64,000 nucleotides of DNA. Source: an uncultured virus (IMG/VR IMGVR_UViG_2897137741_000002). Taxonomy: Duplodnaviria > Heunggongvirae > Uroviricota > Caudoviricetes. This document shows positions 1-64,000 of the stretch, piece after piece (the stretch's first letter is position 1; each line of letters starts with the position of its first letter). Where the stretch lies: the IMG/VR virus record IMGVR_UViG_2897137741_000002, positions 62,001 through 126,000 of that record; one strand, given 5' to 3'. Made by a program: the position numbers and the translations under genes. Below the pieces are notes generated by a model. The model saw nothing but the letters and a program-made list of their open reading frames with translations. It ran no database searches and was not told the DNA's origin.

Positions 1-19
1 AAACACTATTCCACTTATT

Positions 20-580
20 TTACGAGTATAGAAGACTCGCTAACCCGGAAAAATTTTGATGACCGCATAATAAGCCCCAAAGCTTACAAGGGCTTTATTT
101 AAAGGGAAGGAAGACGCATCTGCCTTACCTAAGTGTAAGCCGAAGCAGTACACCGTAATTAATATTCAGGCTACATGTCACCCATAGTAAGACTGTGATG
201 GGATTCACCCTACAAAACAGCAATTTTTCAGCTTGAGTAGCATAGGTCTTACCGACATGTTTAGCCCGATAATAGCCATTTACCTGTCTCCTTAAGATAC
301 AGACATCCGAGTTAACCTCGCACCCTCATAAATGACTACTATCCGACTAACTGCAATGACCAACCGCAATTTTGTGTCAGAATGATACAGAAAATAGGGG
401 AGTAGATATTGTTTAATCAATAAAAGCTAGTCCACACAGAAGAGGAATCTCCACTAATGTTCATTCAAATTAGTCTGTATCTTCATAATGAACATTAGTC
501 GAGAACTGATATCCCATATATTAGTAATCAACGGTTGATTGACAACACCCCAATGTTGGCAATCAAATAATCTCTCTTAA
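20..580 (-). ncRNA. Candidate large structured non-coding RNA (may continue beyond window start)
   Basis: No ORF in the track. Many stems: 169-179/254-266, ~449-503, 535-566, 104-130, 133-153 (UUCG loop on minus strand). Long-range complementarities 294-304/473-483 and 187-193/246-252. Confidence 0.5.
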
Positions 581-590
581 CACCTGAAGT

Positions 591-670
591 GAATGCAGAC
601 GAGGATTTGCACCTCGCATAAGTTTACGGCCCTTCGGCTTGTATGTGTCTACCTATTCCACCACCGCATT
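591..670 (-). tRNA. tRNA-like element with a non-canonical anticodon arm
   Basis: Minus strand: acceptor AAUGCGG/CUGCAUU, U8-G9, Leu-type D arm GUGGAAUAGGUAGACAC, T arm CGAGG-UGCAAAU-CCUCG. No canonical 5-bp/7-nt anticodon arm and no encoded CCA. Confidence 0.5.
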
Positions 671-716
671 TACAGGTGAAGAGAGGGGAGAGATGCTAAT
701 CCCTCATTATAGATTG

Positions 717-992
717 TTAAGCTTTCACTGCATCTTTGAGAGCTTTTGCAGCCTTGAAGGCAGGTGCTTTTGTTGCCGGAATATCAATTTCCTCGCCTGA
801 TTGCGGATTTCTCCCTTTACGTGCTGCACGTTCGCGGACTTCAAATGTACCAACTCCAGGAATCTTGATTGATTCACCTTTTGCTAGTGTTTCAACAATA
901 ACATCAAATACTGCTTCTACTTTAGGAGTAGCTTCTTTCTTAGGAACACCTAATTTTTCTGCAACTGCTCCAACAAATTCTGTTTTGTTCAT
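717..992 (-). CDS. yonN: HU-family DNA-binding protein
   Basis: Classic HU motifs (GVGTFEVRERAARKGRNPQSGEEIDIPA); RBS GGAGG. Confidence 0.95.
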   Translation of the reverse strand: MNKTEFVGAVAEKLGVPKKEATPKVEAVFDVIVETLAKGESIKIPGVGTFEVRERAARKGRNPQSGEEIDIPATKAPAFKAAKALKDAVKA

Positions 993-1252
993 GTTTTAAT
1001 TCCTCCTAGTGATTTTGGTTATTTTTTGTTAAAGTATAATTACGGTAACGTTTGTGCTTCTATTGAAAAATGGGAGACGTACTCACCCTTATATGTGGAA
1101 ATTAGCTTTCTTTCTCCCTTATGGCGATTATCTATTTTCTGACTAAAAATCGCTCAATCCCTTGTCCCGCAAGGATTTAAAGTCCCTTGGTTTTTGCTGG
1201 TTTTTACATATAGAGCCAGAAACCCTTATGTACCAAGGGTTCAAGGCACTTT

Positions 1253-3778
1253 CTAAACCGTTACACTTCTAAATCTTCTTACTCGTTCCTTTGTTTTTTC
1301 TTTTTCTCTCTTACTTCCACACCCTTCACAAAGCCTTTGTCTATTAGAGGATGGAGAGAATAAAAGATCGCAATCATCACACCTCTTCATGTCCTTTAAA
1401 TTAACTTTTAAATTATTAAGCATAATATCACCAAAACATTCCCATAGGGTGGCTTTGAACTTGCTTTTCTTCTTGTAAAGGTGTTTAACTAAAACATCAA
1501 CTATGTATTGTTCCTTATTATGTACTTCCAGTAATCGATCCTTAATTATCTTATAAACATAAAGCTTTTGACCTGGTTTCGTTTCTTCGTCCCTATTCAT
1601 TAACCACTTTTTGTTGCGATCAAGTCTGGTATACATTTTAATTATCGATTCATCTAATCTAGTATTCTTATTTTTCAACAATAACTGATAATCAAAGTGA
1701 CCAGCGACAGACCTAAAATTAATTCTATCAGAAGGAATAATTTGTTCTAACCTGTTTACTGTACTGTTATTAAGTTTTTCAACATTATTTTCTTCTTTAT
1801 CCTTTGCATTGATGAAGAAGTAGGGGACTTTATTTTTTATGTAATCTTTGATTTGCTCATCAACATGATCAGGGCGGGTGGGCATGAAAAGCGTCTTTGC
1901 AAAATCGATAGTAAAGTTATTCTCCATGCATAACCATTTGATCACGTCCAGGTTTATATTGGCACTGTTCCATATCTTAGTGATATTGTTACTGTACTCC
2001 CCGATATTGATCCCATAAGCAAGAGTTAGTGCTTCATAGATGTTTCTGCTATTAATCTCTTGTTTCTGGGCTACTGACATTTCATAATACAAAGGAACGA
2101 TGTTCTCCATATTACGCTTGGCAATATTGACGATCAGCTCATCAGAAATAATTAAGGCCTTATCCCCGTCATTGTCAAACTGCAGCAGTTTCGATATCGG
2201 ATCATGAATACTGGTATAAACACCTGGGGTAATAAACCACTTTTCATATTCCTCATCTTTTTTGTTCCACCTAACTCCATGCTCTCTGTATAGGTGAGGA
2301 GAGCGGAGGATATCAATATACCCTTCATCATATAAAGAACAATGGACATCGCTTCCGGTGAGGAGTCCTTTCGGATTCTCAATTCCAAGAAACAATCTTT
2401 CACAAAAAGCGTATAGATCAGGACATAAATATGTATACCTGGCGTCACTGACAAGTAATTTCCCTGATTTGGCGTCCTTAATCATACTCTTCTTCTTATT
2501 CTTAATGATTTCTTTGGTATGGTCATCATTTAGCAGCTCAGGATATATTAGTAGAGCTTCTTGAAGGCTTGTCTTATGTTTATTTTTCTCGGTAGCCCCT
2601 AAAACTTTCATCATTGTTTCTTTATCAGTGCCTAATTGAGTAATCTCACTAACAGTTTTTGAGCTGATTTGTTTTAATTCCTCATCTGTGATATCAGTGA
2701 GTGTTTGTAGCATCTGGTAAGTCAGTTTTCCCTCAACAGATGGATCTTCTTCATTTAATTTAGCTCCTAAACATCCATACTTTTTAAATTTATAGCGATA
2801 ATCATCCCATGAATCATAGTACTTCCACATCTTAAACTGGCTTTTCGTAAAAATTATTTGGATATCATCTTTAATAATGTCCCATTCTTTACCGTAGACG
2901 TCCTTAACTATAAATGAACTGTGTTTTTCAGCAAACTTTCTAAAATCAAATGGAACTAGCAGACCCTTAACCCAAGGTAATCTGACCATAAAGCTTTTCT
3001 GGCTCAAACTGGGAAGCATCATTCCGCAACCATCTGTATGTTCTATAGGAATATCCATAACTTTACGAGTGATTTCATATGTATCACGGTCAATATAATC
3101 AACCAGGCTGGAAACGTTTGTTTCTAAGTCATTTACGACAATTGTTTTATCAATATCAATTTCCCATGGACTGCTGGCGCTATTAGATAAGGCCATGTAG
3201 CTATTCCATTTGTTTATGCTGCTTCCACCTTGAGCATTGATTTGCTCCACACTAAGGCCACAAGTTAAAGCATTTTGATACTTATCTAAGGTGCTTTGCT
3301 TGATAAAACAAGATTTTTTGGTTCGTATTTGACCGGCACTGCTAGTGAAATAAACGTATTTCTCATTGTTATGTATGAATCCTTTATCAATAATGTCCCT
3401 TAAAATTTGAAAGTGATAAGTTTGGACAACCATGATTTCTTCAGAGAGAGAGTTTTCTTTGATTCCCAACGTTCGAGTTAAGACTGAATCAAATAATGAA
3501 ATCACATTATTATCTTTCAGGGAATCTGTTCTAAGTGTTCTTATTTGATTATGATTGTTAAAGGCGTTATAAAGATTTTCTTTTAAGGAAATAATCCTTT
3601 GCGTTATGTACTTCTTATGTTTTTTATCAACATGTTCAAGTTTTTTGAGATGATCTCTGTACCTATATGATTTTAAAATCTTGTTATGTAATTTGTTTTC
3701 TTGATCATTATAAAAAGCAGAAGTATCAATACTGTAAATATGTACTTGCTTATTTAGGCCATCTTTTTTTCCTTTCAA
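1253..3778 (-). CDS. yonO: Single-subunit phage RNA polymerase YonO
   Basis: 841 aa, catalytic DxDGD (FDNDGD), C-terminal CxxC pairs, SPbeta synteny. Confidence 0.93.
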
Positions 3779-3817
3779 TAAATTCTCCCCTTATTACTTT
3801 TATGCATATTTTTTGAT

Positions 3818-4012
3818 TTAATAGTCGCTTTTTAGATACTTATGGACAAGATTTTTGTATGTATAGCTCTTTTTATCGATTGCCCCAAACAGTTTATAGT
3901 CCTCATAAAGAGTGTTTTCTTCTTGGGAAGCAGTTCCTTCAATAATAGTAGTCTCTAAAAATCCAATTAAATTACTAAACATGTACGTTACTTTCTTTGA
4001 ATCCTTTTGCAT
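3818..4012 (-). CDS. yonP: Small phage protein
   Basis: 64 aa, RBS GGAGGTG, upstream of yonO. Confidence 0.75.
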   Translation of the reverse strand: MQKDSKKVTYMFSNLIGFLETTIIEGTASQEENTLYEDYKLFGAIDKKSYTYKNLVHKYLKSDY

Positions 4013-4038
4013 TATCTCACCTCCTCACCTACGAGATA

Positions 4039-4067
4039 ATTATATACATATTATTTGTATTTGTCTA
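4039..4067 (-). promoter_or_regulatory. SigA promoter with SPBRE-like operator as spacer (yonP-yonO)
   Basis: TAGACA-17 nt (AATACAAATAATATGTA)-TATAAT on the minus strand. Confidence 0.8.
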
Positions 4068-4897
4068 TTGTTTTTTCGCTAGTATGTTAACAGCTCCAGG
4101 TTATTGAGATGAATTCTAAGCCATATAAGTGATTATCGTAATCTAAAAACATGCCTATCGTAAATAATATGATAGAGTTCAAAAACCCAGTAAACGTAAG
4201 GGTATTTGATGCATCGAATGGTGATTAGGGATAAAACGATCGTAAAACATAAGTGAGAGTAGGGGGAAGTGGCTGTTTTATCTAAATATTGATGAAAACG
4301 AGGTAATTTGAAAAGGGGAAAACGTTGATATAAAAGGCTTTTACGATAGCGATTACGATGTGAAAAAGTGTGATTTTGAGGTGAAATTAGGAAAATGAAA
4401 ATTTGGATAGGGTGTGGAAATGGAAGTGCTATGGGTACATCCGTTCCCTTTATTTTACCATTAGATGTAAATATACCCCCATATATTGGTATTGTAATAC
4501 GTGTATAAGGAACATTATACGTGCATTTAATGACTTGGACAGGTCTGCACCAGTGCTATCATAATTCCAGGCCAAACACAAGAATTAATTTTTAAAAAAT
4601 AAATTGGTTATCAATTTGAAAATGAATAACCATTCATTAAAAATAATCGTTATTATAACGAATCCGAGGGAATCGAAGACATATTTATTTTATCCTTATC
4701 CTAATCACTATACATAACCATATCTTATCCAATCATATATCCTACACTAACCACTCATCACACTCACACGCTCTCAAATTGAATTTAACACGTCTCTAAG
4801 CATCTTTAATCGATTCCATATCCAATTACATTCTTGTTCATTCAAACAGCACACAAAGCATCTCAACACCATCCATCAACACACAAATATCTCACTT

Positions 4898-4918
4898 CAA
4901 ATATAAAAAATATGTATA
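4898..4918 (+). promoter_or_regulatory. SPBRE-like operator upstream of yonT
   Basis: CAAATATAAAAAATATGTATA, same motif as the other copies. Confidence 0.7.
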
Positions 4919-4970
4919 TAAAAACAATGAATTATGTTATAATAGAGTCATAGGAAAGGAGGTGTACATA

Positions 4971-5147
4971 GTGCTTGAGAAAGTGGGTATCATAGTTGCT
5001 TTCCTCATATCTTTAACGGTTCTTACAATCAACAGTCTAACAATAGTTGAGAAGGTAAGAAACCTAAAGAATGGGACAAGCAAAAAGAAAAAGCGTATAC
5101 GCAAGCGGCTCCGACCAAAGAGACAACGCCAACGTATACGCCGATGA
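4971..5147 (+). CDS. yonT: Type I toxin YonT
   Basis: 58 aa from GTG; hydrophobic N-terminus and highly basic C-terminal tail (KKKKRIRKRLRPKRQRQRIRR). Confidence 0.9.
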   Translation: MLEKVGIIVAFLISLTVLTINSLTIVEKVRNLKNGTSKKKKRIRKRLRPKRQRQRIRR

Positions 5148-5250
5148 GAGATAAGCTAAAGGGGAATGAACTTCTCCTTTAGTTCCTACCCATATTATAA
5201 CATGATCAAGCACATTGCAAACATGAAACGATTCTCATTATGGTTTACCC
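5080..5250 (-). ncRNA. Probable SR6-like antisense antitoxin RNA (ends approximate)
   Basis: Inferred from the known SPbeta yonT/yoyJ/SR6 arrangement; hairpin at ~5154-5184. Confidence 0.4.
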
Positions 5251-5417
5251 ATATCACATTCATTGGCTTATTCTTAATGTTTCAACTCATTAAGGATTAC
5301 TTCAGCAGCGAAGCACAAACACTAATCAATATAATATTCATAGTCACATGTATCATTGCCATATTGTTGTGGATCATCTATTTTGTATTCCTTAAACTAA
5401 GAAACAAGTCACACTAA
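5166..5417 (+). CDS. yoyJ: Small membrane protein
   Basis: 83 aa, two hydrophobic segments, follows yonT. Confidence 0.7.
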   Translation: MNFSFSSYPYYNMIKHIANMKRFSLWFTHITFIGLFLMFQLIKDYFSSEAQTLINIIFIVTCIIAILLWIIYFVFLKLRNKSH

Positions 5418-5461
5418 TCTTATAGGCCTCATGGTATAATTAAATCATTGAGGTGAGATGA

Positions 5462-5650
5462 TTGGAGAAAAAATTCCTGGATGCTATTCGGCAGCTGACA
5501 AAGGAATTGGAAATGCTCAAGAAAGATATTGACTCCATCAAAGAAGCAACTGTCAGAATTGATAAAGACCTTTTAGAGTACAGAGAAGAGATAAGCAAAG
5601 TAAAACAAGGTGATTCAGTATTAATCATGCAGCAACATAAGGATAATTAA
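5462..5650 (+). CDS. yonU: Small coiled-coil protein
   Basis: 62 aa, RBS GAGGTG, synteny. Confidence 0.7.
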   Translation: MEKKFLDAIRQLTKELEMLKKDIDSIKEATVRIDKDLLEYREEISKVKQGDSVLIMQQHKDN

Positions 5651-5661
5651 ATATGCGTTAT

Positions 5662-5702
5662 AAATAAGGGAGCGGTAAGGCAATTATCGTTCCTTATTTT
5701 TC
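5662..5702 (+). terminator. Intrinsic terminator
   Basis: AAATAAGGGAGCGGTAA...TTATCGTTCCTTATTTTT hairpin with T tract. Confidence 0.7.
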
Positions 5703-5731
5703 AATACAAAATTAAAATATAAGGAGAATAT

Positions 5732-6949
5732 ATGGAAAGAGTTAAAGTGATCGATTCTATTATGGGTAGCGGTAAAACATCTGCAGCAATTGACATGATA
5801 AATAATTCAGGGACAGACGAAAATTTTATTTTCATTACACCGTACTTGGATGAAGTGGATCGCATTAAGAAGAGCATAAGCAGTAAACAAATTTATGAAC
5901 CTAAAGTAAAGAAGAAAGGTGACAAAACACAATATAAGTTTGAGTCATTTCATGAACTTTTATCTCAGAACAAAAATATTGTTGCTACACATAATCTATT
6001 CAAAAATGCTAATGACGAAACAAAGGAGCTGATCCTTTCAGGCAACTATACATTGATATTAGATGAAGTTATGGAAGTAGTTGAACAGTTACGTGTTAAG
6101 AAGCATGATCTAACTACACTATTTGAATCAAAGTTAATATATGTTGAAGGCGGATTTGTCAAATGGAATGAAGAAAAAAAGGACTATGAAACACGTTATG
6201 ATGATATTCGCGATATGGCTTTAAACAATAATCTGATGTACTTTAAAGACAATATATTGATTTGGAATTTTCCTGCAGATATATTCAAGTTGTTTAAAGA
6301 AGTTTATATACTCACTTACATGTTTGATGCTCAAATACAAAGATATTATTATGATATAAACAATATCAAGTATCAAAAATACGTTTCTGAATTTATAGAT
6401 GGGCAATACAGGTTTACTAAACATAATACTGAATATGAGAGTATTCTAAAGGCTCAATTAAGAAATAAAATAAAAATATATGAAGGTAACTTAAATACAG
6501 TTGGCCAATTGGATTATTCATTATCATCTAATTGGTATAAAAATAAATCACCATATACGATCAAGAAGGTAAAGAACAATGTATTCAATTACTTTAACAA
6601 CATTGTTAAGTCATCAAGTGATGAAGCTATGTGGACGACTTATTCAGAACACAAAAACAAAGTAAAGGGGAATGGATATACAAAAGGGTTTGTGTCATGT
6701 AATGCAAGAGCTACCAATGATTTTAAGCACAAAAAACACTTGGTGTATACAATAAACAGATACGTTAACACTGTTCTATATAATTATTTTAAAGAGAAAT
6801 ATCAAATAACAATTGATCAAGATGCATTTGCATTATCCGAATTAGTACAATGGATTTGGAGATCTGCAATTAGAGATGGTGAAGAAATAACATTATACAT
6901 ACCCTCATTAAGGATGAGGGAGCTGCTAATTGAATGGTTAAATGGGTAG
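5732..6949 (+). CDS. yonV: SF2 helicase-like P-loop ATPase, possible origin-binding protein
   Basis: Walker A MGSGKT, Walker B LILDE, C-terminal QWIWRSAIR (motif VI-like). Confidence 0.75.
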   Translation: MERVKVIDSIMGSGKTSAAIDMINNSGTDENFIFITPYLDEVDRIKKSISSKQIYEPKVKKKGDKTQYKFESFHELLSQNKNIVATHNLFKNANDETKELILSGNYTLILDEVMEVVEQLRVKKHDLTTLFESKLIYVEGGFVKWNEEKKDYETRYDDIRDMALNNNLMYFKDNILIWNFPADIFKLFKEVYILTYMFDAQIQRYYYDINNIKYQKYVSEFIDGQYRFTKHNTEYESILKAQLRNKIKIYEGNLNTVGQLDYSLSSNWYKNKSPYTIKKVKNNVFNYFNNIVKSSSDEAMWTTYSEHKNKVKGNGYTKGFVSCNARATNDFKHKKHLVYTINRYVNTVLYNYFKEKYQITIDQDAFALSELVQWIWRSAIRDGEEITLYIPSLRMRELLIEWLNG

Positions 6950-7163
6950 TTAAAGAGAATAAACCTCTTAAACTCTTAAAAAAGCTCAATAATACCAAGG
7001 GTTTTTCCGTCTAAGTCTTTAAGAGAGACAAAAATAAATTAAATAATAAAATAAGAGAATGGGGGTGCTGCTAATTGTTCAAAACGGTTCGTTCCTCACC
7101 TGAACAATTTTTGCTCACACCACCCCCAAACCCCCTCATGAGCAATTAATATTAACACTAAAT

Positions 7164-7184
7164 CAAATACAAAAAATATGTATT
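7164..7184 (+). promoter_or_regulatory. SPBRE-like operator before a SigA promoter (partial second copy at 7228)
   Basis: CAAATACAAAAAATATGTATT followed by TTGAAC-17-TATAAT. Confidence 0.7.
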
Positions 7185-7264
7185 TAATTATTGAACATTA
7201 TAGATTATCAAGTTATAATATAAATAACAAATACAAATAATATAGAAAAAAGGGGATATTTAAA

Positions 7265-7702
7265 ATGAAAACAACACTTAAAAAATTGTCTCAAAAAGAA
7301 CTTCATAATCTAATTGGAAGTACTGTTATATTAACAGAAAATCACACGACGATTTCTGGAGACAGAGTTTTAAAGAAAAAAGGATCTCAAGGGGTACTGG
7401 TTGATTATCAAATGTTTTGGGGCGAGGCCACCATCCAATTTGGCAAAAGAAATTACAAAGTTAGCATGGACATTGTTCAGCTTTTAGAGCAATCAGGGGA
7501 AATCGAACAAAAGAGCAGCGATGTATCCAAAAATGCAGAAACAGAAAAAGCTATTGAAAAGGAGTACATTTTCAAAGAGACAAGAACAGTAGACCAAATT
7601 CTTGATAAACATAATGATTATATGACTTTGTATAGAATCTTTAATGATGATGCTTATTTAGAAAAAGCAAGACAAACGTTACAGCAACTGAAAAAGTTAT
7701 AA
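7265..7702 (+). CDS. Hypothetical protein
   Basis: 145 aa, RBS AAGGGG, promoter upstream. Confidence 0.75.
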   Translation: MKTTLKKLSQKELHNLIGSTVILTENHTTISGDRVLKKKGSQGVLVDYQMFWGEATIQFGKRNYKVSMDIVQLLEQSGEIEQKSSDVSKNAETEKAIEKEYIFKETRTVDQILDKHNDYMTLYRIFNDDAYLEKARQTLQQLKKL

Positions 7703-7750
7703 GTGAATCTAAATAAAACAACAATTTTAATCAGAAAAGAGGTGTGATAG

Positions 7751-7930
7751 ATGAGTTGGGGTATATCACCAGATGCGACAAATAAAGAGAAATTGAAGGC
7801 TGAAATGGCTGATTACTTAAATGGTTTAAACTCAACAGGAGCAATAAGCTATGCAATATACAGTGAAGCATTTGATGTCTCTATGAATTTACTTGACAAA
7901 ATGTATGACTTAGGAAAGCTTGAAAAATGA
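7751..7930 (+). CDS. Hypothetical protein (59 aa, not in ORF track)
   Basis: MSWGISPDATNKEKLKAEMADYLNG...; RBS GAGGTG. Confidence 0.7.
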   Translation: MSWGISPDATNKEKLKAEMADYLNGLNSTGAISYAIYSEAFDVSMNLLDKMYDLGKLEK

Positions 7931-7948
7931 ATAGAATGTGGTGGAATT

Positions 7949-8140
7949 ATGAATACATATGTTTATTCGTTCAAGGGGTTTGATTCCGAAGCTTGTTACA
8001 CTGTTTTAGCGAAAGCTGAAAATCAAAAAGATCCGTTTGACATTATCGGGGAATGTGTTGGTTCTAGTGTAAAGCACAATATGAAAATTGATGATATTCA
8101 AGTGTTGAAATTCGATGATAATGCATTTGTTAATGATTGA
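7949..8140 (+). CDS. Hypothetical protein
   Basis: 63 aa, ends just before a repeat site. Confidence 0.6.
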   Translation: MNTYVYSFKGFDSEACYTVLAKAENQKDPFDIIGECVGSSVKHNMKIDDIQVLKFDDNAFVND

Positions 8141-8217
8141 ATCTGAATAAAACAGCAGTTTAAACCAAAATAAGTCTAGTAAGAAACAATAAACATTTAA
8201 TTCTAAGGGAAAAAGGA

Positions 8218-8523
8218 GTGTTAAACATGTACACGATTGGTCTATCGTATGACGTATCAATGGAATTGTTTTATTTGAAAAACTGGAATGGAGACATCAA
8301 AGAAGCGCTTGAAACGATTACTTTGTACGGTGATGAAAGTGTTGAGTTTGTTTTTGAAGGGAAGCCAGTTGAAACACTATATGATATTTCAAGTCTTAAA
8401 GATAAACTCGATGACTTTGAAAAGAATGATTTGTTTAGCACTTACTTCAATGAAGATCAAAAAGAATATGTTGATAAGCTATTAGAACTTTTGAAAGAAA
8501 ATTTAATCGAAGAAGACATTTAA
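8218..8523 (+). CDS. Hypothetical acidic protein
   Basis: RBS AAGGAG; start may be ATG 8227. Confidence 0.7.
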   Translation: MLNMYTIGLSYDVSMELFYLKNWNGDIKEALETITLYGDESVEFVFEGKPVETLYDISSLKDKLDDFEKNDLFSTYFNEDQKEYVDKLLELLKENLIEEDI

Positions 8524-8557
8524 ATACTTACTACAGCTTTAATGAGAGGGGTTCTAA

Positions 8558-8896
8558 GTGATGACAGTGTTAAATGAAAACAACCTTAAATTTTTATTGG
8601 ATAACGGCTTTGAACTAAAGCGGTATGAGGAGCAGGGATTAACTTTTTACACAAAAGAAATAAAAGACAACCACTCTTTGAAAAAATTAATTGAACATCA
8701 TTATGAAACTGGGGAAGATGAAGAGATTAATACAAAAGGGACTAGTTTTATCATGGAGATACAGACAAATGGGGAAACCCCTCAATGGCTTTTTACCGGT
8801 GAATACGAAAAGCTGGGTATTCTTCAAGACCAAAATCAGTTTATTGAATATATAAAAGATATCGCTAATCTAATTAGGCCAAATCTAAATAACTGA
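8558..8896 (+). CDS. Hypothetical protein
   Basis: 112 aa; stop lies inside the repeat site at 8892. Confidence 0.7.
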   Translation: MMTVLNENNLKFLLDNGFELKRYEEQGLTFYTKEIKDNHSLKKLIEHHYETGEDEEINTKGTSFIMEIQTNGETPQWLFTGEYEKLGILQDQNQFIEYIKDIANLIRPNLNN

Positions 8897-8960
8897 ATAA
8901 AACATGGATTTTAAAGTGATTTTAAGGAGGGGTCTAGACGATGTTGAAGAACCTTTTAAC

Positions 8961-9362
8961 ATGAAAGGGGTTATTAACATGCAAGTTTTAAGGATCTTTA
9001 TTGTTCATGTCTTGTCTGCGTTATCAGCTGCTGTTGTTTATGTTTTAGGCATTGATTATGATGGTTATATTCCGTACTTCTTAATAAGTGTTATTCTCTT
9101 TATCTTCTATTTAATCTTTGCTGCACCTGTTCAATATTTCTTGAATCGCACTCCAAAAAGGTTTAGCCTGAAATATTTACTCATCTACATATTCTTTTCC
9201 TTCTTAGTATGGTTAATCTTTGCTGTAACTACTGACCCAAAGTCCACCATAGACTTTCTAATGGGATATGAAATTTATTTATTTGGCATTTCATTTGGTT
9301 TAATCTTTTGGGTCTGGGACTCAGTTTTTCTGCAAAATAGGATAATGACAGCAGCTAAGTGA
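8961..9362 (+). CDS. YopD/UPF0715-like membrane protein
   Basis: Four hydrophobic segments; start 8961 or 8979. Confidence 0.65.
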   Translation: MKGVINMQVLRIFIVHVLSALSAAVVYVLGIDYDGYIPYFLISVILFIFYLIFAAPVQYFLNRTPKRFSLKYLLIYIFFSFLVWLIFAVTTDPKSTIDFLMGYEIYLFGISFGLIFWVWDSVFLQNRIMTAAK

Positions 9363-9539
9363 CTTAAGTACTCAATCCAATCTTAAGAGAGAAAAGAACC
9401 CTTATAAATCAGCTATAGATTTGACCATGAAAGCCAGATGACTATCCTTTTTAATGTTCCAACAGGTCAAGGAAAATAAAAAGCCTTGACCAATATTATA
9501 GCTTTAATGATCATTTTAAGTGATCAAAAGTAACCAGAG

Positions 9540-9776
9540 GTGAGAACACTGATTAAATCTAATTTAAAGCCCATATTAGACGAAAGGAAGATCAGTATCA
9601 GGCAGCTATCCAGAGATATTGATCATGAGTATCCGACTGTCAGAAAGCTTTATCATGACGAAATGGAGCGATATCCAAGAGAGCTGTTAGATAAAGTCTG
9701 TATATACCTAAACATTGAGTTGCATGAGTTGTTGCTATTCCAAAAAAGTCATAATCATATCGATCGCTCAGGATGA
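9540..9776 (+). CDS. yopB: Cro/Xre HTH regulator (YopB-like)
   Basis: HTH pattern [21 protein letters not shown]. Confidence 0.65.
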
Positions 9777-9878
9777 AAATGGTATACTAAAGTTACAAGC
9801 ATAGGAAGTAATTACAATTTTTCTAGGTCTACATAAAATCGTACTTTTATGAAAGTAGATTAAACAAGTCAGCTAAAA

Positions 9879-11369
9879 GTGTTAAAGGGGGAACTTCTTG
9901 TGACAAAAGCAGTAAAACAAAGCAGGGAATCAAAATTTGAGATTAAAGGCTTATGGTGGACAAATGATTATCCAGAAAGGATACCTGGAGTTCTAATTTA
10001 TTCAAATGATGAGATACGATTAGAATTAACTGGAGTTATTGGAGACAAGGAGCTTTTTTCAACGGAAAGAGAAGCTCCCAAAATAATCTGTGGGTATTCA
10101 TCTCTTGGTGAAAGTTTCAGATTGATTCCTAATTTAAGAATTAATAAGAGACATGCCATACCCGGTTTTCCCACAGAGGCATATAGTATAAGAGAGTTTA
10201 TAGCGGGAGTATTTGAAGATAATGATTATTTAACCCTAGACGAAATGAATTTTGAATCTGCAGTTTTCAATACAGATTATTTGACTTCTTGGATGAGTCA
10301 AAATGTTTTGGAGCGAGAACATTATATTGAGCCTAAACCTGATCAAAAGGCCATGACGGTAAATTATTTTAAGCCTTTAACAAAAACAGTTTATATAGAA
10401 AAATTAAAATCTAATCTAACAGAAGACTATATAAGTCAAGCCTCACAAGATGAACATACCAATCTTAAGTTCATAATTACTCACACAAGCAGATTTGTTT
10501 TAACACCAGAGACGAATAAAAATTTACAATGGTTTAAACAAAATATAAATATCTTTCGAGATCTTCTTTCAATATTAATGGGTTTTCCGATAAAGTATAT
10601 TGATTTCATTTTATATGATAATCATAAAGGCACTGAAAAAAGAAAATTGAAGTACTTCAGCAACATGCTAGAAGTAGATACAATAGATAGAATACACAGA
10701 GATGATTTTATTGTAAACTACCAATCTATTTCAGAAAATTTTGATACCGTAGTTAATAAGTGGTACGATAATCAATCTATTATAAAAACAGTATCGAGTC
10801 TATACTTGTATGATTATTATACCAATTCATATATTGAATCAAGGTTTCTTACTGCAGTTCAATCTCTTGAGATATATCATCGAAAAAAATATTCAGGAAA
10901 GAACTTTCCTGATGATTTATATGAGAGTTCAGTTAAACAAATTAAAGAACTTATTGATGAGAATTTACCTGTTGAAGTTAGAGAAGCATTTAAAAGTAAA
11001 TTTAATTATGGAAACGAATTTTCACTTAATAAAAGGTTAAAAGAGATTTTTAATAATCTCGAGGACGAAACAATTGTTATGTTAATCGGGGACACCAGTA
11101 ATGTGAAAAAGTTCAATTGTCACTTAGTAGATACTAGAAATTACTTAACTCATTATGATGCTAAAAAGAAAAAGTTTATATTAGATGATGTTAATGGTAA
11201 ATTCTACGCAATGGAAATTATAAAGGCGTTGACAACTATACTACTCTTTAAAGAGATAGGATTAAGCGAAAATTTCATACGCACTAGAATACTACAGAGT
11301 AAAAAATTTAGAGGAGTATTACCTTTGGCTAGGAAGAATTTGAATTTAACTCAGAATGATCTTGTTTAA
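9879..11369 (+). CDS. ApeA-like protein (N-terminal domain plus HEPN RNase), putative anti-phage
   Basis: N-terminal GLWW...IPGVLIYS..IRLEL pattern; FLTAVQSLEIYHR; HEPN RxxxxH motif RNYLTH. Confidence 0.75.
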   Translation: MLKGELLVTKAVKQSRESKFEIKGLWWTNDYPERIPGVLIYSNDEIRLELTGVIGDKELFSTEREAPKIICGYSSLGESFRLIPNLRINKRHAIPGFPTEAYSIREFIAGVFEDNDYLTLDEMNFESAVFNTDYLTSWMSQNVLEREHYIEPKPDQKAMTVNYFKPLTKTVYIEKLKSNLTEDYISQASQDEHTNLKFIITHTSRFVLTPETNKNLQWFKQNINIFRDLLSILMGFPIKYIDFILYDNHKGTEKRKLKYFSNMLEVDTIDRIHRDDFIVNYQSISENFDTVVNKWYDNQSIIKTVSSLYLYDYYTNSYIESRFLTAVQSLEIYHRKKYSGKNFPDDLYESSVKQIKELIDENLPVEVREAFKSKFNYGNEFSLNKRLKEIFNNLEDETIVMLIGDTSNVKKFNCHLVDTRNYLTHYDAKKKKFILDDVNGKFYAMEIIKALTTILLFKEIGLSENFIRTRILQSKKFRGVLPLARKNLNLTQNDLV

Positions 11370-11477
11370 TTAAGCGGGATGGAAGAAATTAGACTAAAAT
11401 AGTCGTTTATAGTAAGGGAATGCGTACGATTTATATAGTGAATGGTTTGATCCATTCAAAATCTTCATTTAGATGTT

Positions 11478-11506
11478 AAAAGAGCATTAAATTAAATGCT
11501 CTTTTT
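11478..11506. terminator. Bidirectional terminator
   Basis: AAAAGAGCATT-AAATTA-AATGCTCTTTT between convergent genes. Confidence 0.7.
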
Positions 11507-11671
11507 CATACCACATCGCCGACACTCGCGCAAGAATATTCCACTCTTCACAGAGCTTTTGAATAAAGTGTAATCACAATTGTCGCAGCGACCGTATTTT
11601 ACATCAGGATACTCTTTGTAATCATAAACGATTGAAGTATCATACCCGTTTGTTTCGTATTTCTCTTCCAC
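11492..11671 (-). CDS. Small zinc-ribbon protein (59 aa, not in track; YoyH-like)
   Basis: MEEKYETNGYDTSIVYDYKEYPDVKYGRCDNC...CRRCGMKKSI; RBS AGGTGA. Confidence 0.75.
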   Translation of the reverse strand: MEEKYETNGYDTSIVYDYKEYPDVKYGRCDNCDYTLFKSSVKSGIFLRECRRCGMKKSI

Positions 11672-11741
11672 AAGATCACCTACATAATTTATTCAACATA
11701 CTCAAGAATACCAAATTTCGTTCGATATAGGGAGGGAACAA

Positions 11742-11993
11742 ATGATTGGATTAGCTTATTTTTTAATTATCTGGCTTGGAGTTGGATTATTGACCGGCAT
11801 TAAGTTTATTTTTGTTGATCAGGTCTATGATGAAGAGTTTAAAGAACTCATGGATAAAGAAACAGCAGCAGGCATGGAAAGAAATTTGGCCAGCTTGTTT
11901 TTCAAAAATAAGCTTAATACGATTGCTTTTTTCATGTTAATTGGTTTGCTGCCATTAGCAATGAGGATTACAAAATTATTTAAAAGAGGTTGA
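11742..11993 (+). CDS. yopE: Membrane protein
   Basis: 83 aa, two TM segments, synteny. Confidence 0.75.
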   Translation: MIGLAYFLIIWLGVGLLTGIKFIFVDQVYDEEFKELMDKETAAGMERNLASLFFKNKLNTIAFFMLIGLLPLAMRITKLFKRG

Positions 11994-11996
11994 TCT

Positions 11997-12212
11997 ATGC
12001 CTTTGCTTGATTATTTTTATGTACTGCAGTTTGAAAACAAGGAATACTTCAAATCATTTAAGTTAGATGAGGACGGTTATTTGACATCTAGCGACCTCCA
12101 TGAAGCTTCTAAAATGCATAATATGTTGGAAGTCATCGAGGTAGCAAGTGAGCTTAAAACGAAGTGTAATGTGCAATGTGAGGTAAGGGAAATTCAAGTT
12201 GTGACTCGGTAA
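11997..12212 (+). CDS. yopF: Hypothetical protein
   Basis: 71 aa, synteny. Confidence 0.7.
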   Translation: MPLLDYFYVLQFENKEYFKSFKLDEDGYLTSSDLHEASKMHNMLEVIEVASELKTKCNVQCEVREIQVVTR

Positions 12213-12223
12213 GGGGTGTTCAT

Positions 12224-12355
12224 GTGTATTGGATAGAGTGGATTGAAGGTGGGGAAAAGAAGAGCATTGTTGCTGAAGGATGGATTGAATGGGCTGCTAT
12301 ACTTGAAGACTTGTATCAGAAACGGTTTGAGTATGTTGAATGGAAGCAGCTTTGA
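12224..12355 (+). CDS. yopG: Small protein (43 aa, not in track)
   Basis: MYWIEWIEGGEKKSIVAEGWIEW...; RBS AAGGGG. Confidence 0.7.
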   Translation: MYWIEWIEGGEKKSIVAEGWIEWAAILEDLYQKRFEYVEWKQL

Positions 12356-12425
12356 CCTATAGAGATTGCAGTCTGTATCAAAAGATAAATTTCAATAATC
12401 GATTTTATAAGGAGAGGTAGCGGCT

Positions 12426-13664
12426 TTGGATTATTATGTTGAAACTTTGTTCAATAGTATTTCATTTTTTGACTATAGTAGAAATTTATTAAAGGATGTA
12501 GAACATGAAATAAGTATTGAGGAAGAAAATTATATTTTAAATGTTGGTCAAGAGCAATATATTGAGCATTTATTTGATAAATTTAGGCTTGAACCATTAA
12601 AGATATTAGAAGAAGATATTTCCCAAGAAGTAATTGAAGAGTCTGTATCGAATCAGGACACGCTGTCTCCGTTAAGTCTACCGGGTGTTTTTGGGACAAC
12701 AAAGCAAGAGGTAGTATTATTTTATATTCCTGTTTATGGAGATATAGAGTTGTTAAAAATACAGCCTTCCACCTATACTTTTTCCCCACCAAGAGCGGCT
12801 ATAAAGCAAAATGAGTTAATCTATAAAGTTATTTTGTTTAATAGGGGTAGTGAGTACGCATTGCAACAATTAAACATTTTTAAAACAGATGTAAACCAAA
12901 TGATGAATAACTTGAATAAAGATATAATCGAATATAACGAAAAAGTCGTAAACAAAATAAGAAATGTGTTTTTAGCGAGAAAAAATAAGATATTGGAGCG
13001 GCATAACCTTGCAGCTTCATTAAACATTCCATTTAAAAAAAGAGAATCTGTACCCAAAACATTTGCAATTTCTACCCCAAAAATTAAGCGAAAGATCACT
13101 ATAAAGCCACAAGTTGAATTGCAACCATTCGAGCCCGATCCAACTCTAGACGAAAGCACATATTACGATATCTTAAAAATTATAAATGACATGGGAAAAG
13201 CATTCGAAAGAAATCCTTCTGTTTACTCAAATAAAGGCGAAGAGGATCTAAGAGATCATTTTTTAATGCAACTTGAACCTAATTATGAGGGGAGTGCAAC
13301 AGGCGAGACTTTCAATAAAAAAGGGAAGACTGATATTTTATTAAGACATGCTGGGAATAACGCATTTGTAGGTGAGTGTAAGTTTTGGAAAGGAGAAAAG
13401 TCTTTTCTTAGTACAATAGACCAGTTACTTGGATATTTGACTTGGAGAGATTCCAAAACAGCTGTAATTATGTTTGTTAAAAATAAGGACTTCACCCAAA
13501 CACTAAACGTAGCAAAGTCTGCAATTAAAAACCATAAAAATTATGTACGGTTTAATGGTGAACAGGATGAAACTTGGTTGAACTATACATTCAACTTACC
13601 TGGAGACCCAAATAAAGAAATACAGTTAGCATTAATGATGTATCACACTGTTGATGTTGATTAA
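12426..13664 (+). CDS. Coiled-coil plus C-terminal PD-(D/E)xK nuclease, putative defence protein
   Basis: EEDLRD...GKTDILL...GECKFW...QLLGY motif set. Confidence 0.7.
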   Translation: MDYYVETLFNSISFFDYSRNLLKDVEHEISIEEENYILNVGQEQYIEHLFDKFRLEPLKILEEDISQEVIEESVSNQDTLSPLSLPGVFGTTKQEVVLFYIPVYGDIELLKIQPSTYTFSPPRAAIKQNELIYKVILFNRGSEYALQQLNIFKTDVNQMMNNLNKDIIEYNEKVVNKIRNVFLARKNKILERHNLAASLNIPFKKRESVPKTFAISTPKIKRKITIKPQVELQPFEPDPTLDESTYYDILKIINDMGKAFERNPSVYSNKGEEDLRDHFLMQLEPNYEGSATGETFNKKGKTDILLRHAGNNAFVGECKFWKGEKSFLSTIDQLLGYLTWRDSKTAVIMFVKNKDFTQTLNVAKSAIKNHKNYVRFNGEQDETWLNYTFNLPGDPNKEIQLALMMYHTVDVD

Positions 13665-13833
13665 TTAGTGAGCTGATTAATTTACTGGTAAATCTAGAAA
13701 AAGGCCTATCCAGAGAACAAAGATAATTAACATGTAATGAATGAGATCAGATTTGCTAAGGAAAAAAATCAAACTAAACTACCTGGAATTTTTCGAGATG
13801 ATTTAAACTTTCAGCCTGAGGGAGAGTGAAAAA

Positions 13834-14151
13834 ATGGAGTATATAATAAATGGGGCAGGTGCCAAAGTCTATAAAGACCCAAAGAAAATTAAACAATTAG
13901 AAATTCCTTTTTTAAAAAGCACATCAGAAGATGGGAGTATTTATAATGTCCTTTCAGTAGGTTTTATAGAAATCTATCCTTTAGTAACAATTGAAAATGA
14001 AAAGGGGGAGCCAGAGGTACGCTTATTACCAAATGATCTTACTGGTTGGGTATTAACTACCATGGACTTAAAAAAACGTGGTATCAGCCTTCTTCCAGAA
14101 AAAGTTGAATTCGGAAATATTAATGGAGTTAGTTATGCCGAGATAAATTAA
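13834..14151 (+). CDS. Hypothetical protein
   Basis: 105 aa, RBS GGGAGAG, followed by a terminator. Confidence 0.7.
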   Translation: MEYIINGAGAKVYKDPKKIKQLEIPFLKSTSEDGSIYNVLSVGFIEIYPLVTIENEKGEPEVRLLPNDLTGWVLTTMDLKKRGISLLPEKVEFGNINGVSYAEIN

Positions 14152-14160
14152 TTTGTAAGA

Positions 14161-14192
14161 AGCCTTCTCACAGCATTTTGTGAGAAGGTTTT
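14161..14192 (+). terminator. Intrinsic terminator
   Basis: AGCCTTCTCACA-GCATTT-TGTGAGAAGGTTTT. Confidence 0.8.
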
Positions 14193-14221
14193 CAAATAAA
14201 ATAGGAATTTTAAAGAGAATA

Positions 14222-14277
14222 CAAATACAAAAAATATGTATAAAATAATTGACTCGTAATGTGATCTATAGTATTAT
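14222..14277 (+). promoter_or_regulatory. SPBRE-like operator and aimR promoter
   Basis: CAAATACAAAAAATATGTATA then TTGACT...TATAGT/TATTAT. Confidence 0.7.
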
Positions 14278-14320
14278 TAAGTTAACCAATAAAGACAACA
14301 AAAAGAAATGAGGGGAAATA

Positions 14321-15481
14321 ATGGAGTTAATAAGGATAGCTATGAAGAAAGACTTGGAAAATGACAACTCTTTAATGAATAAATGGGCAACAGTAGCTGG
14401 CCTTAAAAACCCCAATCCTCTTTATGACTTCTTAAACCATGATGGGAAAACATTTAATGAATTTTCTTCAATAGTCAACATTGTTAAGAGTCAGTATCCA
14501 GACCGTGAATATGAATTAATGAAAGATTACTGTTTAAACCTAGATGTTAAGACAAAGGCAGCAAGAAGTGCATTGGAGTATGCTGATGCAAATATGTTTT
14601 TTGAAATAGAAGATGTTTTAATAGATTCAATGATTTCTTGCAGCAATATGAAAAGTAAAGAATATGGAAAAGTGTATAAAATACATAGAGAGCTGTCTAA
14701 CAGTGTTATTACTGAATTTGAGGCAGTGAAAAGACTCGGCAAATTAAATTTAAAAACACCTGAAATGAATTCTTTCTCAAGACTCTTGCTGCTTTATCAT
14801 TATTTAAGCACTGGTAACTTTTCTCCGATGGCCCAACTTATAAAACAAATTGACCTAAGTGAGATTTCTGAGAACATGTACATTAGAAATACATATCAAA
14901 CAAGAGTTCATGTTCTAATGTCTAATATAAAGTTAAATGAAAATTCATTAGAGGAGTGCAGAGAGTACTCTAAAAAGGCATTGGAAAGTACAAATATCCT
15001 GAGATTTCAGGTTTTCAGCTACTTAACTATTGGCAACTCTCTATTATTTTCGAATTATGAATTGGCTCAAGAAAACTTTTTAAAAGGGCTAAGCGTTTCT
15101 GTTCAAAATGAAAATTACAACATGATTTTCCAGCAGGCTTTGTGCTTCTTAAATAATGTATGGCGTAAAGAAAATAAGTGGATTAATTTTGAATCTGATT
15201 CAATTATGGATTTGCAGGAGCAAGCCCATTGTTTTATCAACTTTAATGAAAATTCCAAAGCAAAAGAAGTTTTGGATAAACTAGATCTTTTAGTTCACAA
15301 CGATAATGAGCTTGCAATGCATTATTATTTGAAAGGAAGACTCGAACAAAATAAAGCATGTTTCTATTCTTCAATCGAGTATTTTAAAAAGTCTAATGAC
15401 AAATTCCTTATTAGGCTGCCACTGTTAGAACTGCAAAAGATGGGTGAAAATCAAAAACTTTTAGAATTACTTTTACTTTAA
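14321..15481 (+). CDS. aimR: Arbitrium receptor AimR (SPbeta type)
   Basis: 386 aa, MELIRIAMKKDLENDNSLMNKWATVAGL, HTH plus TPR. Confidence 0.97.
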   Translation: MELIRIAMKKDLENDNSLMNKWATVAGLKNPNPLYDFLNHDGKTFNEFSSIVNIVKSQYPDREYELMKDYCLNLDVKTKAARSALEYADANMFFEIEDVLIDSMISCSNMKSKEYGKVYKIHRELSNSVITEFEAVKRLGKLNLKTPEMNSFSRLLLLYHYLSTGNFSPMAQLIKQIDLSEISENMYIRNTYQTRVHVLMSNIKLNENSLEECREYSKKALESTNILRFQVFSYLTIGNSLLFSNYELAQENFLKGLSVSVQNENYNMIFQQALCFLNNVWRKENKWINFESDSIMDLQEQAHCFINFNENSKAKEVLDKLDLLVHNDNELAMHYYLKGRLEQNKACFYSSIEYFKKSNDKFLIRLPLLELQKMGENQKLLELLLL

Positions 15482-15494
15482 AGGAGGTGAGACA

Positions 15495-15620
15495 ATGAAA
15501 AAACTTATTATGGCTTTAGTTATCTTGGGCGCACTAGGCACTTCTTACATAAGTGCAGATTCTTCAATCCAACAAGCTTCAGGTGATTATGAGGTTGCTG
15601 GAATGCCACGTGGAGCATAA
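15495..15620 (+). CDS. aimP: Arbitrium peptide precursor, mature GMPRGA (not in track)
   Basis: MKKLIMALVILGALGTSYISADSSIQQASGDYEVAGMPRGA; RBS AAGGAGGTG. Confidence 0.97.
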   Translation: MKKLIMALVILGALGTSYISADSSIQQASGDYEVAGMPRGA

Positions 15621-15684
15621 AATCCATTGACACATAAAGTTATTAGTATTATTATTTATTTAATTAAATTAAACAGAGAAAAGG

Positions 15685-15719
15685 AAGACGTTTGGCTCTT
15701 TTGAGCTAAGCGTCTTTTG
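15685..15719 (+). terminator. Hairpin/terminator downstream of aimP
   Basis: AAGACGTTTGGCTC-TTTT-GAGCTAAGCGTCTTTT. Confidence 0.7.
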
Positions 15720-15732
15720 TAGTTTTAAGGCC

Positions 15733-15769
15733 ATCACTTAAATATTAGGTTTTAATAACATCTAGTGAT
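15733..15769 (+). promoter_or_regulatory. AimR operator (aimX region)
   Basis: ATCACT-N25-AGTGAT. Confidence 0.9.
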
Positions 15770-15913
15770 CAACTTCAAATACATACACCCTAATTAAATG
15801 AAATGCATTACAAAGCAGCACATTCGCAAAAAAAAATTGCGTAGAATGTGCTATTTGTCGTTAAAAAAATCTTTACTTCCCTTTTGTAATGCATTACAAT
15901 TGCTATAGATGCA

Positions 15914-15933
15914 AAAGATAAAAAATATGTATA
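15914..15933 (+). promoter_or_regulatory. SPBRE-like operator before sroA
   Basis: AAAGATAAAAAATATGTATA next to the RBS. Confidence 0.7.
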
Positions 15934-15948
15934 TAGGAGGTTGGTGGT

Positions 15949-16149
15949 ATGTCCGCAATTAGTTACTTAAAAAACAGTATGACAATACATAAAACCATTT
16001 ACCAAAAGAAAGTTGAAAGCTTAGTTAAAAATGATTTGTTTTTTCATGAAAAAAGCATTGAAAAGTCAAAAATAATGAAGAATGAAAATGTTCGAAAACA
16101 ACTAACTAAAGGATACATGAAATTGCTAAGCGAATACAAGGAGGATTAA
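15949..16149 (+). CDS. yopM: SroA
   Basis: 66 aa, first gene after the aimX region. Confidence 0.8.
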
Positions 16150-16469
16150 TGATGCATGTTGTAGAACTTAGGTCTACAAATCATAAAGATATTGATGCCG
16201 ATTTTGTTTTAAATGCTAAACAAACTTACATAGAGAGTGTACTAAACATTAGGAAAATGATTGTTAATGCAAAAACTGAAGATGATCTACATGGTGCAAA
16301 AATAGAGATAGCAGCATTATTAAAAGATCTAAATAGAGTATTATTAGGTGGAGATGGATTAAAAAGAAGCATTGAAAATAATCTGCATTTTAGATCCCTA
16401 ATACATTTTGTGAAGAATTTAAAACGACACATTGCAATTGAATTTGAAGAGTTTATTTATCAACCATAA
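16149..16469 (+). CDS. yopN: SroB
   Basis: ~105 aa, synteny. Confidence 0.8.
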
Positions 16470-16517
16470 CATATACGCACTGCAGTCTATAGTATACATA
16501 AAAAGTAGGAGGTTGAC

Positions 16518-16730
16518 ATGTCAGAGCGAATAAAACAGCTATTGGTCAAACGTGGCATCACAATAGAGGAATTGTCGAGGGAGACAATGATTGATATTCA
16601 GAAATTAAACAAAATCATTGAAATGCCAGATGAATCAGATGTTACAACCATAAAGCTTATCGCTCTGGTATTGAATGTCTCTATTGATGAGTTATTGGAT
16701 GAGAAAGGAGGAGAAGATAATGCAAAATAA
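16518..16730 (+). CDS. yopO: SroC, Xre HTH
   Basis: 70 aa HTH. Confidence 0.85.
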   Translation: MSERIKQLLVKRGITIEELSRETMIDIQKLNKIIEMPDESDVTTIKLIALVLNVSIDELLDEKGGEDNAK

Positions 16731-17796
16731 AGTTAAACAATTAAAAAATTATGCGGTTTACGATGATATCGAGGGCTTTTTAATCAATAAAGATATAAGA
16801 AGTAGCTCAGGGAATTCTAACTATATGATGCCTTCATCAACTATAAGGGTGTCGAACACCAGAAAGAATTATGAAGGGGATATTAAGCAGTTCTTTAGTG
16901 TGATTAAAGGTAAAGATGTCAAAAGTTTAGTTCCCGATGATTTAGTTGTAAGTAAAAGCGAATTAAGCAACTATGTGAAGTATCTTCAGGAAAAGGGATT
17001 AGTTAATAATAGTATTAACAGAAAAATGACCTCCCTGAAGATGCTCTATACATATTTGGAGCATGATTATAAGGACTATATTGACTTGTCGGTGTTTAAT
17101 ACTGTCGAAAGGCTTAAAACAGTAACTAAAAACTGGGATAAAACAACCCAGACAGAAGCCGAAAGAATCGCTCAGGATATGTATATAAATGAAAGACAGA
17201 AACCTTTAATGAAAAAGCTGTTTGTTAAATTCGCCATCAGAACTTCTTTTCGTGTAAGTGCGATTTTGCGAGTAAGATGGAAAGACATACAGCTTGATGA
17301 AAGTACAGGCCATTATATAGTAACAGTTATTGATAAAGGATCTCAGGTTGTGTCTACAGGCATTAACCAGGTATTTTATGAGGAATTGTTGCAGCTGAAG
17401 GAAGAGGATGACAGCGAAACTGAATTGGTTTTTCAGGGGCTTTCGGAACAATCTTTACGACACTCCTTAAAAAGGTCGAAAAAAAGGTTAGGAATACCTC
17501 CTGAAAGAGAATTAGTCTTACACTCATTTAAGGGTGTAGGAATTGACTATGTCTATGAGAATTCTGGTCACGATTTACTTGCAGCAAAAGAACAAGGAAA
17601 TCATAAAAACACATTAACAACAGAGAGATATATGAGCAGAAAGATTAACATAGCGAACTCTGCTGGTGTAACAATGGATGAAAAAATCGATTTAAATCCA
17701 CTATATGAAGCAACCCAAGAGGATTTTATTAGTTTTTTTGAAAACACTGATCTTGTTACATTAAAAAAGTTTATAAAGCATGTAAATGAGCGATAA
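16720..17796 (+). CDS. yopP: SroD, tyrosine-recombinase-fold protein
   Basis: 358 aa from ATG 16720; motifs TSFRVSAIL, DKG, LHSFK, NH..TTERY. Confidence 0.85.
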   Translation: MQNKVKQLKNYAVYDDIEGFLINKDIRSSSGNSNYMMPSSTIRVSNTRKNYEGDIKQFFSVIKGKDVKSLVPDDLVVSKSELSNYVKYLQEKGLVNNSINRKMTSLKMLYTYLEHDYKDYIDLSVFNTVERLKTVTKNWDKTTQTEAERIAQDMYINERQKPLMKKLFVKFAIRTSFRVSAILRVRWKDIQLDESTGHYIVTVIDKGSQVVSTGINQVFYEELLQLKEEDDSETELVFQGLSEQSLRHSLKRSKKRLGIPPERELVLHSFKGVGIDYVYENSGHDLLAAKEQGNHKNTLTTERYMSRKINIANSAGVTMDEKIDLNPLYEATQEDFISFFENTDLVTLKKFIKHVNER

Positions 17797-17902
17797 TCAT
17801 TTTTTCGGTATATTACTCAGTTCAAATGATAATTCTTCTTGATTAACCAGATTGCCTTTGGTAACTTTAAATTTAGCAACATGACATGAGGTGAAAGGCT
17901 AT

Positions 17903-19285
17903 ATGACAGTGATCTTTGATCAGTCTGCAAATGAGAAACTGCTTTCAGAAATGAAAGATGCTATCTCGAAAAATAAACACATAAGATCTTTTATTAACGA
18001 TATTCAATTAGAGATGGCTAAAAATAAAATTACTCCAGGGACAACACAAAAATTAATTTACGATATAGAAAATCCAGAAGTCGAAATTTCTAAAGAATAT
18101 ATGTACTTTTTAGCCAAGTCACTATACTCAGTTCTTGAAAGTGAAAGGTTTAATCCACGAAATTACTTCACAGAAACGGATATGAGAGAAATTGAAACGT
18201 TATGGGAAGGATCTGTGGAGGAAGATATAAAATTTCCGTATACATTCAAACAAGTTGTAAAGTATTCGGATGATAATTATTTCTTCCCAATCACTGCTAA
18301 AGAGTTGTTTATGCTATTTGAAAATAAGTTATTGCACTATAATCCTAATGCTCAAAGAACGAACAAAACGAAAAAACTAGAGGGCTCAGATATTGAGATA
18401 CCTGTACCGCAGCTCAATAAACAATCGGTAGAAGAAATAAAGGAACTGTTCTTAGATGGGAAATTAATTAAATCAGTTTTTACGTTTAATGCACGTGTTG
18501 GAAGCGCAAGTTGTGGCGAAGAATTAAAATATGATGACGACACTATGTCTCTTACAGTGACTGAAGACACCATTTTAGACGTTTTAGACGGGTATCACCG
18601 GCTAATAGGCATTACTATGGCTATAAGACAACATCCTGAGTTAGATCATTTGTTTGAAGAAACCTTTAAAGTGGACATCTATAACTACACTCAAAAAAGG
18701 GCGAGAGAGCATTTTGGGCAACAAAACACAATAAACCCAGTTAAAAAATCTAAAGTGGCTGAGATGAGTCAAAATGTTTATTCAAATAAAATTGTTAAGT
18801 TTATTCAGGATAATAGCATAATTGGTGATTATATAAAGACAAATGGAGACTGGATAAATCAGAATCAAAACTTACTTATAACTTTTTCTGACTTCAAAAA
18901 GGCAATTGAAAGAAGTTATTCTAAAAAAGATTTTTCTACTCAGGCAGACATCTTAAAAACTGCAAGATACCTTACATCTTTCTTTGATGCTTTAGCTACA
19001 CAATATGTAGATGAGTTCTTAGGTGATATAGCAAAAGAACGGAAGAGAAGTTTTGTAAACAACTATTTGTTCTTTAATGGTTATGTGGGATTAGCTAAGA
19101 AATTGCAATTAGATGGGGTAAGCCTGGACGAGTTGGAAAGTAAGATTACTGATGTTTTAGGCTCTATAGATTTTAGTAAGAAAAATAAGTTGTGGGATGA
19201 ATTAGGTGTAGTAGACAAGAATGGAAATGCTAAATCACCACAAAAGATATGGAATTTCTTTAACAATTTAAAAATAGACGAGTAA
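17903..19285 (+). CDS. yopQ: SroE, DndB/ParB-like DGxHR protein
   Basis: 460 aa, VLDGYHRL. Confidence 0.85.
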   Translation: MTVIFDQSANEKLLSEMKDAISKNKHIRSFINDIQLEMAKNKITPGTTQKLIYDIENPEVEISKEYMYFLAKSLYSVLESERFNPRNYFTETDMREIETLWEGSVEEDIKFPYTFKQVVKYSDDNYFFPITAKELFMLFENKLLHYNPNAQRTNKTKKLEGSDIEIPVPQLNKQSVEEIKELFLDGKLIKSVFTFNARVGSASCGEELKYDDDTMSLTVTEDTILDVLDGYHRLIGITMAIRQHPELDHLFEETFKVDIYNYTQKRAREHFGQQNTINPVKKSKVAEMSQNVYSNKIVKFIQDNSIIGDYIKTNGDWINQNQNLLITFSDFKKAIERSYSKKDFSTQADILKTARYLTSFFDALATQYVDEFLGDIAKERKRSFVNNYLFFNGYVGLAKKLQLDGVSLDELESKITDVLGSIDFSKKNKLWDELGVVDKNGNAKSPQKIWNFFNNLKIDE

Positions 19286-19308
19286 TTACTTAGGAGTTGT
19301 TTGTTGCA

Positions 19309-20286
19309 ATGTTCAATAGTGAGATTAAGGAAAAATATTTAGATACCTTATCTGAGGGTATGGTTATGCAGATGAGGCCTATTTTTGCAAAAGCAGAGAT
19401 TACTGAGACTTTATATAATAAAGACATTTATGATTTCACATCAATGCAAATTTTAGAACTTATACGATCATTCGATCAAACCACTATTGGTAGTGTTCGA
19501 AGAACCTTAGCATTATTGTCATTGTATATTGATTGGGCAATTTCATATAAGTTAAGTAAAGGATTAACCAATTTGGCAAGAACTATTTCTGAAGAAGAGC
19601 TTTATGAATGTCTCGGAGACAAAAAATTATATATTACTTATAGTGAATTAGAGGAAATGGAAAATCAATTAGTTAACTATCAATCAAAGGCTGTATTAAG
19701 GCTGTTGTTTGAAGGGGTTTCAGGTTTAGCTCATTCTGAATTGCTAAGTTTAACGAAAAAGCAAGTTGAGGATGCGATGCTAAATGGTAACGTTTTAACC
19801 CTCTATGATTCAAAGCACGGTGAACGAAAACTAAAAGTTAGTAGTGAATGTCTTGTTATTGCCTTAAATGCAGCTCAGGAAACTAAATATAAATTAAAGA
19901 ATGGGAAGGCAAAAGGCCAAACAAAAGAAGTCTTTTTAGTTGAAAATGATTATGTAGTTAAAACAAAAAGAACGTCCAACAAAGGAGACGGCCAAGCAAG
20001 TAAATTTGTCATAACTAATCTAATTACTGATATATCTGAGTTCTTTAAAATTAACTTTTTAACACCAAATACTATTGTTAGATCTGGTCATTTGTATAGA
20101 GCATATCAGCTTTATAAAGAAAAAGGGGTTATTGATAACTCTGTAAGGTATCAGATTATAGATGACTTTAATTTAAGAGTGAAATCCAAATATCGAGCAG
20201 TTTATTCAATGCAAGATTATATTAATGAGGAAGAAGTTAATAAATATTACGCAGAAGAACTAGGTCTAAAAGAGACGACCATTTAA
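19309..20286 (+). CDS. yopR: Master repressor MrpR/SroF (degenerate integrase fold)
   Basis: 325 aa MFNSEIKEKYL...; last gene of the sro operon. Confidence 0.88.
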   Translation: MFNSEIKEKYLDTLSEGMVMQMRPIFAKAEITETLYNKDIYDFTSMQILELIRSFDQTTIGSVRRTLALLSLYIDWAISYKLSKGLTNLARTISEEELYECLGDKKLYITYSELEEMENQLVNYQSKAVLRLLFEGVSGLAHSELLSLTKKQVEDAMLNGNVLTLYDSKHGERKLKVSSECLVIALNAAQETKYKLKNGKAKGQTKEVFLVENDYVVKTKRTSNKGDGQASKFVITNLITDISEFFKINFLTPNTIVRSGHLYRAYQLYKEKGVIDNSVRYQIIDDFNLRVKSKYRAVYSMQDYINEEEVNKYYAEELGLKETTI

Positions 20287-20291
20287 ATATG

Positions 20292-20330
20292 AAATCCATT
20301 TGACTATTTTGGTTAAATGGATTTTTCTTT
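20292..20330. terminator. Terminator after yopR
   Basis: AAATCCATTTGAC-TATTTTG-GTTAAATGGATTTTT. Confidence 0.75.
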
Positions 20331-20474
20331 TATCTCAAAAAATTGTGAAAAAATTCGCATTTCGACAAAAATAGACAAAATAATCACTTTAAATACATGT
20401 TTAAATGTAGTAAGATGGTCATGTAAACCATATGGTTTACTAAGGAGGAGACCAAGACCAAAGTCTTAGTCGTT

Positions 20475-20699
20475 TCAATGCCTTTCAACCTTGAATTCAT
20501 AGAGGTCTTCGACATTACAATCTAAAGCAGCAGCAATTCTTTTTGCAGTTCGAATAGACATATCTACTTTAACTAATCGATTATAGTCGCTCAGCTGCTG
20601 TTTCTTAATCCCAGTTATCTCTGAAAGTTCATTGATTGTAATGTCTTTCTTTCTACATAATTCAGGTATCAAGCATTGCCCGATCTCAACTTTAATCAT
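20475..20699 (-). CDS. yopS: Xre HTH regulator
   Basis: 74 aa HTH; RBS GGAGGA. Confidence 0.85.
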   Translation of the reverse strand: MIKVEIGQCLIPELCRKKDITINELSEITGIKKQQLSDYNRLVKVDMSIRTAKRIAAALDCNVEDLYEFKVERH

Positions 20700-20817
20700 A
20701 ATCGGACATCCTCCTGCGTTCTGTTATGGAAAGACATAATACATATCATACCATACGAAGCCGATAAATAACCACTAGCATAACACCTACTTTCTATGTA
20801 TAATGATTATACAAAAC

Positions 20818-20831
20818 AGAACGCACGTTCC
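20818..20831. promoter_or_regulatory. LexA (Cheo/SOS) box
   Basis: AGAACGCACGTTCC (GAAC-N4-GTTC) between divergent yopS and yopT. Confidence 0.7.
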
Positions 20832-20881
20832 CTTAACACCTTAAGGGTTTATCAAAGAAAATTGAACATAGGAGAATGAGG

Positions 20882-21100
20882 ATGGCAGGTTATTTAAACA
20901 ATATTGCACTGAATCTGGAGATTGTACTCAAAAACAAAGCAGATAGTCCAGAAGTCTCTGAAACATTGGTAACCAGGATTTGTGAAAATTTACTTTTATC
21001 TAAAGAAGTCTCGTTTTTAAAAGCTGACGGATCAGTTGAAAATTTTAAATTAAGTGATATGGAATATGAAATAACAAATACAGAAGAATTGCCTGAGTAA
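20882..21100 (+). CDS. yopT: Hypothetical protein
   Basis: 72 aa, synteny. Confidence 0.75.
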   Translation: MAGYLNNIALNLEIVLKNKADSPEVSETLVTRICENLLLSKEVSFLKADGSVENFKLSDMEYEITNTEELPE

Positions 21101-21169
21101 AAATAAAAAAAAGAAAGACTCCATTAAACATAATGTAATCAGCAGCAAGAGGAGAATGAAGGTATTGTT

Positions 21170-21367
21170 TTGAATATATTTGTTGATCAAGATAATTACA
21201 AAGAGGTTAGTCTGAAACTTACAAAAAAATTGCTGACTTCAGAACATTATCAATTCCTACTTGGTTTCAAGGGAGAGAAATTAGATATTACAATTTCAGT
21301 TACACCACAAAGCCTCGTTAAGCTTAGGGATGACATCAATGAATTGATCTTTATGTTCTCAGATTAA
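21170..21367 (+). CDS. yopU: Hypothetical protein
   Basis: 65 aa, synteny. Confidence 0.7.
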   Translation: MNIFVDQDNYKEVSLKLTKKLLTSEHYQFLLGFKGEKLDITISVTPQSLVKLRDDINELIFMFSD

Positions 21368-21457
21368 AATTAGATTCGGTCACATAAATTGGCCGAATCT
21401 AATTGACAGATATTAAATAATGGGTTATAGTTTATTCAAATACAAATAATATGTATA
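21368..21457 (+). promoter_or_regulatory. Hairpin, SigA promoter and SPBRE-like operator
   Basis: AATTAGATTCGGTCA...TGGCCGAATCTAATT; TTGACA-17-TATAGT; CAAATACAAATAATATGTATA at 21437. Confidence 0.75.
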
Positions 21458-21463
21458 TAGGAG

Positions 21464-21673
21464 ATGGTAAAGAGAGCTATGTTGCTTGATGAAAAGCTCG
21501 ATAAATTAATGAAAACGATTCTGCGATTAAAAGCATACAAAGAAGAGGAAAATTTACGAAGAGTCATCGGAGAATTTCATTCAATAATTGATTATGCTTA
21601 CGAGGGGATGTATATAGCTGAAGATATGTTAAGAGAAGAAGAAAGTAAGGGCAAAGAAGTAAGTACATATTGA
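21464..21673 (+). CDS. yopV: Hypothetical protein
   Basis: 64-69 aa, synteny. Confidence 0.65.
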   Translation: MVKRAMLLDEKLDKLMKTILRLKAYKEEENLRRVIGEFHSIIDYAYEGMYIAEDMLREEESKGKEVSTY

Positions 21674-21755
21674 ATTGTGTAATTTTCACTAAGGTAACAA
21701 AATTAAAATTAGTGGATAAAATGTAAGTTTTATCGAGATTCAGATAAGGGGGATA

Positions 21756-22679
21756 ATGTTGAAAGAAATAAATATGATTGAACGTTCTTATTGTGGAAGT
21801 GGAGGATGTATGAGTTGTCCCTTCTCGCACAGTGATGAAGCTGAAATGGCTCAAAATTACGGATGTTTGCCCACTCCACAGCAAATTGTAGAGATGAAGG
21901 AAAAGAGTGAACACAATTGGGCTTGTCATAGTGATGAGACAGTTTTGTGTGGAGGTTTTGCTAAGTACATAAAAAGAAATAGACCTGATTTAAATATTAA
22001 TAAAGGCCAATTAATCTCGTACGAAACATGGTGCCATGAAGGTGAAGGGAAAGCTATACAGGAAGCAAATTCAAGAGAGCTCCGACTGGCTCAGGATGAG
22101 ATTCAACGTCTTACAAAAGAGAATGAGGGCATCAGGCAAGCTTTAAATAAAATCGCTATTCTCAAGCCTTTAATTAACAATGAAACTAATACTTGTAACC
22201 TTCAATTTGCAATTACAACAGCAAAACTGGCACTGGAAGGAGAGCGGACAATGAACACAGCATACAGAGTTTGGGACGGCGAGCAGATGCATTATTGGGA
22301 TGATGAAAGGCTGAGATTGTTTATTGACGGCGGCAAATGGGTGTTATATTCCGCACGTAGTGGAGAAATGATATTCGAAATAACAAACAGTAAGAATAAA
22401 AATGCGGCCCTCATGTGGGGCACTGAAATAAGAGAAACACCCGAAGAAATCCAACTTGGGGAAACAATTTATGCGGGGCACATTGTCCGACAAGAGAATC
22501 TTGATCCTGATTTATGTGGGAACCCCACTCTTATTGGGGAAGTGAAAATGATTGAGGGTTCATGGTGCATCGTTAACGAGAAAAAAGAAGAGTGCCGACC
22601 GTTGTTTTCTGAAATGGCGATAAACTCAATAATCGGCGACATTTATCAAAATCCTGAGTTATTGGAGGGCGCGGAGTGA
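21756..22679 (+). CDS. Cys-rich N-terminal domain fused in frame to a YopX-family domain
   Basis: YopX signature MNTAYRVWD...IGDIYQNPELL from an internal ATG at 22251 with its own RBS. Confidence 0.7.
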   Translation: MLKEINMIERSYCGSGGCMSCPFSHSDEAEMAQNYGCLPTPQQIVEMKEKSEHNWACHSDETVLCGGFAKYIKRNRPDLNINKGQLISYETWCHEGEGKAIQEANSRELRLAQDEIQRLTKENEGIRQALNKIAILKPLINNETNTCNLQFAITTAKLALEGERTMNTAYRVWDGEQMHYWDDERLRLFIDGGKWVLYSARSGEMIFEITNSKNKNAALMWGTEIRETPEEIQLGETIYAGHIVRQENLDPDLCGNPTLIGEVKMIEGSWCIVNEKKEECRPLFSEMAINSIIGDIYQNPELLEGAE

Positions 22680-22833
22680 AAAAGTGGATGGCGGTGGTGT
22701 TGATTTAAACATAGATCATCTTGGCGACGAAACGCGTTTATGGTTCCAAACTTATAAAAGCGCACGCAACTATTTAAGGCGCGAGGAATATTTCACAGGC
22801 AGAATGAAATTGGTTAAGGAGGGCGCGGAGTGA
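22676..22833 (+). pseudogene. Small gene, frameshifted or starting at GTG 22684
   Basis: GTG 22676 frame stops early; the alternative frame reads ..DLNIDHLGDETRLWFQTYKSARNYLRR..EGAE; bounded by 16-bp direct repeats. Confidence 0.4.
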
Positions 22834-23027
22834 CAAGTGAAATGCGATTACAGGCACAGATCGACGTTATCGAAAAAGAAAATAAGGAATTGCGCCGCAG
22901 GAATGAGGAATTAGGGCAGACGGTCGAACGTCAGAACAAACAGATCGTCTCTCAAAATTGGAGACTGTTGTTTTTCGCTTCATCCTGGATCGTTTATGGA
23001 ATTGTTAGTGCTATAAAATACCTTTAG
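22830..23027 (+). CDS. Coiled-coil protein with C-terminal TM segment
   Basis: 65 aa, translationally coupled start. Confidence 0.7.
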   Translation: MTSEMRLQAQIDVIEKENKELRRRNEELGQTVERQNKQIVSQNWRLLFFASSWIVYGIVSAIKYL

Positions 23028-23045
23028 GGATAAGGAGGGCGTTGA

Positions 23046-23396
23046 GTGATGGAGGAAATAGATAACAACGAATTGAAGTTCCGAATGATTACGCCGGATG
23101 GAAAATCATTTCCGGTTAATTCTGCACCTATTGAAGGCTGGCAAAATGATATTTGGAAGGCGTTTGATGAACAGAAACGGGTTTTCGATGCAGAGATCAA
23201 AAAGGCATTTGAATACTGTAGCGTACCATTGGAAGAAGCAGTTGAACGGGCTGAATTAGCCGTAGATAAAGACGAAAATACAGTTCTGACGATAGACAAA
23301 CGTCCGGTTTTAATTGCATATAAACCTGAATTTCTACCCGCGGAAAGAAAAGCGGTACAGAGATTCAAACGACTTTATGAGGAGGATGCAAAGTGA
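23046..23396 (+). CDS. Hypothetical protein
   Basis: 116 aa, RBS AAGGAGG. Confidence 0.7.
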   Translation: MMEEIDNNELKFRMITPDGKSFPVNSAPIEGWQNDIWKAFDEQKRVFDAEIKKAFEYCSVPLEEAVERAELAVDKDENTVLTIDKRPVLIAYKPEFLPAERKAVQRFKRLYEEDAK

Positions 23397-23575
23397 GTAG
23401 GTTAAATGGATTGATTACAGATAAATACGGTGATGCGTTGTATAGAAGTGGTTTTTGTATAACCATTGAAGAGAATTCACACTCTAGGATGATTACGGCA
23501 GATTTCACATTGAACAGAAGTCACCTTCCGTTTTTAAAAGAAATTGTAAAAGACTTGGAGGAAGAAGCGAAGTGA
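23393..23575 (+). CDS. Hypothetical protein
   Basis: 60 aa, coupled GTGA overlap. Confidence 0.65.
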   Translation: MSRLNGLITDKYGDALYRSGFCITIEENSHSRMITADFTLNRSHLPFLKEIVKDLEEEAK

Positions 23576-23643
23576 TCTGAGGTTACAGTCTAGATAAAAG
23601 ATGCATTTTAAAGTGAATTAGATGAAGTAAAGGAGATGAACCG

Positions 23644-24378
23644 ATGGAAGCGTTACAACCAAATCAATATTTTGAAATGATTAAATCAAAGAAAAATAAG
23701 GTTACAGACAAAGAACTTCAAAGATATTACGACAATTGCTTGGTGTTACTCAATAAGTATAAGCAAACTAATCAAATTAAAGCTGCAAAGAAACTGATAT
23801 TCCATTTAGAATCAATTGAAAAAGAACGGGAGATTGTAAAGCTTGGTATTGATACGTTTGTTTATCGGGATGACATTGAAGAATACATAGATAACATTGC
23901 AAAAGATACAGTCAAAATTATTGAGCTTGAAAATTACGAACGTGAAATCCCTGATGAGGTAATCATTAAATACAACAAAGTGAAAGACAAATTGGATCGG
24001 TTTTATGTGGTGTTTACAGATTATACGGGGAAGGTTGAAAGGCAGATCGAAAAAGAGCGGAGAGATAAGGATCCAATTTTATTCGGCACTTTTCAAGATG
24101 AGTCGACCGGTACTTTGATTGAACGTTTTTATTTCATAGGCGACTGGGAAGATGAGTATTGTGATCTCACTTTAGATAAGATGATTTCAGAAGTTCAGGA
24201 AGTAAAAGAATCAAATATTGCAATGACCATCAATACACCCCAAGATATTGAGCAATTGAAGAAGCAGTTAAATAGCATGGACAAGATAGCAAATGGGTTT
24301 AGGATGAATAATCCCGGATTTGCAGTGGTTAACAAAAAGAAAAATTGGTTTGAAAAACTGTTTAAAAGGACGAAGTGA
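23644..24378 (+). CDS. Conserved phage hypothetical protein
   Basis: 244 aa, RBS AAGGAG. Confidence 0.8.
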   Translation: MEALQPNQYFEMIKSKKNKVTDKELQRYYDNCLVLLNKYKQTNQIKAAKKLIFHLESIEKEREIVKLGIDTFVYRDDIEEYIDNIAKDTVKIIELENYEREIPDEVIIKYNKVKDKLDRFYVVFTDYTGKVERQIEKERRDKDPILFGTFQDESTGTLIERFYFIGDWEDEYCDLTLDKMISEVQEVKESNIAMTINTPQDIEQLKKQLNSMDKIANGFRMNNPGFAVVNKKKNWFEKLFKRTK

Positions 24379-24725
24379 TGAAAAGAACAGTTGATCTTAC
24401 TGAAAATAGAGAGTTCATGAAGATTGGAAATAGCCGAAGCAAGTCATTATTGCAAAGGTACTTAAAGAAGCGAATATACCCATGGAGCATAGAAGCAGAA
24501 GTAAGACAGAGCGACCTTTATAGTAACGGCTTATTGTTAACTGGCAACGGCTCTGAAAGAGAAAAACAAAAGGAGACAGCAGCCTTTGAAAAGACGTGTC
24601 ATTGTTGTGGTAAGTGGGACTCATTCCATATGACGATAACTAAATCAACTCTGTGTAAAAGTTGCGAAGAAATGCTTGATCACAGTGTTGTGGGCAACGT
24701 CCCTTGGAGAAAGCAGTTTGGATAA
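24375..24725 (+). CDS. Zn-binding hypothetical protein (YoqA-like)
   Basis: CHCC..CKSC; stop inside repeat site. Confidence 0.7.
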   Translation: MMKRTVDLTENREFMKIGNSRSKSLLQRYLKKRIYPWSIEAEVRQSDLYSNGLLLTGNGSEREKQKETAAFEKTCHCCGKWDSFHMTITKSTLCKSCEEMLDHSVVGNVPWRKQFG

Positions 24726-24791
24726 AAGTAAAATTTTAAAGAGATTCAAAAGAGTTGAATTAATTAAAAAACAATTTAAGGGGAGATACAA

Positions 24792-25238
24792 TTGAAAGTT
24801 CCATATTTAAGTGATGATACCCAAGGAATAGAAGGTGCCTTGGATTATATAACATCTGTTCAAAATCCTCGTGTCAATAAAGAATTTGTTTATTCTTTAA
24901 GTCATCAATACGATATTGAACCAACTACTGTGTACATAAAATCTAATTTTGAACCAACTACTTTTGAATTATTACTCGCTTATTTAATGTTCAAAGCATG
25001 TGAAGCAACAGAAGAGGAAGAAACAGAGCTTCATCAAGAACAGATTAAATCCATCTTAACTACTTATTACAAAGAGATCGGGCTTAAAAGTGTTCCAGTG
25101 GGCATTCAACCAATCGAATTTGATCTTTATACTGTATGGGAAAAGTGGTGTGGAAAATATGACCGTATGTTGAGAATTAAATGTTTTGAGAAAGATGGAC
25201 TGATTGAATATTTGAAAAATATGCTGCAAGAAGTATAA
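24792..25238 (+). CDS. Hypothetical protein
   Basis: 148 aa, RBS AAGGGGAG. Confidence 0.7.
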   Translation: MKVPYLSDDTQGIEGALDYITSVQNPRVNKEFVYSLSHQYDIEPTTVYIKSNFEPTTFELLLAYLMFKACEATEEEETELHQEQIKSILTTYYKEIGLKSVPVGIQPIEFDLYTVWEKWCGKYDRMLRIKCFEKDGLIEYLKNMLQEV

Positions 25239-25268
25239 GTGAAAATAATATGAGAAAGGGAGACAAAA

Positions 25269-25490
25269 ATGATTAAAGGAATGGTTAAACACGAGTTGCT
25301 CAAAACAAGCGATGGTGTACTAAGACTGGCAGAGGATGCACTTTGCGGCGGGTTTTCACTTGGTATTAGAACACCTGAAGGAGCTGATTGGAGATATATT
25401 AGTGATGAACTTGGGCATTTGCTAATTAAAGAGCTTTCTAATAATCACAAAGGTGATAGCGACAATGAAAACCAAAATGCTGGCTGCTGA
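25269..25490 (+). CDS. Hypothetical protein
   Basis: 73 aa, RBS. Confidence 0.6.
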   Translation: MIKGMVKHELLKTSDGVLRLAEDALCGGFSLGIRTPEGADWRYISDELGHLLIKELSNNHKGDSDNENQNAGC

Positions 25491-25602
25491 ATTAAAGGCG
25501 ATGATACACAAAGAACAGCAGACAGTAGTTATTACTGGATAAGCAGAGGCAATTAGAAAGCTAATTAAAATTGGAGATTTAATGAGAATCGGGGGAATAA
25601 AA

Positions 25603-25860
25603 ATGGAGAAAATGAACCTGCTAAAAGAAATAACAATATTTGATTTAAATAAAATCAAACCTGGCACAAAAGTTCAAGTAACTTGGTATAAAGGAACAGA
25701 GATGGAGTATACACATAATGGCGAAGTTATCATCAATCACGGAGAAAAGTTTTACTATAATTTCGTTGATAAAGAAGGCTATGTGGGCCATTGTCATGTA
25801 AATGCAATTGATCTGAAGAACTATCCAGACAGTCTAATTGTTGAGATTAAATCTAAATAA
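25603..25860 (+). CDS. Hypothetical protein
   Basis: Start after GGGGGA; ends ...SK inside repeat site. Confidence 0.65.
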   Translation: MEKMNLLKEITIFDLNKIKPGTKVQVTWYKGTEMEYTHNGEVIINHGEKFYYNFVDKEGYVGHCHVNAIDLKNYPDSLIVEIKSK

Positions 25861-25892
25861 AAAGACTGTTTTAAAGAGAGGGAGTTGTATTA

Positions 25893-26285
25893 ATGGGAAT
25901 GTATACAGAATTGGTATGTGCTTTTGAGCTAATTAAGGAAACACCAAGTCACATTATTGAAACGTTGGAGTTTATGAGCGGTCAACGAGATGAGCATCCA
26001 GATGAGCTGCCAGATCATAAACTATTTTCGGGAGGAAGTAGATGGAAATGGATGCTTCAATCTGATAGCTATTATTTTGATGGAAAAACTCACAGCGAAA
26101 TTGTAAACGATACTCTTGTAGGTGGGCGCTATGTGACAATTAGATGCAATCTAAAAAACTATGATAATGAGATTGAGAGTTTTATTGAGTGGATTTCACC
26201 GTTTATTTATAAAAAGGATGAGGAATATTTTATTGGCTACAAACGATATGAAGAGGATAAAGAGCCTGAATTGATTTTTGTTTAA
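25893..26285 (+). CDS. Hypothetical protein bracketed by repeat sites
   Basis: 130 aa MGMYTELVCAFEL...; sites at 25852 and 26277. Confidence 0.8.
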   Translation: MGMYTELVCAFELIKETPSHIIETLEFMSGQRDEHPDELPDHKLFSGGSRWKWMLQSDSYYFDGKTHSEIVNDTLVGGRYVTIRCNLKNYDNEIESFIEWISPFIYKKDEEYFIGYKRYEEDKEPELIFV

Positions 26286-26473
26286 AAGGATTACTTTATG
26301 CAGAATGGAGGGCAATAGGATAGGATTCATCAAATACGTATTTGAAATCGCCTGGTTTAACTTAGTTTGGTTTAAATGGCACCTTGGAGCGGACATAAGC
26401 ATTTTTGACAGCTGCGGATGGAATACATATAAACGGATAAAGAATAAAAATAAAATAAGTGGAGGGTATTCAA

Positions 26474-26689
26474 GTGGTAAAGAGGAATCTGCTTAGCAAC
26501 CAAGTTGATGAGATTATCGGAGAATATTACGCTGCTAAAGGATATTCAGTCCATAGCATTGACCGCCAGGAAAATGGACAACTAATCGTTGTTACGGAGC
26601 GAGTAGCAGAGGAGAAGGAAAATGCAAAAGTTGATATAGCATTTGATTTTGTACATAGAAGACCACATAAGAAGAAGTATTTAGCATAA
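26474..26689 (+). CDS. yoqN: Hypothetical protein
   Basis: ~71 aa from GTG after GGAGGG; convergent with yoqO. Confidence 0.6.
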   Translation: MVKRNLLSNQVDEIIGEYYAAKGYSVHSIDRQENGQLIVVTERVAEEKENAKVDIAFDFVHRRPHKKKYLA

Positions 26690-26705
26690 AAAAGGCAAAG
26701 AGGAA

Positions 26706-27080
26706 TTAACACTCTTTACCGTTAGGTTTCTTTTTTAGACAATCACAGATAAATTTCATTATACTGATAGCTATTGCAACAGATCCAATTATTAATGTGA
26801 TTTGGAGGATGAATATTACTCCGAAATTTATATTCACATTGTCAAATAAGTCACTCGAAAAGGAAAGAAGCTTATGAATACCCAAGGCAAGTACGAAAAA
26901 GGTGAGGCATATTACGACAAGGGATGCTTTGGAATAATCTTTAGCGTGGTCAAAATTATAAATTGCTATTGATACAAATAATAAACCCGTAGCGATCTTG
27001 TGGGATAGCGAATCATTCGCCGAAAATGATTGCACTACTATGCTTAAGAAAAATCCAGTAATACCGATTGTTTTACTCAA
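26706..27080 (-). CDS. yoqO: Membrane protein
   Basis: 124 aa from TTG 27080 (RBS AGGTGA), four TM segments. Confidence 0.7.
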   Translation of the reverse strand: MSKTIGITGFFLSIVVQSFSANDSLSHKIATGLLFVSIAIYNFDHAKDYSKASLVVICLTFFVLALGIHKLLSFSSDLFDNVNINFGVIFILQITLIIGSVAIAISIMKFICDCLKKKPNGKEC

Positions 27081-27193
27081 GGAATCACCTACTCTTATGT
27101 AAGTTAAGTATGAGTTTACCAATTAAAGGGGATTTTCTCAAGATGATACACATTAAAGTTAAATTAAAATCGTGATTTAAAGGAGCGGAGATA

Positions 27194-27484
27194 ATGAACA
27201 CTTATGTAGTCGATGACAGCAAGTATAAATGTATTTATGCGGGAACTGAGAAAGCAGCTGCTTTTAATAATGAATTTGAAAACGGTACAAGAGTAAGAGT
27301 TTGGTTCGAAGGCCGTCACATAAAAACGTTTGAGAAAGAACAAAGAGAAGTATGTGGAGTAGGAGAATGGATTCTGAAGTATGATGCTGCTACTGAATTG
27401 CAAAAGGAAGTAGATCGTTTGGAAAAGACATATTTCAAGAAGAAAGAGTTGTTAGATACTATTAGGCAAGCTGAACAAGTCTAG
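27194..27484 (+). CDS. Hypothetical protein bracketed by repeat sites
   Basis: 96 aa; sites at 27159 and 27480. Confidence 0.75.
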
Positions 27485-27515
27485 ATAAAAGATAGTTTTT
27501 ATAGGGAGGTAACAG

Positions 27516-27725
27516 ATGTTTTGGAGAAAGAAAATACCTAAATGCAAACATGAATGGCATTACTTGAAAGATGACTATATATACAATAATTTAGGCGCTG
27601 CCATTGATGCGGATGATGCATGTTGGATACTTTGTGTAAAATGCGAAAATGAAAAATTAGTCTATAAAGAAGAATGGGAAAGGGTTAAAAGAAAGCAGGA
27701 GATTCTAAAAGAATTTAATAAATAA
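27516..27725 (+). CDS. Small Zn-binding protein
   Basis: CKH..CVKC; RBS GGGAGG. Confidence 0.7.
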   Translation: MFWRKKIPKCKHEWHYLKDDYIYNNLGAAIDADDACWILCVKCENEKLVYKEEWERVKRKQEILKEFNK

Positions 27726-27798
27726 TAGCAAGTAATATTTTAGGGAAGGATCGTTATCAAGCAATTTAGCATGTCGATAACGATCAGAAAAGAGTGTA

Positions 27799-27951
27799 TT
27801 AATTTCTATGCCAGCGTCTTTCTTCGAAGTGATCAGGATAATGATTCTGTGTAGATTTTGATTTGAATACAAAATAAAACCCTGCAAGTAAGATATAGTC
27901 CATGATTTTGTCAAATGACCAATTCACGAAATTATCTAAAATTAATTTCAT
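27799..27951 (-). CDS. Small protein (50 aa, YoqT-like, not in track)
   Basis: MKLILDNFVNWSFDKIMDYILLAGFYFVF...; RBS GGAGGTG. Confidence 0.65.
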   Translation of the reverse strand: MKLILDNFVNWSFDKIMDYILLAGFYFVFKSKSTQNHYPDHFEERRWHRN

Positions 27952-28190
27952 TTATTTCACCTCCGAGACAAAAATGTCCAGTCTCTTTTATATGGCAAGC
28001 GTATGACAACCTGCTTGCAGTAATAAAGGTGAAATGAATTTTGGAAATTTAAAAAGGTTTAGAGAAAAAAGTCATTTAAAATAAACTATTTATTTTAATT
28101 AAAGGGGGTAACGAAAACTAATTGATCCATGTACTAAATTTTCATTTGATTTTTAATGGCTAGGCTCTAAGGAGTTATGTAACGGAGAGA

Positions 28191-29003
28191 TTATACTCTC
28201 CAGGAATCGAAGGAAGGTGTGCGGAGTTTGCCGTGCTTAGTCTTAAATCTGTGCTTAACCTTACATACGATAGGCTCAATAAATACATATTCATCAGATT
28301 CAGATTTTACTTGTTTCATAGAGTGGAACTTACTTCGTTCTGCATGTGGCATGAATTCCATAAACCCGGCTGCAGTTCCGTCAGGATAAGACAGAAGGAA
28401 TTTAATATCGTTCTTCGTGTAGCCGGTTATGAGAACTTCAGTGTAATCATAATTAATCACTTTAAGCCAATTATGCGAACGTTTATTGATCTCATAAGGG
28501 GAGTTAGCTTTCTTGATTACGATTCCCTCTAAAATCTTTTCTTTGGCCAGGTTAAAGTAAGCTAGTCCGTTACCTTGAATTCCTTCGATTACAAAGACAT
28601 TAGGATGATTTAGCTCAAGTGAGTTTAGAACTGTCTTACGCTCAGTGAGCGGCTTAGCTGCTATTGACTGACCGTCTTTATAGATAACATCAAAAACACA
28701 GTAAACAATCTTATGAGCTGACTTTTTGGACATAAAACGTTCCATTACAGCTTCAAAGTCAGGAGCACCACCTGGGGCAGCTACAATAATTTCACCATCG
28801 AGTACTGTTCCATCTGGAATATCTAAGTCCAAGAGTTCTGGAAACTTGCTTGTTACTTCGTTGTTGTGACGAGTGTATAGCTTAATCTGATTATCAAATT
28901 TAGAAAGAATGAGTCTGATTCCATCAAATTTGAGCTCAGTGATATAGTTCTCGTCGTCAAATGGCTCTTTTATTGAATGCAATAGCATTGGCGATACAAA
29001 CAA
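28191..29003 (-). CDS. ligB: ATP-dependent DNA ligase
   Basis: ELKFDGIR adenylation motif, LDGE, EGIVIK. Confidence 0.92.
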   Translation of the reverse strand: MFVSPMLLHSIKEPFDDENYITELKFDGIRLILSKFDNQIKLYTRHNNEVTSKFPELLDLDIPDGTVLDGEIIVAAPGGAPDFEAVMERFMSKKSAHKIVYCVFDVIYKDGQSIAAKPLTERKTVLNSLELNHPNVFVIEGIQGNGLAYFNLAKEKILEGIVIKKANSPYEINKRSHNWLKVINYDYTEVLITGYTKNDIKFLLSYPDGTAAGFMEFMPHAERSKFHSMKQVKSESDEYVFIEPIVCKVKHRFKTKHGKLRTPSFDSWRV

Positions 29004-29072
29004 AATATCACCTCCTACTTAGAACATATTAGCTAAGAGAAGGTGATATATAAAGCGATATGACACTGGTAC

Positions 29073-29747
29073 TTAATGGGATTGAATGAGCTCAGGTGAA
29101 TTGTTTTTAGGTGAGTTCACTAAGGATGAAACCTGGTATGCTTCCATGCCATTAGGATCGTATGGCTGCAGTAAGCTTTGTAGATAATCAGGGTCAGTAT
29201 TTTTAGGGTTTAGCCATTCCTTTTCGTTCTCATCAGTAAGGATAACTGGCATCCGATCATGAATGTCTTCCATAAGCTCATTAGGCTTTGTTGTAATGAT
29301 TGTGCAAGTGTTCAACGGATTGCCTTCTGGCGTGTTCCACTTTTCATATAAGCCGGCAAAAGCGAAGAGATTAGATGATTTAAGCTTAATCCGCATAGGA
29401 ATCTTAGTCTTTGGATCAAGACGCTTCCATTCATAAAAACTGTCAGCGGGTATGATACAACGTTTGCTGACGAGTGGCTTTCGAAAACTTGGTTTCTCGG
29501 CCAATGTTTCAGCTCGAGCATTAATCATTTTATAGCCGATCTTTTCGTCTTTAGCCCAAGGAGGGATAAGACCCCATCTAAGTTTACCCAGCCGGTTGTT
29601 TGATCCGTCGTTGATGATTGTCAGGATGTTTTGTGAAGGAGCGACATTATAGCTTGGGTGATATTCATCTTCAGGCAAGAATTGATCTATGTTGAATTGC
29701 TCAATGATGTCATCAAACTCAGAAAATAAAGTGAACCTGCCACACAT
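29073..29747 (-). CDS. yoqW: SRAP/HMCES abasic-site processing protein
   Basis: MCGRF N-terminus, INARAET, HDRMPVIL. Confidence 0.93.
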   Translation of the reverse strand: MCGRFTLFSEFDDIIEQFNIDQFLPEDEYHPSYNVAPSQNILTIINDGSNNRLGKLRWGLIPPWAKDEKIGYKMINARAETLAEKPSFRKPLVSKRCIIPADSFYEWKRLDPKTKIPMRIKLKSSNLFAFAGLYEKWNTPEGNPLNTCTIITTKPNELMEDIHDRMPVILTDENEKEWLNPKNTDPDYLQSLLQPYDPNGMEAYQVSSLVNSPKNNSPELIQSH

Positions 29748-29814
29748 GTTCATCATCCTTTAGGGTTTTTGAATATTGTACAGGCTTGATGCATGAAAAT
29801 CAAAAAGGAGGAAT

Positions 29815-30036
29815 GTGATGCAGCAAACAGTAGAGGTTAAAGAAGTTGAAGTGTTGATCAGGGGAATCTGGAGGAAGAAAAAGTTCACTGATATTCAAAA
29901 GGGGCAAACCTTTAAGATTGAGGAGAATGGGAGAGTAAAGAAGTACATAGCAAGAACAAATCCTTATTGGGATGACATGTATGAGACTTACATAATTGAT
30001 TTGTTGGATAAAAATAAAATTAGAAGATCTAGATAA
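29815..30036 (+). CDS. yoqX: Hypothetical protein
   Basis: 73 aa; ends ...SR inside repeat site. Confidence 0.7.
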
Positions 30037-30085
30037 AACAGAGATTTTATAAAGATAAAAATAAAATTAAAAAAGGGGAATTTAA

Positions 30086-31288
30086 ATGAGTTATCAATTT
30101 GAAAAGAATAAACTGTATGCATATTTAGGTGAAGAGTTAGTTGAAGCACTTAAAAGGAATGAAGCTATTATTGCAGGTGGGGCAATTGCAAGTCTATTTA
30201 ATAATAAAGAGATAAATGATGTGGATATCTATTTTAGAAGTGATAAAAAAGCATGTTCATTCTTAGAAGAGTGTTGGAATAGCAATGTCTATGTAACGTC
30301 ACACACTAAAAAAGCCACGCTATTTATCAAAAAAAGACTAAAGCTACAAATGATCCACTTTAAATTTTTCTCTGATGCTGAGTCAATTTTCAATACATTT
30401 GATTTTACAGTCTGCATGGGAGCTTTTGATTTTAAGACCGAAGCTTTTACTCTACATGAAGATTTTTTGAAACATAACTCGCAGAGAATTTTAAAGTTTA
30501 ATAGACAAACTGCTTTTCCAATTGTCTCATTGTTAAGAGTGCAAAAATACACAGATAAAGAATACACAATTTCTAAGCCAGAATTCATTCGTATTGTGCT
30601 AACATGCATGGACTTAACCATTAATACATATGAAGAATTGAAAGATCAAATGGGAGGTATGTATGGGATAAACTATGACAAATTGTTCGAAGACGAAAAA
30701 GATGAAGACTTTAACCTACGAGAAGCTGTAGATAAAATTGCTGACATGGTTTTAGACGAAGATTACTTTAAAGAGCCGGTTAATTTAGAGTTTAATGACT
30801 TAGACGATCTTTTAAATGACATTAATAAGAGTCCAGTTATGACGCTGAAGATTAATGATGATCAGTACAGAATTGGTCTTGATGGGTTTCTAAAAGAATC
30901 TGTATCAGCGCCATGTACTGAAATTAAATTAGACACAAAGGATTTCTTCGATAAAACTAATTTCTATAAATTTGTAAGAAAACAGAACGGAAAATTGACG
31001 AGCTTCTATGACAAGAACTTTGAATATGTGATTGGGGAAGAAGCTAAAGCGGAAGGAGTAATAGATAGTTGGTCGAACAGCGGAAAGTTATTTTTTAATG
31101 AAAAGGCAGCGATCGAACAATCAACCTACTATGGAAAGGAAGACGGAGTACTTATTGAGGTGAAGATAAAAGAAAAGGATTTTGTAGATGCGGATAATGG
31201 TAAAGTTGAGGCCGCAGCATGTTATGTAATTAGAGAAGTTTCGAAAGACGAATGGAAAGAATACATAAGTGCCAATAACTCTAAATAA
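30086..31288 (+). CDS. Pol-beta-superfamily nucleotidyltransferase-like protein
   Basis: IIAGGAIASL...NDVDIYF and FDFTVC motifs; bracketed by repeat sites. Confidence 0.7.
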   Translation: MSYQFEKNKLYAYLGEELVEALKRNEAIIAGGAIASLFNNKEINDVDIYFRSDKKACSFLEECWNSNVYVTSHTKKATLFIKKRLKLQMIHFKFFSDAESIFNTFDFTVCMGAFDFKTEAFTLHEDFLKHNSQRILKFNRQTAFPIVSLLRVQKYTDKEYTISKPEFIRIVLTCMDLTINTYEELKDQMGGMYGINYDKLFEDEKDEDFNLREAVDKIADMVLDEDYFKEPVNLEFNDLDDLLNDINKSPVMTLKINDDQYRIGLDGFLKESVSAPCTEIKLDTKDFFDKTNFYKFVRKQNGKLTSFYDKNFEYVIGEEAKAEGVIDSWSNSGKLFFNEKAAIEQSTYYGKEDGVLIEVKIKEKDFVDADNGKVEAAACYVIREVSKDEWKEYISANNSK

Positions 31289-31324
31289 AAACGATATTTT
31301 AACCAGAATCCAGGAGGTAATGAA

Positions 31325-31720
31325 ATGAACTTATATGAAATTATGCTAGAACACTTTGCACCCAAGGGAAGTGAGCGGGGTATCTGTACATACGTGCTTG
31401 CTCAATCTGATGAAGAGGTATATGAATGGTTGAAAACTGATCCAAGCCTATCTGACGGCAGGGTAGTCTATACCCCATATCAAGACAACGAAGAAGACGG
31501 TAAAACATATGCAATTTATAATCAGAGCTTTGATATTGTTGGTCATGAAAAATATAAAGATCGAATGATTCGATTAAAAGGTGAGTTGAATGATGAAGTT
31601 GAACTAACCGATCTTTATTACGGAATGACCTTAGTCGGGTGGCGTATGGTGAAATCGGATATTTCAACGGAACAAATTGAATTGTTAAAAGATACTGGCA
31701 TCAGTATGGAGTTTGCATAA
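31325..31720 (+). CDS. yoqY: Hypothetical protein
   Basis: 131 aa, synteny. Confidence 0.7.
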   Translation: MNLYEIMLEHFAPKGSERGICTYVLAQSDEEVYEWLKTDPSLSDGRVVYTPYQDNEEDGKTYAIYNQSFDIVGHEKYKDRMIRLKGELNDEVELTDLYYGMTLVGWRMVKSDISTEQIELLKDTGISMEFA

Positions 31721-31817
31721 AAGTAATTTTTTATTCGGATAAGGGGGTGGTACTAATGTGATTGCTTAAAAGATGAGAAAAAGAATAAAAATAAAATTAT
31801 ATAAGGAGAGTTGTTAA

Positions 31818-32642
31818 TTGTTGAAGTTTAAAAACAGAATAGAGGAAGAAGAGATTAAGGGGGCAGAGAAGGCTAGCTTTGGCGGGCCTGACCTTCTCTA
31901 CCGCACACTTCGCAAGGTTACGAAGCTATATAAGTATATCACAGCCAAGAAGTCTTTTCCAATCCTAGTTACCTCATTGTTTGCATTGTTTAATCCCAAT
32001 TCAGTTCTAGCTGCAGATAAGTATAGTAATTTTGAAGAATTGAAAGCAAATGAGTCACCTTTGAGCTATAACATTTTAACTACCGATGTTGATAGGCGTG
32101 TGCTTTTTTTGGCTCCTCATGGGGGAGGTATTGAAGGAGGGACTAGCGAGCTTGCAAGAGAACTAAGTAAGTCTTACTCTACCTATCTATTTGAAGGTTT
32201 AAGAATACCAGGAGCTTCTGAGTTGCATATTACAAGTACGAATTTTGATGAACCTCAAGCTTTAGATTTATTAAGTAAGCATGATTTAACAATCTCAATT
32301 CATGGGTATGCATCAAGTAAGAAACACACTTTAGTTGGTGGGACAGACAGAGAAAAAGCAGCAAAGATTACATCATTACTTACCGATGCAGGTTTTTCTG
32401 CAGAATTGCTGTCTGAAGATTCCCGTTTAGCTGGCACAAATGAGCAGAACATTGCTAATAAAAATAGCACTGGTATGAGTATTCAACTTGAAATAAGCAC
32501 TGAACAACGAAGAGAAATGTTTAATACTTTTACACTGTCTGGACGCAATGGAACGCAGAATCAAGTGTTTTATGACTATATTGCTGTTCTAACTAAATTC
32601 ATTAATGAAAATGTGTATTGTATGGCCGGTGTAGCACCATGA
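31818..32642 (+). CDS. yoqZ: Poly-gamma-glutamate hydrolase (DUF867 family)
   Basis: APHGGGIEGGTSE, LHITSTNFDEP, SIHG, QLEIS. Confidence 0.88.
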   Translation: MLKFKNRIEEEEIKGAEKASFGGPDLLYRTLRKVTKLYKYITAKKSFPILVTSLFALFNPNSVLAADKYSNFEELKANESPLSYNILTTDVDRRVLFLAPHGGGIEGGTSELARELSKSYSTYLFEGLRIPGASELHITSTNFDEPQALDLLSKHDLTISIHGYASSKKHTLVGGTDREKAAKITSLLTDAGFSAELLSEDSRLAGTNEQNIANKNSTGMSIQLEISTEQRREMFNTFTLSGRNGTQNQVFYDYIAVLTKFINENVYCMAGVAP

Positions 32643-34399
32643 CATTGTTTAATAATACCTTACGATACTATGTTGACTTTGATCAGTGGGGAATAAATGC
32701 ATTTAACTCGAATCCAATTGAAACAACTAAAGGATTTAATGAAGCTCTTATATATGCATCAGAGAACAACTTTCCTATTGTTGAAATTCCAAAAGGGAAT
32801 TTTATTATTGACTCAGTAAATACATTAAATCAACGAAATCCTGAAATTGGTGGGGGAATTAAAATCCCATCAAATATGGAGCTCCTTTTGGATCCAGAAG
32901 CAGTGTTTCAAGTTAACCCCAATAGGTATCAGGGCTATTCTTGTTTTTATATTGGGCTTGCAGAGAATGTAATAATTAGAGGAGGTCGTATTATAGGTGA
33001 CCGGTATCAACATGATTATTCTCTAATTGATACCGATAGAAAAACACATGAATGGGGATTTGGAATACATGTTCATGGAAGCAAAAATGTTTTGATTGAA
33101 AATGTACAAATCTCAGATTGTATTGGAGACAACATTTGGATTGCAGCTCACGGAATGATGAATTACCCAGGGATGGTTTATACGCCTTCCAAAAGTGTGA
33201 CCGTAAGAAAATGCGAACTAAAAAAAGGGAGACGGAACAATTTAGCTACTAACGGTTGTGAAGGATTATTGGTTGAAGACTGTGATATAGAGGAAGCTGG
33301 AGGAGATACAATTGGCCCTCAACTAGGTATTGATTTAGAAGGTTACGGGGAAAACGGAAGAAAGTACGATCATCCTTATGAGTTAACGATATCGGATTGC
33401 AGGTTTAGAAAAAATGGTCGTGGTTCGGTTACTGCTCATACAAGCGGTAAAGTTTCCATCAAAGATAACTACTGTGACAATGTTATTTCATATGGCTACA
33501 GTACAGATGTGAGTATTAAGGGTAACAAGATAATAAATGAAGGGGAGTCTAAAGAGTATGGAATAGACTCTGTAGGCGTTTCGAGCACTGAGACTAGCAA
33601 CAGAATTCAAATAACTGATAACAATATTCAAGGGTTTAAAATAGGCATGATGATTAGAGGAAAAGGGGTATCGATTGATAATAATACCGTAAAGAACGCT
33701 TCAAATTGTGCGATAGCAACACATATGGCCGAAGATGTTTCCATTTCAAACAACAGAATACAGGACAGCGATTGTATTCAGATCCAGGTGAGGAATTCAT
33801 CAGACATTAAAGTAAGCAATAATAAAGGGAAAGGGACAACCTCAACATATGCGATTAAAGTGATGGATTCTAATGATGTCACCTTTATTAACAATAAGTT
33901 CTCCAATCTATATGGTGGTCTATATTGTGAAAGGTCACAGTCCATCAGAATTAAGCAAAATGATTTCTTATTAAGTGGAAAAGGTTACGGGATATATTGG
34001 GATAAAGATTCAAAAGTCTTCCTGACAAGAAACGAGATATTTGAACCAAGAAATGTTGCAATTATGGGGGCAGCTGATATGTACAATATCAGAATAAGTG
34101 ATAACCAGATATATAATTGCAAAGAAATCATTGCGATCCACTTAATAGGCGGTTCTGAGCATATGGTTAGAGGAAATGAAATCATGTTTAACAGAGATTC
34201 AGATCAAGGCTATGGAATATATTTAAACGGAACAAAAAAGGTTCGATTAATTAGGAATGATGTTCAAGGTATTGGTTCAAGAATTCTTTCGCATCCATTT
34301 GCAACGTTTAATGCTTCCAGTACAACTTTAATACATAATACATACGACAGCGGCACACCTAGATTAGCCTTAGATGATACAGTAATCGATTATAAATAA
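32639..34399 (+). CDS. yorA: Right-handed beta-helix (pectin-lyase-like) protein
   Basis: 586 aa with repeated I.I.NN.I beta-helix rungs. Confidence 0.85.
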   Translation: MTLFNNTLRYYVDFDQWGINAFNSNPIETTKGFNEALIYASENNFPIVEIPKGNFIIDSVNTLNQRNPEIGGGIKIPSNMELLLDPEAVFQVNPNRYQGYSCFYIGLAENVIIRGGRIIGDRYQHDYSLIDTDRKTHEWGFGIHVHGSKNVLIENVQISDCIGDNIWIAAHGMMNYPGMVYTPSKSVTVRKCELKKGRRNNLATNGCEGLLVEDCDIEEAGGDTIGPQLGIDLEGYGENGRKYDHPYELTISDCRFRKNGRGSVTAHTSGKVSIKDNYCDNVISYGYSTDVSIKGNKIINEGESKEYGIDSVGVSSTETSNRIQITDNNIQGFKIGMMIRGKGVSIDNNTVKNASNCAIATHMAEDVSISNNRIQDSDCIQIQVRNSSDIKVSNNKGKGTTSTYAIKVMDSNDVTFINNKFSNLYGGLYCERSQSIRIKQNDFLLSGKGYGIYWDKDSKVFLTRNEIFEPRNVAIMGAADMYNIRISDNQIYNCKEIIAIHLIGGSEHMVRGNEIMFNRDSDQGYGIYLNGTKKVRLIRNDVQGIGSRILSHPFATFNASSTTLIHNTYDSGTPRLALDDTVIDYK

Positions 34400-34410
34400 A
34401 GAGTTGCATA

Positions 34411-34424
34411 AGAACACTTGTTCC
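34411..34424. promoter_or_regulatory. LexA box at the yorB promoter
   Basis: AGAACACTTGTTCC upstream of TATAAT. Confidence 0.8.
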
Positions 34425-34484
34425 CTTTTGTGATTTGGTATATAATTTAGCAGTACCAAAAATTACAAAATAGGGGATGAGAGT

Positions 34485-34781
34485 ATGAGTGAACAGAAAC
34501 TTAGAATCGGAGAAATACGGTATGAGGTTTTTGATGACTATGATCTCTACACAGGAGAGTATTTAGGAAAAACTCTCGGCAATGCTTATTTTATTGCTAG
34601 AATTAAAAAGGAAAGTGTAGTTCAAGTAGGGATTCAGAAAATTAATTACTCAAGTGATGCTAAAATTGGTTTTGATGCTTTTGGAGAAGAAACAGAAGAG
34701 AAAATAAAAGAACATCTTTTAGCTGTGTATAGTTTAATTGCAGCAGGTGCAAAAGACTATGGTCTAGAAGGAAATATTTAG
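34485..34781 (+). CDS. yorB: SOS-induced protein
   Basis: 98 aa, SOS box, synteny. Confidence 0.8.
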   Translation: MSEQKLRIGEIRYEVFDDYDLYTGEYLGKTLGNAYFIARIKKESVVQVGIQKINYSSDAKIGFDAFGEETEEKIKEHLLAVYSLIAAGAKDYGLEGNI

Positions 34782-34846
34782 AGTTAGGCTGGGCTAGTTT
34801 AGACTTAAACTAGCCTATAAAACATAACGAATAAGGGGTTAACTGA

Positions 34847-35236
34847 ATGCCAAACATTATTTCTAAAGAGCAAGATGAAGCAATTAAATACTTTAGAAAC
34901 AAATTGAATTTATCAGACAAAGACTTATACATACCGTTGATTAATTTTGAACTACTTAGAGACAAGAACGAACAATATGCCAATGTCCTTTACGAGCTTT
35001 ATAAAAACGACCCTTATTTGTTTATTAGAGCTTTAAAGGAAGGTTATGTGGTTAATCAGCCAATTGCATTTGATGAGGCCATTGTACGTTTCTTTAATGG
35101 TGAAGAACTAGCTATTGTACATAAAACAACAGGCAGAAGATACAATGTTAATGTGAAAATGAAGCAGCTACCCGACGGATTTACATTGCAAACAATGGAT
35201 GTATGGTTGTGGAGTGAACTTGTTCAATTATTATAA
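34847..35236 (+). CDS. yorC: Hypothetical protein
   Basis: 129 aa, synteny. Confidence 0.75.
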   Translation: MPNIISKEQDEAIKYFRNKLNLSDKDLYIPLINFELLRDKNEQYANVLYELYKNDPYLFIRALKEGYVVNQPIAFDEAIVRFFNGEELAIVHKTTGRRYNVNVKMKQLPDGFTLQTMDVWLWSELVQLL

Positions 35237-35486
35237 ATCCATGATATAATTCTCTTTAATCCTAAGGGAGAGAATTAAAATGGTAATGGTTTTGGGGGTT
35301 AAAAGGTGATTAATATTATTGGAGGATGAGCTAATATGGAAGTAAGAGTCGGAGGTTGATCATCTCTAGGAGCTGCCATTGTGTGGCTCTTTGACACTTA
35401 TACTTAATAAAATGATAATTTTATTCGAATTAGAAAGATTGCGAATGAAACACAAAAATAAAAAATATAAAAGTTTATAAAACATA

Positions 35487-35515
35487 TAGACAAAGATAAA
35501 AAATATGTATATAAT
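35487..35515 (+). promoter_or_regulatory. SigA promoter with SPBRE-like spacer (replication operon)
   Basis: TAGACA-AAGATAAAAAATATGTA-TATAAT. Confidence 0.85.
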
Positions 35516-35547
35516 AAAATCAAGTTAAAGGGAAGGAGGCGAACTAC

Positions 35548-35919
35548 TTGGAGGTACTGGGGATAACAGAGAAGGCATTAAGCTATTACAGAGAAAACGT
35601 TAAAGGCAACAAGTCAATTACTCCTGATCAGGCACTGTTAAAGATGATAAGGAATGTCTCACTTGTCAAAGAAACTCATCCTGAGCGAGTTAAAAAACGT
35701 TTATTTTGCACAGAGTACGCTTATGGAAATATGATAATCAAAGTTAACAGAAAAAAGCAGGTATTTGAAATTGTAAATAAATCAGGATGCTTTTCTGATC
35801 AAAATGATTGGAAGTTCCCAAAAAGAAGGTACATAGAACTTAGTAAAGAACTTGGAATCAAAGACTGCAAGTTTAGCAAAATTACATATTCAAAGAAAAA
35901 TCACAATAGACAAAAATAA
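35548..35919 (+). CDS. yorE: Hypothetical protein
   Basis: 123 aa, synteny. Confidence 0.8.
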   Translation: MEVLGITEKALSYYRENVKGNKSITPDQALLKMIRNVSLVKETHPERVKKRLFCTEYAYGNMIIKVNRKKQVFEIVNKSGCFSDQNDWKFPKRRYIELSKELGIKDCKFSKITYSKKNHNRQK

Positions 35920-35940
35920 AAATAGAGGATGATTAAAAAT

Positions 35941-36855
35941 ATGACAGAAAACAAAACGGTATTACGTGAAGCATCAAATGTTGTAACACTTGAAGGAACT
36001 CTGGCAGAAGTAAGACACACTGAGTGGAAAAATGGAAATGGACTAAATATTGAATTAGATATTGAGGTTGCACCTAACGAAGTGCATACAGTTAAAGGCT
36101 TTTCAAAATATAAGAAAGCTGATGGTACAGATAATGCTATTGCCAAAGGGTATCAAACTATCATAAGTGATTATAAGTCCATCGCAGAACATGGAAGAGA
36201 TCAAGCTGATAAAGTGAGAATCACCCAAGGTAAGATTGGATTAAATGAATATTACTCTCAAGGAGTATTAAAGGCGTACCCACAGCTAACCACTAACTTT
36301 GTAAACAGACTGGATGCTAATGAAGAATTTAATCCTAAAGCTGAATTTGATGTTGAACTGTTTGTTAAAAATGTAACTGAAGAAAAAGTAAAAGGAGAAG
36401 AAACAGGAAGAGTTAATTTAAATGGTTATATCCCTTTGTATGGCGGGAAAGTCATTCCTTTTACATTTGTAGTGACTAAGGAAGGTTCTCAATATGTTGA
36501 AAACAATTATGAAAAAGGATCTACGGTTAATGTCTTCGGAAAGATTATTAATTATAAAGAACAAAAAGTAACAACCAAAACTGCTGCATTTGGAGAAGAC
36601 AAAAAAGAAATCACCTCCATTACAAAAAGAGAGTATCTAGTTACAGGTGGGAACGATCCTTATGATGAAGATAGTAAAAATGCTTTTAATCCAGAAGTAA
36701 TTAAAAAAGCATTGACTGAAAGAGAGACTTATCTAGAAGGACTTAAGAACGAAAGCAGCAATGAAAACAATAAAAAGTCTGGCTTTGGTGGAAGTGCTCC
36801 TAATAACAAGCCTTCAAAGCCGGTTGAAATTTCAGATGATGATCTCCCTTTCTAA
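35941..36855 (+). CDS. yorF: Single-stranded DNA-binding protein-like
   Basis: 304 aa, acidic DDDLPF C-terminal tail. Confidence 0.8.
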
Positions 36856-36938
36856 AATAAAATAGATCATTAATCTAATACATAACTGGGGTGAGCTCCG
36901 ACTCACCCAACAAAATTCAAAATAAAAGGAGAACTATA

Positions 36939-37910
36939 ATGGCAATCGATATTTTCAACCCACAAGTTTCTGTAGTAGCAAAAGGATTAGAAGGAAAAGT
37001 TATCACAATCTACGGTTCTAACAACTTAGGTAAAACTAAGCAAAGCACTCGGATGAAGAAACCGTTATATCTGCCATTCGAAAAAGGATTAAATGCCATT
37101 GCCGGTGTCCAATTCATGCCTATCAATAGTTGGGCTGATTTTAAAAAGGTAAACAAACAGTTAACTAAAAATGCTGAAAAAGCCAAAGAAATGTATCAGA
37201 CAATCATTGTTGATGAAGTAGACGCTTTTGCTAAATATGCGACTAGATATGTATGCGAGCAATATGATGTAGAACGGATTAAAGATGGTAATGATGGGTT
37301 TGGCCTTTGGAAAGAGTATGAAACTGAAGTATGGGAAGAAATCAATAAATTAATTGGCGTAGGATTTACGGTTATCTTTATTGCTCATGCTGCTGAAGAC
37401 AAAAAAGGCAAAGTATATCCGAAGGGGGATAAACGAGTTTTAGCTCCAGTAATTGATAACAGCGATATTGTTCTTTATCTAAGTTCTAATGGTGTTGATG
37501 AAGATAGAAAAGTAATCAAATCAAGTGCTTGGTTAGCTGAAACTGAAGAGCATTTTGCTCGTAGCCGATTTGATTACATTGACACATACCTTCCTGAATT
37601 TACTGCAGAAAACTTAGAAAAAGCAATTATTGAGGCAGTCGAAAGACAGGAGCAAGCAGAAGGAATTGTCGCTGTTACATACGAAGAGCAAAAACAAAAC
37701 AACGCTTCAGAAGAACTTGATTTCAACTCATTAATGGATCAAATTAAAGAAATTGGCATGAAGCTTAATGAAGAAGGCCGTTTAGAAGAAGTTAATGAGA
37801 TTACAGAGAAACATTTAGGTAAGGGTGTAAAGGTTACTGAGTGCAGCCGTAAGCAAGTAGGTGTCATGTCTGTAATTCTAGATGATCTAAAAGACCTTCT
37901 AGCAGAATAA
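36939..37910 (+). CDS. yorG: AAA/RecA-like ATPase (Sak4-like)
   Basis: GSNNLGKT, IIVDE. Confidence 0.8.
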   Translation: MAIDIFNPQVSVVAKGLEGKVITIYGSNNLGKTKQSTRMKKPLYLPFEKGLNAIAGVQFMPINSWADFKKVNKQLTKNAEKAKEMYQTIIVDEVDAFAKYATRYVCEQYDVERIKDGNDGFGLWKEYETEVWEEINKLIGVGFTVIFIAHAAEDKKGKVYPKGDKRVLAPVIDNSDIVLYLSSNGVDEDRKVIKSSAWLAETEEHFARSRFDYIDTYLPEFTAENLEKAIIEAVERQEQAEGIVAVTYEEQKQNNASEELDFNSLMDQIKEIGMKLNEEGRLEEVNEITEKHLGKGVKVTECSRKQVGVMSVILDDLKDLLAE

Positions 37911-37952
37911 AAGAGGAGGGATTATTCTCTCCTCCTTATTAGGAGTGATTAT

Positions 37953-38423
37953 TTGGGGAGACAAGTTAAATGTCCTTATTGCGAGACCAAGTTAGACAAA
38001 GACTCAGCCATTCCTTATAAAAAAAGATATTACCATGAAAAGTGTTTTAATACCTGGAAGCAAGAAACAGATCACAGAAAAGAGTTAATTCAATACATAT
38101 GCAATTTATATGGTCTTACATCTCCAACTGGCATGATGTTGAAACAAATTAAAGAGTATCAAGAGGAATATGGGTATAAGCTTAAAGGAATTGAACTAGC
38201 GCTTAGATACTTTTATGAAACTTTGGATAATCAACCCAGAGAAGGAGATGGCATTGGAATCGTACCATTTGTTTATGATGAAGCAAAGCGGCATTACATT
38301 AGACAAAAAGCCATCCGAAAATCAGCTGAAGATCCAAAGAATCATAAAAGAGAAGAAATTACGTTAGTCATAAAAAAAGGAATGAGAAAGAAAAGAGGGC
38401 TAGTTGATATCTCAACGCTATAG
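37953..38423 (+). CDS. yorH: Zn-finger replication-associated protein
   Basis: 156 aa, CPYC..HEKC. Confidence 0.8.
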   Translation: MGRQVKCPYCETKLDKDSAIPYKKRYYHEKCFNTWKQETDHRKELIQYICNLYGLTSPTGMMLKQIKEYQEEYGYKLKGIELALRYFYETLDNQPREGDGIGIVPFVYDEAKRHYIRQKAIRKSAEDPKNHKREEITLVIKKGMRKKRGLVDISTL

Positions 38424-38437
38424 GAAGGAGAGTCCAT

Positions 38438-39952
38438 TTGCTACAAGACAAACAGGCAATAATTCAAGTTTTAGGGAGCATTTTAAAAGATCCCACAATC
38501 TTGTCAGAGAGCAATAAATATAAGATAACTTCGGATGATTTTCCTTCAAGGTTTCATTCAATATTATTTTTTGCCATGAGCAACCTATTTCATCAAGGAA
38601 CTGAAGTATTGAATGACGTTGAAATAGATGGATATCTAAAGGATTACGATATTCAATATAAAATTTTCCATGATAATAAGGGTCTTGAATATATAGAAAA
38701 AATACAAGAGTTGGCAGTTGTCGAAAACTTTGATTACCACTATAAAAGATTAAAAAAGTTTAGTCTGCTTAGAGAAATGGATGGCTTGGGATTCGATATT
38801 AAGGAAATATATGATGAATCTCTGATTGACCCAAAAGAACAAGAAAAGATGCAAGAACAGTTTGATAAGAAGTCGATTGATGAAATTTTGACAGCTTATG
38901 AAATGAAGATTGTAGACATAAAAGAAAAATTCAGAACTTCATCTGAAAGTGTGGGAATCCAGGGTGGAGAAGGTATTAATGAATTATTGGATTCATTCGA
39001 AGAGTCGCCGGATATTGGAGTTCCATTAAATAGCGAAATGCTTACTTCAATTTTTCGGGGATCACGGAAGAAAAAGTTCTATCTGCGCTCAAGTATTACA
39101 GGTGGCGGTAAAACAAGAAACATGGTAGCTGACGCTTGTCGCTTAAGTGCAACTGAACTTTATGATCCTAAAAAGAAGGAATGGGTATCAAACCCATGGA
39201 GTGAAAGTTCTAAAGTTATTTCAACAGAAATGATGGCCGAAGAATTGCAAAGTTTAGCACTTGCCTACATTAGTGGTGTAGAAGAGAAAAAAATCCTTAG
39301 AAATACAATAAATGAACAAGAAAAACAACTTGTGCGTAAGGCAGCTAAAGTTCTTCAAGAGTCTAACATATGGTTCGAACATCTGCCTGATTTTAATATT
39401 CAGGAGATTGAAAGAACAATTGAAAAGAACGTCATTAAAAACAATGTAGAGTACGTTTATTTCGATTATATTCACTCATCAGTAACCATTTTTTCAGAGA
39501 TGAGCAAAAAAAGTGGTGTCAACTTGAGGGAAGACCAAATTCTTTTACTAATGTCGGATAAGTTAAAAGGCTTATGTAACAAATACGATGTCTATATGAT
39601 GAGTGCAACTCAGCTGAATGGTGATTGGAAAGAAGCATGGTTAAAAGGACAAGTAATAGATGCTTCTTACTTGAGAGGAAGTAAGGCCATCGCAGATAAA
39701 ACAGATGCTGCAATGATAATTCTTCCTTTAAGTAAAAAAGAGAAGGATGCAATTGATCCAATCTTAAAAGAAGGATTTTATCCAGAGCCAAATTTTGTTA
39801 CACATGTATTTAAAAATAGAGGAAATGAGTATGACAAAGTTAAAGTCTTTTCCCATATCAATATGGGCAACATGCGGATTAAGGACTGTTTCACAACAAA
39901 TCTTGACAATGAACTAATCACAGTTGAGAAATTGAATATAAAAGCAGGATGA
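38438..39952 (+). CDS. yorI: DnaB-like replicative helicase
   Basis: TGGGKT, STEM, FDYI, ATQLN. Confidence 0.9.
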   Translation: MLQDKQAIIQVLGSILKDPTILSESNKYKITSDDFPSRFHSILFFAMSNLFHQGTEVLNDVEIDGYLKDYDIQYKIFHDNKGLEYIEKIQELAVVENFDYHYKRLKKFSLLREMDGLGFDIKEIYDESLIDPKEQEKMQEQFDKKSIDEILTAYEMKIVDIKEKFRTSSESVGIQGGEGINELLDSFEESPDIGVPLNSEMLTSIFRGSRKKKFYLRSSITGGGKTRNMVADACRLSATELYDPKKKEWVSNPWSESSKVISTEMMAEELQSLALAYISGVEEKKILRNTINEQEKQLVRKAAKVLQESNIWFEHLPDFNIQEIERTIEKNVIKNNVEYVYFDYIHSSVTIFSEMSKKSGVNLREDQILLLMSDKLKGLCNKYDVYMMSATQLNGDWKEAWLKGQVIDASYLRGSKAIADKTDAAMIILPLSKKEKDAIDPILKEGFYPEPNFVTHVFKNRGNEYDKVKVFSHINMGNMRIKDCFTTNLDNELITVEKLNIKAG

Positions 39953-39967
39953 GGGGTGTAGCGCCCT

Positions 39968-41104
39968 TTGAAGTATGATAAAGACAGAGTAAAAGAAAGC
40001 CTAACCATTGAGGATATACATAAGATTTTAAAAGATTTAGGTAGTGAGAACAATCTGTGGGATCAACAAGGAAATCCAATTTACAGAACCGTTTGTCACA
40101 ATGCTTCTGGTGGGAGCTATAAGCTGTATTACTATCATGAAGCAAAACAGTTTCACTGTTATACAGAGTGTGGGGATAATTTTGATGTATTCGAACTTGT
40201 TATAAGAGCAAGAAGCCAAAAAGGTATTAATATCTCTTTTAATCAGGCTATCGAATATGTTGCCAAAATAGCAGGAAGAACATTTGGATTTGGGAATAAA
40301 GAGACATACATAAACAATGAATTGAATGATGACTGGGAATGGATGGGGAAGTTCAAAAAGAAGAAAAAAATACATATTGAGCTTCCCAGCTTTGATGAAA
40401 CGGTTCTAGATGTATTTGTGCCTTATCCTCACCAATTGTGGCTAGGTGAGGGAATAAGTCACAATACATTAAAAGAGTTTGAGATTGGGTACTATTTTAG
40501 ACCACATACAGAAGGGATTACCATTCCCCATCGAGATTTAAATAATAGGTTGATTGGTATACGTAGGCGCTCAATGATTAAAGAAGAAGTTGATGCAGGC
40601 TATAAATATATGCCTTTAAAAGTTGGCAATATCTTATATAACCACCAAACAATGATGAATCTATATGGATTACATAAAACAAAAAATTCAATAGAAAGGT
40701 TCAAGAAAGTATTGATTTTTGAATCAGAAAAATCAGTATTAAAATGCCAAGACTTTTACGGTGAATCCAACTTTACCTGTGCTGTTTGTTCAAGTAATAT
40801 TTCTAATTTTCACCGTGACATTTTATTATCTCTTGGTGTTGAAGAAGTTTTTATTGCTCTTGATAAATACCGACCACCAAAAGAACATGAAACAGAGGAG
40901 AAATATCAAGAAAAATTGGTTGAATATCAGAAGAAAATTCTAAAGCTCACAGCAAAATTTACTCCTTATGTTCGTGTGTATGTTTTGTGGGATTATGAAG
41001 GCTTACTGGATTATAAGGACAGCCCAGCTGACAAGGGAAAGGAAACTCTAGAGGAGCTAATGAGAAGGAAAATTGAGATTGGCACAGATGAAGGGGGAAT
41101 TTAA
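39968..41104 (+). CDS. yorJ: DNA primase
   Basis: Zn-binding N-terminus, TOPRIM FESEKS..ALD. Confidence 0.85.
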   Translation: MKYDKDRVKESLTIEDIHKILKDLGSENNLWDQQGNPIYRTVCHNASGGSYKLYYYHEAKQFHCYTECGDNFDVFELVIRARSQKGINISFNQAIEYVAKIAGRTFGFGNKETYINNELNDDWEWMGKFKKKKKIHIELPSFDETVLDVFVPYPHQLWLGEGISHNTLKEFEIGYYFRPHTEGITIPHRDLNNRLIGIRRRSMIKEEVDAGYKYMPLKVGNILYNHQTMMNLYGLHKTKNSIERFKKVLIFESEKSVLKCQDFYGESNFTCAVCSSNISNFHRDILLSLGVEEVFIALDKYRPPKEHETEEKYQEKLVEYQKKILKLTAKFTPYVRVYVLWDYEGLLDYKDSPADKGKETLEELMRRKIEIGTDEGGI

Positions 41105-42834
41105 TGGAGTATAGACTAATTGGCGACAATGATTATAATTTCGATCCTTTAGCTACTATCTTAAAAAATAGAGGCATAGAAGATCCAAAGTTGTTTGTTA
41201 ATGTTGATCAAAGTTCAGTTATTCATTATTCAAAGCTTAATAATATTGATAAAGCTGCAGATTGTCTTATTAAGCATTTAAATAATAAAAATAAATTGTT
41301 TGTTCAGGTAGACAGTGATGTTGATGGATACACATCCAGCTCAATCATTATAAATTACATAAAGAAGATTTGTCCGAAAGCTAATATACATTACAGAATT
41401 CAAGATGGGAAAGAGCATGGGATTTTTATTGATACAATTCCTGATGATGTTGACTTAGTCATAATCCCAGATGCAGGTTCAAGTCAATTTGAGGAACATG
41501 AGGCTCTTAATAAGAGAGGCACAGAAATAATTGTTATTGATCACCATGAATGTGAACGAGTGTCTGAACACGCGATCGTAGTAAATAATCAACTTTCGCC
41601 TAATTATTCGAATAAAACTCTGACAGGTGCAGGAATGGCCTATAAATTTTGCCAGGCAGTTGATGAAAAACTAAATAAAAATGAAGCCGAACAATTCTTA
41701 GACCTTGTATCAATTGGTAACATTGCTGATTCGGCTGATTCAAGAAACCTTGAAACCAGGTATTTTATGAATGAAGGCTTGAAGAAAATTAAGCATCCAT
41801 TATTAAAGAAGCTGTTTAAGAAGCAAGAGTTTTCAACCAAGGGTGACAAGAACATACAGAATACACAGTTCTTTATTAACCCTTTAATTAACGCTGCCAT
41901 TAGGGTTGGAAGCAGTGAAGAAAAAAATCAAATGATGAGAGCATTCCTCCTTTCTAAAGAAAAGGTACCCTATAAAAAACGTGGGCAAAATGAAACTGAG
42001 CTTGTGTCAATACATGATGACACAGTTAGGATTCTAGGAAATCTAAAAGCAAAGCAGAAACGGATTGCAGATGCAGCTGGAGCTGAAATTAAAAATAGAA
42101 TAGAGGAGAAAAATTTAACAGCGAATAAAGTACTCATTGTTTATATTGAAGGGATTCTAGATAAAAGCCTAACTGGACTGGTGGCCAATCAGCTTGCAGA
42201 AGAATATAAAAAGCCGGTCTTGTTAGCCAGAAACGATCCCGAAAAAGGTAAAGATATTTTGAGTGGCTCTATACGAGGATATGATAAAGGGTTTATAAAG
42301 GATTTTAAGAAAGAGCTTATAGATACTGGATTATTTGAGTTTGTTGAAGGTCACCCAAATGCAGCTGGCTTTGCAATTAAACGACAGAACTTAATCCTGG
42401 TGAACAAAGTGCTGAATGAAAAATTTAAAGACATAGATATCGAAGAAGATATTCAGAATGTTGATTTTGAGATCCCAGCAAAACGATTGAGAAAAGAATT
42501 TATCCTTCAACTTGATGGTTATAAAGACTATTGGGGTTACAAAGTTGAAGAACCCTTAATAGCTATAACGGATCTTGAAATTGAAGTCGAACAAATTGAG
42601 CATTTAGGGAAAAAGAATAAGACAACTGTTAAATTTAAGCATGGCGATATTGAATACATAAGGTTTAAAAGTGATGAGAACTACTTTAATCAGCTTACTG
42701 CATCAAATGGAACATTAGTCATTAATGTAATTGGTAAAGCAAAGGCAAATGAATACAAAGGCAAGAAAACACCTCAAATCGAGATTTATGAATTGGAGGT
42801 GGTTCGCACAAAACAAAAAGAACTTGTGTTTTAA
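41104..42834 (+). CDS. yorK: RecJ-like DHH exonuclease
   Basis: DSDVDG, DHH, GHPNAAG. Confidence 0.92.
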   Translation: MEYRLIGDNDYNFDPLATILKNRGIEDPKLFVNVDQSSVIHYSKLNNIDKAADCLIKHLNNKNKLFVQVDSDVDGYTSSSIIINYIKKICPKANIHYRIQDGKEHGIFIDTIPDDVDLVIIPDAGSSQFEEHEALNKRGTEIIVIDHHECERVSEHAIVVNNQLSPNYSNKTLTGAGMAYKFCQAVDEKLNKNEAEQFLDLVSIGNIADSADSRNLETRYFMNEGLKKIKHPLLKKLFKKQEFSTKGDKNIQNTQFFINPLINAAIRVGSSEEKNQMMRAFLLSKEKVPYKKRGQNETELVSIHDDTVRILGNLKAKQKRIADAAGAEIKNRIEEKNLTANKVLIVYIEGILDKSLTGLVANQLAEEYKKPVLLARNDPEKGKDILSGSIRGYDKGFIKDFKKELIDTGLFEFVEGHPNAAGFAIKRQNLILVNKVLNEKFKDIDIEEDIQNVDFEIPAKRLRKEFILQLDGYKDYWGYKVEEPLIAITDLEIEVEQIEHLGKKNKTTVKFKHGDIEYIRFKSDENYFNQLTASNGTLVINVIGKAKANEYKGKKTPQIEIYELEVVRTKQKELVF

Positions 42835-42846
42835 GGGGGAGAAAAG

Positions 42847-45800
42847 TTGATAGGATGTCACTGTCACACAGATAGGAGTAACATAAGGCTTCTAGACTCA
42901 ACAAACTCAGTTAAAGAACTGCTCAAAACTGCAGTGAAGATGGAATATAAGGGGCTGGCCATAACAGACCATGAAGTCCTCTCAGCCCATTTAGATGCTA
43001 TTCGAACAGTTAGAGAAATGAAAAAGAAGGGGGATATGCCAGAAGATTTTAAACTGATATTGGGCAATGAAGCGTACCTAGTCGATTCTTTAGAGGAAGT
43101 TCGAGATAACTATAAATCGGGAGTGACAAAATTTCCGCATTTCTTGATGTTGGCAATCGATCCAAAAGGACATGAGCAGTTAAGAATACTGTCTTCTCAA
43201 GCCTGGGAAAACTCATTTTATACAGGAACAATGGAAAGAGTGCCGACAGTAAAAAAGGATGTAGAGGAGCTATTAAGTAAAGATCCAGGCCACATCATTG
43301 CTACCACAGCTTGCCTGGGGTCTGAGGTAAACATTCACCTGTTAAAGATAAAGGCTTTTGAAGAAACTGGTGATTCTCAGTCAATTAAGCAGCACAAACT
43401 AAAGATTCATGAGTTTATAACTTGGTGTATAGAGATTTTTGGGAAGGATAAGTTTTTTATCGAGCTTCAACCTGCACTGAGTGAAGAACAGATTTACTGT
43501 AACAAGAAGCTGATAGATATAGCCAACGGGTATGACTTGCAAATGATTGTTACAACAGATGCTCACTATCTAAGACCAGAAGATAGAGCAATTCATCAAG
43601 CCTTTTTAAAAGCTAAGGATGGAGAAAGAGAAGTTGATTCCTTTTATGAAGCCTGTTTCGTTCAAAACGTTGATGAAATTCATGAGAGAATGGATTACAT
43701 TGATAAAGAAGTCATCGATCAGGCCATAAAAAATACAATGCTCATTGGTGAGATGATTGAAGACTATACTATAGAGCACGAACCAATTATCCCTAAGATG
43801 GAGCTTCCTAACTTTAAATTAAGACATTTATTTAAACCAGCATATGATCAATATGAATATATAAAAAAGATGTCTGAATCATCAGATGAACAAGATAGAT
43901 ATCTCCTTAAGTTAATTGAGGACGGATTTGAAGAGAAATTAAAGACAAGCGAACTAACGAGAGAAGCTTTTCATAAAATATTGAATAGGATTAACGTTGA
44001 GCTGGGTGAACTTTGGGAAATCAGCCAAAAGCTGAACCAGTCTATGCCTTCTTATTACATAACAGTTAGAGAAATCATTAATATTATTTGGGATGATGAG
44101 TGTGGAGGAGACAGTTTAGTTGGGGCAGCCAGGGGAAGTGCTGCAGGTTACTTAGTTAATTATCTTCTCGATAACACTCAAATTAATCCAATGCAATATG
44201 ATTTACCACATTGGAGACATATACATAAATCGAGACCTGACCTTCCAGATATCGATATTGATACTGAAGGATCAAAAAGACAAAAAATTCTTAAGGCACT
44301 TAGAGAAAGGTTTGGAGAGAAACGTGTTCTTCAAATTGCTACTTTTGGAACTGAGGGTTCAAAATCAGCGCTTCAGACAGCGTGTAGAGGCTTAGGAATC
44401 GATAATGATATATCTCAGTATTTAAGTGGAATGATTCCATTTGAAAGAGGATCTAACTGGCCTTTAACACATTGTTTTTATGGTGACAAAGAAACTGGCA
44501 GGAAGCCGATTAAAGAGTTTATTAGGGAGGTTGAACAATACCCTAATCTTAAAGAAACAGCTCTAAAAATTGAAGGGTTAACTAATAAGCGCTCTTCTCA
44601 TGCAGCCGGAGTAATTATCTTTAACGATGAATATACAAAGTCGAATGCAATGATGAAAACTCCTAAAGGAGCTTATATTACACAGTTTAATATGGGTGAC
44701 AGTGAAGCCATGGGCTCAGTAAAGTTTGACCTTCTTACAATTGAAGCTTTAGATAAGATTAGAGTAACATTAGACCAATTAATCGAGAATAAAGAAATTG
44801 AATGGCAAGGAAGCTTAAAGGAAACCTACAACAAATACATCCATCCAGACGTAATTGAGTACGAAGATGATAAGCTATGGGAAATGGCTGGTAATGGGGA
44901 GATCATGGATTTGTTCCAGTTCTCAACTGAAGTCGGTCATCAATCAGTTGTCAAAGTAAAACCTAAGAACTTACTTGAAGCAGCAGTAACCAATTCTTTA
45001 ATGAGGCTTATGTCAGACGGTGAAGAACAGCCTGTAGATACATATGTAAAATACAAAAATGACCTTAATAAATGGTATGAAGAAATGAAGCGGTACGGCC
45101 TAAGCGAAAAGGAAATCAAAGTATTGGAGAGGCACCTTAAGGACATTTATGGTGTTGCTGATACTCAAGAAGTGGTTATGCAGATGGTTATGGACAAAGA
45201 TATAGCTAACTTTGACATTAAAGAATCTAATTATCTTAGGAAATCCATAGCAAAAAAGAAGGAAGATGTACTAAAAGAAGTAGAAGAATTGTTTTTCAAA
45301 AAAGGAAAGGAAATTGGCACCTCAGATAACCTTTTGAATTATGTCTGGAATGTTCAATTTAAAAGACAGTTTGGCTACAGTTTTAGTTTACTTCATACCT
45401 TGGCATATTCAATTATTGCATTACAGGAATTGAACTTAAACTATCGATATAATCCTTTATACTGGAATACTGCTTGTTTAACGGTAAACAGCGGAGGAAT
45501 AGATACCGAGGATACAAAAGACAACAAAAAGACAGCTGCTACAAACTACGGAAAAGTTGCTTCAGCCATCGGAAACATCAGACAAAGAGGGATTAAAATA
45601 GACCTTCCAGATATAAATAAGGCTGATTTTGGTTTTAGGACTGATATTAACAACAATTCAATTTTATTTGGACTTAAAGGAATGAATGGAATTGGAGACG
45701 ATGTTATTCATCATATAGTTCTAAATAGACCATATAGTGACTTTAATGACTTTATTGAAAGAATGTTTAAGAGCGGCATTATTAAGAAAGGACAAGTAAT

Positions 45801-46764
45801 CCAATTAATAAAAGGAGGCTGCTTTGATTCTTTTGGAGACAGGCAAGAAATCATGAAGGCCTTTATTAGCTTAATATCAGAACCAAAAAGTAAGCTTACG
45901 TTGTCTAATTTAAAAATGCTAATTGAAAACAACATTGTTCCTTCAGAATTTGCACAAGAAGTGAGATTTTTTCGCTTTAAAGATTACATCAGCAAAAAGG
46001 TGTACAAAACATTAAAGTCGCCAAAAGATAAATTTCTTTTATTGGATGATGTATCAGCTTCATTTTATAACCAGCATTTCAGTGAGGATAGTGTTGTTGA
46101 CATGTTAAACGGGCAGCTTGTCATTTCTGAAAAAGCTTTTAAAAAAGAATATGATAACAAGATGTCTAATATAAAGTCCTGGATAACAACAGAAGAACCA
46201 CTGAAGAAATTGAATGATTGTTTATTAATAAAAGAGTGGGAAAAATACGCCGATGGGTCATTAGGCAAGTGGGAAATGGATTCATTGAGCTATTATTATA
46301 ATGACCATGAGCTTTCTGGTGTAAACTTTGCCAAGTATGATATTGCTGACTTTTATAAACTGCCAGCAGAGCCGGTCAAAGGTAAACCTTATCAATGGAG
46401 AGGGAAAACTCTCTATGAATATGAGACTACACGGATTATAGGCACTGTTTTAGATAGGGATAAAAACAAACATACAATTACTCTTCTAACACCTACAGGG
46501 GTAGTTACAGTTAAACAGTGGTCGGGTAGCTTTAGTCATTACAATAAACAGATTTCTAGATCCATTGGCGGCGGAAAGAAAGAGGTAGTCGAGAAATCTT
46601 GGTATACCAGAGGAACATTGCTCATGTTTACTGGTTTCAGAAGAGGTAACAATTTTATTCCGAAAGTCTATAAAGATAGCATATATAATCACACTGTCTG
46701 CAGAATAGACAATGTTGATAATGAAGGAAATATGAGTTTGACAACTAAAAGGACAGAAATATAA
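42847..46764 (+). CDS. yorL: DNA polymerase III alpha (DnaE-type)
   Basis: PHP domain (HCHT, TDH), RGSAAG, PDIDID; 1305 aa. Confidence 0.95.
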   Translation: MIGCHCHTDRSNIRLLDSTNSVKELLKTAVKMEYKGLAITDHEVLSAHLDAIRTVREMKKKGDMPEDFKLILGNEAYLVDSLEEVRDNYKSGVTKFPHFLMLAIDPKGHEQLRILSSQAWENSFYTGTMERVPTVKKDVEELLSKDPGHIIATTACLGSEVNIHLLKIKAFEETGDSQSIKQHKLKIHEFITWCIEIFGKDKFFIELQPALSEEQIYCNKKLIDIANGYDLQMIVTTDAHYLRPEDRAIHQAFLKAKDGEREVDSFYEACFVQNVDEIHERMDYIDKEVIDQAIKNTMLIGEMIEDYTIEHEPIIPKMELPNFKLRHLFKPAYDQYEYIKKMSESSDEQDRYLLKLIEDGFEEKLKTSELTREAFHKILNRINVELGELWEISQKLNQSMPSYYITVREIINIIWDDECGGDSLVGAARGSAAGYLVNYLLDNTQINPMQYDLPHWRHIHKSRPDLPDIDIDTEGSKRQKILKALRERFGEKRVLQIATFGTEGSKSALQTACRGLGIDNDISQYLSGMIPFERGSNWPLTHCFYGDKETGRKPIKEFIREVEQYPNLKETALKIEGLTNKRSSHAAGVIIFNDEYTKSNAMMKTPKGAYITQFNMGDSEAMGSVKFDLLTIEALDKIRVTLDQLIENKEIEWQGSLKETYNKYIHPDVIEYEDDKLWEMAGNGEIMDLFQFSTEVGHQSVVKVKPKNLLEAAVTNSLMRLMSDGEEQPVDTYVKYKNDLNKWYEEMKRYGLSEKEIKVLERHLKDIYGVADTQEVVMQMVMDKDIANFDIKESNYLRKSIAKKKEDVLKEVEELFFKKGKEIGTSDNLLNYVWNVQFKRQFGYSFSLLHTLAYSIIALQELNLNYRYNPLYWNTACLTVNSGGIDTEDTKDNKKTAATNYGKVASAIGNIRQRGIKIDLPDINKADFGFRTDINNNSILFGLKGMNGIGDDVIHHIVLNRPYSDFNDFIERMFKSGIIKKGQVIQLIKGGCFDSFGDRQEIMKAFISLISEPKSKLTLSNLKMLIENNIVPSEFAQEVRFFRFKDYISKKVYKTLKSPKDKFLLLDDVSASFYNQHFSEDSVVDMLNGQLVISEKAFKKEYDNKMSNIKSWITTEEPLKKLNDCLLIKEWEKYADGSLGKWEMDSLSYYYNDHELSGVNFAKYDIADFYKLPAEPVKGKPYQWRGKTLYEYETTRIIGTVLDRDKNKHTITLLTPTGVVTVKQWSGSFSHYNKQISRSIGGGKKEVVEKSWYTRGTLLMFTGFRRGNNFIPKVYKDSIYNHTVCRIDNVDNEGNMSLTTKRTEI

Positions 46765-46786
46765 ATCTTAACTGATAATAGGAGAG

Positions 46787-47509
46787 ATGAAAATTTTCAA
46801 AAAACTTATAGACAAATATAAAAAATATGTATATCATAGAGTTAACGAAATGACACTTTTTGCTACAATTGGTTTGTTAGGAGTAGGGCTCGTTTATAGC
46901 GCTAAAAACTTGTATACACATCAAGACAATCAAGTCTCAATAAAAGAGTCATTTTATCTAAATAAAAAAGAGGTGAGGCAAAAACTTATTCATGAAATTG
47001 ATGTTCCAAGAATCCTTCCCAGGCTAAAGAGTGAGGAAGAAAAGCAGGCTGAAAGTAGAAAAAAGTATCTTAATGCTACGATTACATATCTAACAGAAGA
47101 AAATAAAAAAGCAGCAAAACATACAAAAACAAAAAAAGTGCAAAAAATTAATAAAAAGAGAAGTGAAGATAAACCAGCTTCAAAAAGTACTAATACCAAG
47201 GCAGTGAAGAGTCATGAAGTTGTTGCCACTGCTTACACAGCATTTTGTTCTACAGGTTGCACAGGGAAAACAAGAACCGGCTATGATGTATCAAACACAT
47301 CCTATTACAATGGAAAAAGAATAATCGCTGTTGATCCAGAAGTAATTCCTTTATATTCATTAGTTCAAGTTACATATGAAGGGAATAGCTTTCAAGCATA
47401 TGCAATAGATACAGGAGGAGATATTAAAAACAATCGTATTGATATTCTGATGGACAGTGAGCAAGAAGCAAATGCATTTGGTCGTAAAAATGTAAGAGTG
47501 AGCTGGTAA
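46787..47509 (+). CDS. yorM: 3D-domain (peptidoglycan-active) membrane-anchored protein
   Basis: ATAY..IAVDP..DTGG..IDI. Confidence 0.85.
   Translation: MKIFKKLIDKYKKYVYHRVNEMTLFATIGLLGVGLVYSAKNLYTHQDNQVSIKESFYLNKKEVRQKLIHEIDVPRILPRLKSEEEKQAESRKKYLNATITYLTEENKKAAKHTKTKKVQKINKKRSEDKPASKSTNTKAVKSHEVVATAYTAFCSTGCTGKTRTGYDVSNTSYYNGKRIIAVDPEVIPLYSLVQVTYEGNSFQAYAIDTGGDIKNNRIDILMDSEQEANAFGRKNVRVSW
46809..46837 (+). promoter_or_regulatory. SigA promoter with SPBRE-like spacer inside the 5' end of yorM
   Basis: TAGACA-AATATAAAAAATATGTA-TATCAT. Confidence 0.7.
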
Positions 47510-47617
47510 ATGGATCCAAATAACTGAAAGGTATAAACATTTCAACAATTCGTTCGATGCAATACATAACATGAAATTTATCCCAAGGAAAACTATTACA
47601 TAGAGAGAGTGAAGAGG

Positions 47618-47776
47618 ATGTTCATTTTAGATAAAGAGGCCAGGGTCAAATCAACTGGGGAGTTCGGGGTTATTGAAGCCATTTACCCTGAAACAAAGAC
47701 AGTGGAACTTTGTTATTATGATGGGACTTATGATGAAAGGAGTTTTGATGATGTTGTTATGGCATCAAGTAGTTAA
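47618..47776 (+). CDS. Small protein (52 aa, YorN-like, not in track)
   Basis: MFILDKEARVKSTGEFGVIEAIYP... Confidence 0.6.
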   Translation: MFILDKEARVKSTGEFGVIEAIYPETKTVELCYYDGTYDERSFDDVVMASSS

Positions 47777-47812
47777 AATTTCATGACAAAATTAAAAAAT
47801 AGGGTGAGATAA

Positions 47813-48010
47813 TTGAAGTGTATTCAAATTGAAATGTCATTCACAGACGAATATGGACAGGTAACCAAATTAAATAAGACTTATAAACCGTCGATTATTG
47901 AAGAACATAAAGGGGAAATCCCTGGATTGTTGTTAGATGATTTTAAGAGGTTCTTGTCGTCCCTTGGGTTTAATGAAAAACAGGTTTCTAGAATAGTAAC
48001 AGAAGATTAA
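47813..48010 (+). CDS. yorO: Hypothetical protein
   Basis: 65 aa, synteny. Confidence 0.7.
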   Translation: MKCIQIEMSFTDEYGQVTKLNKTYKPSIIEEHKGEIPGLLLDDFKRFLSSLGFNEKQVSRIVTED

Positions 48011-48042
48011 GAGGTTTTTTATTGAGGGGAGGTGGTATTAAA

Positions 48043-48258
48043 TTGCCTAAATACTGGAGTTATCCTGTTGGGCTAGCTGTAGAAATTAACAATAATGCAC
48101 GATATGGATGCCCACATCATGTGGGGAGAAAAGGAAAGATTATCGAGCATTTACATTCAGCTACATATGACTATGCAGTTAGCGATGAAACAGGTGACAT
48201 TACTTACTTTAAAGAACATGAATTAACGCCACTAAAGGGAGGATTAACTTATGTTTAG
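48043..48258 (+). CDS. yorP: YorP-family protein
   Basis: MPKYWSYPVGLAVEINNNARYGCPHHVG, 71 aa. Confidence 0.85.
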   Translation: MPKYWSYPVGLAVEINNNARYGCPHHVGRKGKIIEHLHSATYDYAVSDETGDITYFKEHELTPLKGGLTYV

Positions 48259-48406
48259 AAAAGGTCAAAAGGTAATTGTTGATTTTACAGATGAGATTGG
48301 AGCTGTTGCGAAAGTTGATTACCGATACAACCAGGTAGAAGTGAAGTATCCTGACGGTACTTATCAGGTTGTTGGATTTCATAAAATAAGAAAGGTGGAG
48401 GATTAA
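48251..48406 (+). CDS. yorQ: Small protein (51 aa, not in track)
   Basis: MFRKGQKVIVDFTDEIG...; overlaps yorP and yorR. Confidence 0.7.
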   Translation: MFRKGQKVIVDFTDEIGAVAKVDYRYNQVEVKYPDGTYQVVGFHKIRKVED

Positions 48407-48903
48407 TGGCATTAATTATCTTGGAGGGACCTGATTGCTGCTTTAAATCAACAGTTGCAGCAAAGCTAAGCAAAGAACTGAAGTACCCAATTATAAAAGG
48501 TTCAAGCTTTGAGTTGGCCACAAGCGGGAATGAGAAGTTATTTGAGCACTTCAACAAATTAGCTGACGAAGACAATGTGATTATTGACAGGTTTGTTTAT
48601 TCTAACTTGGTATATGCAAAGAAATTCAAAGATTATTCGATCCTTACAGAGCACCAGCTTAGATTTATTGAGGATAAAATTAAAGTGAAAGCGAAGGTTG
48701 TATACTTACATGCTGATCCAAGCGTTATTAAGAAAAGGTTGAGTGTACGTGGAGATGAGTATATAGAGGGAAAAGATATCAATTCAATTTTAGACTTATA
48801 CAGAGAAGTTATGATCAATGCTGGATTACATACATATTCATGGGATACAGGACAATGGGGCAGCGATGAGATTGTTGAAGATTTGCTTCAATTATTTGAG
48901 TAA
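48406..48903 (+). CDS. yorR: Nucleotide (dNMP) kinase-like protein
   Basis: LEGPDCCFKST, IIDR. Confidence 0.85.
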   Translation: MALIILEGPDCCFKSTVAAKLSKELKYPIIKGSSFELATSGNEKLFEHFNKLADEDNVIIDRFVYSNLVYAKKFKDYSILTEHQLRFIEDKIKVKAKVVYLHADPSVIKKRLSVRGDEYIEGKDINSILDLYREVMINAGLHTYSWDTGQWGSDEIVEDLLQLFE

Positions 48904-48942
48904 AACAAAGAGGGAAGGAGTGAACTAGCACTCCTTAGTTAA

Positions 48943-49290
48943 CTACCGTGGTTCTACTGTGATTTTATAAATAACATAATTATCATTAATATCGTATGCA
49001 TAAATCACTGCTGTGCCCAATGTTGAATGAGAAGAAACAACACCGCCGGAACTAATGCTAATGAGGTTACTTCCAGATACTATTTCCCATCGGGTGTAAC
49101 CTGTTAATAGGGAAACGTTAGAATTCCTTAACATGTGGAAATCAACTGTACCAATCGGATCGCCTAGTTGTTTAACTTGGTCAATTGATTTAACAGGCGT
49201 AAGAGCTGAGGCTTGTGATGTGAAAGCAGGGAGAGCCAGAGTGGTTAGAGATAAGGCAGAAACAATCAATCCTTTGTAAAACTTTTTCAT
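48943..49290 (-). CDS. Secreted protein, YjdB-like
   Basis: Signal peptide ending ASA; C-terminal IYAYDINDNYVIYKITV. Confidence 0.7.
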   Translation of the reverse strand: MKKFYKGLIVSALSLTTLALPAFTSQASALTPVKSIDQVKQLGDPIGTVDFHMLRNSNVSLLTGYTRWEIVSGSNLISISSGGVVSSHSTLGTAVIYAYDINDNYVIYKITVEPR

Positions 49291-49414
49291 AAGAATTACC
49301 TCCCAGGTTTTGATTGTGATACAACTCTAGTCTAGCATGGAAAATATTTGAAATGTGTGAAGTGTTTGTGAAACTGATTAAAATATCTCTTTTATTAGGA
49401 AGGGTGGATAAGGG

Positions 49415-49681
49415 TTGCTTAAATTAAAATTTAGAAATCAAACACTGGAATTGCGTAGAAAAATGTCCTTACAATTACACCGTTTATTAGAAGACATGAC
49501 AGCTTGGTCATTTAATGAAAATGAAGCTCAAAAATATATTGATGAATATGAATTAGAGTTAGTTGAGAAGAGTGTAGACAATAAATTTAAGCTTCAAATA
49601 GTAGATAAGAATAAAAATATTTGGGGCGAATTAAAACCCAAAGAGCCAGGGTACATTGGATATTTTGTACAGACTGAATAA
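49415..49681 (+). CDS. Hypothetical protein bracketed by repeat sites
   Basis: 88 aa; sites at 49373 and 49673. Confidence 0.7.
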   Translation: MLKLKFRNQTLELRRKMSLQLHRLLEDMTAWSFNENEAQKYIDEYELELVEKSVDNKFKLQIVDKNKNIWGELKPKEPGYIGYFVQTE

Positions 49682-49729
49682 ATGATCAATTTTATTTAGA
49701 GTAAAAATAAAATATATGGAGGTTGTTTA

Positions 49730-51049
49730 TTGGGTAAACTACGTGTAATGAGTCTTTTTAGTGGGATCGGTGCATTTGAAGCTGCACTAAGAAACATTGG
49801 GGTTGGTTATGAGCTGGTTGGTTTTAGTGAGATTGATAAATATGCCGTCAAATCTTTTTGTGCAATTCACAACGTTGATGAGCAATTAAATTTTGGAGAT
49901 GTAAGCAAGATTGATAAGAAAAAACTACCTGAATTTGATCTTTTAGTTGGAGGATCTCCTTGTCAAAGCTTTAGTGTAGCCGGCCATCGAAAGGGATTTG
50001 AAGATACAAGAGGGACATTGTTTTTTCAATACGTTGAGACTCTTAAGGAAAAGCAACCAAAGTTTTTTGTTTTTGAAAATGTTAAAGGGTTGATCAACCA
50101 TGATAAAGGAAATACATTAAATGTTATGGCTGAAGCTTTCAGTGAAGTTGGGTACAGAATTGACCTAGAGCTGCTTAATTCAAAATTCTTTAATGTTCCA
50201 CAAAATAGGGAGCGACTTTACATAATTGGAATTAGAGAAGATTTAATTAAAAATGAAGAATGGTCTTTGGATTTTAAAAGAAAGGATATACTTCAAAAAG
50301 GGAAACAGAGATTGGTAGAATTAGATATTAAAAGCTTTAATTTTAGATGGACAGCTCAATCGGCTGCTACGAAGAGGCTAAAAGATTTATTAGAAGAATA
50401 CGTTGATGAAAAGTACTACTTGAATGAAGATAAAACAAACAGTTTGATCAAAGAGTTGTCTACAAGTCGACTTAATGAAAATCTTACTGTTGAGCAAGTA
50501 GGTAACATTAATCCCTCTGGTAATGGAATGAATGGAAATGTTTATAATTCATCTGGATTAAGCCCCACAATTACCACTAATAAAGGAGAGGGACTGAAAA
50601 TTGCAGTTGAGTACTCCAGAAAAAGCGGGCTTGGACGAGAACTTGCTGTATCTCATACGCTTTCTGCTTCTGACTGGAGAGGATTGAATAGGAACCAAAA
50701 ACAAAATGCAGTTGTTGAGGTAAGGCCAGTATTAACCCCAGAAAGGGGGGAGAAGCGACAAAATGGAAGAAGATTTAAAGATGACGGTGAACCAGCATTT
50801 ACAGTAAACACAATTGACAGACACGGGGTAGCGGTTGGAGAGTATCCAAAATACAGAATTAGAAGATTAACACCGTTAGAGTGCTTTAGGCTACAGGCTT
50901 TTGATGACGAAGATTTTGAAAAAGCTTTTGCTGCGGGAATAAGTAACTCACAATTATATAAGCAAGCCGGTAATTCAATTACTGTAACTGTGCTTGAGTC
51001 AATATTCAAGGAATTAATACATACATACGTTAATAAAGAATCTGAATAA
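49730..51049 (+). CDS. mtbP: Multispecific DNA (cytosine-5) methyltransferase, SPR-type
   Basis: FSGIG, GSPCQ, ENV, QNRER, QAGNS; 439 aa with tandem target-recognition domains. Confidence 0.93.
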   Translation: MGKLRVMSLFSGIGAFEAALRNIGVGYELVGFSEIDKYAVKSFCAIHNVDEQLNFGDVSKIDKKKLPEFDLLVGGSPCQSFSVAGHRKGFEDTRGTLFFQYVETLKEKQPKFFVFENVKGLINHDKGNTLNVMAEAFSEVGYRIDLELLNSKFFNVPQNRERLYIIGIREDLIKNEEWSLDFKRKDILQKGKQRLVELDIKSFNFRWTAQSAATKRLKDLLEEYVDEKYYLNEDKTNSLIKELSTSRLNENLTVEQVGNINPSGNGMNGNVYNSSGLSPTITTNKGEGLKIAVEYSRKSGLGRELAVSHTLSASDWRGLNRNQKQNAVVEVRPVLTPERGEKRQNGRRFKDDGEPAFTVNTIDRHGVAVGEYPKYRIRRLTPLECFRLQAFDDEDFEKAFAAGISNSQLYKQAGNSITVTVLESIFKELIHTYVNKESE

Positions 51050-51092
51050 AATTTGTCTTTTAAACAAATGTAAAATAAGAGGAGTGGATTGA

Positions 51093-51311
51093 TTGGAAAG
51101 TTACCCTGAGTCCTTAAAAAGAGAGACAGAGGAGATTAAAGAGCGTGTTAGGAATGGAAATATCAAAGAAGACAGGATTAAAGAAATTGCAGAAACGACA
51201 GTTGAGTTTTTGAAATCAGAGGAGAAAAGACATAAATACTTTTCTGAAGTTGCTGCAGCTATGGCTGATAACTTAAGTGAGTTTTTCAAATCTTATTTAA
51301 AAGGAGAGTGA
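51093..51311 (+). CDS. yorV: Hypothetical protein
   Basis: 72 aa, synteny. Confidence 0.75.
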   Translation: MESYPESLKRETEEIKERVRNGNIKEDRIKEIAETTVEFLKSEEKRHKYFSEVAAAMADNLSEFFKSYLKGE

Positions 51312-51313
51312 AT

Positions 51314-51679
51314 ATGCTAACTGATCAAGAAAAAATTGACTTGGTAAACGCTCTTGATTTTGTAGTTATTGAACCACATACACAAAGCATTTACGTACAT
51401 AACAATGAAAAGACCAATGGAGTATTAGCTAAGGTTTTGCACACTATTTCAGTAGATGAGTATATTGAGAGCTTTAAGAAAGGGAGTCTAATTGATATCT
51501 TTCCAGCAGCAATGCAAGAAGCCGGTGCGGAAGGATTTAAAGATGGGCAGTTTGTGATTATGCCAAAGAAATTTTATGTTGATCAATGTTATGCGATGAG
51601 TAAGGAAATCGAGCGGTTAACTAACCTAATCGATCTACACAATATTAAACCAAATACATATCGAGGCTTGATTCATTAA
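51314..51679 (+). CDS. yorW: Hypothetical protein
   Basis: 121 aa, synteny. Confidence 0.75.
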   Translation: MLTDQEKIDLVNALDFVVIEPHTQSIYVHNNEKTNGVLAKVLHTISVDEYIESFKKGSLIDIFPAAMQEAGAEGFKDGQFVIMPKKFYVDQCYAMSKEIERLTNLIDLHNIKPNTYRGLIH

Positions 51680-51718
51680 ATTGTTTCAAGAAAAAACGAA
51701 AGGGTAAAGGGATGTTTA

Positions 51719-51946
51719 TTGAAAAAGTATTATGTAAGGTGTAAAGACAGCAAAGGTGAAAATGCGTCTCTAGTTATTGAGGCGCTATCACCTGAACAAG
51801 CAAAAGAACAAGCATACGAAGTACATGAGGTAAGGGATATTTATAATGTAAGTCTGGGAGAAGGAAGATCAAGGAATTATCTTGAACGAAAATATTCTCC
51901 ATACATAAAAAATGACAACGGCAAGGCTATAACTATCTTTTCATAA
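51719..51946 (+). CDS. yorX: Hypothetical protein
   Basis: 75 aa, synteny. Confidence 0.7.
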
Positions 51947-51959
51947 GGGAGAGGATATC

Positions 51960-52142
51960 ATTAAGGATATTGTAAGAGATCTTGTTATTGATGACATTGA
52001 TGCTGCCGAAGGAGTATTAGATAAACTCTATGTTTATTTAGAAAACACTTTAAGGCCTGAAGAAAAGCGTGTTTGGGAGCGGTGTGATAAAGATATAATG
52101 TCTGTTTTTGCAAAGCTGAAAAATATTAAAGAAATTATTTAA
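51960..52142 (+). CDS. Small protein with an apparent ATT start (YorY-like)
   Basis: 60 open codons after RBS GGGAGAGG; no ATG/GTG/TTG at the expected position. Confidence 0.55.
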
Positions 52143-52149
52143 AAACCGA

Positions 52150-52178
52150 TAGACAAATACAAATAATATGTATATAAT
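52150..52178 (+). promoter_or_regulatory. SigA promoter with SPBRE-like spacer
   Basis: TAGACA-AATACAAATAATATGTA-TATAAT, identical to the 4039-4067 copy. Confidence 0.85.
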
Positions 52179-52208
52179 AAATTTACATTAAGACAAAGGA
52201 GAGTGTTA

Positions 52209-52421
52209 ATGAATCATATATGTGACATCTGTAAAGAGTATATAAGCGGAAAAACAATTTGTCTAAGAATCAGCGATGAAAAAACTTATGTAGACTTCAA
52301 TTGTTGTGAAGGTTGTGCAAAGGGTTATTCCGATAAAGTGAAAAATGAATGCAGCAATTTAAGTGTTAAGAAGACATTAGAACATTTAGGATTAAATAAC
52401 AAATGCAAAATAAGAGGATAA
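52209..52421 (+). CDS. yorZ: Cys-rich small protein
   Basis: 70 aa; stop inside repeat site. Confidence 0.7.
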   Translation: MNHICDICKEYISGKTICLRISDEKTYVDFNCCEGCAKGYSDKVKNECSNLSVKKTLEHLGLNNKCKIRG

Positions 52422-52513
52422 AATATTCCTTTTATCGTGATTTGTTTTCAAAAGTAAAAACGCCATAAATAATTCTTATGGCGTCTGTCGAACAGGGAGG
52501 TGCTTATACCAAA

Positions 52514-52663
52514 CTAGATTGGAACACCCTCTGGATAACCACCAAAGAAAGAAGCTCCAACAATGATTAACAAAATGAATAGCACCACGATCAAAGCGAA
52601 GGAGCTGCCATAACCGTTTGAGTAACCGTTATTTCCGTTAGAGTATCCACCGAAGAATCCCAT
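52514..52663 (-). CDS. YjcZ/SscA-family small sporulation membrane peptide (YosA-like)
   Basis: [21 protein letters not shown] signature; RBS AGGAGGTG. Confidence 0.85.
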
Positions 52664-52795
52664 ATTTCCACCTCCTTTAGGGAGATAGAACATGATATGC
52701 GGAACGATATATTTCGACATGGATTTAAGTCTATATAAGAAAAAATGAAGTTTTTGTCTAAAATTCAGCTCAATTGATAAGAAAGGGATGATCAA

Positions 52796-53344
52796 ATGAC
52801 AAATACATGGTTCATCAGTGATCCGCACTTTGGCCATAAGAATATCATCAAATATGATGGTGATAAACGACCATTTAAAGATACTGAACATATGGACAAT
52901 GTGATTATTGAGAATTTCAATAAAACGGTTAGCGAAGGGGATACAGTCTTTTGGCTTGGAGATATGTTTTTCTGTAATTCAAAAAGAATTGAGTACATAG
53001 TGAGTCGGTTAAAGAAAACTAGAAACATACTTATTAGAGGAAATCATGACAAAGGAATTTCAGATACAAAGTTTAGAAGACTTGGTTTTGATCCACATAG
53101 GATGTATCTCTATGAGGATTACATCCTTACTCATGAACCAATTTCTCAGGTGAATATGAACAGATTAATTGAGGAATTTCAACTTTGCTGTAATGTACAT
53201 GGGCATACACACAGTGAGGAAACTGGTCTCGAAAAGCTAAGTCATGTTTGTGTAAGTGTTGAAAATACCGACTTTAAACCAGTTACGATGGATTGGATTA
53301 ACTCGAAAAGGTGGGAAGGGGCAAGAAATCCGTATTGGAAATAG
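52796..53344 (+). CDS. Calcineurin-like metallophosphoesterase
   Basis: SDPHFGH, LGD, GNHD, HGHTH. Confidence 0.9.
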
Positions 53345-53408
53345 AAAATAATTTCCCGGGCAAGCGCAGTATACGACAAATCAAAACAAATAACGAGGAG
53401 AGATTAAT

Positions 53409-53612
53409 ATGGACAAAGAAAAGTGGGTAGTTGAGGTCTATGCAGGAAAAGAATTCGCTGGAAAGATGACTGGCGTAGATGGAAAAGTAGCAGTATTTGA
53501 TCAACGAGAACAAGCAATTAATGAGGCACAAAAGTTTAAAGCAAAAGGTACTTTGGGCATCTGGTGTAAAGTCGTTCAGCATGTGGAGGAGCAAGTTGCA
53601 GCTAGTCATTAA
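53409..53612 (+). CDS. Hypothetical protein
   Basis: 67 aa, RBS GAGGAG. Confidence 0.7.
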   Translation: MDKEKWVVEVYAGKEFAGKMTGVDGKVAVFDQREQAINEAQKFKAKGTLGIWCKVVQHVEEQVAASH

Positions 53613-53781
53613 CGTTCTTGAAATCGTAGGTCTTTTGTTGATTGGAATAGTATCACTAGATATATATGGAACTAAAAAGGGAATAAAACCTCAAATCGCT
53701 TTAGTATTATTAGTTCTAGCTGTTTTAGCTGGGTTGTCATTCTTAATCAGTTTAGTTTTATTAATTATCAATATTATCTAA
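53596..53781 (+). CDS. Small membrane protein
   Basis: Hydrophobic; probable TTG start after GGAGGA; stop inside repeat site. Confidence 0.55.
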   Translation: MQLVINVLEIVGLLLIGIVSLDIYGTKKGIKPQIALVLLVLAVLAGLSFLISLVLLIINII

Positions 53782-53823
53782 ATAAAATTCAATTTTTAAA
53801 GAGTCTTATAAGGAGGTGAATAA

Positions 53824-54219
53824 GTGGGACGCCATAAAGCAACGATTGAAGGATTGGTTATGATAGAAAGTTATTACTCACACCGTGCCCCAGGCACAGA
53901 GAGGTGGATTACTCAGCCAGTATGTAAGATAACTCGTACTGAACCAATCTTCGAGGGCTATATAGATATTGAGCCTATAGAAATTGGAGGTAAAGTTTAT
54001 ATCCCTGGACTTAATGAATATATCATAGTGACTGACAGGCAGCGAAACATACATAACGAGTGGACATATCAAACTGACAGAGTGGTTAAGACAATTATAG
54101 ATGAAAAAAGCTTGAAGGGATGCGAAGAACACAATAATAAGAAAGCAAAAAACAATGATACTCAAAATCAAAGACAGATAAAAACTTCCTGGTGGAAGAG
54201 GCTAACTAAAAAAGACTAA
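53824..54219 (+). CDS. yosD: Hypothetical protein
   Basis: 131 aa, synteny. Confidence 0.65.
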   Translation: MGRHKATIEGLVMIESYYSHRAPGTERWITQPVCKITRTEPIFEGYIDIEPIEIGGKVYIPGLNEYIIVTDRQRNIHNEWTYQTDRVVKTIIDEKSLKGCEEHNNKKAKNNDTQNQRQIKTSWWKRLTKKD

Positions 54220-54233
54220 AGGAGAGATATTTA

Positions 54234-54581
54234 TTGAATAAGGATAAAAAAGATATTTGGAACGGTTTCTTTATTGGATCAGGTTCGTTAATTGTTGTTG
54301 GATTACTTATTTTTGTTGAAGCGTTGACTATGTCACTAATTGTTTATTACGGATTGAATCACGTGTTAAATCCTTTGCTTATTGATACATACAACATTCA
54401 AAATGTCCATGTCACTTTACCTCATGCATTTGTTATTGGTGTTTTACTCAACGTATTTGTCAAAGGTGTAAAACGGTCAGATCAGGAAAAAGATGAGAAC
54501 ATTTTCAAGAAAGCCGGTAAGTCTTTACTTCATTCAGCTTTCGCATTGATTGTTCTGTATGTTAGCACACTGTTTATTTAA
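54234..54581 (+). CDS. yosE: Membrane protein
   Basis: 115 aa, three TM segments, synteny. Confidence 0.65.
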   Translation: MNKDKKDIWNGFFIGSGSLIVVGLLIFVEALTMSLIVYYGLNHVLNPLLIDTYNIQNVHVTLPHAFVIGVLLNVFVKGVKRSDQEKDENIFKKAGKSLLHSAFALIVLYVSTLFI

Positions 54582-54678
54582 CGAAGGAGGAATCTGAAAA
54601 TAATTAAAGGCAACTGACATTAATTCTCTCGTTACCTTTTGACGAAAAATATTATTGAAAGGAGTTAGGTGGAGGAAT

Positions 54679-54957
54679 ATGGCCAAACTCTTGATCGAAT
54701 ACGAAGGTACATACGATCTGAAAGAAAGTGTATGTGAAAACAAAATAATGTCTGGTAGAGCTTTAGTACGGGATTTAGGGGATTTTGTTACATATGGTTT
54801 AACACTTAATCAAAATCCAAAGGTCAATATTAAGAGACTTGATGATAAGGGTTGTGTGATTCAAGAAATAAATGATGTAAGCTTGTCAATCTCAGAGAAT
54901 GAAAACAAGCAAAAAATCTTAGACAATTTGGCAGCCTTGCTAAGAAAATCACTTTAA
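54679..54957 (+). CDS. Hypothetical protein
   Basis: ATG after GGTGGAGG; stop inside repeat site. Confidence 0.65.
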   Translation: MAKLLIEYEGTYDLKESVCENKIMSGRALVRDLGDFVTYGLTLNQNPKVNIKRLDDKGCVIQEINDVSLSISENENKQKILDNLAALLRKSL

Positions 54958-54983
54958 AAGTTTTATTTTAAACAAAAGAGGAG

Positions 54984-55268
54984 ATGGAAAGCATGGATTA
55001 TGCGAAAGTCAAAGGGAAAAATGTAGTCATTACTCTACCGATCGATTTGTTAGAAGTGGCATTTAACAATAACCCAAACAACTGGGATGAATCAATTAAG
55101 GTTAAATACAAAAGACAATTTGCTAAAGGGTTTGCTGAAAAGATTAATGAAACCTCAACAAATAGTGAAACCGGTTTAACTGTATTTCAGGAAGTAATTG
55201 ACGCAATATTTGATGAGATGTTAGAAGAAGCTCCAAATTATATTAAAGTCCCTCAAGAGGATTATTGA
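54984..55268 (+). CDS. Hypothetical protein bracketed by repeat sites
   Basis: 94 aa; sites at 54949 and 55264. Confidence 0.7.
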   Translation: MESMDYAKVKGKNVVITLPIDLLEVAFNNNPNNWDESIKVKYKRQFAKGFAEKINETSTNSETGLTVFQEVIDAIFDEMLEEAPNYIKVPQEDY

Positions 55269-55305
55269 ATAAAAGGATGATTTTAAAGAAAGAGGAGGGA
55301 AGCAC

Positions 55306-55497
55306 GTGGCTTATGATGAGATTAATGGCAAGTTAATTAACCCAAAAGTAAGTGATGTAATTAAAGCATTACAAGATCAACTTGATTTTCACGGCGACAC
55401 ACCAGTTAACTTCAGGATTGATGGTGAAGAATCAAGAGATGAGATTCAATTAGATCCATATAAAAATGTTCTTGTGTTCCATTTAGAGGAAGTTTAA
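55306..55497 (+). CDS. Hypothetical protein
   Basis: 63 aa, RBS GAGGAGG. Confidence 0.7.
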   Translation: MAYDEINGKLINPKVSDVIKALQDQLDFHGDTPVNFRIDGEESRDEIQLDPYKNVLVFHLEEV

Positions 55498-55511
55498 GGA
55501 AGAAAGTTACA

Positions 55512-55727
55512 ATAGACCCATTTGATTATATCGGATGTCATTTTAAACACTATAAAGGTGGCATTTACAAATTTATTGGAGAGGCTATTCACACTGAAAC
55601 AAAAGAAAAGCTGATTACATATGAAGACCATGACGGATTTCTTTGGGGCAAGACCTATAGACATGTTTTCTTTGGAAAAGTGGTTGTTGATGGTAAAGAG
55701 ATTAAAAGATTCACAAAAATAAACTAA
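55512..55727 (+). pseudogene. DUF1653-like gene with damaged start and a frameshifted segment
   Basis: FKHYKGGIY..AIHTET..; ATA start; the WARPIDMF motif is read in a shifted frame. Confidence 0.6.
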
Positions 55728-55740
55728 AAGGATGATGAAA

Positions 55741-55875
55741 ATGAATAAAAAATACGGACTTTATTGCATGGGAACACTTGTTAATACTTATGATGATGCT
55801 ATTGAGGCTCATAATGATGCTGTGTATGCTCAAGAAGAAAGTGGAGTACCACATGAGGTAAGAGAAATTCAATAA
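55741..55875 (+). CDS. Small protein (44 aa, YosI-like, not in track)
   Basis: MNKKYGLYCMGTLVNTYDDAIEAH... Confidence 0.65.
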   Translation: MNKKYGLYCMGTLVNTYDDAIEAHNDAVYAQEESGVPHEVREIQ

Positions 55876-55894
55876 AATAAGAGGAGGACATTAA

Positions 55895-56089
55895 ATGATT
55901 AAAGGGTTTTATAAAGATCAGAAACTTCACCTTCTAGAAGATCCTATGCAGCAGTACACCGTCATGAAAGTTGAAGAAAATGCAGTATGTGTTTACCGGT
56001 GGATCGATGATTATAGACACAAGATTGAAAGATTTACTGATGTTGAAGAGGCTAAAAAGCTTCTTGGCGAAGGCTGGCCTAAACAATAA
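55895..56089 (+). CDS. yosJ: Hypothetical protein
   Basis: 64 aa, synteny. Confidence 0.65.
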   Translation: MIKGFYKDQKLHLLEDPMQQYTVMKVEENAVCVYRWIDDYRHKIERFTDVEEAKKLLGEGWPKQ

Positions 56090-56429
56090 CAAAGGAAGAT
56101 ACAGAAATTTATTCAGAAACAATTGGAGGACGAATAGATATCGGAAAATAACTATAGGCCGTCAGTTCCTAGATGGGTTGGCGATATACTAGAGCTAGAC
56201 AAGAAAAGAAGACAAAATCAGTACAGAGGCTCACTAACGTCAGGTCAAGAGAAGAAGGACTGGGATGAGTGGAAACGTAGGTATTCAAGGAAATTAAAGT
56301 ACGCAAGATTGAACGGATGGACGATCGAAGAAGAGTAACGATTTTTTAGGGAGGACGAATAGATACGGCTCGATTCTAGATAAAATCACAGCTTTATTCA
56401 AAATAAAAAAAATAATAAGGAGATGTAAA

Positions 56430-56777
56430 ATGGGGGCAGCTAGACAGTTATACGTAAAGCGTAATGATCTGGTGACTATGGAAGAAGCAAAAGAAAATAA
56501 GAAGATACACATGCAAAATGGTGAGTCATTTACAGTATTTAAGGGAGAACTTATTGCAACTGACTTAGAAGGACACCAAATGGTTATCCCGCAAAGCCAA
56601 AAGGATAACTATATCCCTGTTGAATTAGAGGAGTTGTCTCCTTATGAGGCTCAAATGGCCAAAGGTTATGCTGAGATGGGAGCCATTAATAGTGAAATAG
56701 CTGAAGCATATTACCATGTTGAAAATGAAGCTGAATCTGCAACTACAAGATTAATTACAGGGGCATATAACGATTAG
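56430..56777 (+). CDS. yosL: MazE-mimic MazF inhibitor
   Basis: C-terminal QMAKGYAEMGAINSEIAE resembles the B. subtilis MazE tail; directly upstream of nrdI. Confidence 0.8.
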   Translation: MGAARQLYVKRNDLVTMEEAKENKKIHMQNGESFTVFKGELIATDLEGHQMVIPQSQKDNYIPVELEELSPYEAQMAKGYAEMGAINSEIAEAYYHVENEAESATTRLITGAYND

Positions 56778-57172
56778 TGATCATTACATATGAGAGTAAA
56801 ACTGGCAATGTAAGAAGGTTTGTAAAAGCGCTGCAACACAAATTAGATATTGAGACAATTGAAATAACTGATGATACGATCATCAATCAAGAGTTCATAC
56901 ATATTACATATACGATAGACTTTGGGGAAGTACCTGAAAGGACTTTGAGTTTTATCAAAAAGAATAAAAATAAAATTAGAGGAGTTGTTGTTAGTGGCAA
57001 CAAGGTTTGGGGTGTTAACTATGGTTTAGCTGGAGACAAGCTTTCAGCTAAGTTCCACATTCCATTGTTATTAAAGTTTGAACTTAGTGGAACGAAACAA
57101 GACTTACAGAAGATCATTCAGGAGGTACAACTTATTGACAAACACAATACCAAAGTGGATCAAGCTCAATAA
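56777..57172 (+). CDS. nrdI: Class Ib RNR flavodoxin NrdI
   Basis: YESKTGNVRRF, SGNKVWG, FELSG. Confidence 0.93.
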   Translation: MIITYESKTGNVRRFVKALQHKLDIETIEITDDTIINQEFIHITYTIDFGEVPERTLSFIKKNKNKIRGVVVSGNKVWGVNYGLAGDKLSAKFHIPLLLKFELSGTKQDLQKIIQEVQLIDKHNTKVDQAQ

Positions 57173-59486
57173 TGAGATCATGATTCAGAAAGATGGGAAG
57201 TATCAATTCCAAAAGGATAAGGAGGCCGTACATAGTTACTTTGTTGACTACATTAATCAAAACACAGTCTTTTTCCATGATTTAAAAGAGAAGTTGGATT
57301 ATCTGATTAAAAATGATTATTACGAAGAAGAATTCCTAAGCAAATATACATTTGAACAGATTAAATCAATTTATAAGATTGCTTACAGTTACAAATTCAG
57401 ATTCCCATCTTTTATGAGTGCATTTAAGTTCTACAATGACTACGCATTGAAGACAAACGATAAAACAAAGATCCTGGAAAGGTACGAGGATCGTGTCTCA
57501 ATTGTAGCTCTATATTGTGCTGATGGGGATTACGAGAAAGCAGTTGAGGAAGTACATACTATGATGAAACAAGAGTATCAGCCGGCAACACCTACATTCC
57601 TTAATGCTGGACGTAAGCGAAGAGGTGAAATGGTGAGCTGCTTCTTACTTGAAGTGGATGACAGTTTGAATGCTATCTCTAGAGCCATTGATATCTCCAT
57701 GCAGCTTTCTAAGCTAGGTGGAGGAGTAGCATTAAATCTAAACAAACTAAGAGCCAAAGGTGAAGCCATTAAAGATGTTGAGAATGCGACAAAAGGCGTT
57801 GTAGGCGTCATGAAGCTATTGGATAATGCCTTCAGATATGCCGACCAAATGGGTTGATTTGGCCCCTTTCATCAGCAATGGTGATCGAAAACCTCTTTAA
57901 TTCATGGGAACTCCTACAGGGACAATCATGAGCGAAGCAAGACTAAGTCTTGAACGTGCAACGACTAGCCGAAAGGCGTAGGCTGCAAGCTATTGGCAGT
58001 CGAAACAGGAGGCACCCTTAGAGGGTGAAGATATAGTCTAACCTTCATGGTAACATGAAGCAGCCATATGGCGGGGCGTGCTTAGCGAACACGTCTGAAT
58101 GGTCTGCAAAGACAAGGATCAGGAGCAGTTTATCTAAGTGTATTCCATCCAGACATTACAGATTTCCTAGATACCAAAAAAATAAGTGCTGATGAAGATG
58201 TCCGAGTTAAAACATTATCTATTGGTGTAGTTGTTCCAGATAAATTTATTGAACTTGCAAGGGAAGACAAGGATTATTACATGTTCTATCCGCATTCAGT
58301 ATACAAGGAATATGGACAGTATCTTGATGAGATGAGCATCAATGAAATGTATGATGAGCTTGTCGAAAACCCTAGGGTTAGAAAAGCTAAAGGGAATACT
58401 CGGAAGCTGTTAGAGCAATTGGCCATTCTAAGAAGCGAATCTGGCTATCCGTATATTATGTTCGCTGACAATGTAAATAAAGTGCATCCAAATGAACATA
58501 TTTCAAAAGTGAAGTTTTCAAATTTGTGTTCTGAAGTCCTCCAATCATCACAAGTATCAGTTTATACGGATTACGATAAAGAGGATGAAATTGGTTTAGA
58601 TATCTCCTGCAATCTTGGCTCAATGAACATTGTAAATGTAATGAGTAATCAATCAATTGCTTCAACAGTCAGAATAGCCATTGACTCACTGACAACAGTC
58701 ACAAGGAAAACAAACATTGTAAATGCTCCAGCTGTTGCGAGAGCAAATACACTAATGAGATCAATTGGTCTAGGGCAGATGAACCTCCATGGATTTCTAG
58801 CTCAAAATAATATTGCTTATGAAAGTGAAGAAGCTAAGGATTTTGCAAATACATACTTTATGATGGTTAACTTCTACTCCCTGCAGCGTTCTATGGAAAT
58901 TGCACGAGAAACAGGGGAGACATACTACAAGTTTGATGGTTCAACTTATAAATCAGGTGAGTATTTCGAAAAGTACGTAACAAATGATTATAGCCCTCAG
59001 TTTGAAAAGGTTAAAAAGCTATTTGGAGATCAACATATTCCTAACATTGAAGATTGGACGAAACTTAAAGAAGATGTAATGAAATATGGCTTATACCATT
59101 CGTATAGACAGGCTATTGCACCTACGGGAAGCATCTCATATGTTCAATCATCTACAGCAGGTGTAATGCCAATTATGGAGAGAATTGAGGAACGAACATA
59201 CGGAAACAGTAAGACATATTATCCAATGCCAGGTTTATCGGCTAAGAATTGGTTCTTCTACAAAGAAGCATACGACATGGATATGTTTAAGGTAGTTGAT
59301 CTTATTGCAACGATTCAGCAGCATGTCGATCAAGGAATTTCATTTACCTTGTTCCTGAAAGATACGATGACAACGAGAGACCTGAATAGAATAGATCTCT
59401 ACGCTCATCATCGAGGAATTAAGACCTTGTACTATGCGAGAACTAAGGATACTGGTCAGGATTCATGTCTATCTTGTGTTGTCTGA
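57135..59486 (+). CDS. nrdE: Class Ib RNR alpha subunit, spliced (exons 57135-57854 and 58107-59486; 699 aa; no intein)
   Basis: ATPTF, SCF, joined ADQMG|QRQG, FSNLCSE, APTGS, C-terminal CLSC. Confidence 0.92.
57855..58106 (+). mobile_element. Group I intron in nrdE (252 nt, no ORF)
   Basis: 5' splice after U, terminal G, AAGATATAGTCT P7-like element; removal restores the reading frame. Confidence 0.9.
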
Positions 59487-59638
59487 TTAACTCTATAAAA
59501 ATAGTATTCATATAATAGTTCAGAAATTAAAAGAAGGATATTCATTAAAATAGCATTTGTTAAATTTCCTTCAAAACACAGTGATAGCCCTAGATTAACA
59601 AGGAACATAAAGATAATTTTTTGAACGTTATTATTCAT
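59456..59638 (-). CDS. Possible small hydrophobic protein antisense between nrdE and nrdF
   Basis: Hydrophobic ORF with GAGGA upstream. Confidence 0.35.
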   Translation of the reverse strand: MNNNVQKIIFMFLVNLGLSLCFEGNLTNAILMNILLLISELLYEYYFYRVNQTTQDRHES

Positions 59639-59822
59639 AAGTAAAACCATCCTCTTATAATTTTAGGGGCTTTGTTACCCCGTATATAAGGGCTTCAAAG
59701 AGGGTGGTTTTACAGTGTCAAATCTAAAATTTTTTAAGATAGGAGAATATTTTTGACAAAAATTTATGACGCAGCAAACTGGTCAAAGCATGAAGACGAT
59801 TTTACCCAAATGTTCTATAACC

Positions 59823-60076
59823 AAAACGTGAAACAGTTCTGGCTTCCGGAAGAGATTGCTTTAAACGGCGATCTCCTCACATGGAAGTACCTCGGAAAAA
59901 ATGAGCAGGACACTTATATGAAGGTACTGGCCGGACTTACGCTTCTTGAAAAACGTGAAACAGTTCTGGCTTCCGGAAGAGATTGCTTTAAACGGCGATC
60001 TCCTCACATGGAAGTACCTCGGAAAAAATGAGCAGGACACTTATATGAAGGTACTGGCCGGACTTACGCTTCTTGA
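59823..60076 (+). repeat. Perfect 127-bp tandem duplication
   Basis: 59823-59949 equals 59950-60076. Confidence 0.95.
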
Positions 60077-60460
60077 CACAGAGCAGGGGAATACGGGGAT
60101 GCCGATCGTGGCTGAACACGTAGACGGCCACCAGCGGAAAGCGGTGCTGAACTTTATGGCCATGATGGAGAACGCTGTCCATGCGAAGTCGTACAGCAAC
60201 ATCTTTCTTACATTAGCTCCAACCGAGCAGATCAATGAAGTCTTCGAATGGGTGAAAAACAATAAATTTTTGCAAAAGAAAGCGGGAATAATTGTTTCAA
60301 TCTATAAGTCAATTCAAAAAAACGATGACATTTCATTATTCAAAGGAATGGTTGCTTCTGTGTTCCTAGAGAGTTTTCTTTTCTACTCAGGGTTTTATTA
60401 TCCACTTTACTTTTACGGACAAGGAAAACTGATGCAAAGCGGTGAGATCATTAACCTGAT

Positions 60461-61268
60461 TATTTAATAGTCCCTTTTGTCGGCAACGGCAAATGTGAAC
60501 CTCTCTAATTGCTGGAAAATCCTTATTAGGACAATCAGCAGCGAAGCTATGCGAACCCAAAGGAGGTGAAAATGATAAGGAAAGAAGTCGAAGAAGCACC
60601 TTGGTGGATAACGGAAACGGGAGTTATCATATCAAAAAAAATAAAGAAACCAAGAAAGACATTTATTACTCCACATGGCTATGAAATGATAGGATACACG
60701 CATCCGAAAAAAGGAACACAGAACTATTTAGTACATAGGTTAGTCGCAAAATATTTTATTCATGATATACCAAAAGGAATGTTTGTAAACCACATAGATG
60801 GAAATAAACTAAACAACCACGTTCGGAACTTAGAAATAGTTACACCTAAAGAAAATACTCTACATGCAATGAAAATTGGATTAATGTCAGGACAACCTGG
60901 AGAAAGTAATTCAATGTCAAAGCTCACTAATATGGAGGCAACAAATTTAATCTATGATTTGATTGCTGGAATGAACAATGTTGAAGCTGGTGAAAAATAC
61001 AGCCTTCATCCTCGTTACGTTAGTCTAATTCGACATAAAAGAAGATGGAAGACTTTATGGGATCGCATAGAACGTTCAACGACTATCGCATAGGCGGCGA
61101 AATTCCGCAAAACGAGTAGGGCGCAAGCTATTGGCGTGGGTGAGAACCCCTTAAATCGAAACGGGAGGCATCCTACAGGGATGATGATATAGTCTGCTCC
61201 TTACGGTAACGTAAGGCGGTTGCGACAGGGCAACGAACCGATAGTAGCGAACTCGGTTGAACTAAGGG
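60461..61268 (+). mobile_element. Group I intron in nrdF (808 nt) encoding an HNH endonuclease
   Basis: P1 GAU/UAUU..AAUAGUC with a U-G pair, terminal G, GATATAGTCT element. Confidence 0.9.
60572..61093 (+). CDS. yosQ: Intron-encoded HNH homing endonuclease
   Basis: [24 protein letters not shown]. Confidence 0.92.
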
Positions 61269-61673
61269 TATTAGAGACGAAGCGATACATGGAACATACA
61301 TCGGATTGCTAGCTCAAGAGATATATAAGAACCAAACACCACAGAAGCAAACGGAATTGTATGAATGGGCATTAAGCTTACTGCAGGAGCTTTACGAAAA
61401 TGAATTAGAGTATACAGAAGATGTCTATGATCAAGTTGGCTTAGCTCCAGATGTTAAGAAATTCATCAGATACAATGCTAATAAAGCGTTAAACAACCTG
61501 GGATTCGATCATCAGTTCGAGGAAGAAGACGTTAACCCAATTGTTATTAATGGATTGAGCACTAAAACTAAGTCTCATGACTTCTTTTCAACTAAAGGAA
61601 ATGGTTATAAAAAAGCGACAGTTGAGCCTTTAAAAGATTCTGATTTCATTTTTACTGAGAAAGGGTGTATTCA

Positions 61674-61916
61674 ATGAGAGTAATTAAATTAGAGCAGCCT
61701 AATTGTAATCCATGTAAAATGGTGTCCAATTACTTAGAGCAAGCAAATATTCAATTTGAGACAGTTGACGTTACACAGGAACCAGAAGTGGCAGCTAGAT
61801 TTGGTGTTATGGGAGTTCCGGTAACCGTTTTGCTGAGTGATCAAGGAGAGGAAGTAAAACGAAGTATTGGTTTTAAGCCTGATGAACTTGATGAGTTACT
61901 AAAGGAATTACGATAA
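61674..61916 (+). CDS. yosR: Thioredoxin/NrdH-like redoxin
   Basis: CNPC motif. Confidence 0.88.
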
Positions 61917-61958
61917 AAGGGTAATTTTAAACAAACTTAAATTTAAAGGAGCAAATAA

Positions 61959-62321
61959 ATGTATTTCATTGAAAATCAGGAAGGATTAATCGGAAAAGAA
62001 GTTGCTTATGTTTGGGCAAATCAATTTTGTGAGCAAACAACGATTATTACTAAAGATGGAGGCGTGTTTATGGTTTGTCAACAATCTGACTGGGATGATG
62101 GCTATGAGACCAGAATATTATACCCGCATGAAGCTAAGAAGATATTACATCCTCTGAAAAAAGACTTGCATGACAAAGGAGTGATTGATGAAACAGAGTG
62201 GGAAGAGTACGAGAATGAGCTAAAAAAGAAACAAGATGCTGAAAGAGAAAAGTATCTCAAAGAGAAAGAAGAACGTGATCGTAAACTATATGAAGAGTTG
62301 AGGGCAAAGTTCGATCAATAA
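61959..62321 (+). CDS. Hypothetical protein
   Basis: 120 aa, begins right after repeat site 61908. Confidence 0.75.
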   Translation: MYFIENQEGLIGKEVAYVWANQFCEQTTIITKDGGVFMVCQQSDWDDGYETRILYPHEAKKILHPLKKDLHDKGVIDETEWEEYENELKKKQDAEREKYLKEKEERDRKLYEELRAKFDQ

Positions 62322-62392
62322 TGAACAGTTTGTTTAACTGAAGAATGCAATACAAGAACTTACATACCAAAAACTAAAGGAGTTAATACATA

Positions 62393-62821
62393 ATGCAAAT
62401 TAAAATCAAGTATCTAGATGAAACACAAACAAGAATCAGCAAAATTGAGCAGGGAGACTGGATTGATCTTCGTGCAGCTGAAGATGTAGTGATCAAAAAA
62501 GATGAGTTTAAACTTGTCCCATTAGGTGTGGCTATGGAATTGCCTGAAGGTTATGAAGCTCATGTCGTTCCTCGTTCGAGTACGTATAAGAACTTTGGTG
62601 TGATTCAAACAAACTCAATGGGTGTTATCGATGAGTCTTATAAGGGAGACAACGATTTTTGGTTCTTTCCTGCTTATGCATTGCGTGATACTGAAATTAA
62701 GAAAGATGATCGTATCTGTCAGTTTAGAATCATGAAGAAAATGCCGGCGGTTGAATTGGTTGAAGTAGACTATCTAGGCAACGATGACCGAGGTGGGCAC
62801 GGTTCAACTGGAACGAAATAA
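62393..62821 (+). CDS. yosS: Trimeric dUTPase
   Basis: [25 protein letters not shown]. Confidence 0.93.
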
Positions 62822-62908
62822 TTTACCATGTAGACAGTCTCTTTTTGGACTGAAACTTTTATAAAGCATTAACGTAGTACTTTATAAAGGGAATAAGGAG
62901 GTTTCTTC

Positions 62909-63091
62909 ATGGGGGTGAATTTCTTTAATGCAGAGTTAAAGTGCTCAAACTGCGGTAAAGTACTAAATTCAGGTGATGAAATAGAGGTACATATTACCCT
63001 GCCAAGTCAAAAGAAAATGCCTGTTGGTATCTTAGACAAAGTATTAAGTAAACACTCTGATAAGGTTTATTGTAAGAATTGTAGTGAGTAA
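62909..63091 (+). CDS. Zn-ribbon small protein
   Basis: CSNC..CKNC; RBS AAGGAGG; terminator 63101-63134. Confidence 0.7.
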   Translation: MGVNFFNAELKCSNCGKVLNSGDEIEVHITLPSQKKMPVGILDKVLSKHSDKVYCKNCSE

Positions 63092-63197
63092 GTTTTCAAT
63101 GTTATGAGGATGCTCCTAGAGGTTTCCTCATAACAAATATCAATTTAAATTAGAAAATAAAGAATACTTTTATCTAAAATCAATAAGGAGGAAAGAG

Positions 63198-63398
63198 ATC
63201 ATCAACAACAAAGAAAGAGCTTTACAAGCAAAATATGATGATATGCTTTATAGGAACGGTCTTTGCTTTGGATTTCTTCAGTTGCAATGACTTGAAGATG
63301 AATTCATTGAACATATGAGACAAGTCGCTGAGTACGAGAAAGACCTGAGATACAAAAGTGCAGCAACTAATTTCTTAAAGATGATCGACCATAATTAA
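63198..63398 (+). pseudogene. Decayed small gene
   Basis: Strong RBS AAGGAGG, ATC in place of a start codon, internal TGA at 63288. Confidence 0.5.
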
Positions 63399-63415
63399 AA
63401 TACGCGGGTGATTAA

Positions 63416-63709
63416 TTGTTAAAGGATAAAAATAAATTATTAAAGAGTATTGAAAAGATCAACAAACTTGAAGAAGGGTTGTCACTATTTGAAGAAGGTG
63501 ACGAAGAATATTTAAGTGTATTAGTGAAAATTCAGGGGCTATATGATGAAATCTCAGATACTGCTTTAGAGTGTTTTAAAGAGATGACTACAAAAATCAG
63601 GAAAACTGGTCAGAAACGGATTGTAAAAGGGATTGATCAGTTGCCATATACAATTAAAGAAAACATTGCTGATCAAGTGAATGAATTAAAGGGGGAGCTT
63701 TTTGGATGA
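63416..63709 (+). CDS. Hypothetical protein (YosV-like)
   Basis: 97 aa, synteny. Confidence 0.65.
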   Translation: MLKDKNKLLKSIEKINKLEEGLSLFEEGDEEYLSVLVKIQGLYDEISDTALECFKEMTTKIRKTGQKRIVKGIDQLPYTIKENIADQVNELKGELFG

Positions 63710-63921
63710 AAGCAAATATTAATGGTATTGAATTTGAGGGTACGCCCGAAGAAATAAACGAATTGATTAATTTACATGGATATAAGAATATGCTGCAAGA
63801 TGATTTATTAATGAGGAACTTTGAACAGCTTAGCCGAGTGAATAGATCAAGACCGACTAATTTATTTAAAGTAGGGGATTATGATTTCCATGACTCGCCT
63901 AAATGCTTAATTATCACTTGA
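63706..63921 (+). CDS. Hypothetical protein
   Basis: 71 aa, coupled start. Confidence 0.65.
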   Translation: MKANINGIEFEGTPEEINELINLHGYKNMLQDDLLMRNFEQLSRVNRSRPTNLFKVGDYDFHDSPKCLIIT

Positions 63922-64000
63922 TTAGAGTAGTAATAAATCAAAAGACAAATATAAAATAAGGAGATGTTTATTATAGCGTATCTAACTTTATTTCTAGCAG

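Follow-up and report, generated by a model that had tools for sequence, protein, structure and literature searches.

The yonN-yonK interval and its transcribed strand

The window, that is, the whole stretch of DNA analyzed here, comprises 64,000 nucleotides (G000:C1:62001-126000) of a provirus of 137.6 kb. At its start lies a structured tract, bounded by yonN and by a YonK-like gene whose start lies outside the window, some 720 bases ahead of it, and the same gene order is found in SPbeta. The tract extends from about position 680 down to about 720 bases past the window start, and its features are listed in Table 1. Within 20-580 the sole open reading frame of at least 40 aa was 292-420 (minus strand, 42 aa, TTG). 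By blastn, the tract matched 34 of 50,697 phage records, which were 25 SPbeta-like phages and 9 large phages. Positions 12-555 were about 88% identical in SPbeta; the part common to the 9 large phages was only 95-163, which in Goe3 lies inside a tRNA cluster.

Table 1. Features of the interval, in window coordinates
Feature	Position	Strand	Description	Basis
yonN	717..992	-	HU-like DNA-binding protein; same-strand gene upstream of the tract	Pfam Bac_DNA_binding 3e-33; SPbeta annotation
Module A	590..678	-	tRNA-shaped: acceptor-like stem, D-arm-like and T-arm-like hairpins, variable middle	read from sequence; outside the span of the preliminary description
Hairpin	535..566	-	variable among relatives	sequence and relatives
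Unit B	446..528	-	short hairpin and 18-20-bp helix 506-487/465-446; sister of unit C; RNase III-like	homologue pairing
Unit C	261..372	-	short hairpin 371-349 and 22-bp helix 350-329/282-261 with invariant G.G mismatch; two small inner hairpins	25 distinct arm pairs
Mapped 5' end	340	-	equivalent of the SPbeta RNA 5' end mapped by Forrest et al. as YonO start (168 position 2225998)	coordinate transfer
Module D	166..269	-	three-way junction; closing helix 260-254/179-174 (extendable by 269-262/173-166); 8-bp pseudoknot 253-246/193-186; stem 202-198/185-181	31-sequence alignment
Module E	95..162	-	hairpin 153-133 and terminator-like hairpin 130-101; orphan in phage	Abi_2/AbiF gene association elsewhere
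Module F	49..102	-	RNA found after lone PemK/MazF-like genes; orphan in phage	HMM and motif at PemK loci
Hairpin module	8..48	-	conserved hairpin (23-39); the array continues past the window start up to the yonK-like gene	homologue loci

A preliminary description of 20-580 had proposed a large structured RNA co-transcribed with yonN. All the strings and pairings it quoted were present, including 169-179 with 254-266 (2-nt bulge) and 187-193 with 246-252, and so were its hairpins at 23-39, 72-95, 104-130, 133-153, 449-503 and 535-566; the longest helix of the tract, that of unit C, was absent from it. The helices are therefore real, and a structured non-coding RNA downstream of yonN and on the yonN strand was supported, but a single ornate RNA was not: the RNA proved to be a minus-strand modular array. 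The tRNA neighbourhood that is frequent for large ornate phage RNAs was not found, as ARAGORN called no tRNA in the window and only the module E homologues of Goe3-like phages sit among tRNAs.

The strand was determined from the pairing of homologues. In helix C, the homologue cells contained 64 G-U and 8 A-C (25 distinct arm pairs), and in helix B they contained 34 G-U and 2 A-C (19 pairs, one of which is the same locus read on both strands). Because G-U far exceeds A-C in both helices and the published transcript runs in the same direction, the RNA strand is minus. Folding of window positions 1-720 against shuffles (20 per strand) gave z values of -5.04 for the plus strand and -2.77 for the minus strand. 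Both strands are thus more stable than their shuffles, and single-sequence folding favours the plus strand, contrary to the homologue pairing evidence.

Rfam searches at gathering and at relaxed E-value thresholds gave no family for any module, whether in the window, in Goe3 or at the stand-alone E, D and F loci, in agreement with the earlier statement that no family could be assigned. A scan of 1-1400 for sigma-70 promoters and terminators gave no signal above shuffles. Elsewhere in the window, Rfam matched the SR6 antitoxin (5082-5185, minus strand) and a group I intron (57808-58060, plus strand). In many relatives (L019-L022, L038, L078 and L160-L162) the yonO gene contains insertions that are probably introns, a few of them ORF-bearing, and such a yonO is annotated as split, for example in phi3T. 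For the SPbeta locus, an 'unannotated non-coding RNA' has already been mentioned by Forrest et al. 2017 (PMC5467207), and tables 2 and 3 of Irnov 2010 (PMC2965217) list no sRNA for the interval in uninduced cells.

Modular composition of the tract

We fetched 146 loci with YonO and ran the module HMMs against 149 loci. The HMMs matched about 42-52 of the 149, all of them B. subtilis-group or pumilus-type prophages, and distant YonO phage loci gave no match except one weak match to module A. The modules were lost individually. In L004 and SPbetaL2 the yonN stop is directly joined to E, so SPbetaL2 is without B-D; SPbetaL4, SPbetaL7, L017 and L021 are without C, L030 is without C and D, L020 without B-E and L007 without F, and in L034 nothing is left but the element nearest to yonK. 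Each of the modules D, E, F and G was found alone in other contexts, and 531-98 was retained as a block in pumilus-type prophages. The data showed that the tract between yonN and yonK is a modular array and not one giant RNA. According to the report on the SPbetaL phages, these were plaque-purified three times (10.1101/2023.05.01.538930); SPbetaL2 was counted among them through its GenBank record and the count of 11 SPbeta-group phages. Because SPbetaL2 lacks B-D, and L4 and L7 lack C, these modules are dispensable for plaque formation on the laboratory host.

Further elements were seen in other loci. Module G, which corresponds to window -60 to -290, stands alone in L156 (about 1490-1625, minus strand) in another phage-like context with a terminator after it. 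Directly before yonK, an element with a 20-bp closing helix (L001 about 7250-7370, minus strand) was present in every SPbeta-like locus checked and persists in L034, where all other modules are lost; a sequence within it is exactly complementary to the 9-mer at window 348-340. This pre-yonK element is the best candidate for an essential late cis element or YonO promoter. In Paenibacillus-type YonO phages (L072, L075, L076 and L093) the HU gene is followed by another conserved non-coding tract of 420 nt (about 7090-7510), which is raised in GC and gave no match to the array modules.

Modules A to D

Relatives of module A were found at many related loci, in phi3T-like phages, in the pumilus-type L083 (about 7740-7875) and in Goe3 (L003 about 4160-4305), and the window copy received no ARAGORN or Rfam call. 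In helix C, positions -7, -5, -3 to +1, +7, +8 and +10, counted from the mapped 5' end, were paired in all 25 distinct arm pairs, and at +5 a compensatory change from G-C to U-A occurred in 3. The hairpin upstream of helix C was retained with altered sequence in 10 of 10 loci folded.

The alignment of module D (31 sequences) had 98% of cells paired, against 36-51% in slid controls; the sequences are related, and the shuffle control is therefore not a probability. Nine of its 19 pairs were changed on both sides and the 8-bp pseudoknot was 100% paired. Module D is a covarying pseudoknot, which bears out the pseudoknotted fold of the preliminary description. Five of 57 viral pattern matches were dropped as chance-like in coding DNA, L280 was also excluded from the alignment (A1), and the pattern matched 1 of 401 Bacilli genomes. 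In L154 (1482-1577, minus strand) module D occurs alone, with its closing helix fully changed, in a different prophage-like context and with a terminator downstream, and this stand-alone copy has no toxin neighbour.

HDV-like ribozymes are marked by a catalytic C in J4/2 and by the active-site elements L3 and P1.1. A circularly permuted HDV-like ribozyme was considered for module D and rejected: the topology fits, but the junction base varies between U and C and alignment A1 contains no L3 or P1.1 equivalent. Rfam gave no ribozyme match to the module. A blastn search of plasmids with 1-580 found no cognate locus for C or D, and its 43 Acinetobacter plasmid matches at E 2 were dismissed as chance.

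Module E accompanies a clade of Abi_2/AbiF genes

In module E, 91% of cells were paired, 10 of 18 pairs were compensatory and both stems were kept. Its pattern matched 59 viral sequences, 25 metagenome sequences and 7 of 91 genomes. Copies outside the array have a -10-like box just upstream and a U-tract after the second stem. Eight of the 26 distinct non-array copies (DNA pattern) adjoin an Abi_2 gene, 7 of them about 50 bases after its stop and 1 upstream, and Abi_2 is present in just 9 of the 91 Bacillaceae genomes. The other 18 (19 of 27 with L436) have varied neighbours or none in the available DNA, which is in some cases a short contig; the copy on a Priestia megaplasmid has no Abi_2 neighbour. 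Orphan copies with their own promoter were seen in L331, L332, L337, L339 and L436, in Priestia-like DNA including the megaplasmid, beside flagellin-laminin G or DinB genes.

The association was also examined from the protein side. Module E was found in 28 of 34 loci fetched by Abi_2 protein alone, a count in which one match (L368) belongs to the training set and many rows are near-duplicates. All 28 were on the strand of the gene and 27 lay shortly after it; 15 scored below E 1e-4 and the rest, at E 0.007-0.085, had the same place and strand, the scores of the module E model (R1) resting mostly on sequence. Three of the 6 loci without E end within or just after the gene. The other Bacillaceae Abi_2 clade had E in 1 of 10 loci and carries the Rfam abiF motif instead. 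Module E is thus an RNA that accompanies a clade of Abi_2/AbiF toxin genes, and this clade was found in 1 of 91 Bacillaceae genomes.

The E-linked protein matched PADLOC AbiD (8e-29) and resembles PbAbiF 8VZ6 (E 0.003), and an RNxxxH motif, which agrees with the HEPN pattern R-x4-6-H, was present in 4 of 4 proteins checked. AbiF toxins are described as HEPN RNases that are neutralised by a bound ncRNA (PMC12737573; 10.1101/2025.04.15.648962). Module E did not match the Rfam abiF family RF03085, which did match the other-clade loci L353 and L356 used as a positive control. The phage genome (G000) has no Abi_2 gene. Module E also occurs in Goe3-like Herelleviridae, within tRNA clusters, and the window copy has changes at otherwise near-invariant positions. 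In L206 (1117-1245, 1682-1743 and 2025-2089) and L170 (2261-2326), a DUF3800-VIII RNA immediately precedes an E copy; twister and hammerhead ribozymes are found near by, which makes this another phage RNA cluster.

Module F follows lone PemK/MazF-like genes

The only stand-alone copy of module F (L157) follows a 205-aa PemK/MazF-like ORF (3e-11). An HMM built from phage copies only matched F in 5 of 11 PemK loci, 70-140 bases past the stop codon and with E 7.5e-14 to 1e-4. Three more had the same two anchor motifs by eye, which brings the count to 8 of 11, and the loci of the 3 most distant PemK proteins had no F. When the same HMM was run on 44 Abi_2 control loci, none scored under E 1, except for the array locus L363, which was part of the same set. 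Module F follows lone PemK/MazF-like genes. The best match (E 7.5e-14) was on pSX01705-2, and because this is a B. subtilis plasmid, the F-PemK system exists in the host species.

No protein antitoxin was annotated beside the PemK-like gene in 4 of 4 plasmids opened, whose gene tables are incomplete. In the plasmid PemK loci, boxes resembling a promoter, a degenerate second repeat and a terminator were seen, and 7 F-PemK loci gave no Rfam match at E up to 1. The PemK gene is absent from G000. Module F is also present in three phages of 153-157 kb. In the window copy, changes fall at otherwise near-invariant positions and create the hairpin at 72-95.

The RNA 5' end at position 340

Position 340 was placed by transfer from SPbeta: over an aligned 1058 bases at 100% identity, G042:C1:2225616 is the base that immediately follows yonN, and the YonO start falls at SPbeta locus position 4329, which is window 340. 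Forrest et al. found this 5' end to be enriched by Terminator exonuclease and confirmed it by primer extension as a start (PMC5467207). Their peer-review file records no open complex and much non-specific initiation in vitro, and the authors suggest there that a special DNA structure may be needed (PMC5467207). The passages of Forrest et al. on this locus give no structure, modules or function for the RNA (PMC5467207).

In the window, 340 falls between two primers of Forrest et al. (PMC5467207) and splits the 22-bp helix C into 10 bp below and 12 bp above. Because the pairing below the end is kept (25/25, at most positions, with a U-G/U-A exchange) and the upstream hairpin is kept with changed sequence, an RNA spanning 340 exists. 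A base-paired 5' end resists Terminator exonuclease.

We scored the helices for RNase III sites by the box rules of E. coli (PMC1540722), with the distal-box position +9/+10 inferred in part from the numbering of that paper. By these rules the mapped end in SPbeta was the top of 26 scored registers (4/6 box rules and 2/2 middle-box pairs), with the proximal-box G-C and the distal-box U-G lacking. In the window, by the same rules, the 340 register was second (5/8; 3/6 box pairs) to a register atop the 3' arm (6/8). The 12 bp above 340 agree with the RNase III requirement for at least 11 bp of helix beyond the cut. In the lower half-site, +1 is a C-G pair and +2 a G.G mismatch, which would favour a single nick. 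In the sister helix B, the equivalent register is at 496, and the best register of the unit was a cut before 496 (5/6 box rules and 1/2 middle-box pairs). B. subtilis RNase III is reported to cut comparable intramolecular helices with similar box preferences (10.1101/2023.03.12.532304). Directly after yonO, a further helix (window about 1150-1250, minus strand; L002 5234-5126; L083 6502-6610) agreed with 6/6 RNase III box rules in SPbeta and L083, which suggests a T7-like processing of the yonO-yonN operon.

An own-genome search with the 9-mer at 348-340 gave 3 exact and 19 one-mismatch occurrences, against 24 in the control, and thus no promoter signal. The palindrome CCCTT-AAGGG, with 4 occurrences in the genome, was rejected as a late-gene motif. 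A 6S-like or R-loop role was also considered as a candidate for the inverted repeat around 340. We give a processing cut at 340 an even chance, because, among other evidence, viable phages without the site exist; a true start appears clearly less probable, and both together, or another origin, decidedly unlikely.

If 340 is a true start, the tract may be mainly a YonO late promoter with a cis-acting folded leader. B and C would then act as hairpin promoters or as sister promoter units, and the folds further downstream would regulate how far transcription reads through into the head genes. A transcript from 340 would start exactly at the base of the 12-bp stem and would free 269-262 to extend module D, and the sequence from -8 to +3 is nearly invariant. 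Together with the enriched, primer-extended end and the special DNA structure suggested by its discoverers, these points favour such a leader. However, SPbetaL2 has no B, C or D, and L4 and L7 have no C, so 340 cannot be the sole late promoter. The G-U-rich pairing retained upstream of 340 also speaks against the leader, and it leaves the toxin linkage of E and F elsewhere unexplained. We regard it as unlikely as the main role of the tract, and it can be compatible with the decoy role considered below.

A possible decoy role for E and F

On the strength of their gene neighbours elsewhere, it seems slightly more likely than not that E and F are orphan antitoxins of a type III-like kind, with which the phage would counter abortive infection by a decoy mechanism. 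The array would be transcribed on the minus strand during lytic growth, E being an orphan antitoxin RNA for the AbiF/AbiD HEPN RNase clade and F one for the lone PemK/MazF-fold RNase clade. Made in excess by the phage, E and F might bind and silence the toxins of the host or its plasmids, which would otherwise abort the infection once the short-lived antitoxin RNA of the host decays. The sister helices B and C would most likely be RNase III sites at which the long transcript is cut, so that the downstream piece (C-D-E-F) starts with a 5' end protected by base pairing, and 340 would be such a cut. The same orphans, E and F, have been collected by two unrelated phage groups, the SPbeta-like phages and large Bacillus phages. 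DUF3800-VIII and skipping-rope RNAs, which have a known association with particular proteins, sit in neighbouring arrays, and by analogy we would guess that D, A and the remaining modules are decoys for other RNA-guarded systems.

Several observations stand against a decoy role. Module E is often an orphan outside phages too (18/26 without an Abi_2 neighbour), just 1 of 91 Bacillaceae genomes yielded the Abi_2 clade linked to E, so that its presence in the hosts of the phage is putative, and the window copies of E and F are altered at near-invariant positions. A late transcript might also come too late. These facts could also describe leftovers or passengers without a lytic anti-defence role, either antitoxins acquired in cassettes from which the toxin has since disappeared or antitoxins retained because they counter plasmid addiction in lysogens; the many orphan non-phage copies of E, the free deletion of modules and the drift of the window copies fit this account. 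Against it, the phage copies have lost the promoters they once had, and two unrelated phage groups hold them closely spaced within lytically transcribed RNA; compensatory changes persist among them, and the tables cited above (PMC2965217, tables 2-3) list no sRNA for the interval in uninduced cells. We consider passengers quite unlikely and retain the decoy role as the better account.

A fuller picture can be offered tentatively, at somewhat less than an even chance: the array of SPbeta-like and Goe3-like Bacillus phages may be an anti-defence island made solely of RNA, shuffled in its order and processed by RNase III, whose modules are all antitoxin RNAs captured from elsewhere (E against the AbiF clade, F against the PemK-like clade, and perhaps D, A and the downstream modules against undescribed systems), and the published YonO promoter position would be a processing cut.

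Significance and comparison with known systems

Among the papers and supplements searched, mainly open-access ones, we found none on these modules or on orphan AbiF or PemK antitoxin RNAs in SPbeta-like phages, and 6 files of the Fremin and Kyrpides csRNA supplements gave 0 matches for 6 contig ids. The locus had been noted previously and left unexplained; what is new is the links of E to AbiF and of F to PemK, which give these two modules a concrete, testable role. Phage escape by an antitoxin-mimicking RNA is known from one laboratory-evolved case; if the model prophage SPbeta does carry several natural decoys in one array, such escape would be a routine strategy. The ncRNA clusters that abound in large phages and lack an explanation would also acquire a function, and one could work back from phage RNA arrays to RNA-guarded defence systems that are still undescribed. 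Two families emerge as candidate protein-RNA toxin-antitoxin systems that are not in Rfam, one in the AbiF lineage, which is linked to the origins of Cas13, and one with a PemK annotated as type II; they can be tested in B. subtilis 168, and natural deletion phages exist. A processing cut at 340 would be a possible reason why the YonO promoter has failed in vitro reconstitution.

Like GOLLD (RF02032) and ROOL (RF03087), the tract is a long structured phage non-coding RNA, but it differs in being modular, with no covariance model match (neither GOLLD nor ROOL appeared even with E values of up to 10 allowed) and no single domain architecture; it neither belongs to these families nor forms a conserved unit with conserved long-range pairings. 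The long-range pairing of 473-483 with 294-304, put forward in the preliminary description, is an exact 11-nt complement, but its conservation across homologues did not hold: it was fully Watson-Crick in 2 of 24 distinct homologue pairs, reached at least 10/11 with G-U in 6 of 24 and showed no covariation, and a distant exact inverted repeat of 11 nt arose in 3 of 200 mononucleotide shuffles of 20-580. One large, ornate, GOLLD/ROOL-like RNA of about 560 nt or more, joined by such pairings, is thus very improbable: the dense structure, the conservation of 12-555 in SPbeta and of 531-98 in pumilus-type prophages as one block, and the partial retention of the kissing pair in a subtilis-type subgroup speak for it, but modules that are lost independently and stand alone elsewhere, and a kiss that is rarely intact, do not. 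The Kayvirus lncRNA1/2, described as long structured phage non-coding tracts that are abundant during lytic growth (PMC11598898), resemble the tract in being long structured phage non-coding RNA; the tract differs in being modular.

In module E the nearest likeness is to the AbiF-AbiFr and RCd22-AbiF systems (RF03085; 10.1101/2025.04.15.648962, PMC12737573), as described there, which also have a small stem-loop RNA, bounded by promoter and terminator, beside an Abi_2 HEPN gene. In contrast, E is unmatched by RF03085 and lies mostly after the gene, and the phage copy has no toxin.

Type III toxin-antitoxin systems with MazF-fold toxins include ToxIN, CptIN and TenpIN, and Rfam has a pemK motif. 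Module F resembles them in that a MazF/PemK-fold gene stands alone beside an RNA that is bounded by a promoter and has a degenerate second repeat as well as a terminator, but its RNA lies downstream of the toxin and has no Rfam match, and the F-linked protein is annotated as type II.

The closest parallel to the whole array is the pseudo-ToxI of phage PhiTE, reported as a phage RNA that resembles a type III antitoxin and allows escape from abortive infection (PMC3475682). Both are phage-borne antitoxin-like RNAs, the decoy role here being proposed from sequence. As described, pseudo-ToxI arose by repeat expansion in the laboratory or by capture of one antitoxin (PMC3475682), whereas in the wild phages studied here two antitoxin-like RNAs, unrelated to each other, are each present once within a shuffled array.

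Follow-up and report, generated by a model that had tools for sequence, protein, structure and literature searches.

Why does a 28-bp imperfect palindrome recur at the gene junctions of an SPbeta-like phage, does it delimit exchangeable cassettes, and how would such cassettes be exchanged? The window analysed here is a stretch of 64,000 nucleotides, bases 62001-126000 of a phage genome of 137,586 bp (137.6 kb). We compared this genome with 11 relatives (12 genomes in all) and with 14 distant prophage loci.

A recurrent motif with a fixed 6-bp spacer

The core pattern TAAAA-N6-TTTTA occurs 23 times in the window, whereas 100 dinucleotide-preserving shuffles averaged 1.05 and never exceeded 4; the first-pass annotation had estimated about one chance match per 64 kb, which the shuffles bear out. 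The full 28-mer pattern with up to three mismatches gave 37 strand matches in the window against 0.46 expected. Across the whole genome, TAAAA-Nk-TTTTA matches 34 times when k=6 and 0-4 times for each other k from 0 to 14, and the reversed order, TTTTA-Nk-TAAAA, matches 0-7 times. The 11 related genomes contain 30-37 core matches at N6 and 0-4 at six other spacings. Enrichment is thus confined to N6 both here and in the relatives, and the 11-6-11 geometry is real.

From the core matches we derived a symmetrised position-weight matrix (PWM), which identified 43 sites genome-wide at a cut-off score of at least 11, 28 of them within the window (Table 1). At a score of at least 12 there were 42 sites genome-wide, versus 0-4 in three shuffles. 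The six sites first put forward as examples (7708, 23589, 25852, 30028, 31280 and 49673) are all present exactly as written. Copy number 29 of the window, at 63151-63178, is degenerate, with an A-run shorter by one base, and accounts for the end coordinate of the first-pass annotation; relatives have the intact form ATAAAA-GAATAC-TTTTAT. The genome has further sites beyond the window, some of them between minus-strand late genes (genome 42103, 46242, 52007 and 59296).

The first-pass annotation had also named regions free of sites. This is correct for yonO, 14219-21710 (aimR to yopV) and 56403-61907 (nrd region), but wrong for yorE-yorR, where two sites lie, one strong (46935) and one weak (39759). 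Neither site coincides with breakpoints of HSPs, the BLAST-aligned homology blocks between this genome and the 11 relatives. The copy at 39759 may be a chance or relic copy; at 46935 relatives carry the spacer variants AAGTCA and GAATCA.

Table 1 Dyad sites and associated genes in the window. Fractions of 12 give the genomes carrying the spacer; offsets are those of HSP ends.
Feature	Spacer	Position	Strand	Score or evidence	Remarks
Dyad site	CAACAA	7708..7735	.	PWM 26.2	9/12; ~8 different left, ~7 different right flanks
Dyad site	CAGCAG	8142..8169	.	PWM 18.4	9/12; right core TTTAA
Dyad site	CATGGA	8892..8919	.	PWM 20.6	left arm contains TGA stop of upstream ORF
Dyad site	TCGTAC	9828..9855	.	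PWM 18.2	right ends at offsets 22-24 in 6 relatives
Dyad site, upstream of aimR	TAGGAA	14191..14218	.	PWM 22.7	left ends at offsets 4-7 in 7 relatives; 6 left-flank classes, 1 right
Dyad site	TGTAAG	21711..21738	.	PWM 21.9	12/12; also loci L226-L228, L230, L231, L238 (YopP 45-63% identical)
Dyad site	GATGCA	23589..23616	.	PWM 23.9	10/12; unrelated flanks
Dyad site	GTAAAA	24717..24744	.	PWM 25.3	12/12; left/right flank combinations 4/4
Dyad site, weak, marginal	TTGGAG	25560..25587	.	PWM 12.2	2/12
Dyad site	AGACTG	25852..25879	.	PWM 22.7	11/12; flanks reassorted; also in distant loci
Dyad site	GGATTA	26277..26304	.	PWM 18.4	6/12; 10/14 distant loci; right core CTTTA
Dyad site	GATAGT	27480..27507	.	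PWM 24.0	12/12; identical core between unrelated flanks; right ends at offset 22 in 6 relatives
Dyad site	TATTTA	28076..28103	.	PWM 15.1	8/12; left core ATAAAC
Dyad site, Gad2 slot left border	CAGAGA	30028..30055	.	PWM 25.2	3/12
Gad2 (anti-Gabija) homologue, cassette gene		30086..31288	+	SPbetaL6 comparison	400 aa
Dyad site, Gad2 slot right border	ACGATA	31280..31307	.	PWM 26.5	8/12
Dyad site	GTAATT	31712..31739	.	PWM 22.5	
Dyad site, upstream of yorE	TGATAA	35402..35429	.	PWM 20.7	5 left-flank classes, 1 right
Weak site in yorI helicase gene	GAAGGA	39759..39786	.	PWM 15.4	intragenic
Dyad site, yorL/yorM junction	GAGTCA	46935..46962	.	PWM 27.5	window maximum
Dyad site	TATCTC	49373..49400	.	PWM 22.6	
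Dyad site	GATCAA	49673..49700	.	PWM 18.6	12/12; left core ATAAAT
Dyad site	TTTGTC	51041..51068	.	PWM 26.6	left ends at offsets 0-1 in 6 relatives
Dyad site	TATTCC	52413..52440	.	PWM 18.5	11/12; overlapped by closest-relative switch interval
Dyad site	TTCAAT	53777..53804	.	PWM 21.4	12/12
Dyad site	GTTTTA	54949..54976	.	PWM 22.1	
Dyad site	GGATGA	55264..55291	.	PWM 20.7	11/12; left ends at offsets 1-7
Dyad site	TCACAG	56375..56402	.	PWM 20.6	right core CTTTA; left ends at offset 1 in 4 relatives
Dyad site	GGGTAA	61908..61935	.	PWM 21.6	12/12
Degenerate site	GAATAC	63151..63178	.	direct reading	below PWM threshold
yopP, orphan tyrosine-recombinase-family gene		16720..17796	+	Pfam Phage_integrase E=1.9e-10	

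The sites lie at gene ends and resemble protein dyads

Nearly all sites are located at the 3' ends of genes. Using gene calls from a heuristic of this analysis, 37 of the 43 sites genome-wide are inside, or at most 12 bp from, an intergenic gap, in keeping with their initial description as junction elements. Of the 28 window sites, 15 have the start of the upstream gene's stop codon within the left arm; in 11 of these the codon is at the TAA of ATAAAA and in 4 at the T-R-R triplet. The start codon that follows a site lies a median of 25.5 bp beyond its end (n=32, genome-wide).

A hairpin reading was rejected, since the arms do not covary and the RNA fold is weak. Outer-arm complementarity was 2.77 of 6, against 2.86 when arms were re-paired among sites (p=0.75, n=43); the same test on 231 distinct arm pairs gave p=0.99, and folding the 28-mers as RNA gave a minimum free energy of only -1.7 kcal/mol. 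The outer TCT/AGA triplets keep their consensus despite the unrelated flanks that accompany them, and the 28-bp element appears to be a dyad recognised by a protein. The sites resemble neither promoters nor terminators, and an Rfam search with them matched no family; the site at 35402 overlaps a sigma-A-like promoter match at 35391-35419.

As first claimed, these sites are distinct from SPBRE, an element described in sections of PMC10516654. The SPBRE, taken here as a 15-mer whose identity we inferred, differs in sequence and overlaps none of the sites. Genome-wide ChAP-seq of MrpR, in the part of PMC10516654 that reports it, gave ten peaks, all at SPBRE promoters and none at dyad sites, which counts against the binding role proposed below. 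Our literature search found no description of them.

Spacers as position-specific addresses

The 12 genomes contain 75 distinct spacers, which are collinear in all 12 and are never repeated within a genome. Each spacer is tied to its position and not to either adjoining cassette. Eleven loci encode a YopP that is 43-47% identical and resemble this genome hardly at all in DNA sequence; of their 100 sites, 50 have one of these 75 spacers, against 1.8 expected. These comparisons show that each site bears its own conserved, position-specific spacer, an 'address'. Spacer identity across lineages with ~45% identical core proteins needs either selection or homogenisation by steady exchange; we infer that steady exchange, rather than selection, keeps the spacers identical.

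The sites as joints of cassette exchange

Within ±14 bp of a site centre we found 46 of the 319 unique HSP ends, compared with 2.9 expected if uniform, and these ends cluster at the edges of the ATAAAA-spacer-TTTTA core (left ends at offsets 1 and 5-7, right ends at 22). A breakpoint is present in 33 of 37 site-bearing gaps versus 68 of 172 site-free gaps (Fisher p=3e-8). Shared slots have at least two unrelated contents in 29 of 74 cases. The proposal that the sites delimit exchangeable cassettes of one or a few genes is upheld by these counts. Some 80% of all homology breakpoints are not at sites, and the sites are therefore one route to mosaicism among several.

Flanks reassort at 24 of 59 sites (at least three of the four left/right combinations). 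Among 455 distinct same-spacer site pairs in which neither 60-bp flank is 65% alike, the exact shared stretch has a median of 19 bp, and this ~19-bp core is often the sole sequence common to two phages at a junction. Slot CAACAA/CAGCAG holds 6 unrelated contents among 8 genomes, TATCTC/GATCAA 4 among 6 genomes, GATCAA/TTTGTC 4 (a C5 DNA methylase in this genome) and GTTTTA/GGATGA 6, of 270-369 bp, among 10 genomes. In another strain (run X2), contigs part from the window sequence at 8144, 9840, 14219 and 25881, each time at or within a site; at 25881, beside the 25852 site, a replacement joint begins. Cassettes shared at 93-97% identity with deeply diverged prophages begin at cores, and one also ends at a core.

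Exchange inside short identical cores joins unrelated neighbouring genes, giving ordered slots in which one or a few accessory genes (e.g. Gad1, Gad2) are swapped between phages; such swaps preserve the order of genes, the stop codon upstream and the ribosome-binding site downstream. We judge it very probable that the dyad sites are real, have conserved addresses and serve as the joints at which cassettes are exchanged.

Known anti-defence genes are among the unrelated genes swapped exactly at sites between related phages. The slot between 30028 and 31280 holds Gad2 here and Gad1 in SPbetaL1, and is collapsed to one hybrid site in SPbeta. The Gad2 homologue is identical at 396 of 400 residues to an SPbetaL6 CDS annotated Gad2, and a Pfam search with it returned no family. 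A CAGAGA site, as at 30028, precedes Gad2 in SPbetaL6 and Gad1 in SPbetaL1. The SPBc2 hybrid site has a left arm like that of 30028, and a spacer and right arm like those of 31280; a hybrid site in SPbetaL1 joins the ACGATA spacer to the right arm and flank of the 31712 site.

Mechanism of exchange

Because the 11-6-11 geometry is real and the phage encodes an orphan tyrosine recombinase, YopP, spacer-matched exchange by this enzyme is the rival explanation, which we consider the less likely one. Crossovers inferred within homologous DNA show no concentration at sites: of 32 intervals, 3 are at sites (0.98 expected) and 29 elsewhere. Hybrid-site junctions fall in either inner arm, and just 2 of 78 distinct indels have a site at both ends. 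With so few such indels, and with the spacer staying with its position, the integron- or pdif-like excision first suggested is a poor fit.

We tentatively favour, over exchange by YopP, a combination of dyad linkers and homology-based short-patch enzymology. The off-site crossovers and the hybrid junctions in either inner arm argue for homology over a dedicated enzyme, as does the precedent of the PeSLs (promoter-early stem-loop motifs) of T4-type phages, to which we liken this exchange; PMC2839356 and PMC4122927 describe PeSLs as exchange points between unrelated sequences via homologous recombination. The 28-bp elements would be two-fold-symmetric protein-recognition sites at gene junctions, and their central ~18-19 bp (ATAAAA, the position-specific 6-bp spacer and TTTTAW) would act as addressed linkers. 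Since every position keeps a conserved spacer of its own, pairing between two SPbeta-like genomes would be possible only at corresponding positions. Exchange would proceed by homology-dependent short-patch recombination through the phage Sak4-type annealase, a RecJ-like nuclease and/or host functions, and cassettes would be shuffled because otherwise unrelated cassettes have no sequence but the cores in common.

The ~19-bp shared core counts against homology, since homologous recombination usually requires at least this length of identity, if not more. A pure homology model with no separate binding function also fails to explain the common palindromic frame, the fixed 6-bp gap and the outer triplets. 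In the explanation we favour, the primary role of the sites would be to bind a phage protein, possibly YopP acting, like MrpR, as a recombinase-fold protein that works as a DNA binder. YopP is a candidate site-binding or site-cutting protein; the passages on it in PMC8612738 and PMC10516654 assign only a XerC-type integrase domain and core-gene status, and no function. Besides its Phage_integrase match it has an N-terminal SAM-like domain, and R178, K206, H268, K271, H295 and Y304 are invariant in homologues down to 43-47% identity.

A dyad site of fixed spacing recurs between genes

All six example sites quoted in the first-pass annotation are present as written, and the excess it claimed over shuffled sequence is clear, with TAAAA-N6-TTTTA occurring 23 times in the window compared with 1.05 on average and at most 4 in shuffles. 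When the gap was varied over the whole genome, the core matched 34 times at 6 bases and 0–4 times at any other length from 0 to 14. Each of eleven relatives holds 30–37 cores with the N6 gap and 0–4 with six other gaps, and in SPBc2, the record from which gene names were taken, 34 core matches compare with 2 for the reversed pattern. A symmetrised position-weight matrix (PWM) built from the core matches finds 43 sites in the genome at a score of at least 11 and 42 at a score of at least 12, where three shuffles give 0–4; 28 PWM sites lie in the window, together with a decayed copy at 63151. The logo of the 23 core sites reads TCT-RR-ATAAAA, six unconstrained bases and TTTTA-W-NN-AGA. Tyrosine-recombinase core sites have inverted arms of about 11–13 bp around a centre of 6–8 bp; the dyad site shares this geometry, and the 6-bp spacing alone is enriched. 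The window corresponds to bases 62001–126000 of the 137,586-bp genome of an SPbeta-like Bacillus phage. Its segment 20000–44000 matches 45 Bacillus phage records, with SPbetaL6/L7, Goe13 and SPBc2 covering 77–83% of it at 96–97% identity; a scan of viral contigs with a 22-base pattern gave, among the matches listed, mostly single chance matches.

By heuristic gene calls, 37 of the 43 PWM sites are in, or no more than 12 bp from, an intergenic gap. Exact cores fall inside an ORF of at least 450 bp in 4 of 34 cases, and one of these four, at 46941, is probably intergenic, as an RBS and ATG come after the site. The flanking genes are co-directional and may be on either strand, late genes outside the window included. 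Sites occur along the full 137.6-kb genome, with clusters in variable regions instead of an even spread. Four regions had been described as free of sites; the PWM scan finds yonO, aimR-sroF and nrdIEF empty indeed, but yorE-yorR contains sites 46935 and 39759. Of the 28 sites in the window, 15 have the start of the preceding gene's stop codon within their left arm, at the TAA of ATAAAA in 11 and at T-R-R in 4. Unrelated proteins thus end in codons dictated by the motif, which shows a constraint on the left arm at the DNA level.

The arms resemble half-sites for a dimeric protein

An RNA hairpin or cruciform was ruled out. Complementarity between the outer arms is 2.77 of 6 within sites and 2.86 between sites (p = 0.75, n = 43), covariation is absent among 231 distinct pairs of outer arms (p = 0.99), position 6 pairs with position 23 in only 23 of 43 sites, and the 28-mers fold as RNA with a mean of −1.7 kcal/mol compared with −0.8 for shuffles. 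The lack of arm covariation together with the weak fold implies that each arm fits the consensus by itself, like the half-sites of a dimeric protein. The same two properties leave a folded single-stranded site, of the kind formed by the imperfect hairpin of attC, unsupported. Rfam matched no family at the sites; an SR6 antitoxin and a group I intron were matched elsewhere. The placement of sites between a stop codon and the next RBS, on the transcribed strand of co-directional genes, would suit an RNA-level hairpin that acts in processing, stability or translation coupling, as RNase III sites do in the early genes of T7. However, the pairing, folding and Rfam results all speak against such an element, as does the conservation of the loop, position by position, across distant phages, which has no RNA rationale, and we find it hardly credible.

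Between 21000 and 36000 of the window, promoter-like matches (46, compared with 55.5 in shuffles) and terminator-like matches (3, compared with 6.9) show no excess. In the SPBc2 record, ordinary terminator stem-loops and two palindromes of other kinds are annotated; the dyad sites are not. RNA coverage of the window was nil in two runs (X21 and X22, 0 reads), and a Ribo-seq run (X24) reached a depth of about 1–3x over aimR-yopR only. One near-consensus match to a sigma-A-type promoter (35391–35419; TTGACA, 17 bases, GATAAT) overlaps site 35402, the site's spacer and core supplying the −10 hexamer.

The dyad site had been called distinct from SPBRE, the operator of the repressor MrpR, and this holds. 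Like the dyad site, SPBRE is a repeated element of the same phage, and its binder MrpR has a recombinase fold and is encoded in the same operon as yopP; unlike the dyad site, it is a 15-bp motif confined to ten promoter regions, with MrpR peaks at those only in the available portion of the report (PMC10516654). We found a shared 15-mer, AAAWAATATGTATAT, at 14229, 15920, 35498, 46820 and 21444 (+) and at 4042 (−), upstream of aimR, yopM, yorE, yorM, yopV and yonP, respectively, and we infer that it is the published SPBRE. This sequence, at six SPBRE-type promoter regions, differs from the dyad site and overlaps none, and the identity of the two elements was therefore ruled out; at aimR it begins 11 bp past dyad site 14191–14218. 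A second short repeat, AAAAATAAAATTA, has 9 copies with at most one mismatch where 2.35 are expected. Two exact copies (30010–30022 and 30057–30069) bracket dyad site 30028, others lie at 18020, 31787 and 56966, and in most relatives a similar string comes after the TCGGTC site.

Each site carries a conserved address

Across the studied phage and its eleven relatives we counted 75 distinct spacers, of which 14 are present in all 12 genomes. After allowing for the start points of the records, spacer order is identical in all 12; the hexamer serves as a position-specific address, by which we name each site. No spacer occurs twice in any one genome, an absence that carries no weight since only about 0.2 duplicates would be expected by chance by our own arithmetic.

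The DNA around a given address varies. When same-spacer pairs from different genomes were compared over 60-bp flanks at an 80% cut, neither flank was alike in 770 pairs, the right only in 334, the left only in 338 and both in 463. At a 65% cut, 455 distinct sequence pairs have no flank alike, and these share an exact stretch with a median of 19 bp (interquartile range 17–22). The sequence ATAAAA-CAACAA-TTTTA, for example, is found in nine genomes between about 8 unrelated left and 7 unrelated right flanks, and the AGACTG address occurs in many combinations of left and right flank. For 24 of 59 shared addresses, 3–4 of the 4 possible left/right combinations are seen, by a crude clustering that may split diverged homologues. 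The outer TCT..AGA triplets vary between flanks yet keep the consensus, implying that the triplets travel with the cassettes.

Among close relatives we saw no special constraint on the spacer, which diverges by 1.57% in 466 pairs with both flanks conserved, a comparison of low power; in the same pairs the inner arms diverge by 0.64–1.14% and the flanks by 1.6–3.5%. As the spacer is not detectably more constrained at this range, we attribute its deep sharing to continual exchange that carries the core along, or to selection for compatibility.

Distant prophages share the addresses

Fourteen further prophage loci were reached through YopP homologues at 43–72% identity. A search of genome contigs with the single YopP protein had returned no relatives, and an alignment-based scan one locus. 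The 14 loci hold 4–11 N6 cores per 11–21 kb, compared with 0–3 at other spacings, and a spacer from the set of 75 is found at 79 of their 137 PWM sites. In the 11 remotest loci (YopP at 43–47%), where only 145–1842 bp of 11–21 kb can be aligned with the studied genome, 50 of 100 sites have a known spacer against 1.8 expected. The B. pumilus locus L226 alone accounts for 6 of 11 sites (P ~2e-8, rising to 2e-4 when base composition is given a five-fold margin).

Stretches of 93–97% identity that are common to these lineages and B. subtilis phages begin at cores (see the table), and 32 of 152 block ends in this comparison lie no more than 10 bp from a site. In places where the DNA next to a core is no more than about 70–75% alike, or is unrelated, the crossover must have taken place in the core. 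Two adjacent addresses, TTCTAA and TGTTGA, are found near the right end of the studied genome (130364–130736) and at 3120–3462 of L226, about 7 kb upstream of yopP; their different places in the two lineages indicate that the pair moved as a unit.

Mosaic junctions coincide with the core

When the 11 whole relatives were compared with the studied genome, 46 of 319 unique ends of BLAST-aligned homology blocks fell within 14 bp of a site centre, where a uniform distribution predicts 2.9. Homology starts pile up at site positions 1 and 5–7 and ends at position 22, indicating that blocks stop at the edges of ATAAAA-spacer-TTTTA, with the spacer included whichever side is homologous. By heuristic gene calls, breakpoints are held by 33 of 37 gaps with a site and by 68 of 172 without (p = 3e-8); for gaps between two plus-strand genes the counts are 25 of 26 and 37 of 94. 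Contigs from another strain (run X2) diverge at window positions 8144, 9840, 14219 and 25881, each of which is at or in a site; their loose ends at 9758, 15914 and 26463 are away from sites.

About four-fifths of all block ends are located away from sites, and the dyad sites are thus one route to mosaicism among several. At 49 inferred points along the genome the closest relative changes. Within homologous DNA, 3 of 32 switch intervals overlap a site (0.98 expected, P ~0.08), compared with 5 of 17 at homology edges (0.64 expected, P ~5e-4). The small number within homologous DNA indicates that ordinary homologous recombination dominates where homology exists. On direct sequence evidence we are confident that the elements are real sites, protein-type dyads with conserved addresses at which cassettes are joined when they are exchanged.

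If the sites were instead purely regulatory, a multi-copy operator like the stoperators of mycobacteriophage L5 at which a phage protein silences or organises transcription, their coincidence with junctions would follow only from a shared intergenic location. As described in the part of the report available, the stoperators of cluster A mycobacteriophages (24 in L5, 34 in Bxb1) resemble dyad sites in being present in tens of copies, genome-wide in a temperate phage, in short intergenic regions near stop codons, but they are 13 bp long, asymmetric, oriented with transcription, without a variable centre and bound by the immunity repressor (PMC3029335). The many dyad sites in short gaps, often over stop codons, would fit an operator, as would sites that lie in conserved late or replication regions with no breakpoint (46935, and 46242 and 52007 of the genome, are examples), and 40% of the site-free gaps are junctions too. 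However, the breakpoints lie at the core edges to the base and not just anywhere in the gap, and a junction is far commoner in a gap with a site than in one without. An operator has no need of a conserved spacer, yet half of the sites in very distant prophages keep known hexamers, and identical cores stand between wholly unrelated flanks. The sites also cluster in variable regions, and they are dyad-symmetric where stoperators are asymmetric and follow the direction of transcription; we regard this explanation as unlikely.

Slots between addresses hold exchangeable cargo

We defined slots by neighbouring addresses and counted those common to at least two genomes. Of 74 shared slots, 29 have two or more unrelated contents. 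The CAACAA/CAGCAG slot holds six contents of 289–835 bp in eight genomes, GTTTTA/GGATGA six of 270–369 bp in ten genomes, and GATCAA/TTTGTC four unrelated ones in ten. From 14219 to 21710 the lysogeny module (aimR, aimP, yopM-yopR with yopP and mrpR among them, and yopS-yopV) fills one 7.5-kb slot that lacks internal sites, is bordered by the TAGGAA and TGTAAG sites and is common to 7 genomes. Pfam families are lacking in 21 of 24 cassette proteins tested from the window; the three with a match are an ApeA-type HEPN protein, a C5 DNA methylase and a UPF0715-family protein. The first of these is a candidate phage-borne abortive-infection or defence gene. Two Rfam matches were also recorded in the window: the SR6 antitoxin RNA at 5082–5185 (−; 127.8 bits), which implies an adjacent toxin/antisense pair of the yonT type, and the group I intron (RF00028, 94.1 bits) at 57808–58060 (+), in the ribonucleotide-reductase region.

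Cassette genes of the window and high-identity stretches of distant prophage loci
Feature	Position	Description
Gad2 homologue, 400 residues	window 30086–31288	396/400 identical to the CDS annotated as Gad2 (anti-Gabija) in SPbetaL6; no Pfam family
ApeA protein, 489 residues	window 9900–11369	ApeA N-terminal (E=1e-27) and ApeA-like HEPN (E=4e-22) domains; slot after the TCGTAC site
C5 cytosine DNA methylase	window 49730–51049	Pfam E=2e-93; occupies the GATCAA/TTTGTC slot
Stretch in locus L232	7192–7908	94% to BUCT082; begins at the TTGAAG site and ends at the AGACTG site
Stretch in locus L230	from 20472	93% to SPbetaL1; begins at the GATAGT site
Stretch in locus L234	from 16350	96.6% to Goe11; begins at the AGACTG site
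Stretch in locus L235	from 19074	94.5% to SPbetaL3; begins at the TTGAAG site of L235

The Gad2 gene lies between the CAGAGA and ACGATA sites both in the window and in SPbetaL6. In SPbetaL1 the same two sites enclose Gad1 and a small ORF, and SPBc2 (SPbeta) has a single hybrid site that consists of the left arm of the CAGAGA site and the spacer and right arm of the ACGATA site. In the available text of the preprint, gad2 is described as lying "at the same locus" as gad1 (10.1101/2023.05.01.538930); the dyad sites give this locus exact borders. In hybrid sites that join different addresses, the junction is in the left inner arm (SPBc2) or in the right (SPbetaL1 110914). Both ends lie at sites in 2 of 78 distinct pure indels, a single end in 25 and neither end in 51.

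These data uphold the part of the first-pass annotation that had proposed exchangeable cassettes of one or a few genes, but not the integron/pdif-like platform it had built on them. On that reading a cassette with one site is excised as a circle by recombination of the two sites that flank it and re-inserted at any other site, by a phage recombinase or by the host XerCD homologues RipX/CodV. The 11-6-11 geometry is that of dif, the Gad2 slot, with two flanking sites here and one hybrid site in SPBc2, looks like an insertion, and one or both ends of 27 indels coincide with a site. Integron attC and Acinetobacter pdif are likewise short sites that bound accessory-gene modules. Their modules move with their own site, however, whereas the dyad site stays while its contents change: the spacer keeps its position and follows neither cassette, as the many flanks of CAACAA illustrate. 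Free re-insertion would scramble the spacer order that all genomes have in common, and site-to-site indels are all too few. There is no attI-type platform of integrase, primary site and common promoter, the sites extending across about 130 kb among genes of either strand, and folded single strands of the attC type are unsupported. We consider this mechanism very improbable.

SPbeta serves as a model among temperate phages, and anti-defence genes proven by experiment come from its relatives. Should the map of about 75 addresses hold, it would give coordinates by which to look for new accessory, defence and anti-defence cargo in any prophage of the SPbeta type. An old question, the way in which phage mosaics come to join unrelated genes at their borders, would also become directly testable in a tractable host. 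We found no published description of the motif in the literature searched, including passages of the Kohm preprint, which lists 55 further SPbeta-like prophages.

Routes of exchange and the recombinase-like protein YopP

The comparative junctions fall in identical core, which is compatible with strand exchange by a recombinase and equally with homologous exchange. A precedent for the latter is found in T4-type phages, in which intergenic motifs termed PeSLs are described as exchange points between unrelated sequences by homologous recombination; from what is available of the two reports, PeSLs resemble the dyad sites as short conserved intergenic motifs concentrated in variable ("hyperplastic") regions, with the junctions of indels and replacements between close relatives inside the motif and cargo made up mostly of small genes of unknown function (PMC2839356, PMC4122927). 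In the same sources PeSLs differ as composites of promoter and terminator whose copies recombine together, forming mini-circles too, whereas the dyad sites have no promoter or terminator signal, no stem covariation and a fixed 11-6-11 dyad. Each dyad site also has its own 6-bp address, implying exchange in register between genomes and not between neighbouring copies. Short-patch homologous exchange at protein-bound linkers is the mechanism to which we give most weight, tentatively.

YopP contains a Pfam Phage_integrase domain (PF00589, E=1.9e-10) and a SAM-like N-terminal domain, and yopP is present in every SPbeta-like locus examined, at 43–100% identity. Residues R178, K206, H268, K271, H295 and Y304 are invariant among homologues at 45–66% identity. 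By spacing and XerD numbering we provisionally take these to be the catalytic R-K-H-R-H/W-Y set, in which Lys would replace the second Arg in the whole family; sequence searches of solved recombinase structures with YopP gave no usable alignment. The gene lies in the yopMNOPQR operon with no dyad site adjoining it. Integration of SPbeta is carried out by the serine recombinase SprA (PMC8612738), leaving YopP without an assigned job, and yopP is termed a core gene with no function assigned in the available portions of two reports (PMC8612738, PMC10516654). MrpR, encoded two genes downstream, is described as a recombinase fold without catalysis (PMC10516654).

The core sites of dif/XerCD, loxP/Cre and FRT/Flp are like the dyad sites in geometry, with inverted arms and a 6-bp centre, and a gene of the tyrosine-recombinase family, yopP, is present in every genome examined, although the Lys at the second-Arg position would set its product apart. 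In engineered cassette exchange with heterospecific spacers, as here, the centre varies between sites and is identical between exchanging partners. Tyrosine recombinases require identical spacers in both partners. By this rule none of the roughly 40 sites within a genome would react with another, and recombination would be confined to sites of matching address in two phage genomes. A possible, if doubtful, reading is that SPbeta-like phages have a natural cassette-exchange system of about 40 heterospecific sites per genome, with common arms and unique 6-bp crossover regions on which YopP acts, these regions being conserved between lineages with YopP at only 43–47% identity. A YopP dimer would bind the 11-bp arms and exchange strands across the spacer, two such events swapping a cassette, as a counterpart in nature to recombinase-mediated cassette exchange with heterospecific lox/FRT sites.

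Several observations agree with exchange by YopP. The arms are inverted, 11 bp long and conserved independently around a variable 6-bp spacer, and the outer triplets are conserved though they are part of unrelated cassettes. The protein has the expected domains, six invariant residues and a universal presence without an assigned job. Position-specific conserved spacers, strict collinearity and the lack of repeated spacers in a genome would be explained directly. The spacer-identity rule would account for exchange in register and for the stability of about 40 direct repeats, and strand exchange for the transfer of cassettes across lineages with only about 19 bp in common. The junctions of hybrid sites, moreover, fall at spacer/arm boundaries.

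Against YopP-mediated exchange stand the family-wide Lys, mapped by spacing, and the loss of catalysis in the neighbouring, paralogue-like MrpR (PMC10516654). Within homologous DNA, crossovers show no focus on the sites, few indels run from site to site, unrepeated spacers are also expected by chance, and hybrid sites with different spacers exist, which canonical rules of spacer homology forbid. PeSLs, as reported in the available text, achieve such shuffling by homologous recombination alone (PMC2839356, PMC4122927). The prior is also low, as we know of no natural precedent for some 40 sites with different spacers in one replicon. Weighing both sides, we think spacer-matched exchange of the YopP type rather unlikely. 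Were it true, any two phages of the group, a prophage and an incoming phage, could swap accessory and anti-defence genes slot by slot without flanking homology, and the swaps would leave their own genomes neither scrambled nor deleted. Involvement of a recombinase would give YopP a function and provide a natural set of orthogonal recombination sites.

The protein encoded between yopP and mrpR, YopQ (17903–19285), matches the Pfam DndB family (DNA-sulfur modification-associated; E=7e-16) and could partner either; in the available text of an earlier report it is described as ParB_N/Srx-like (PMC8612738).
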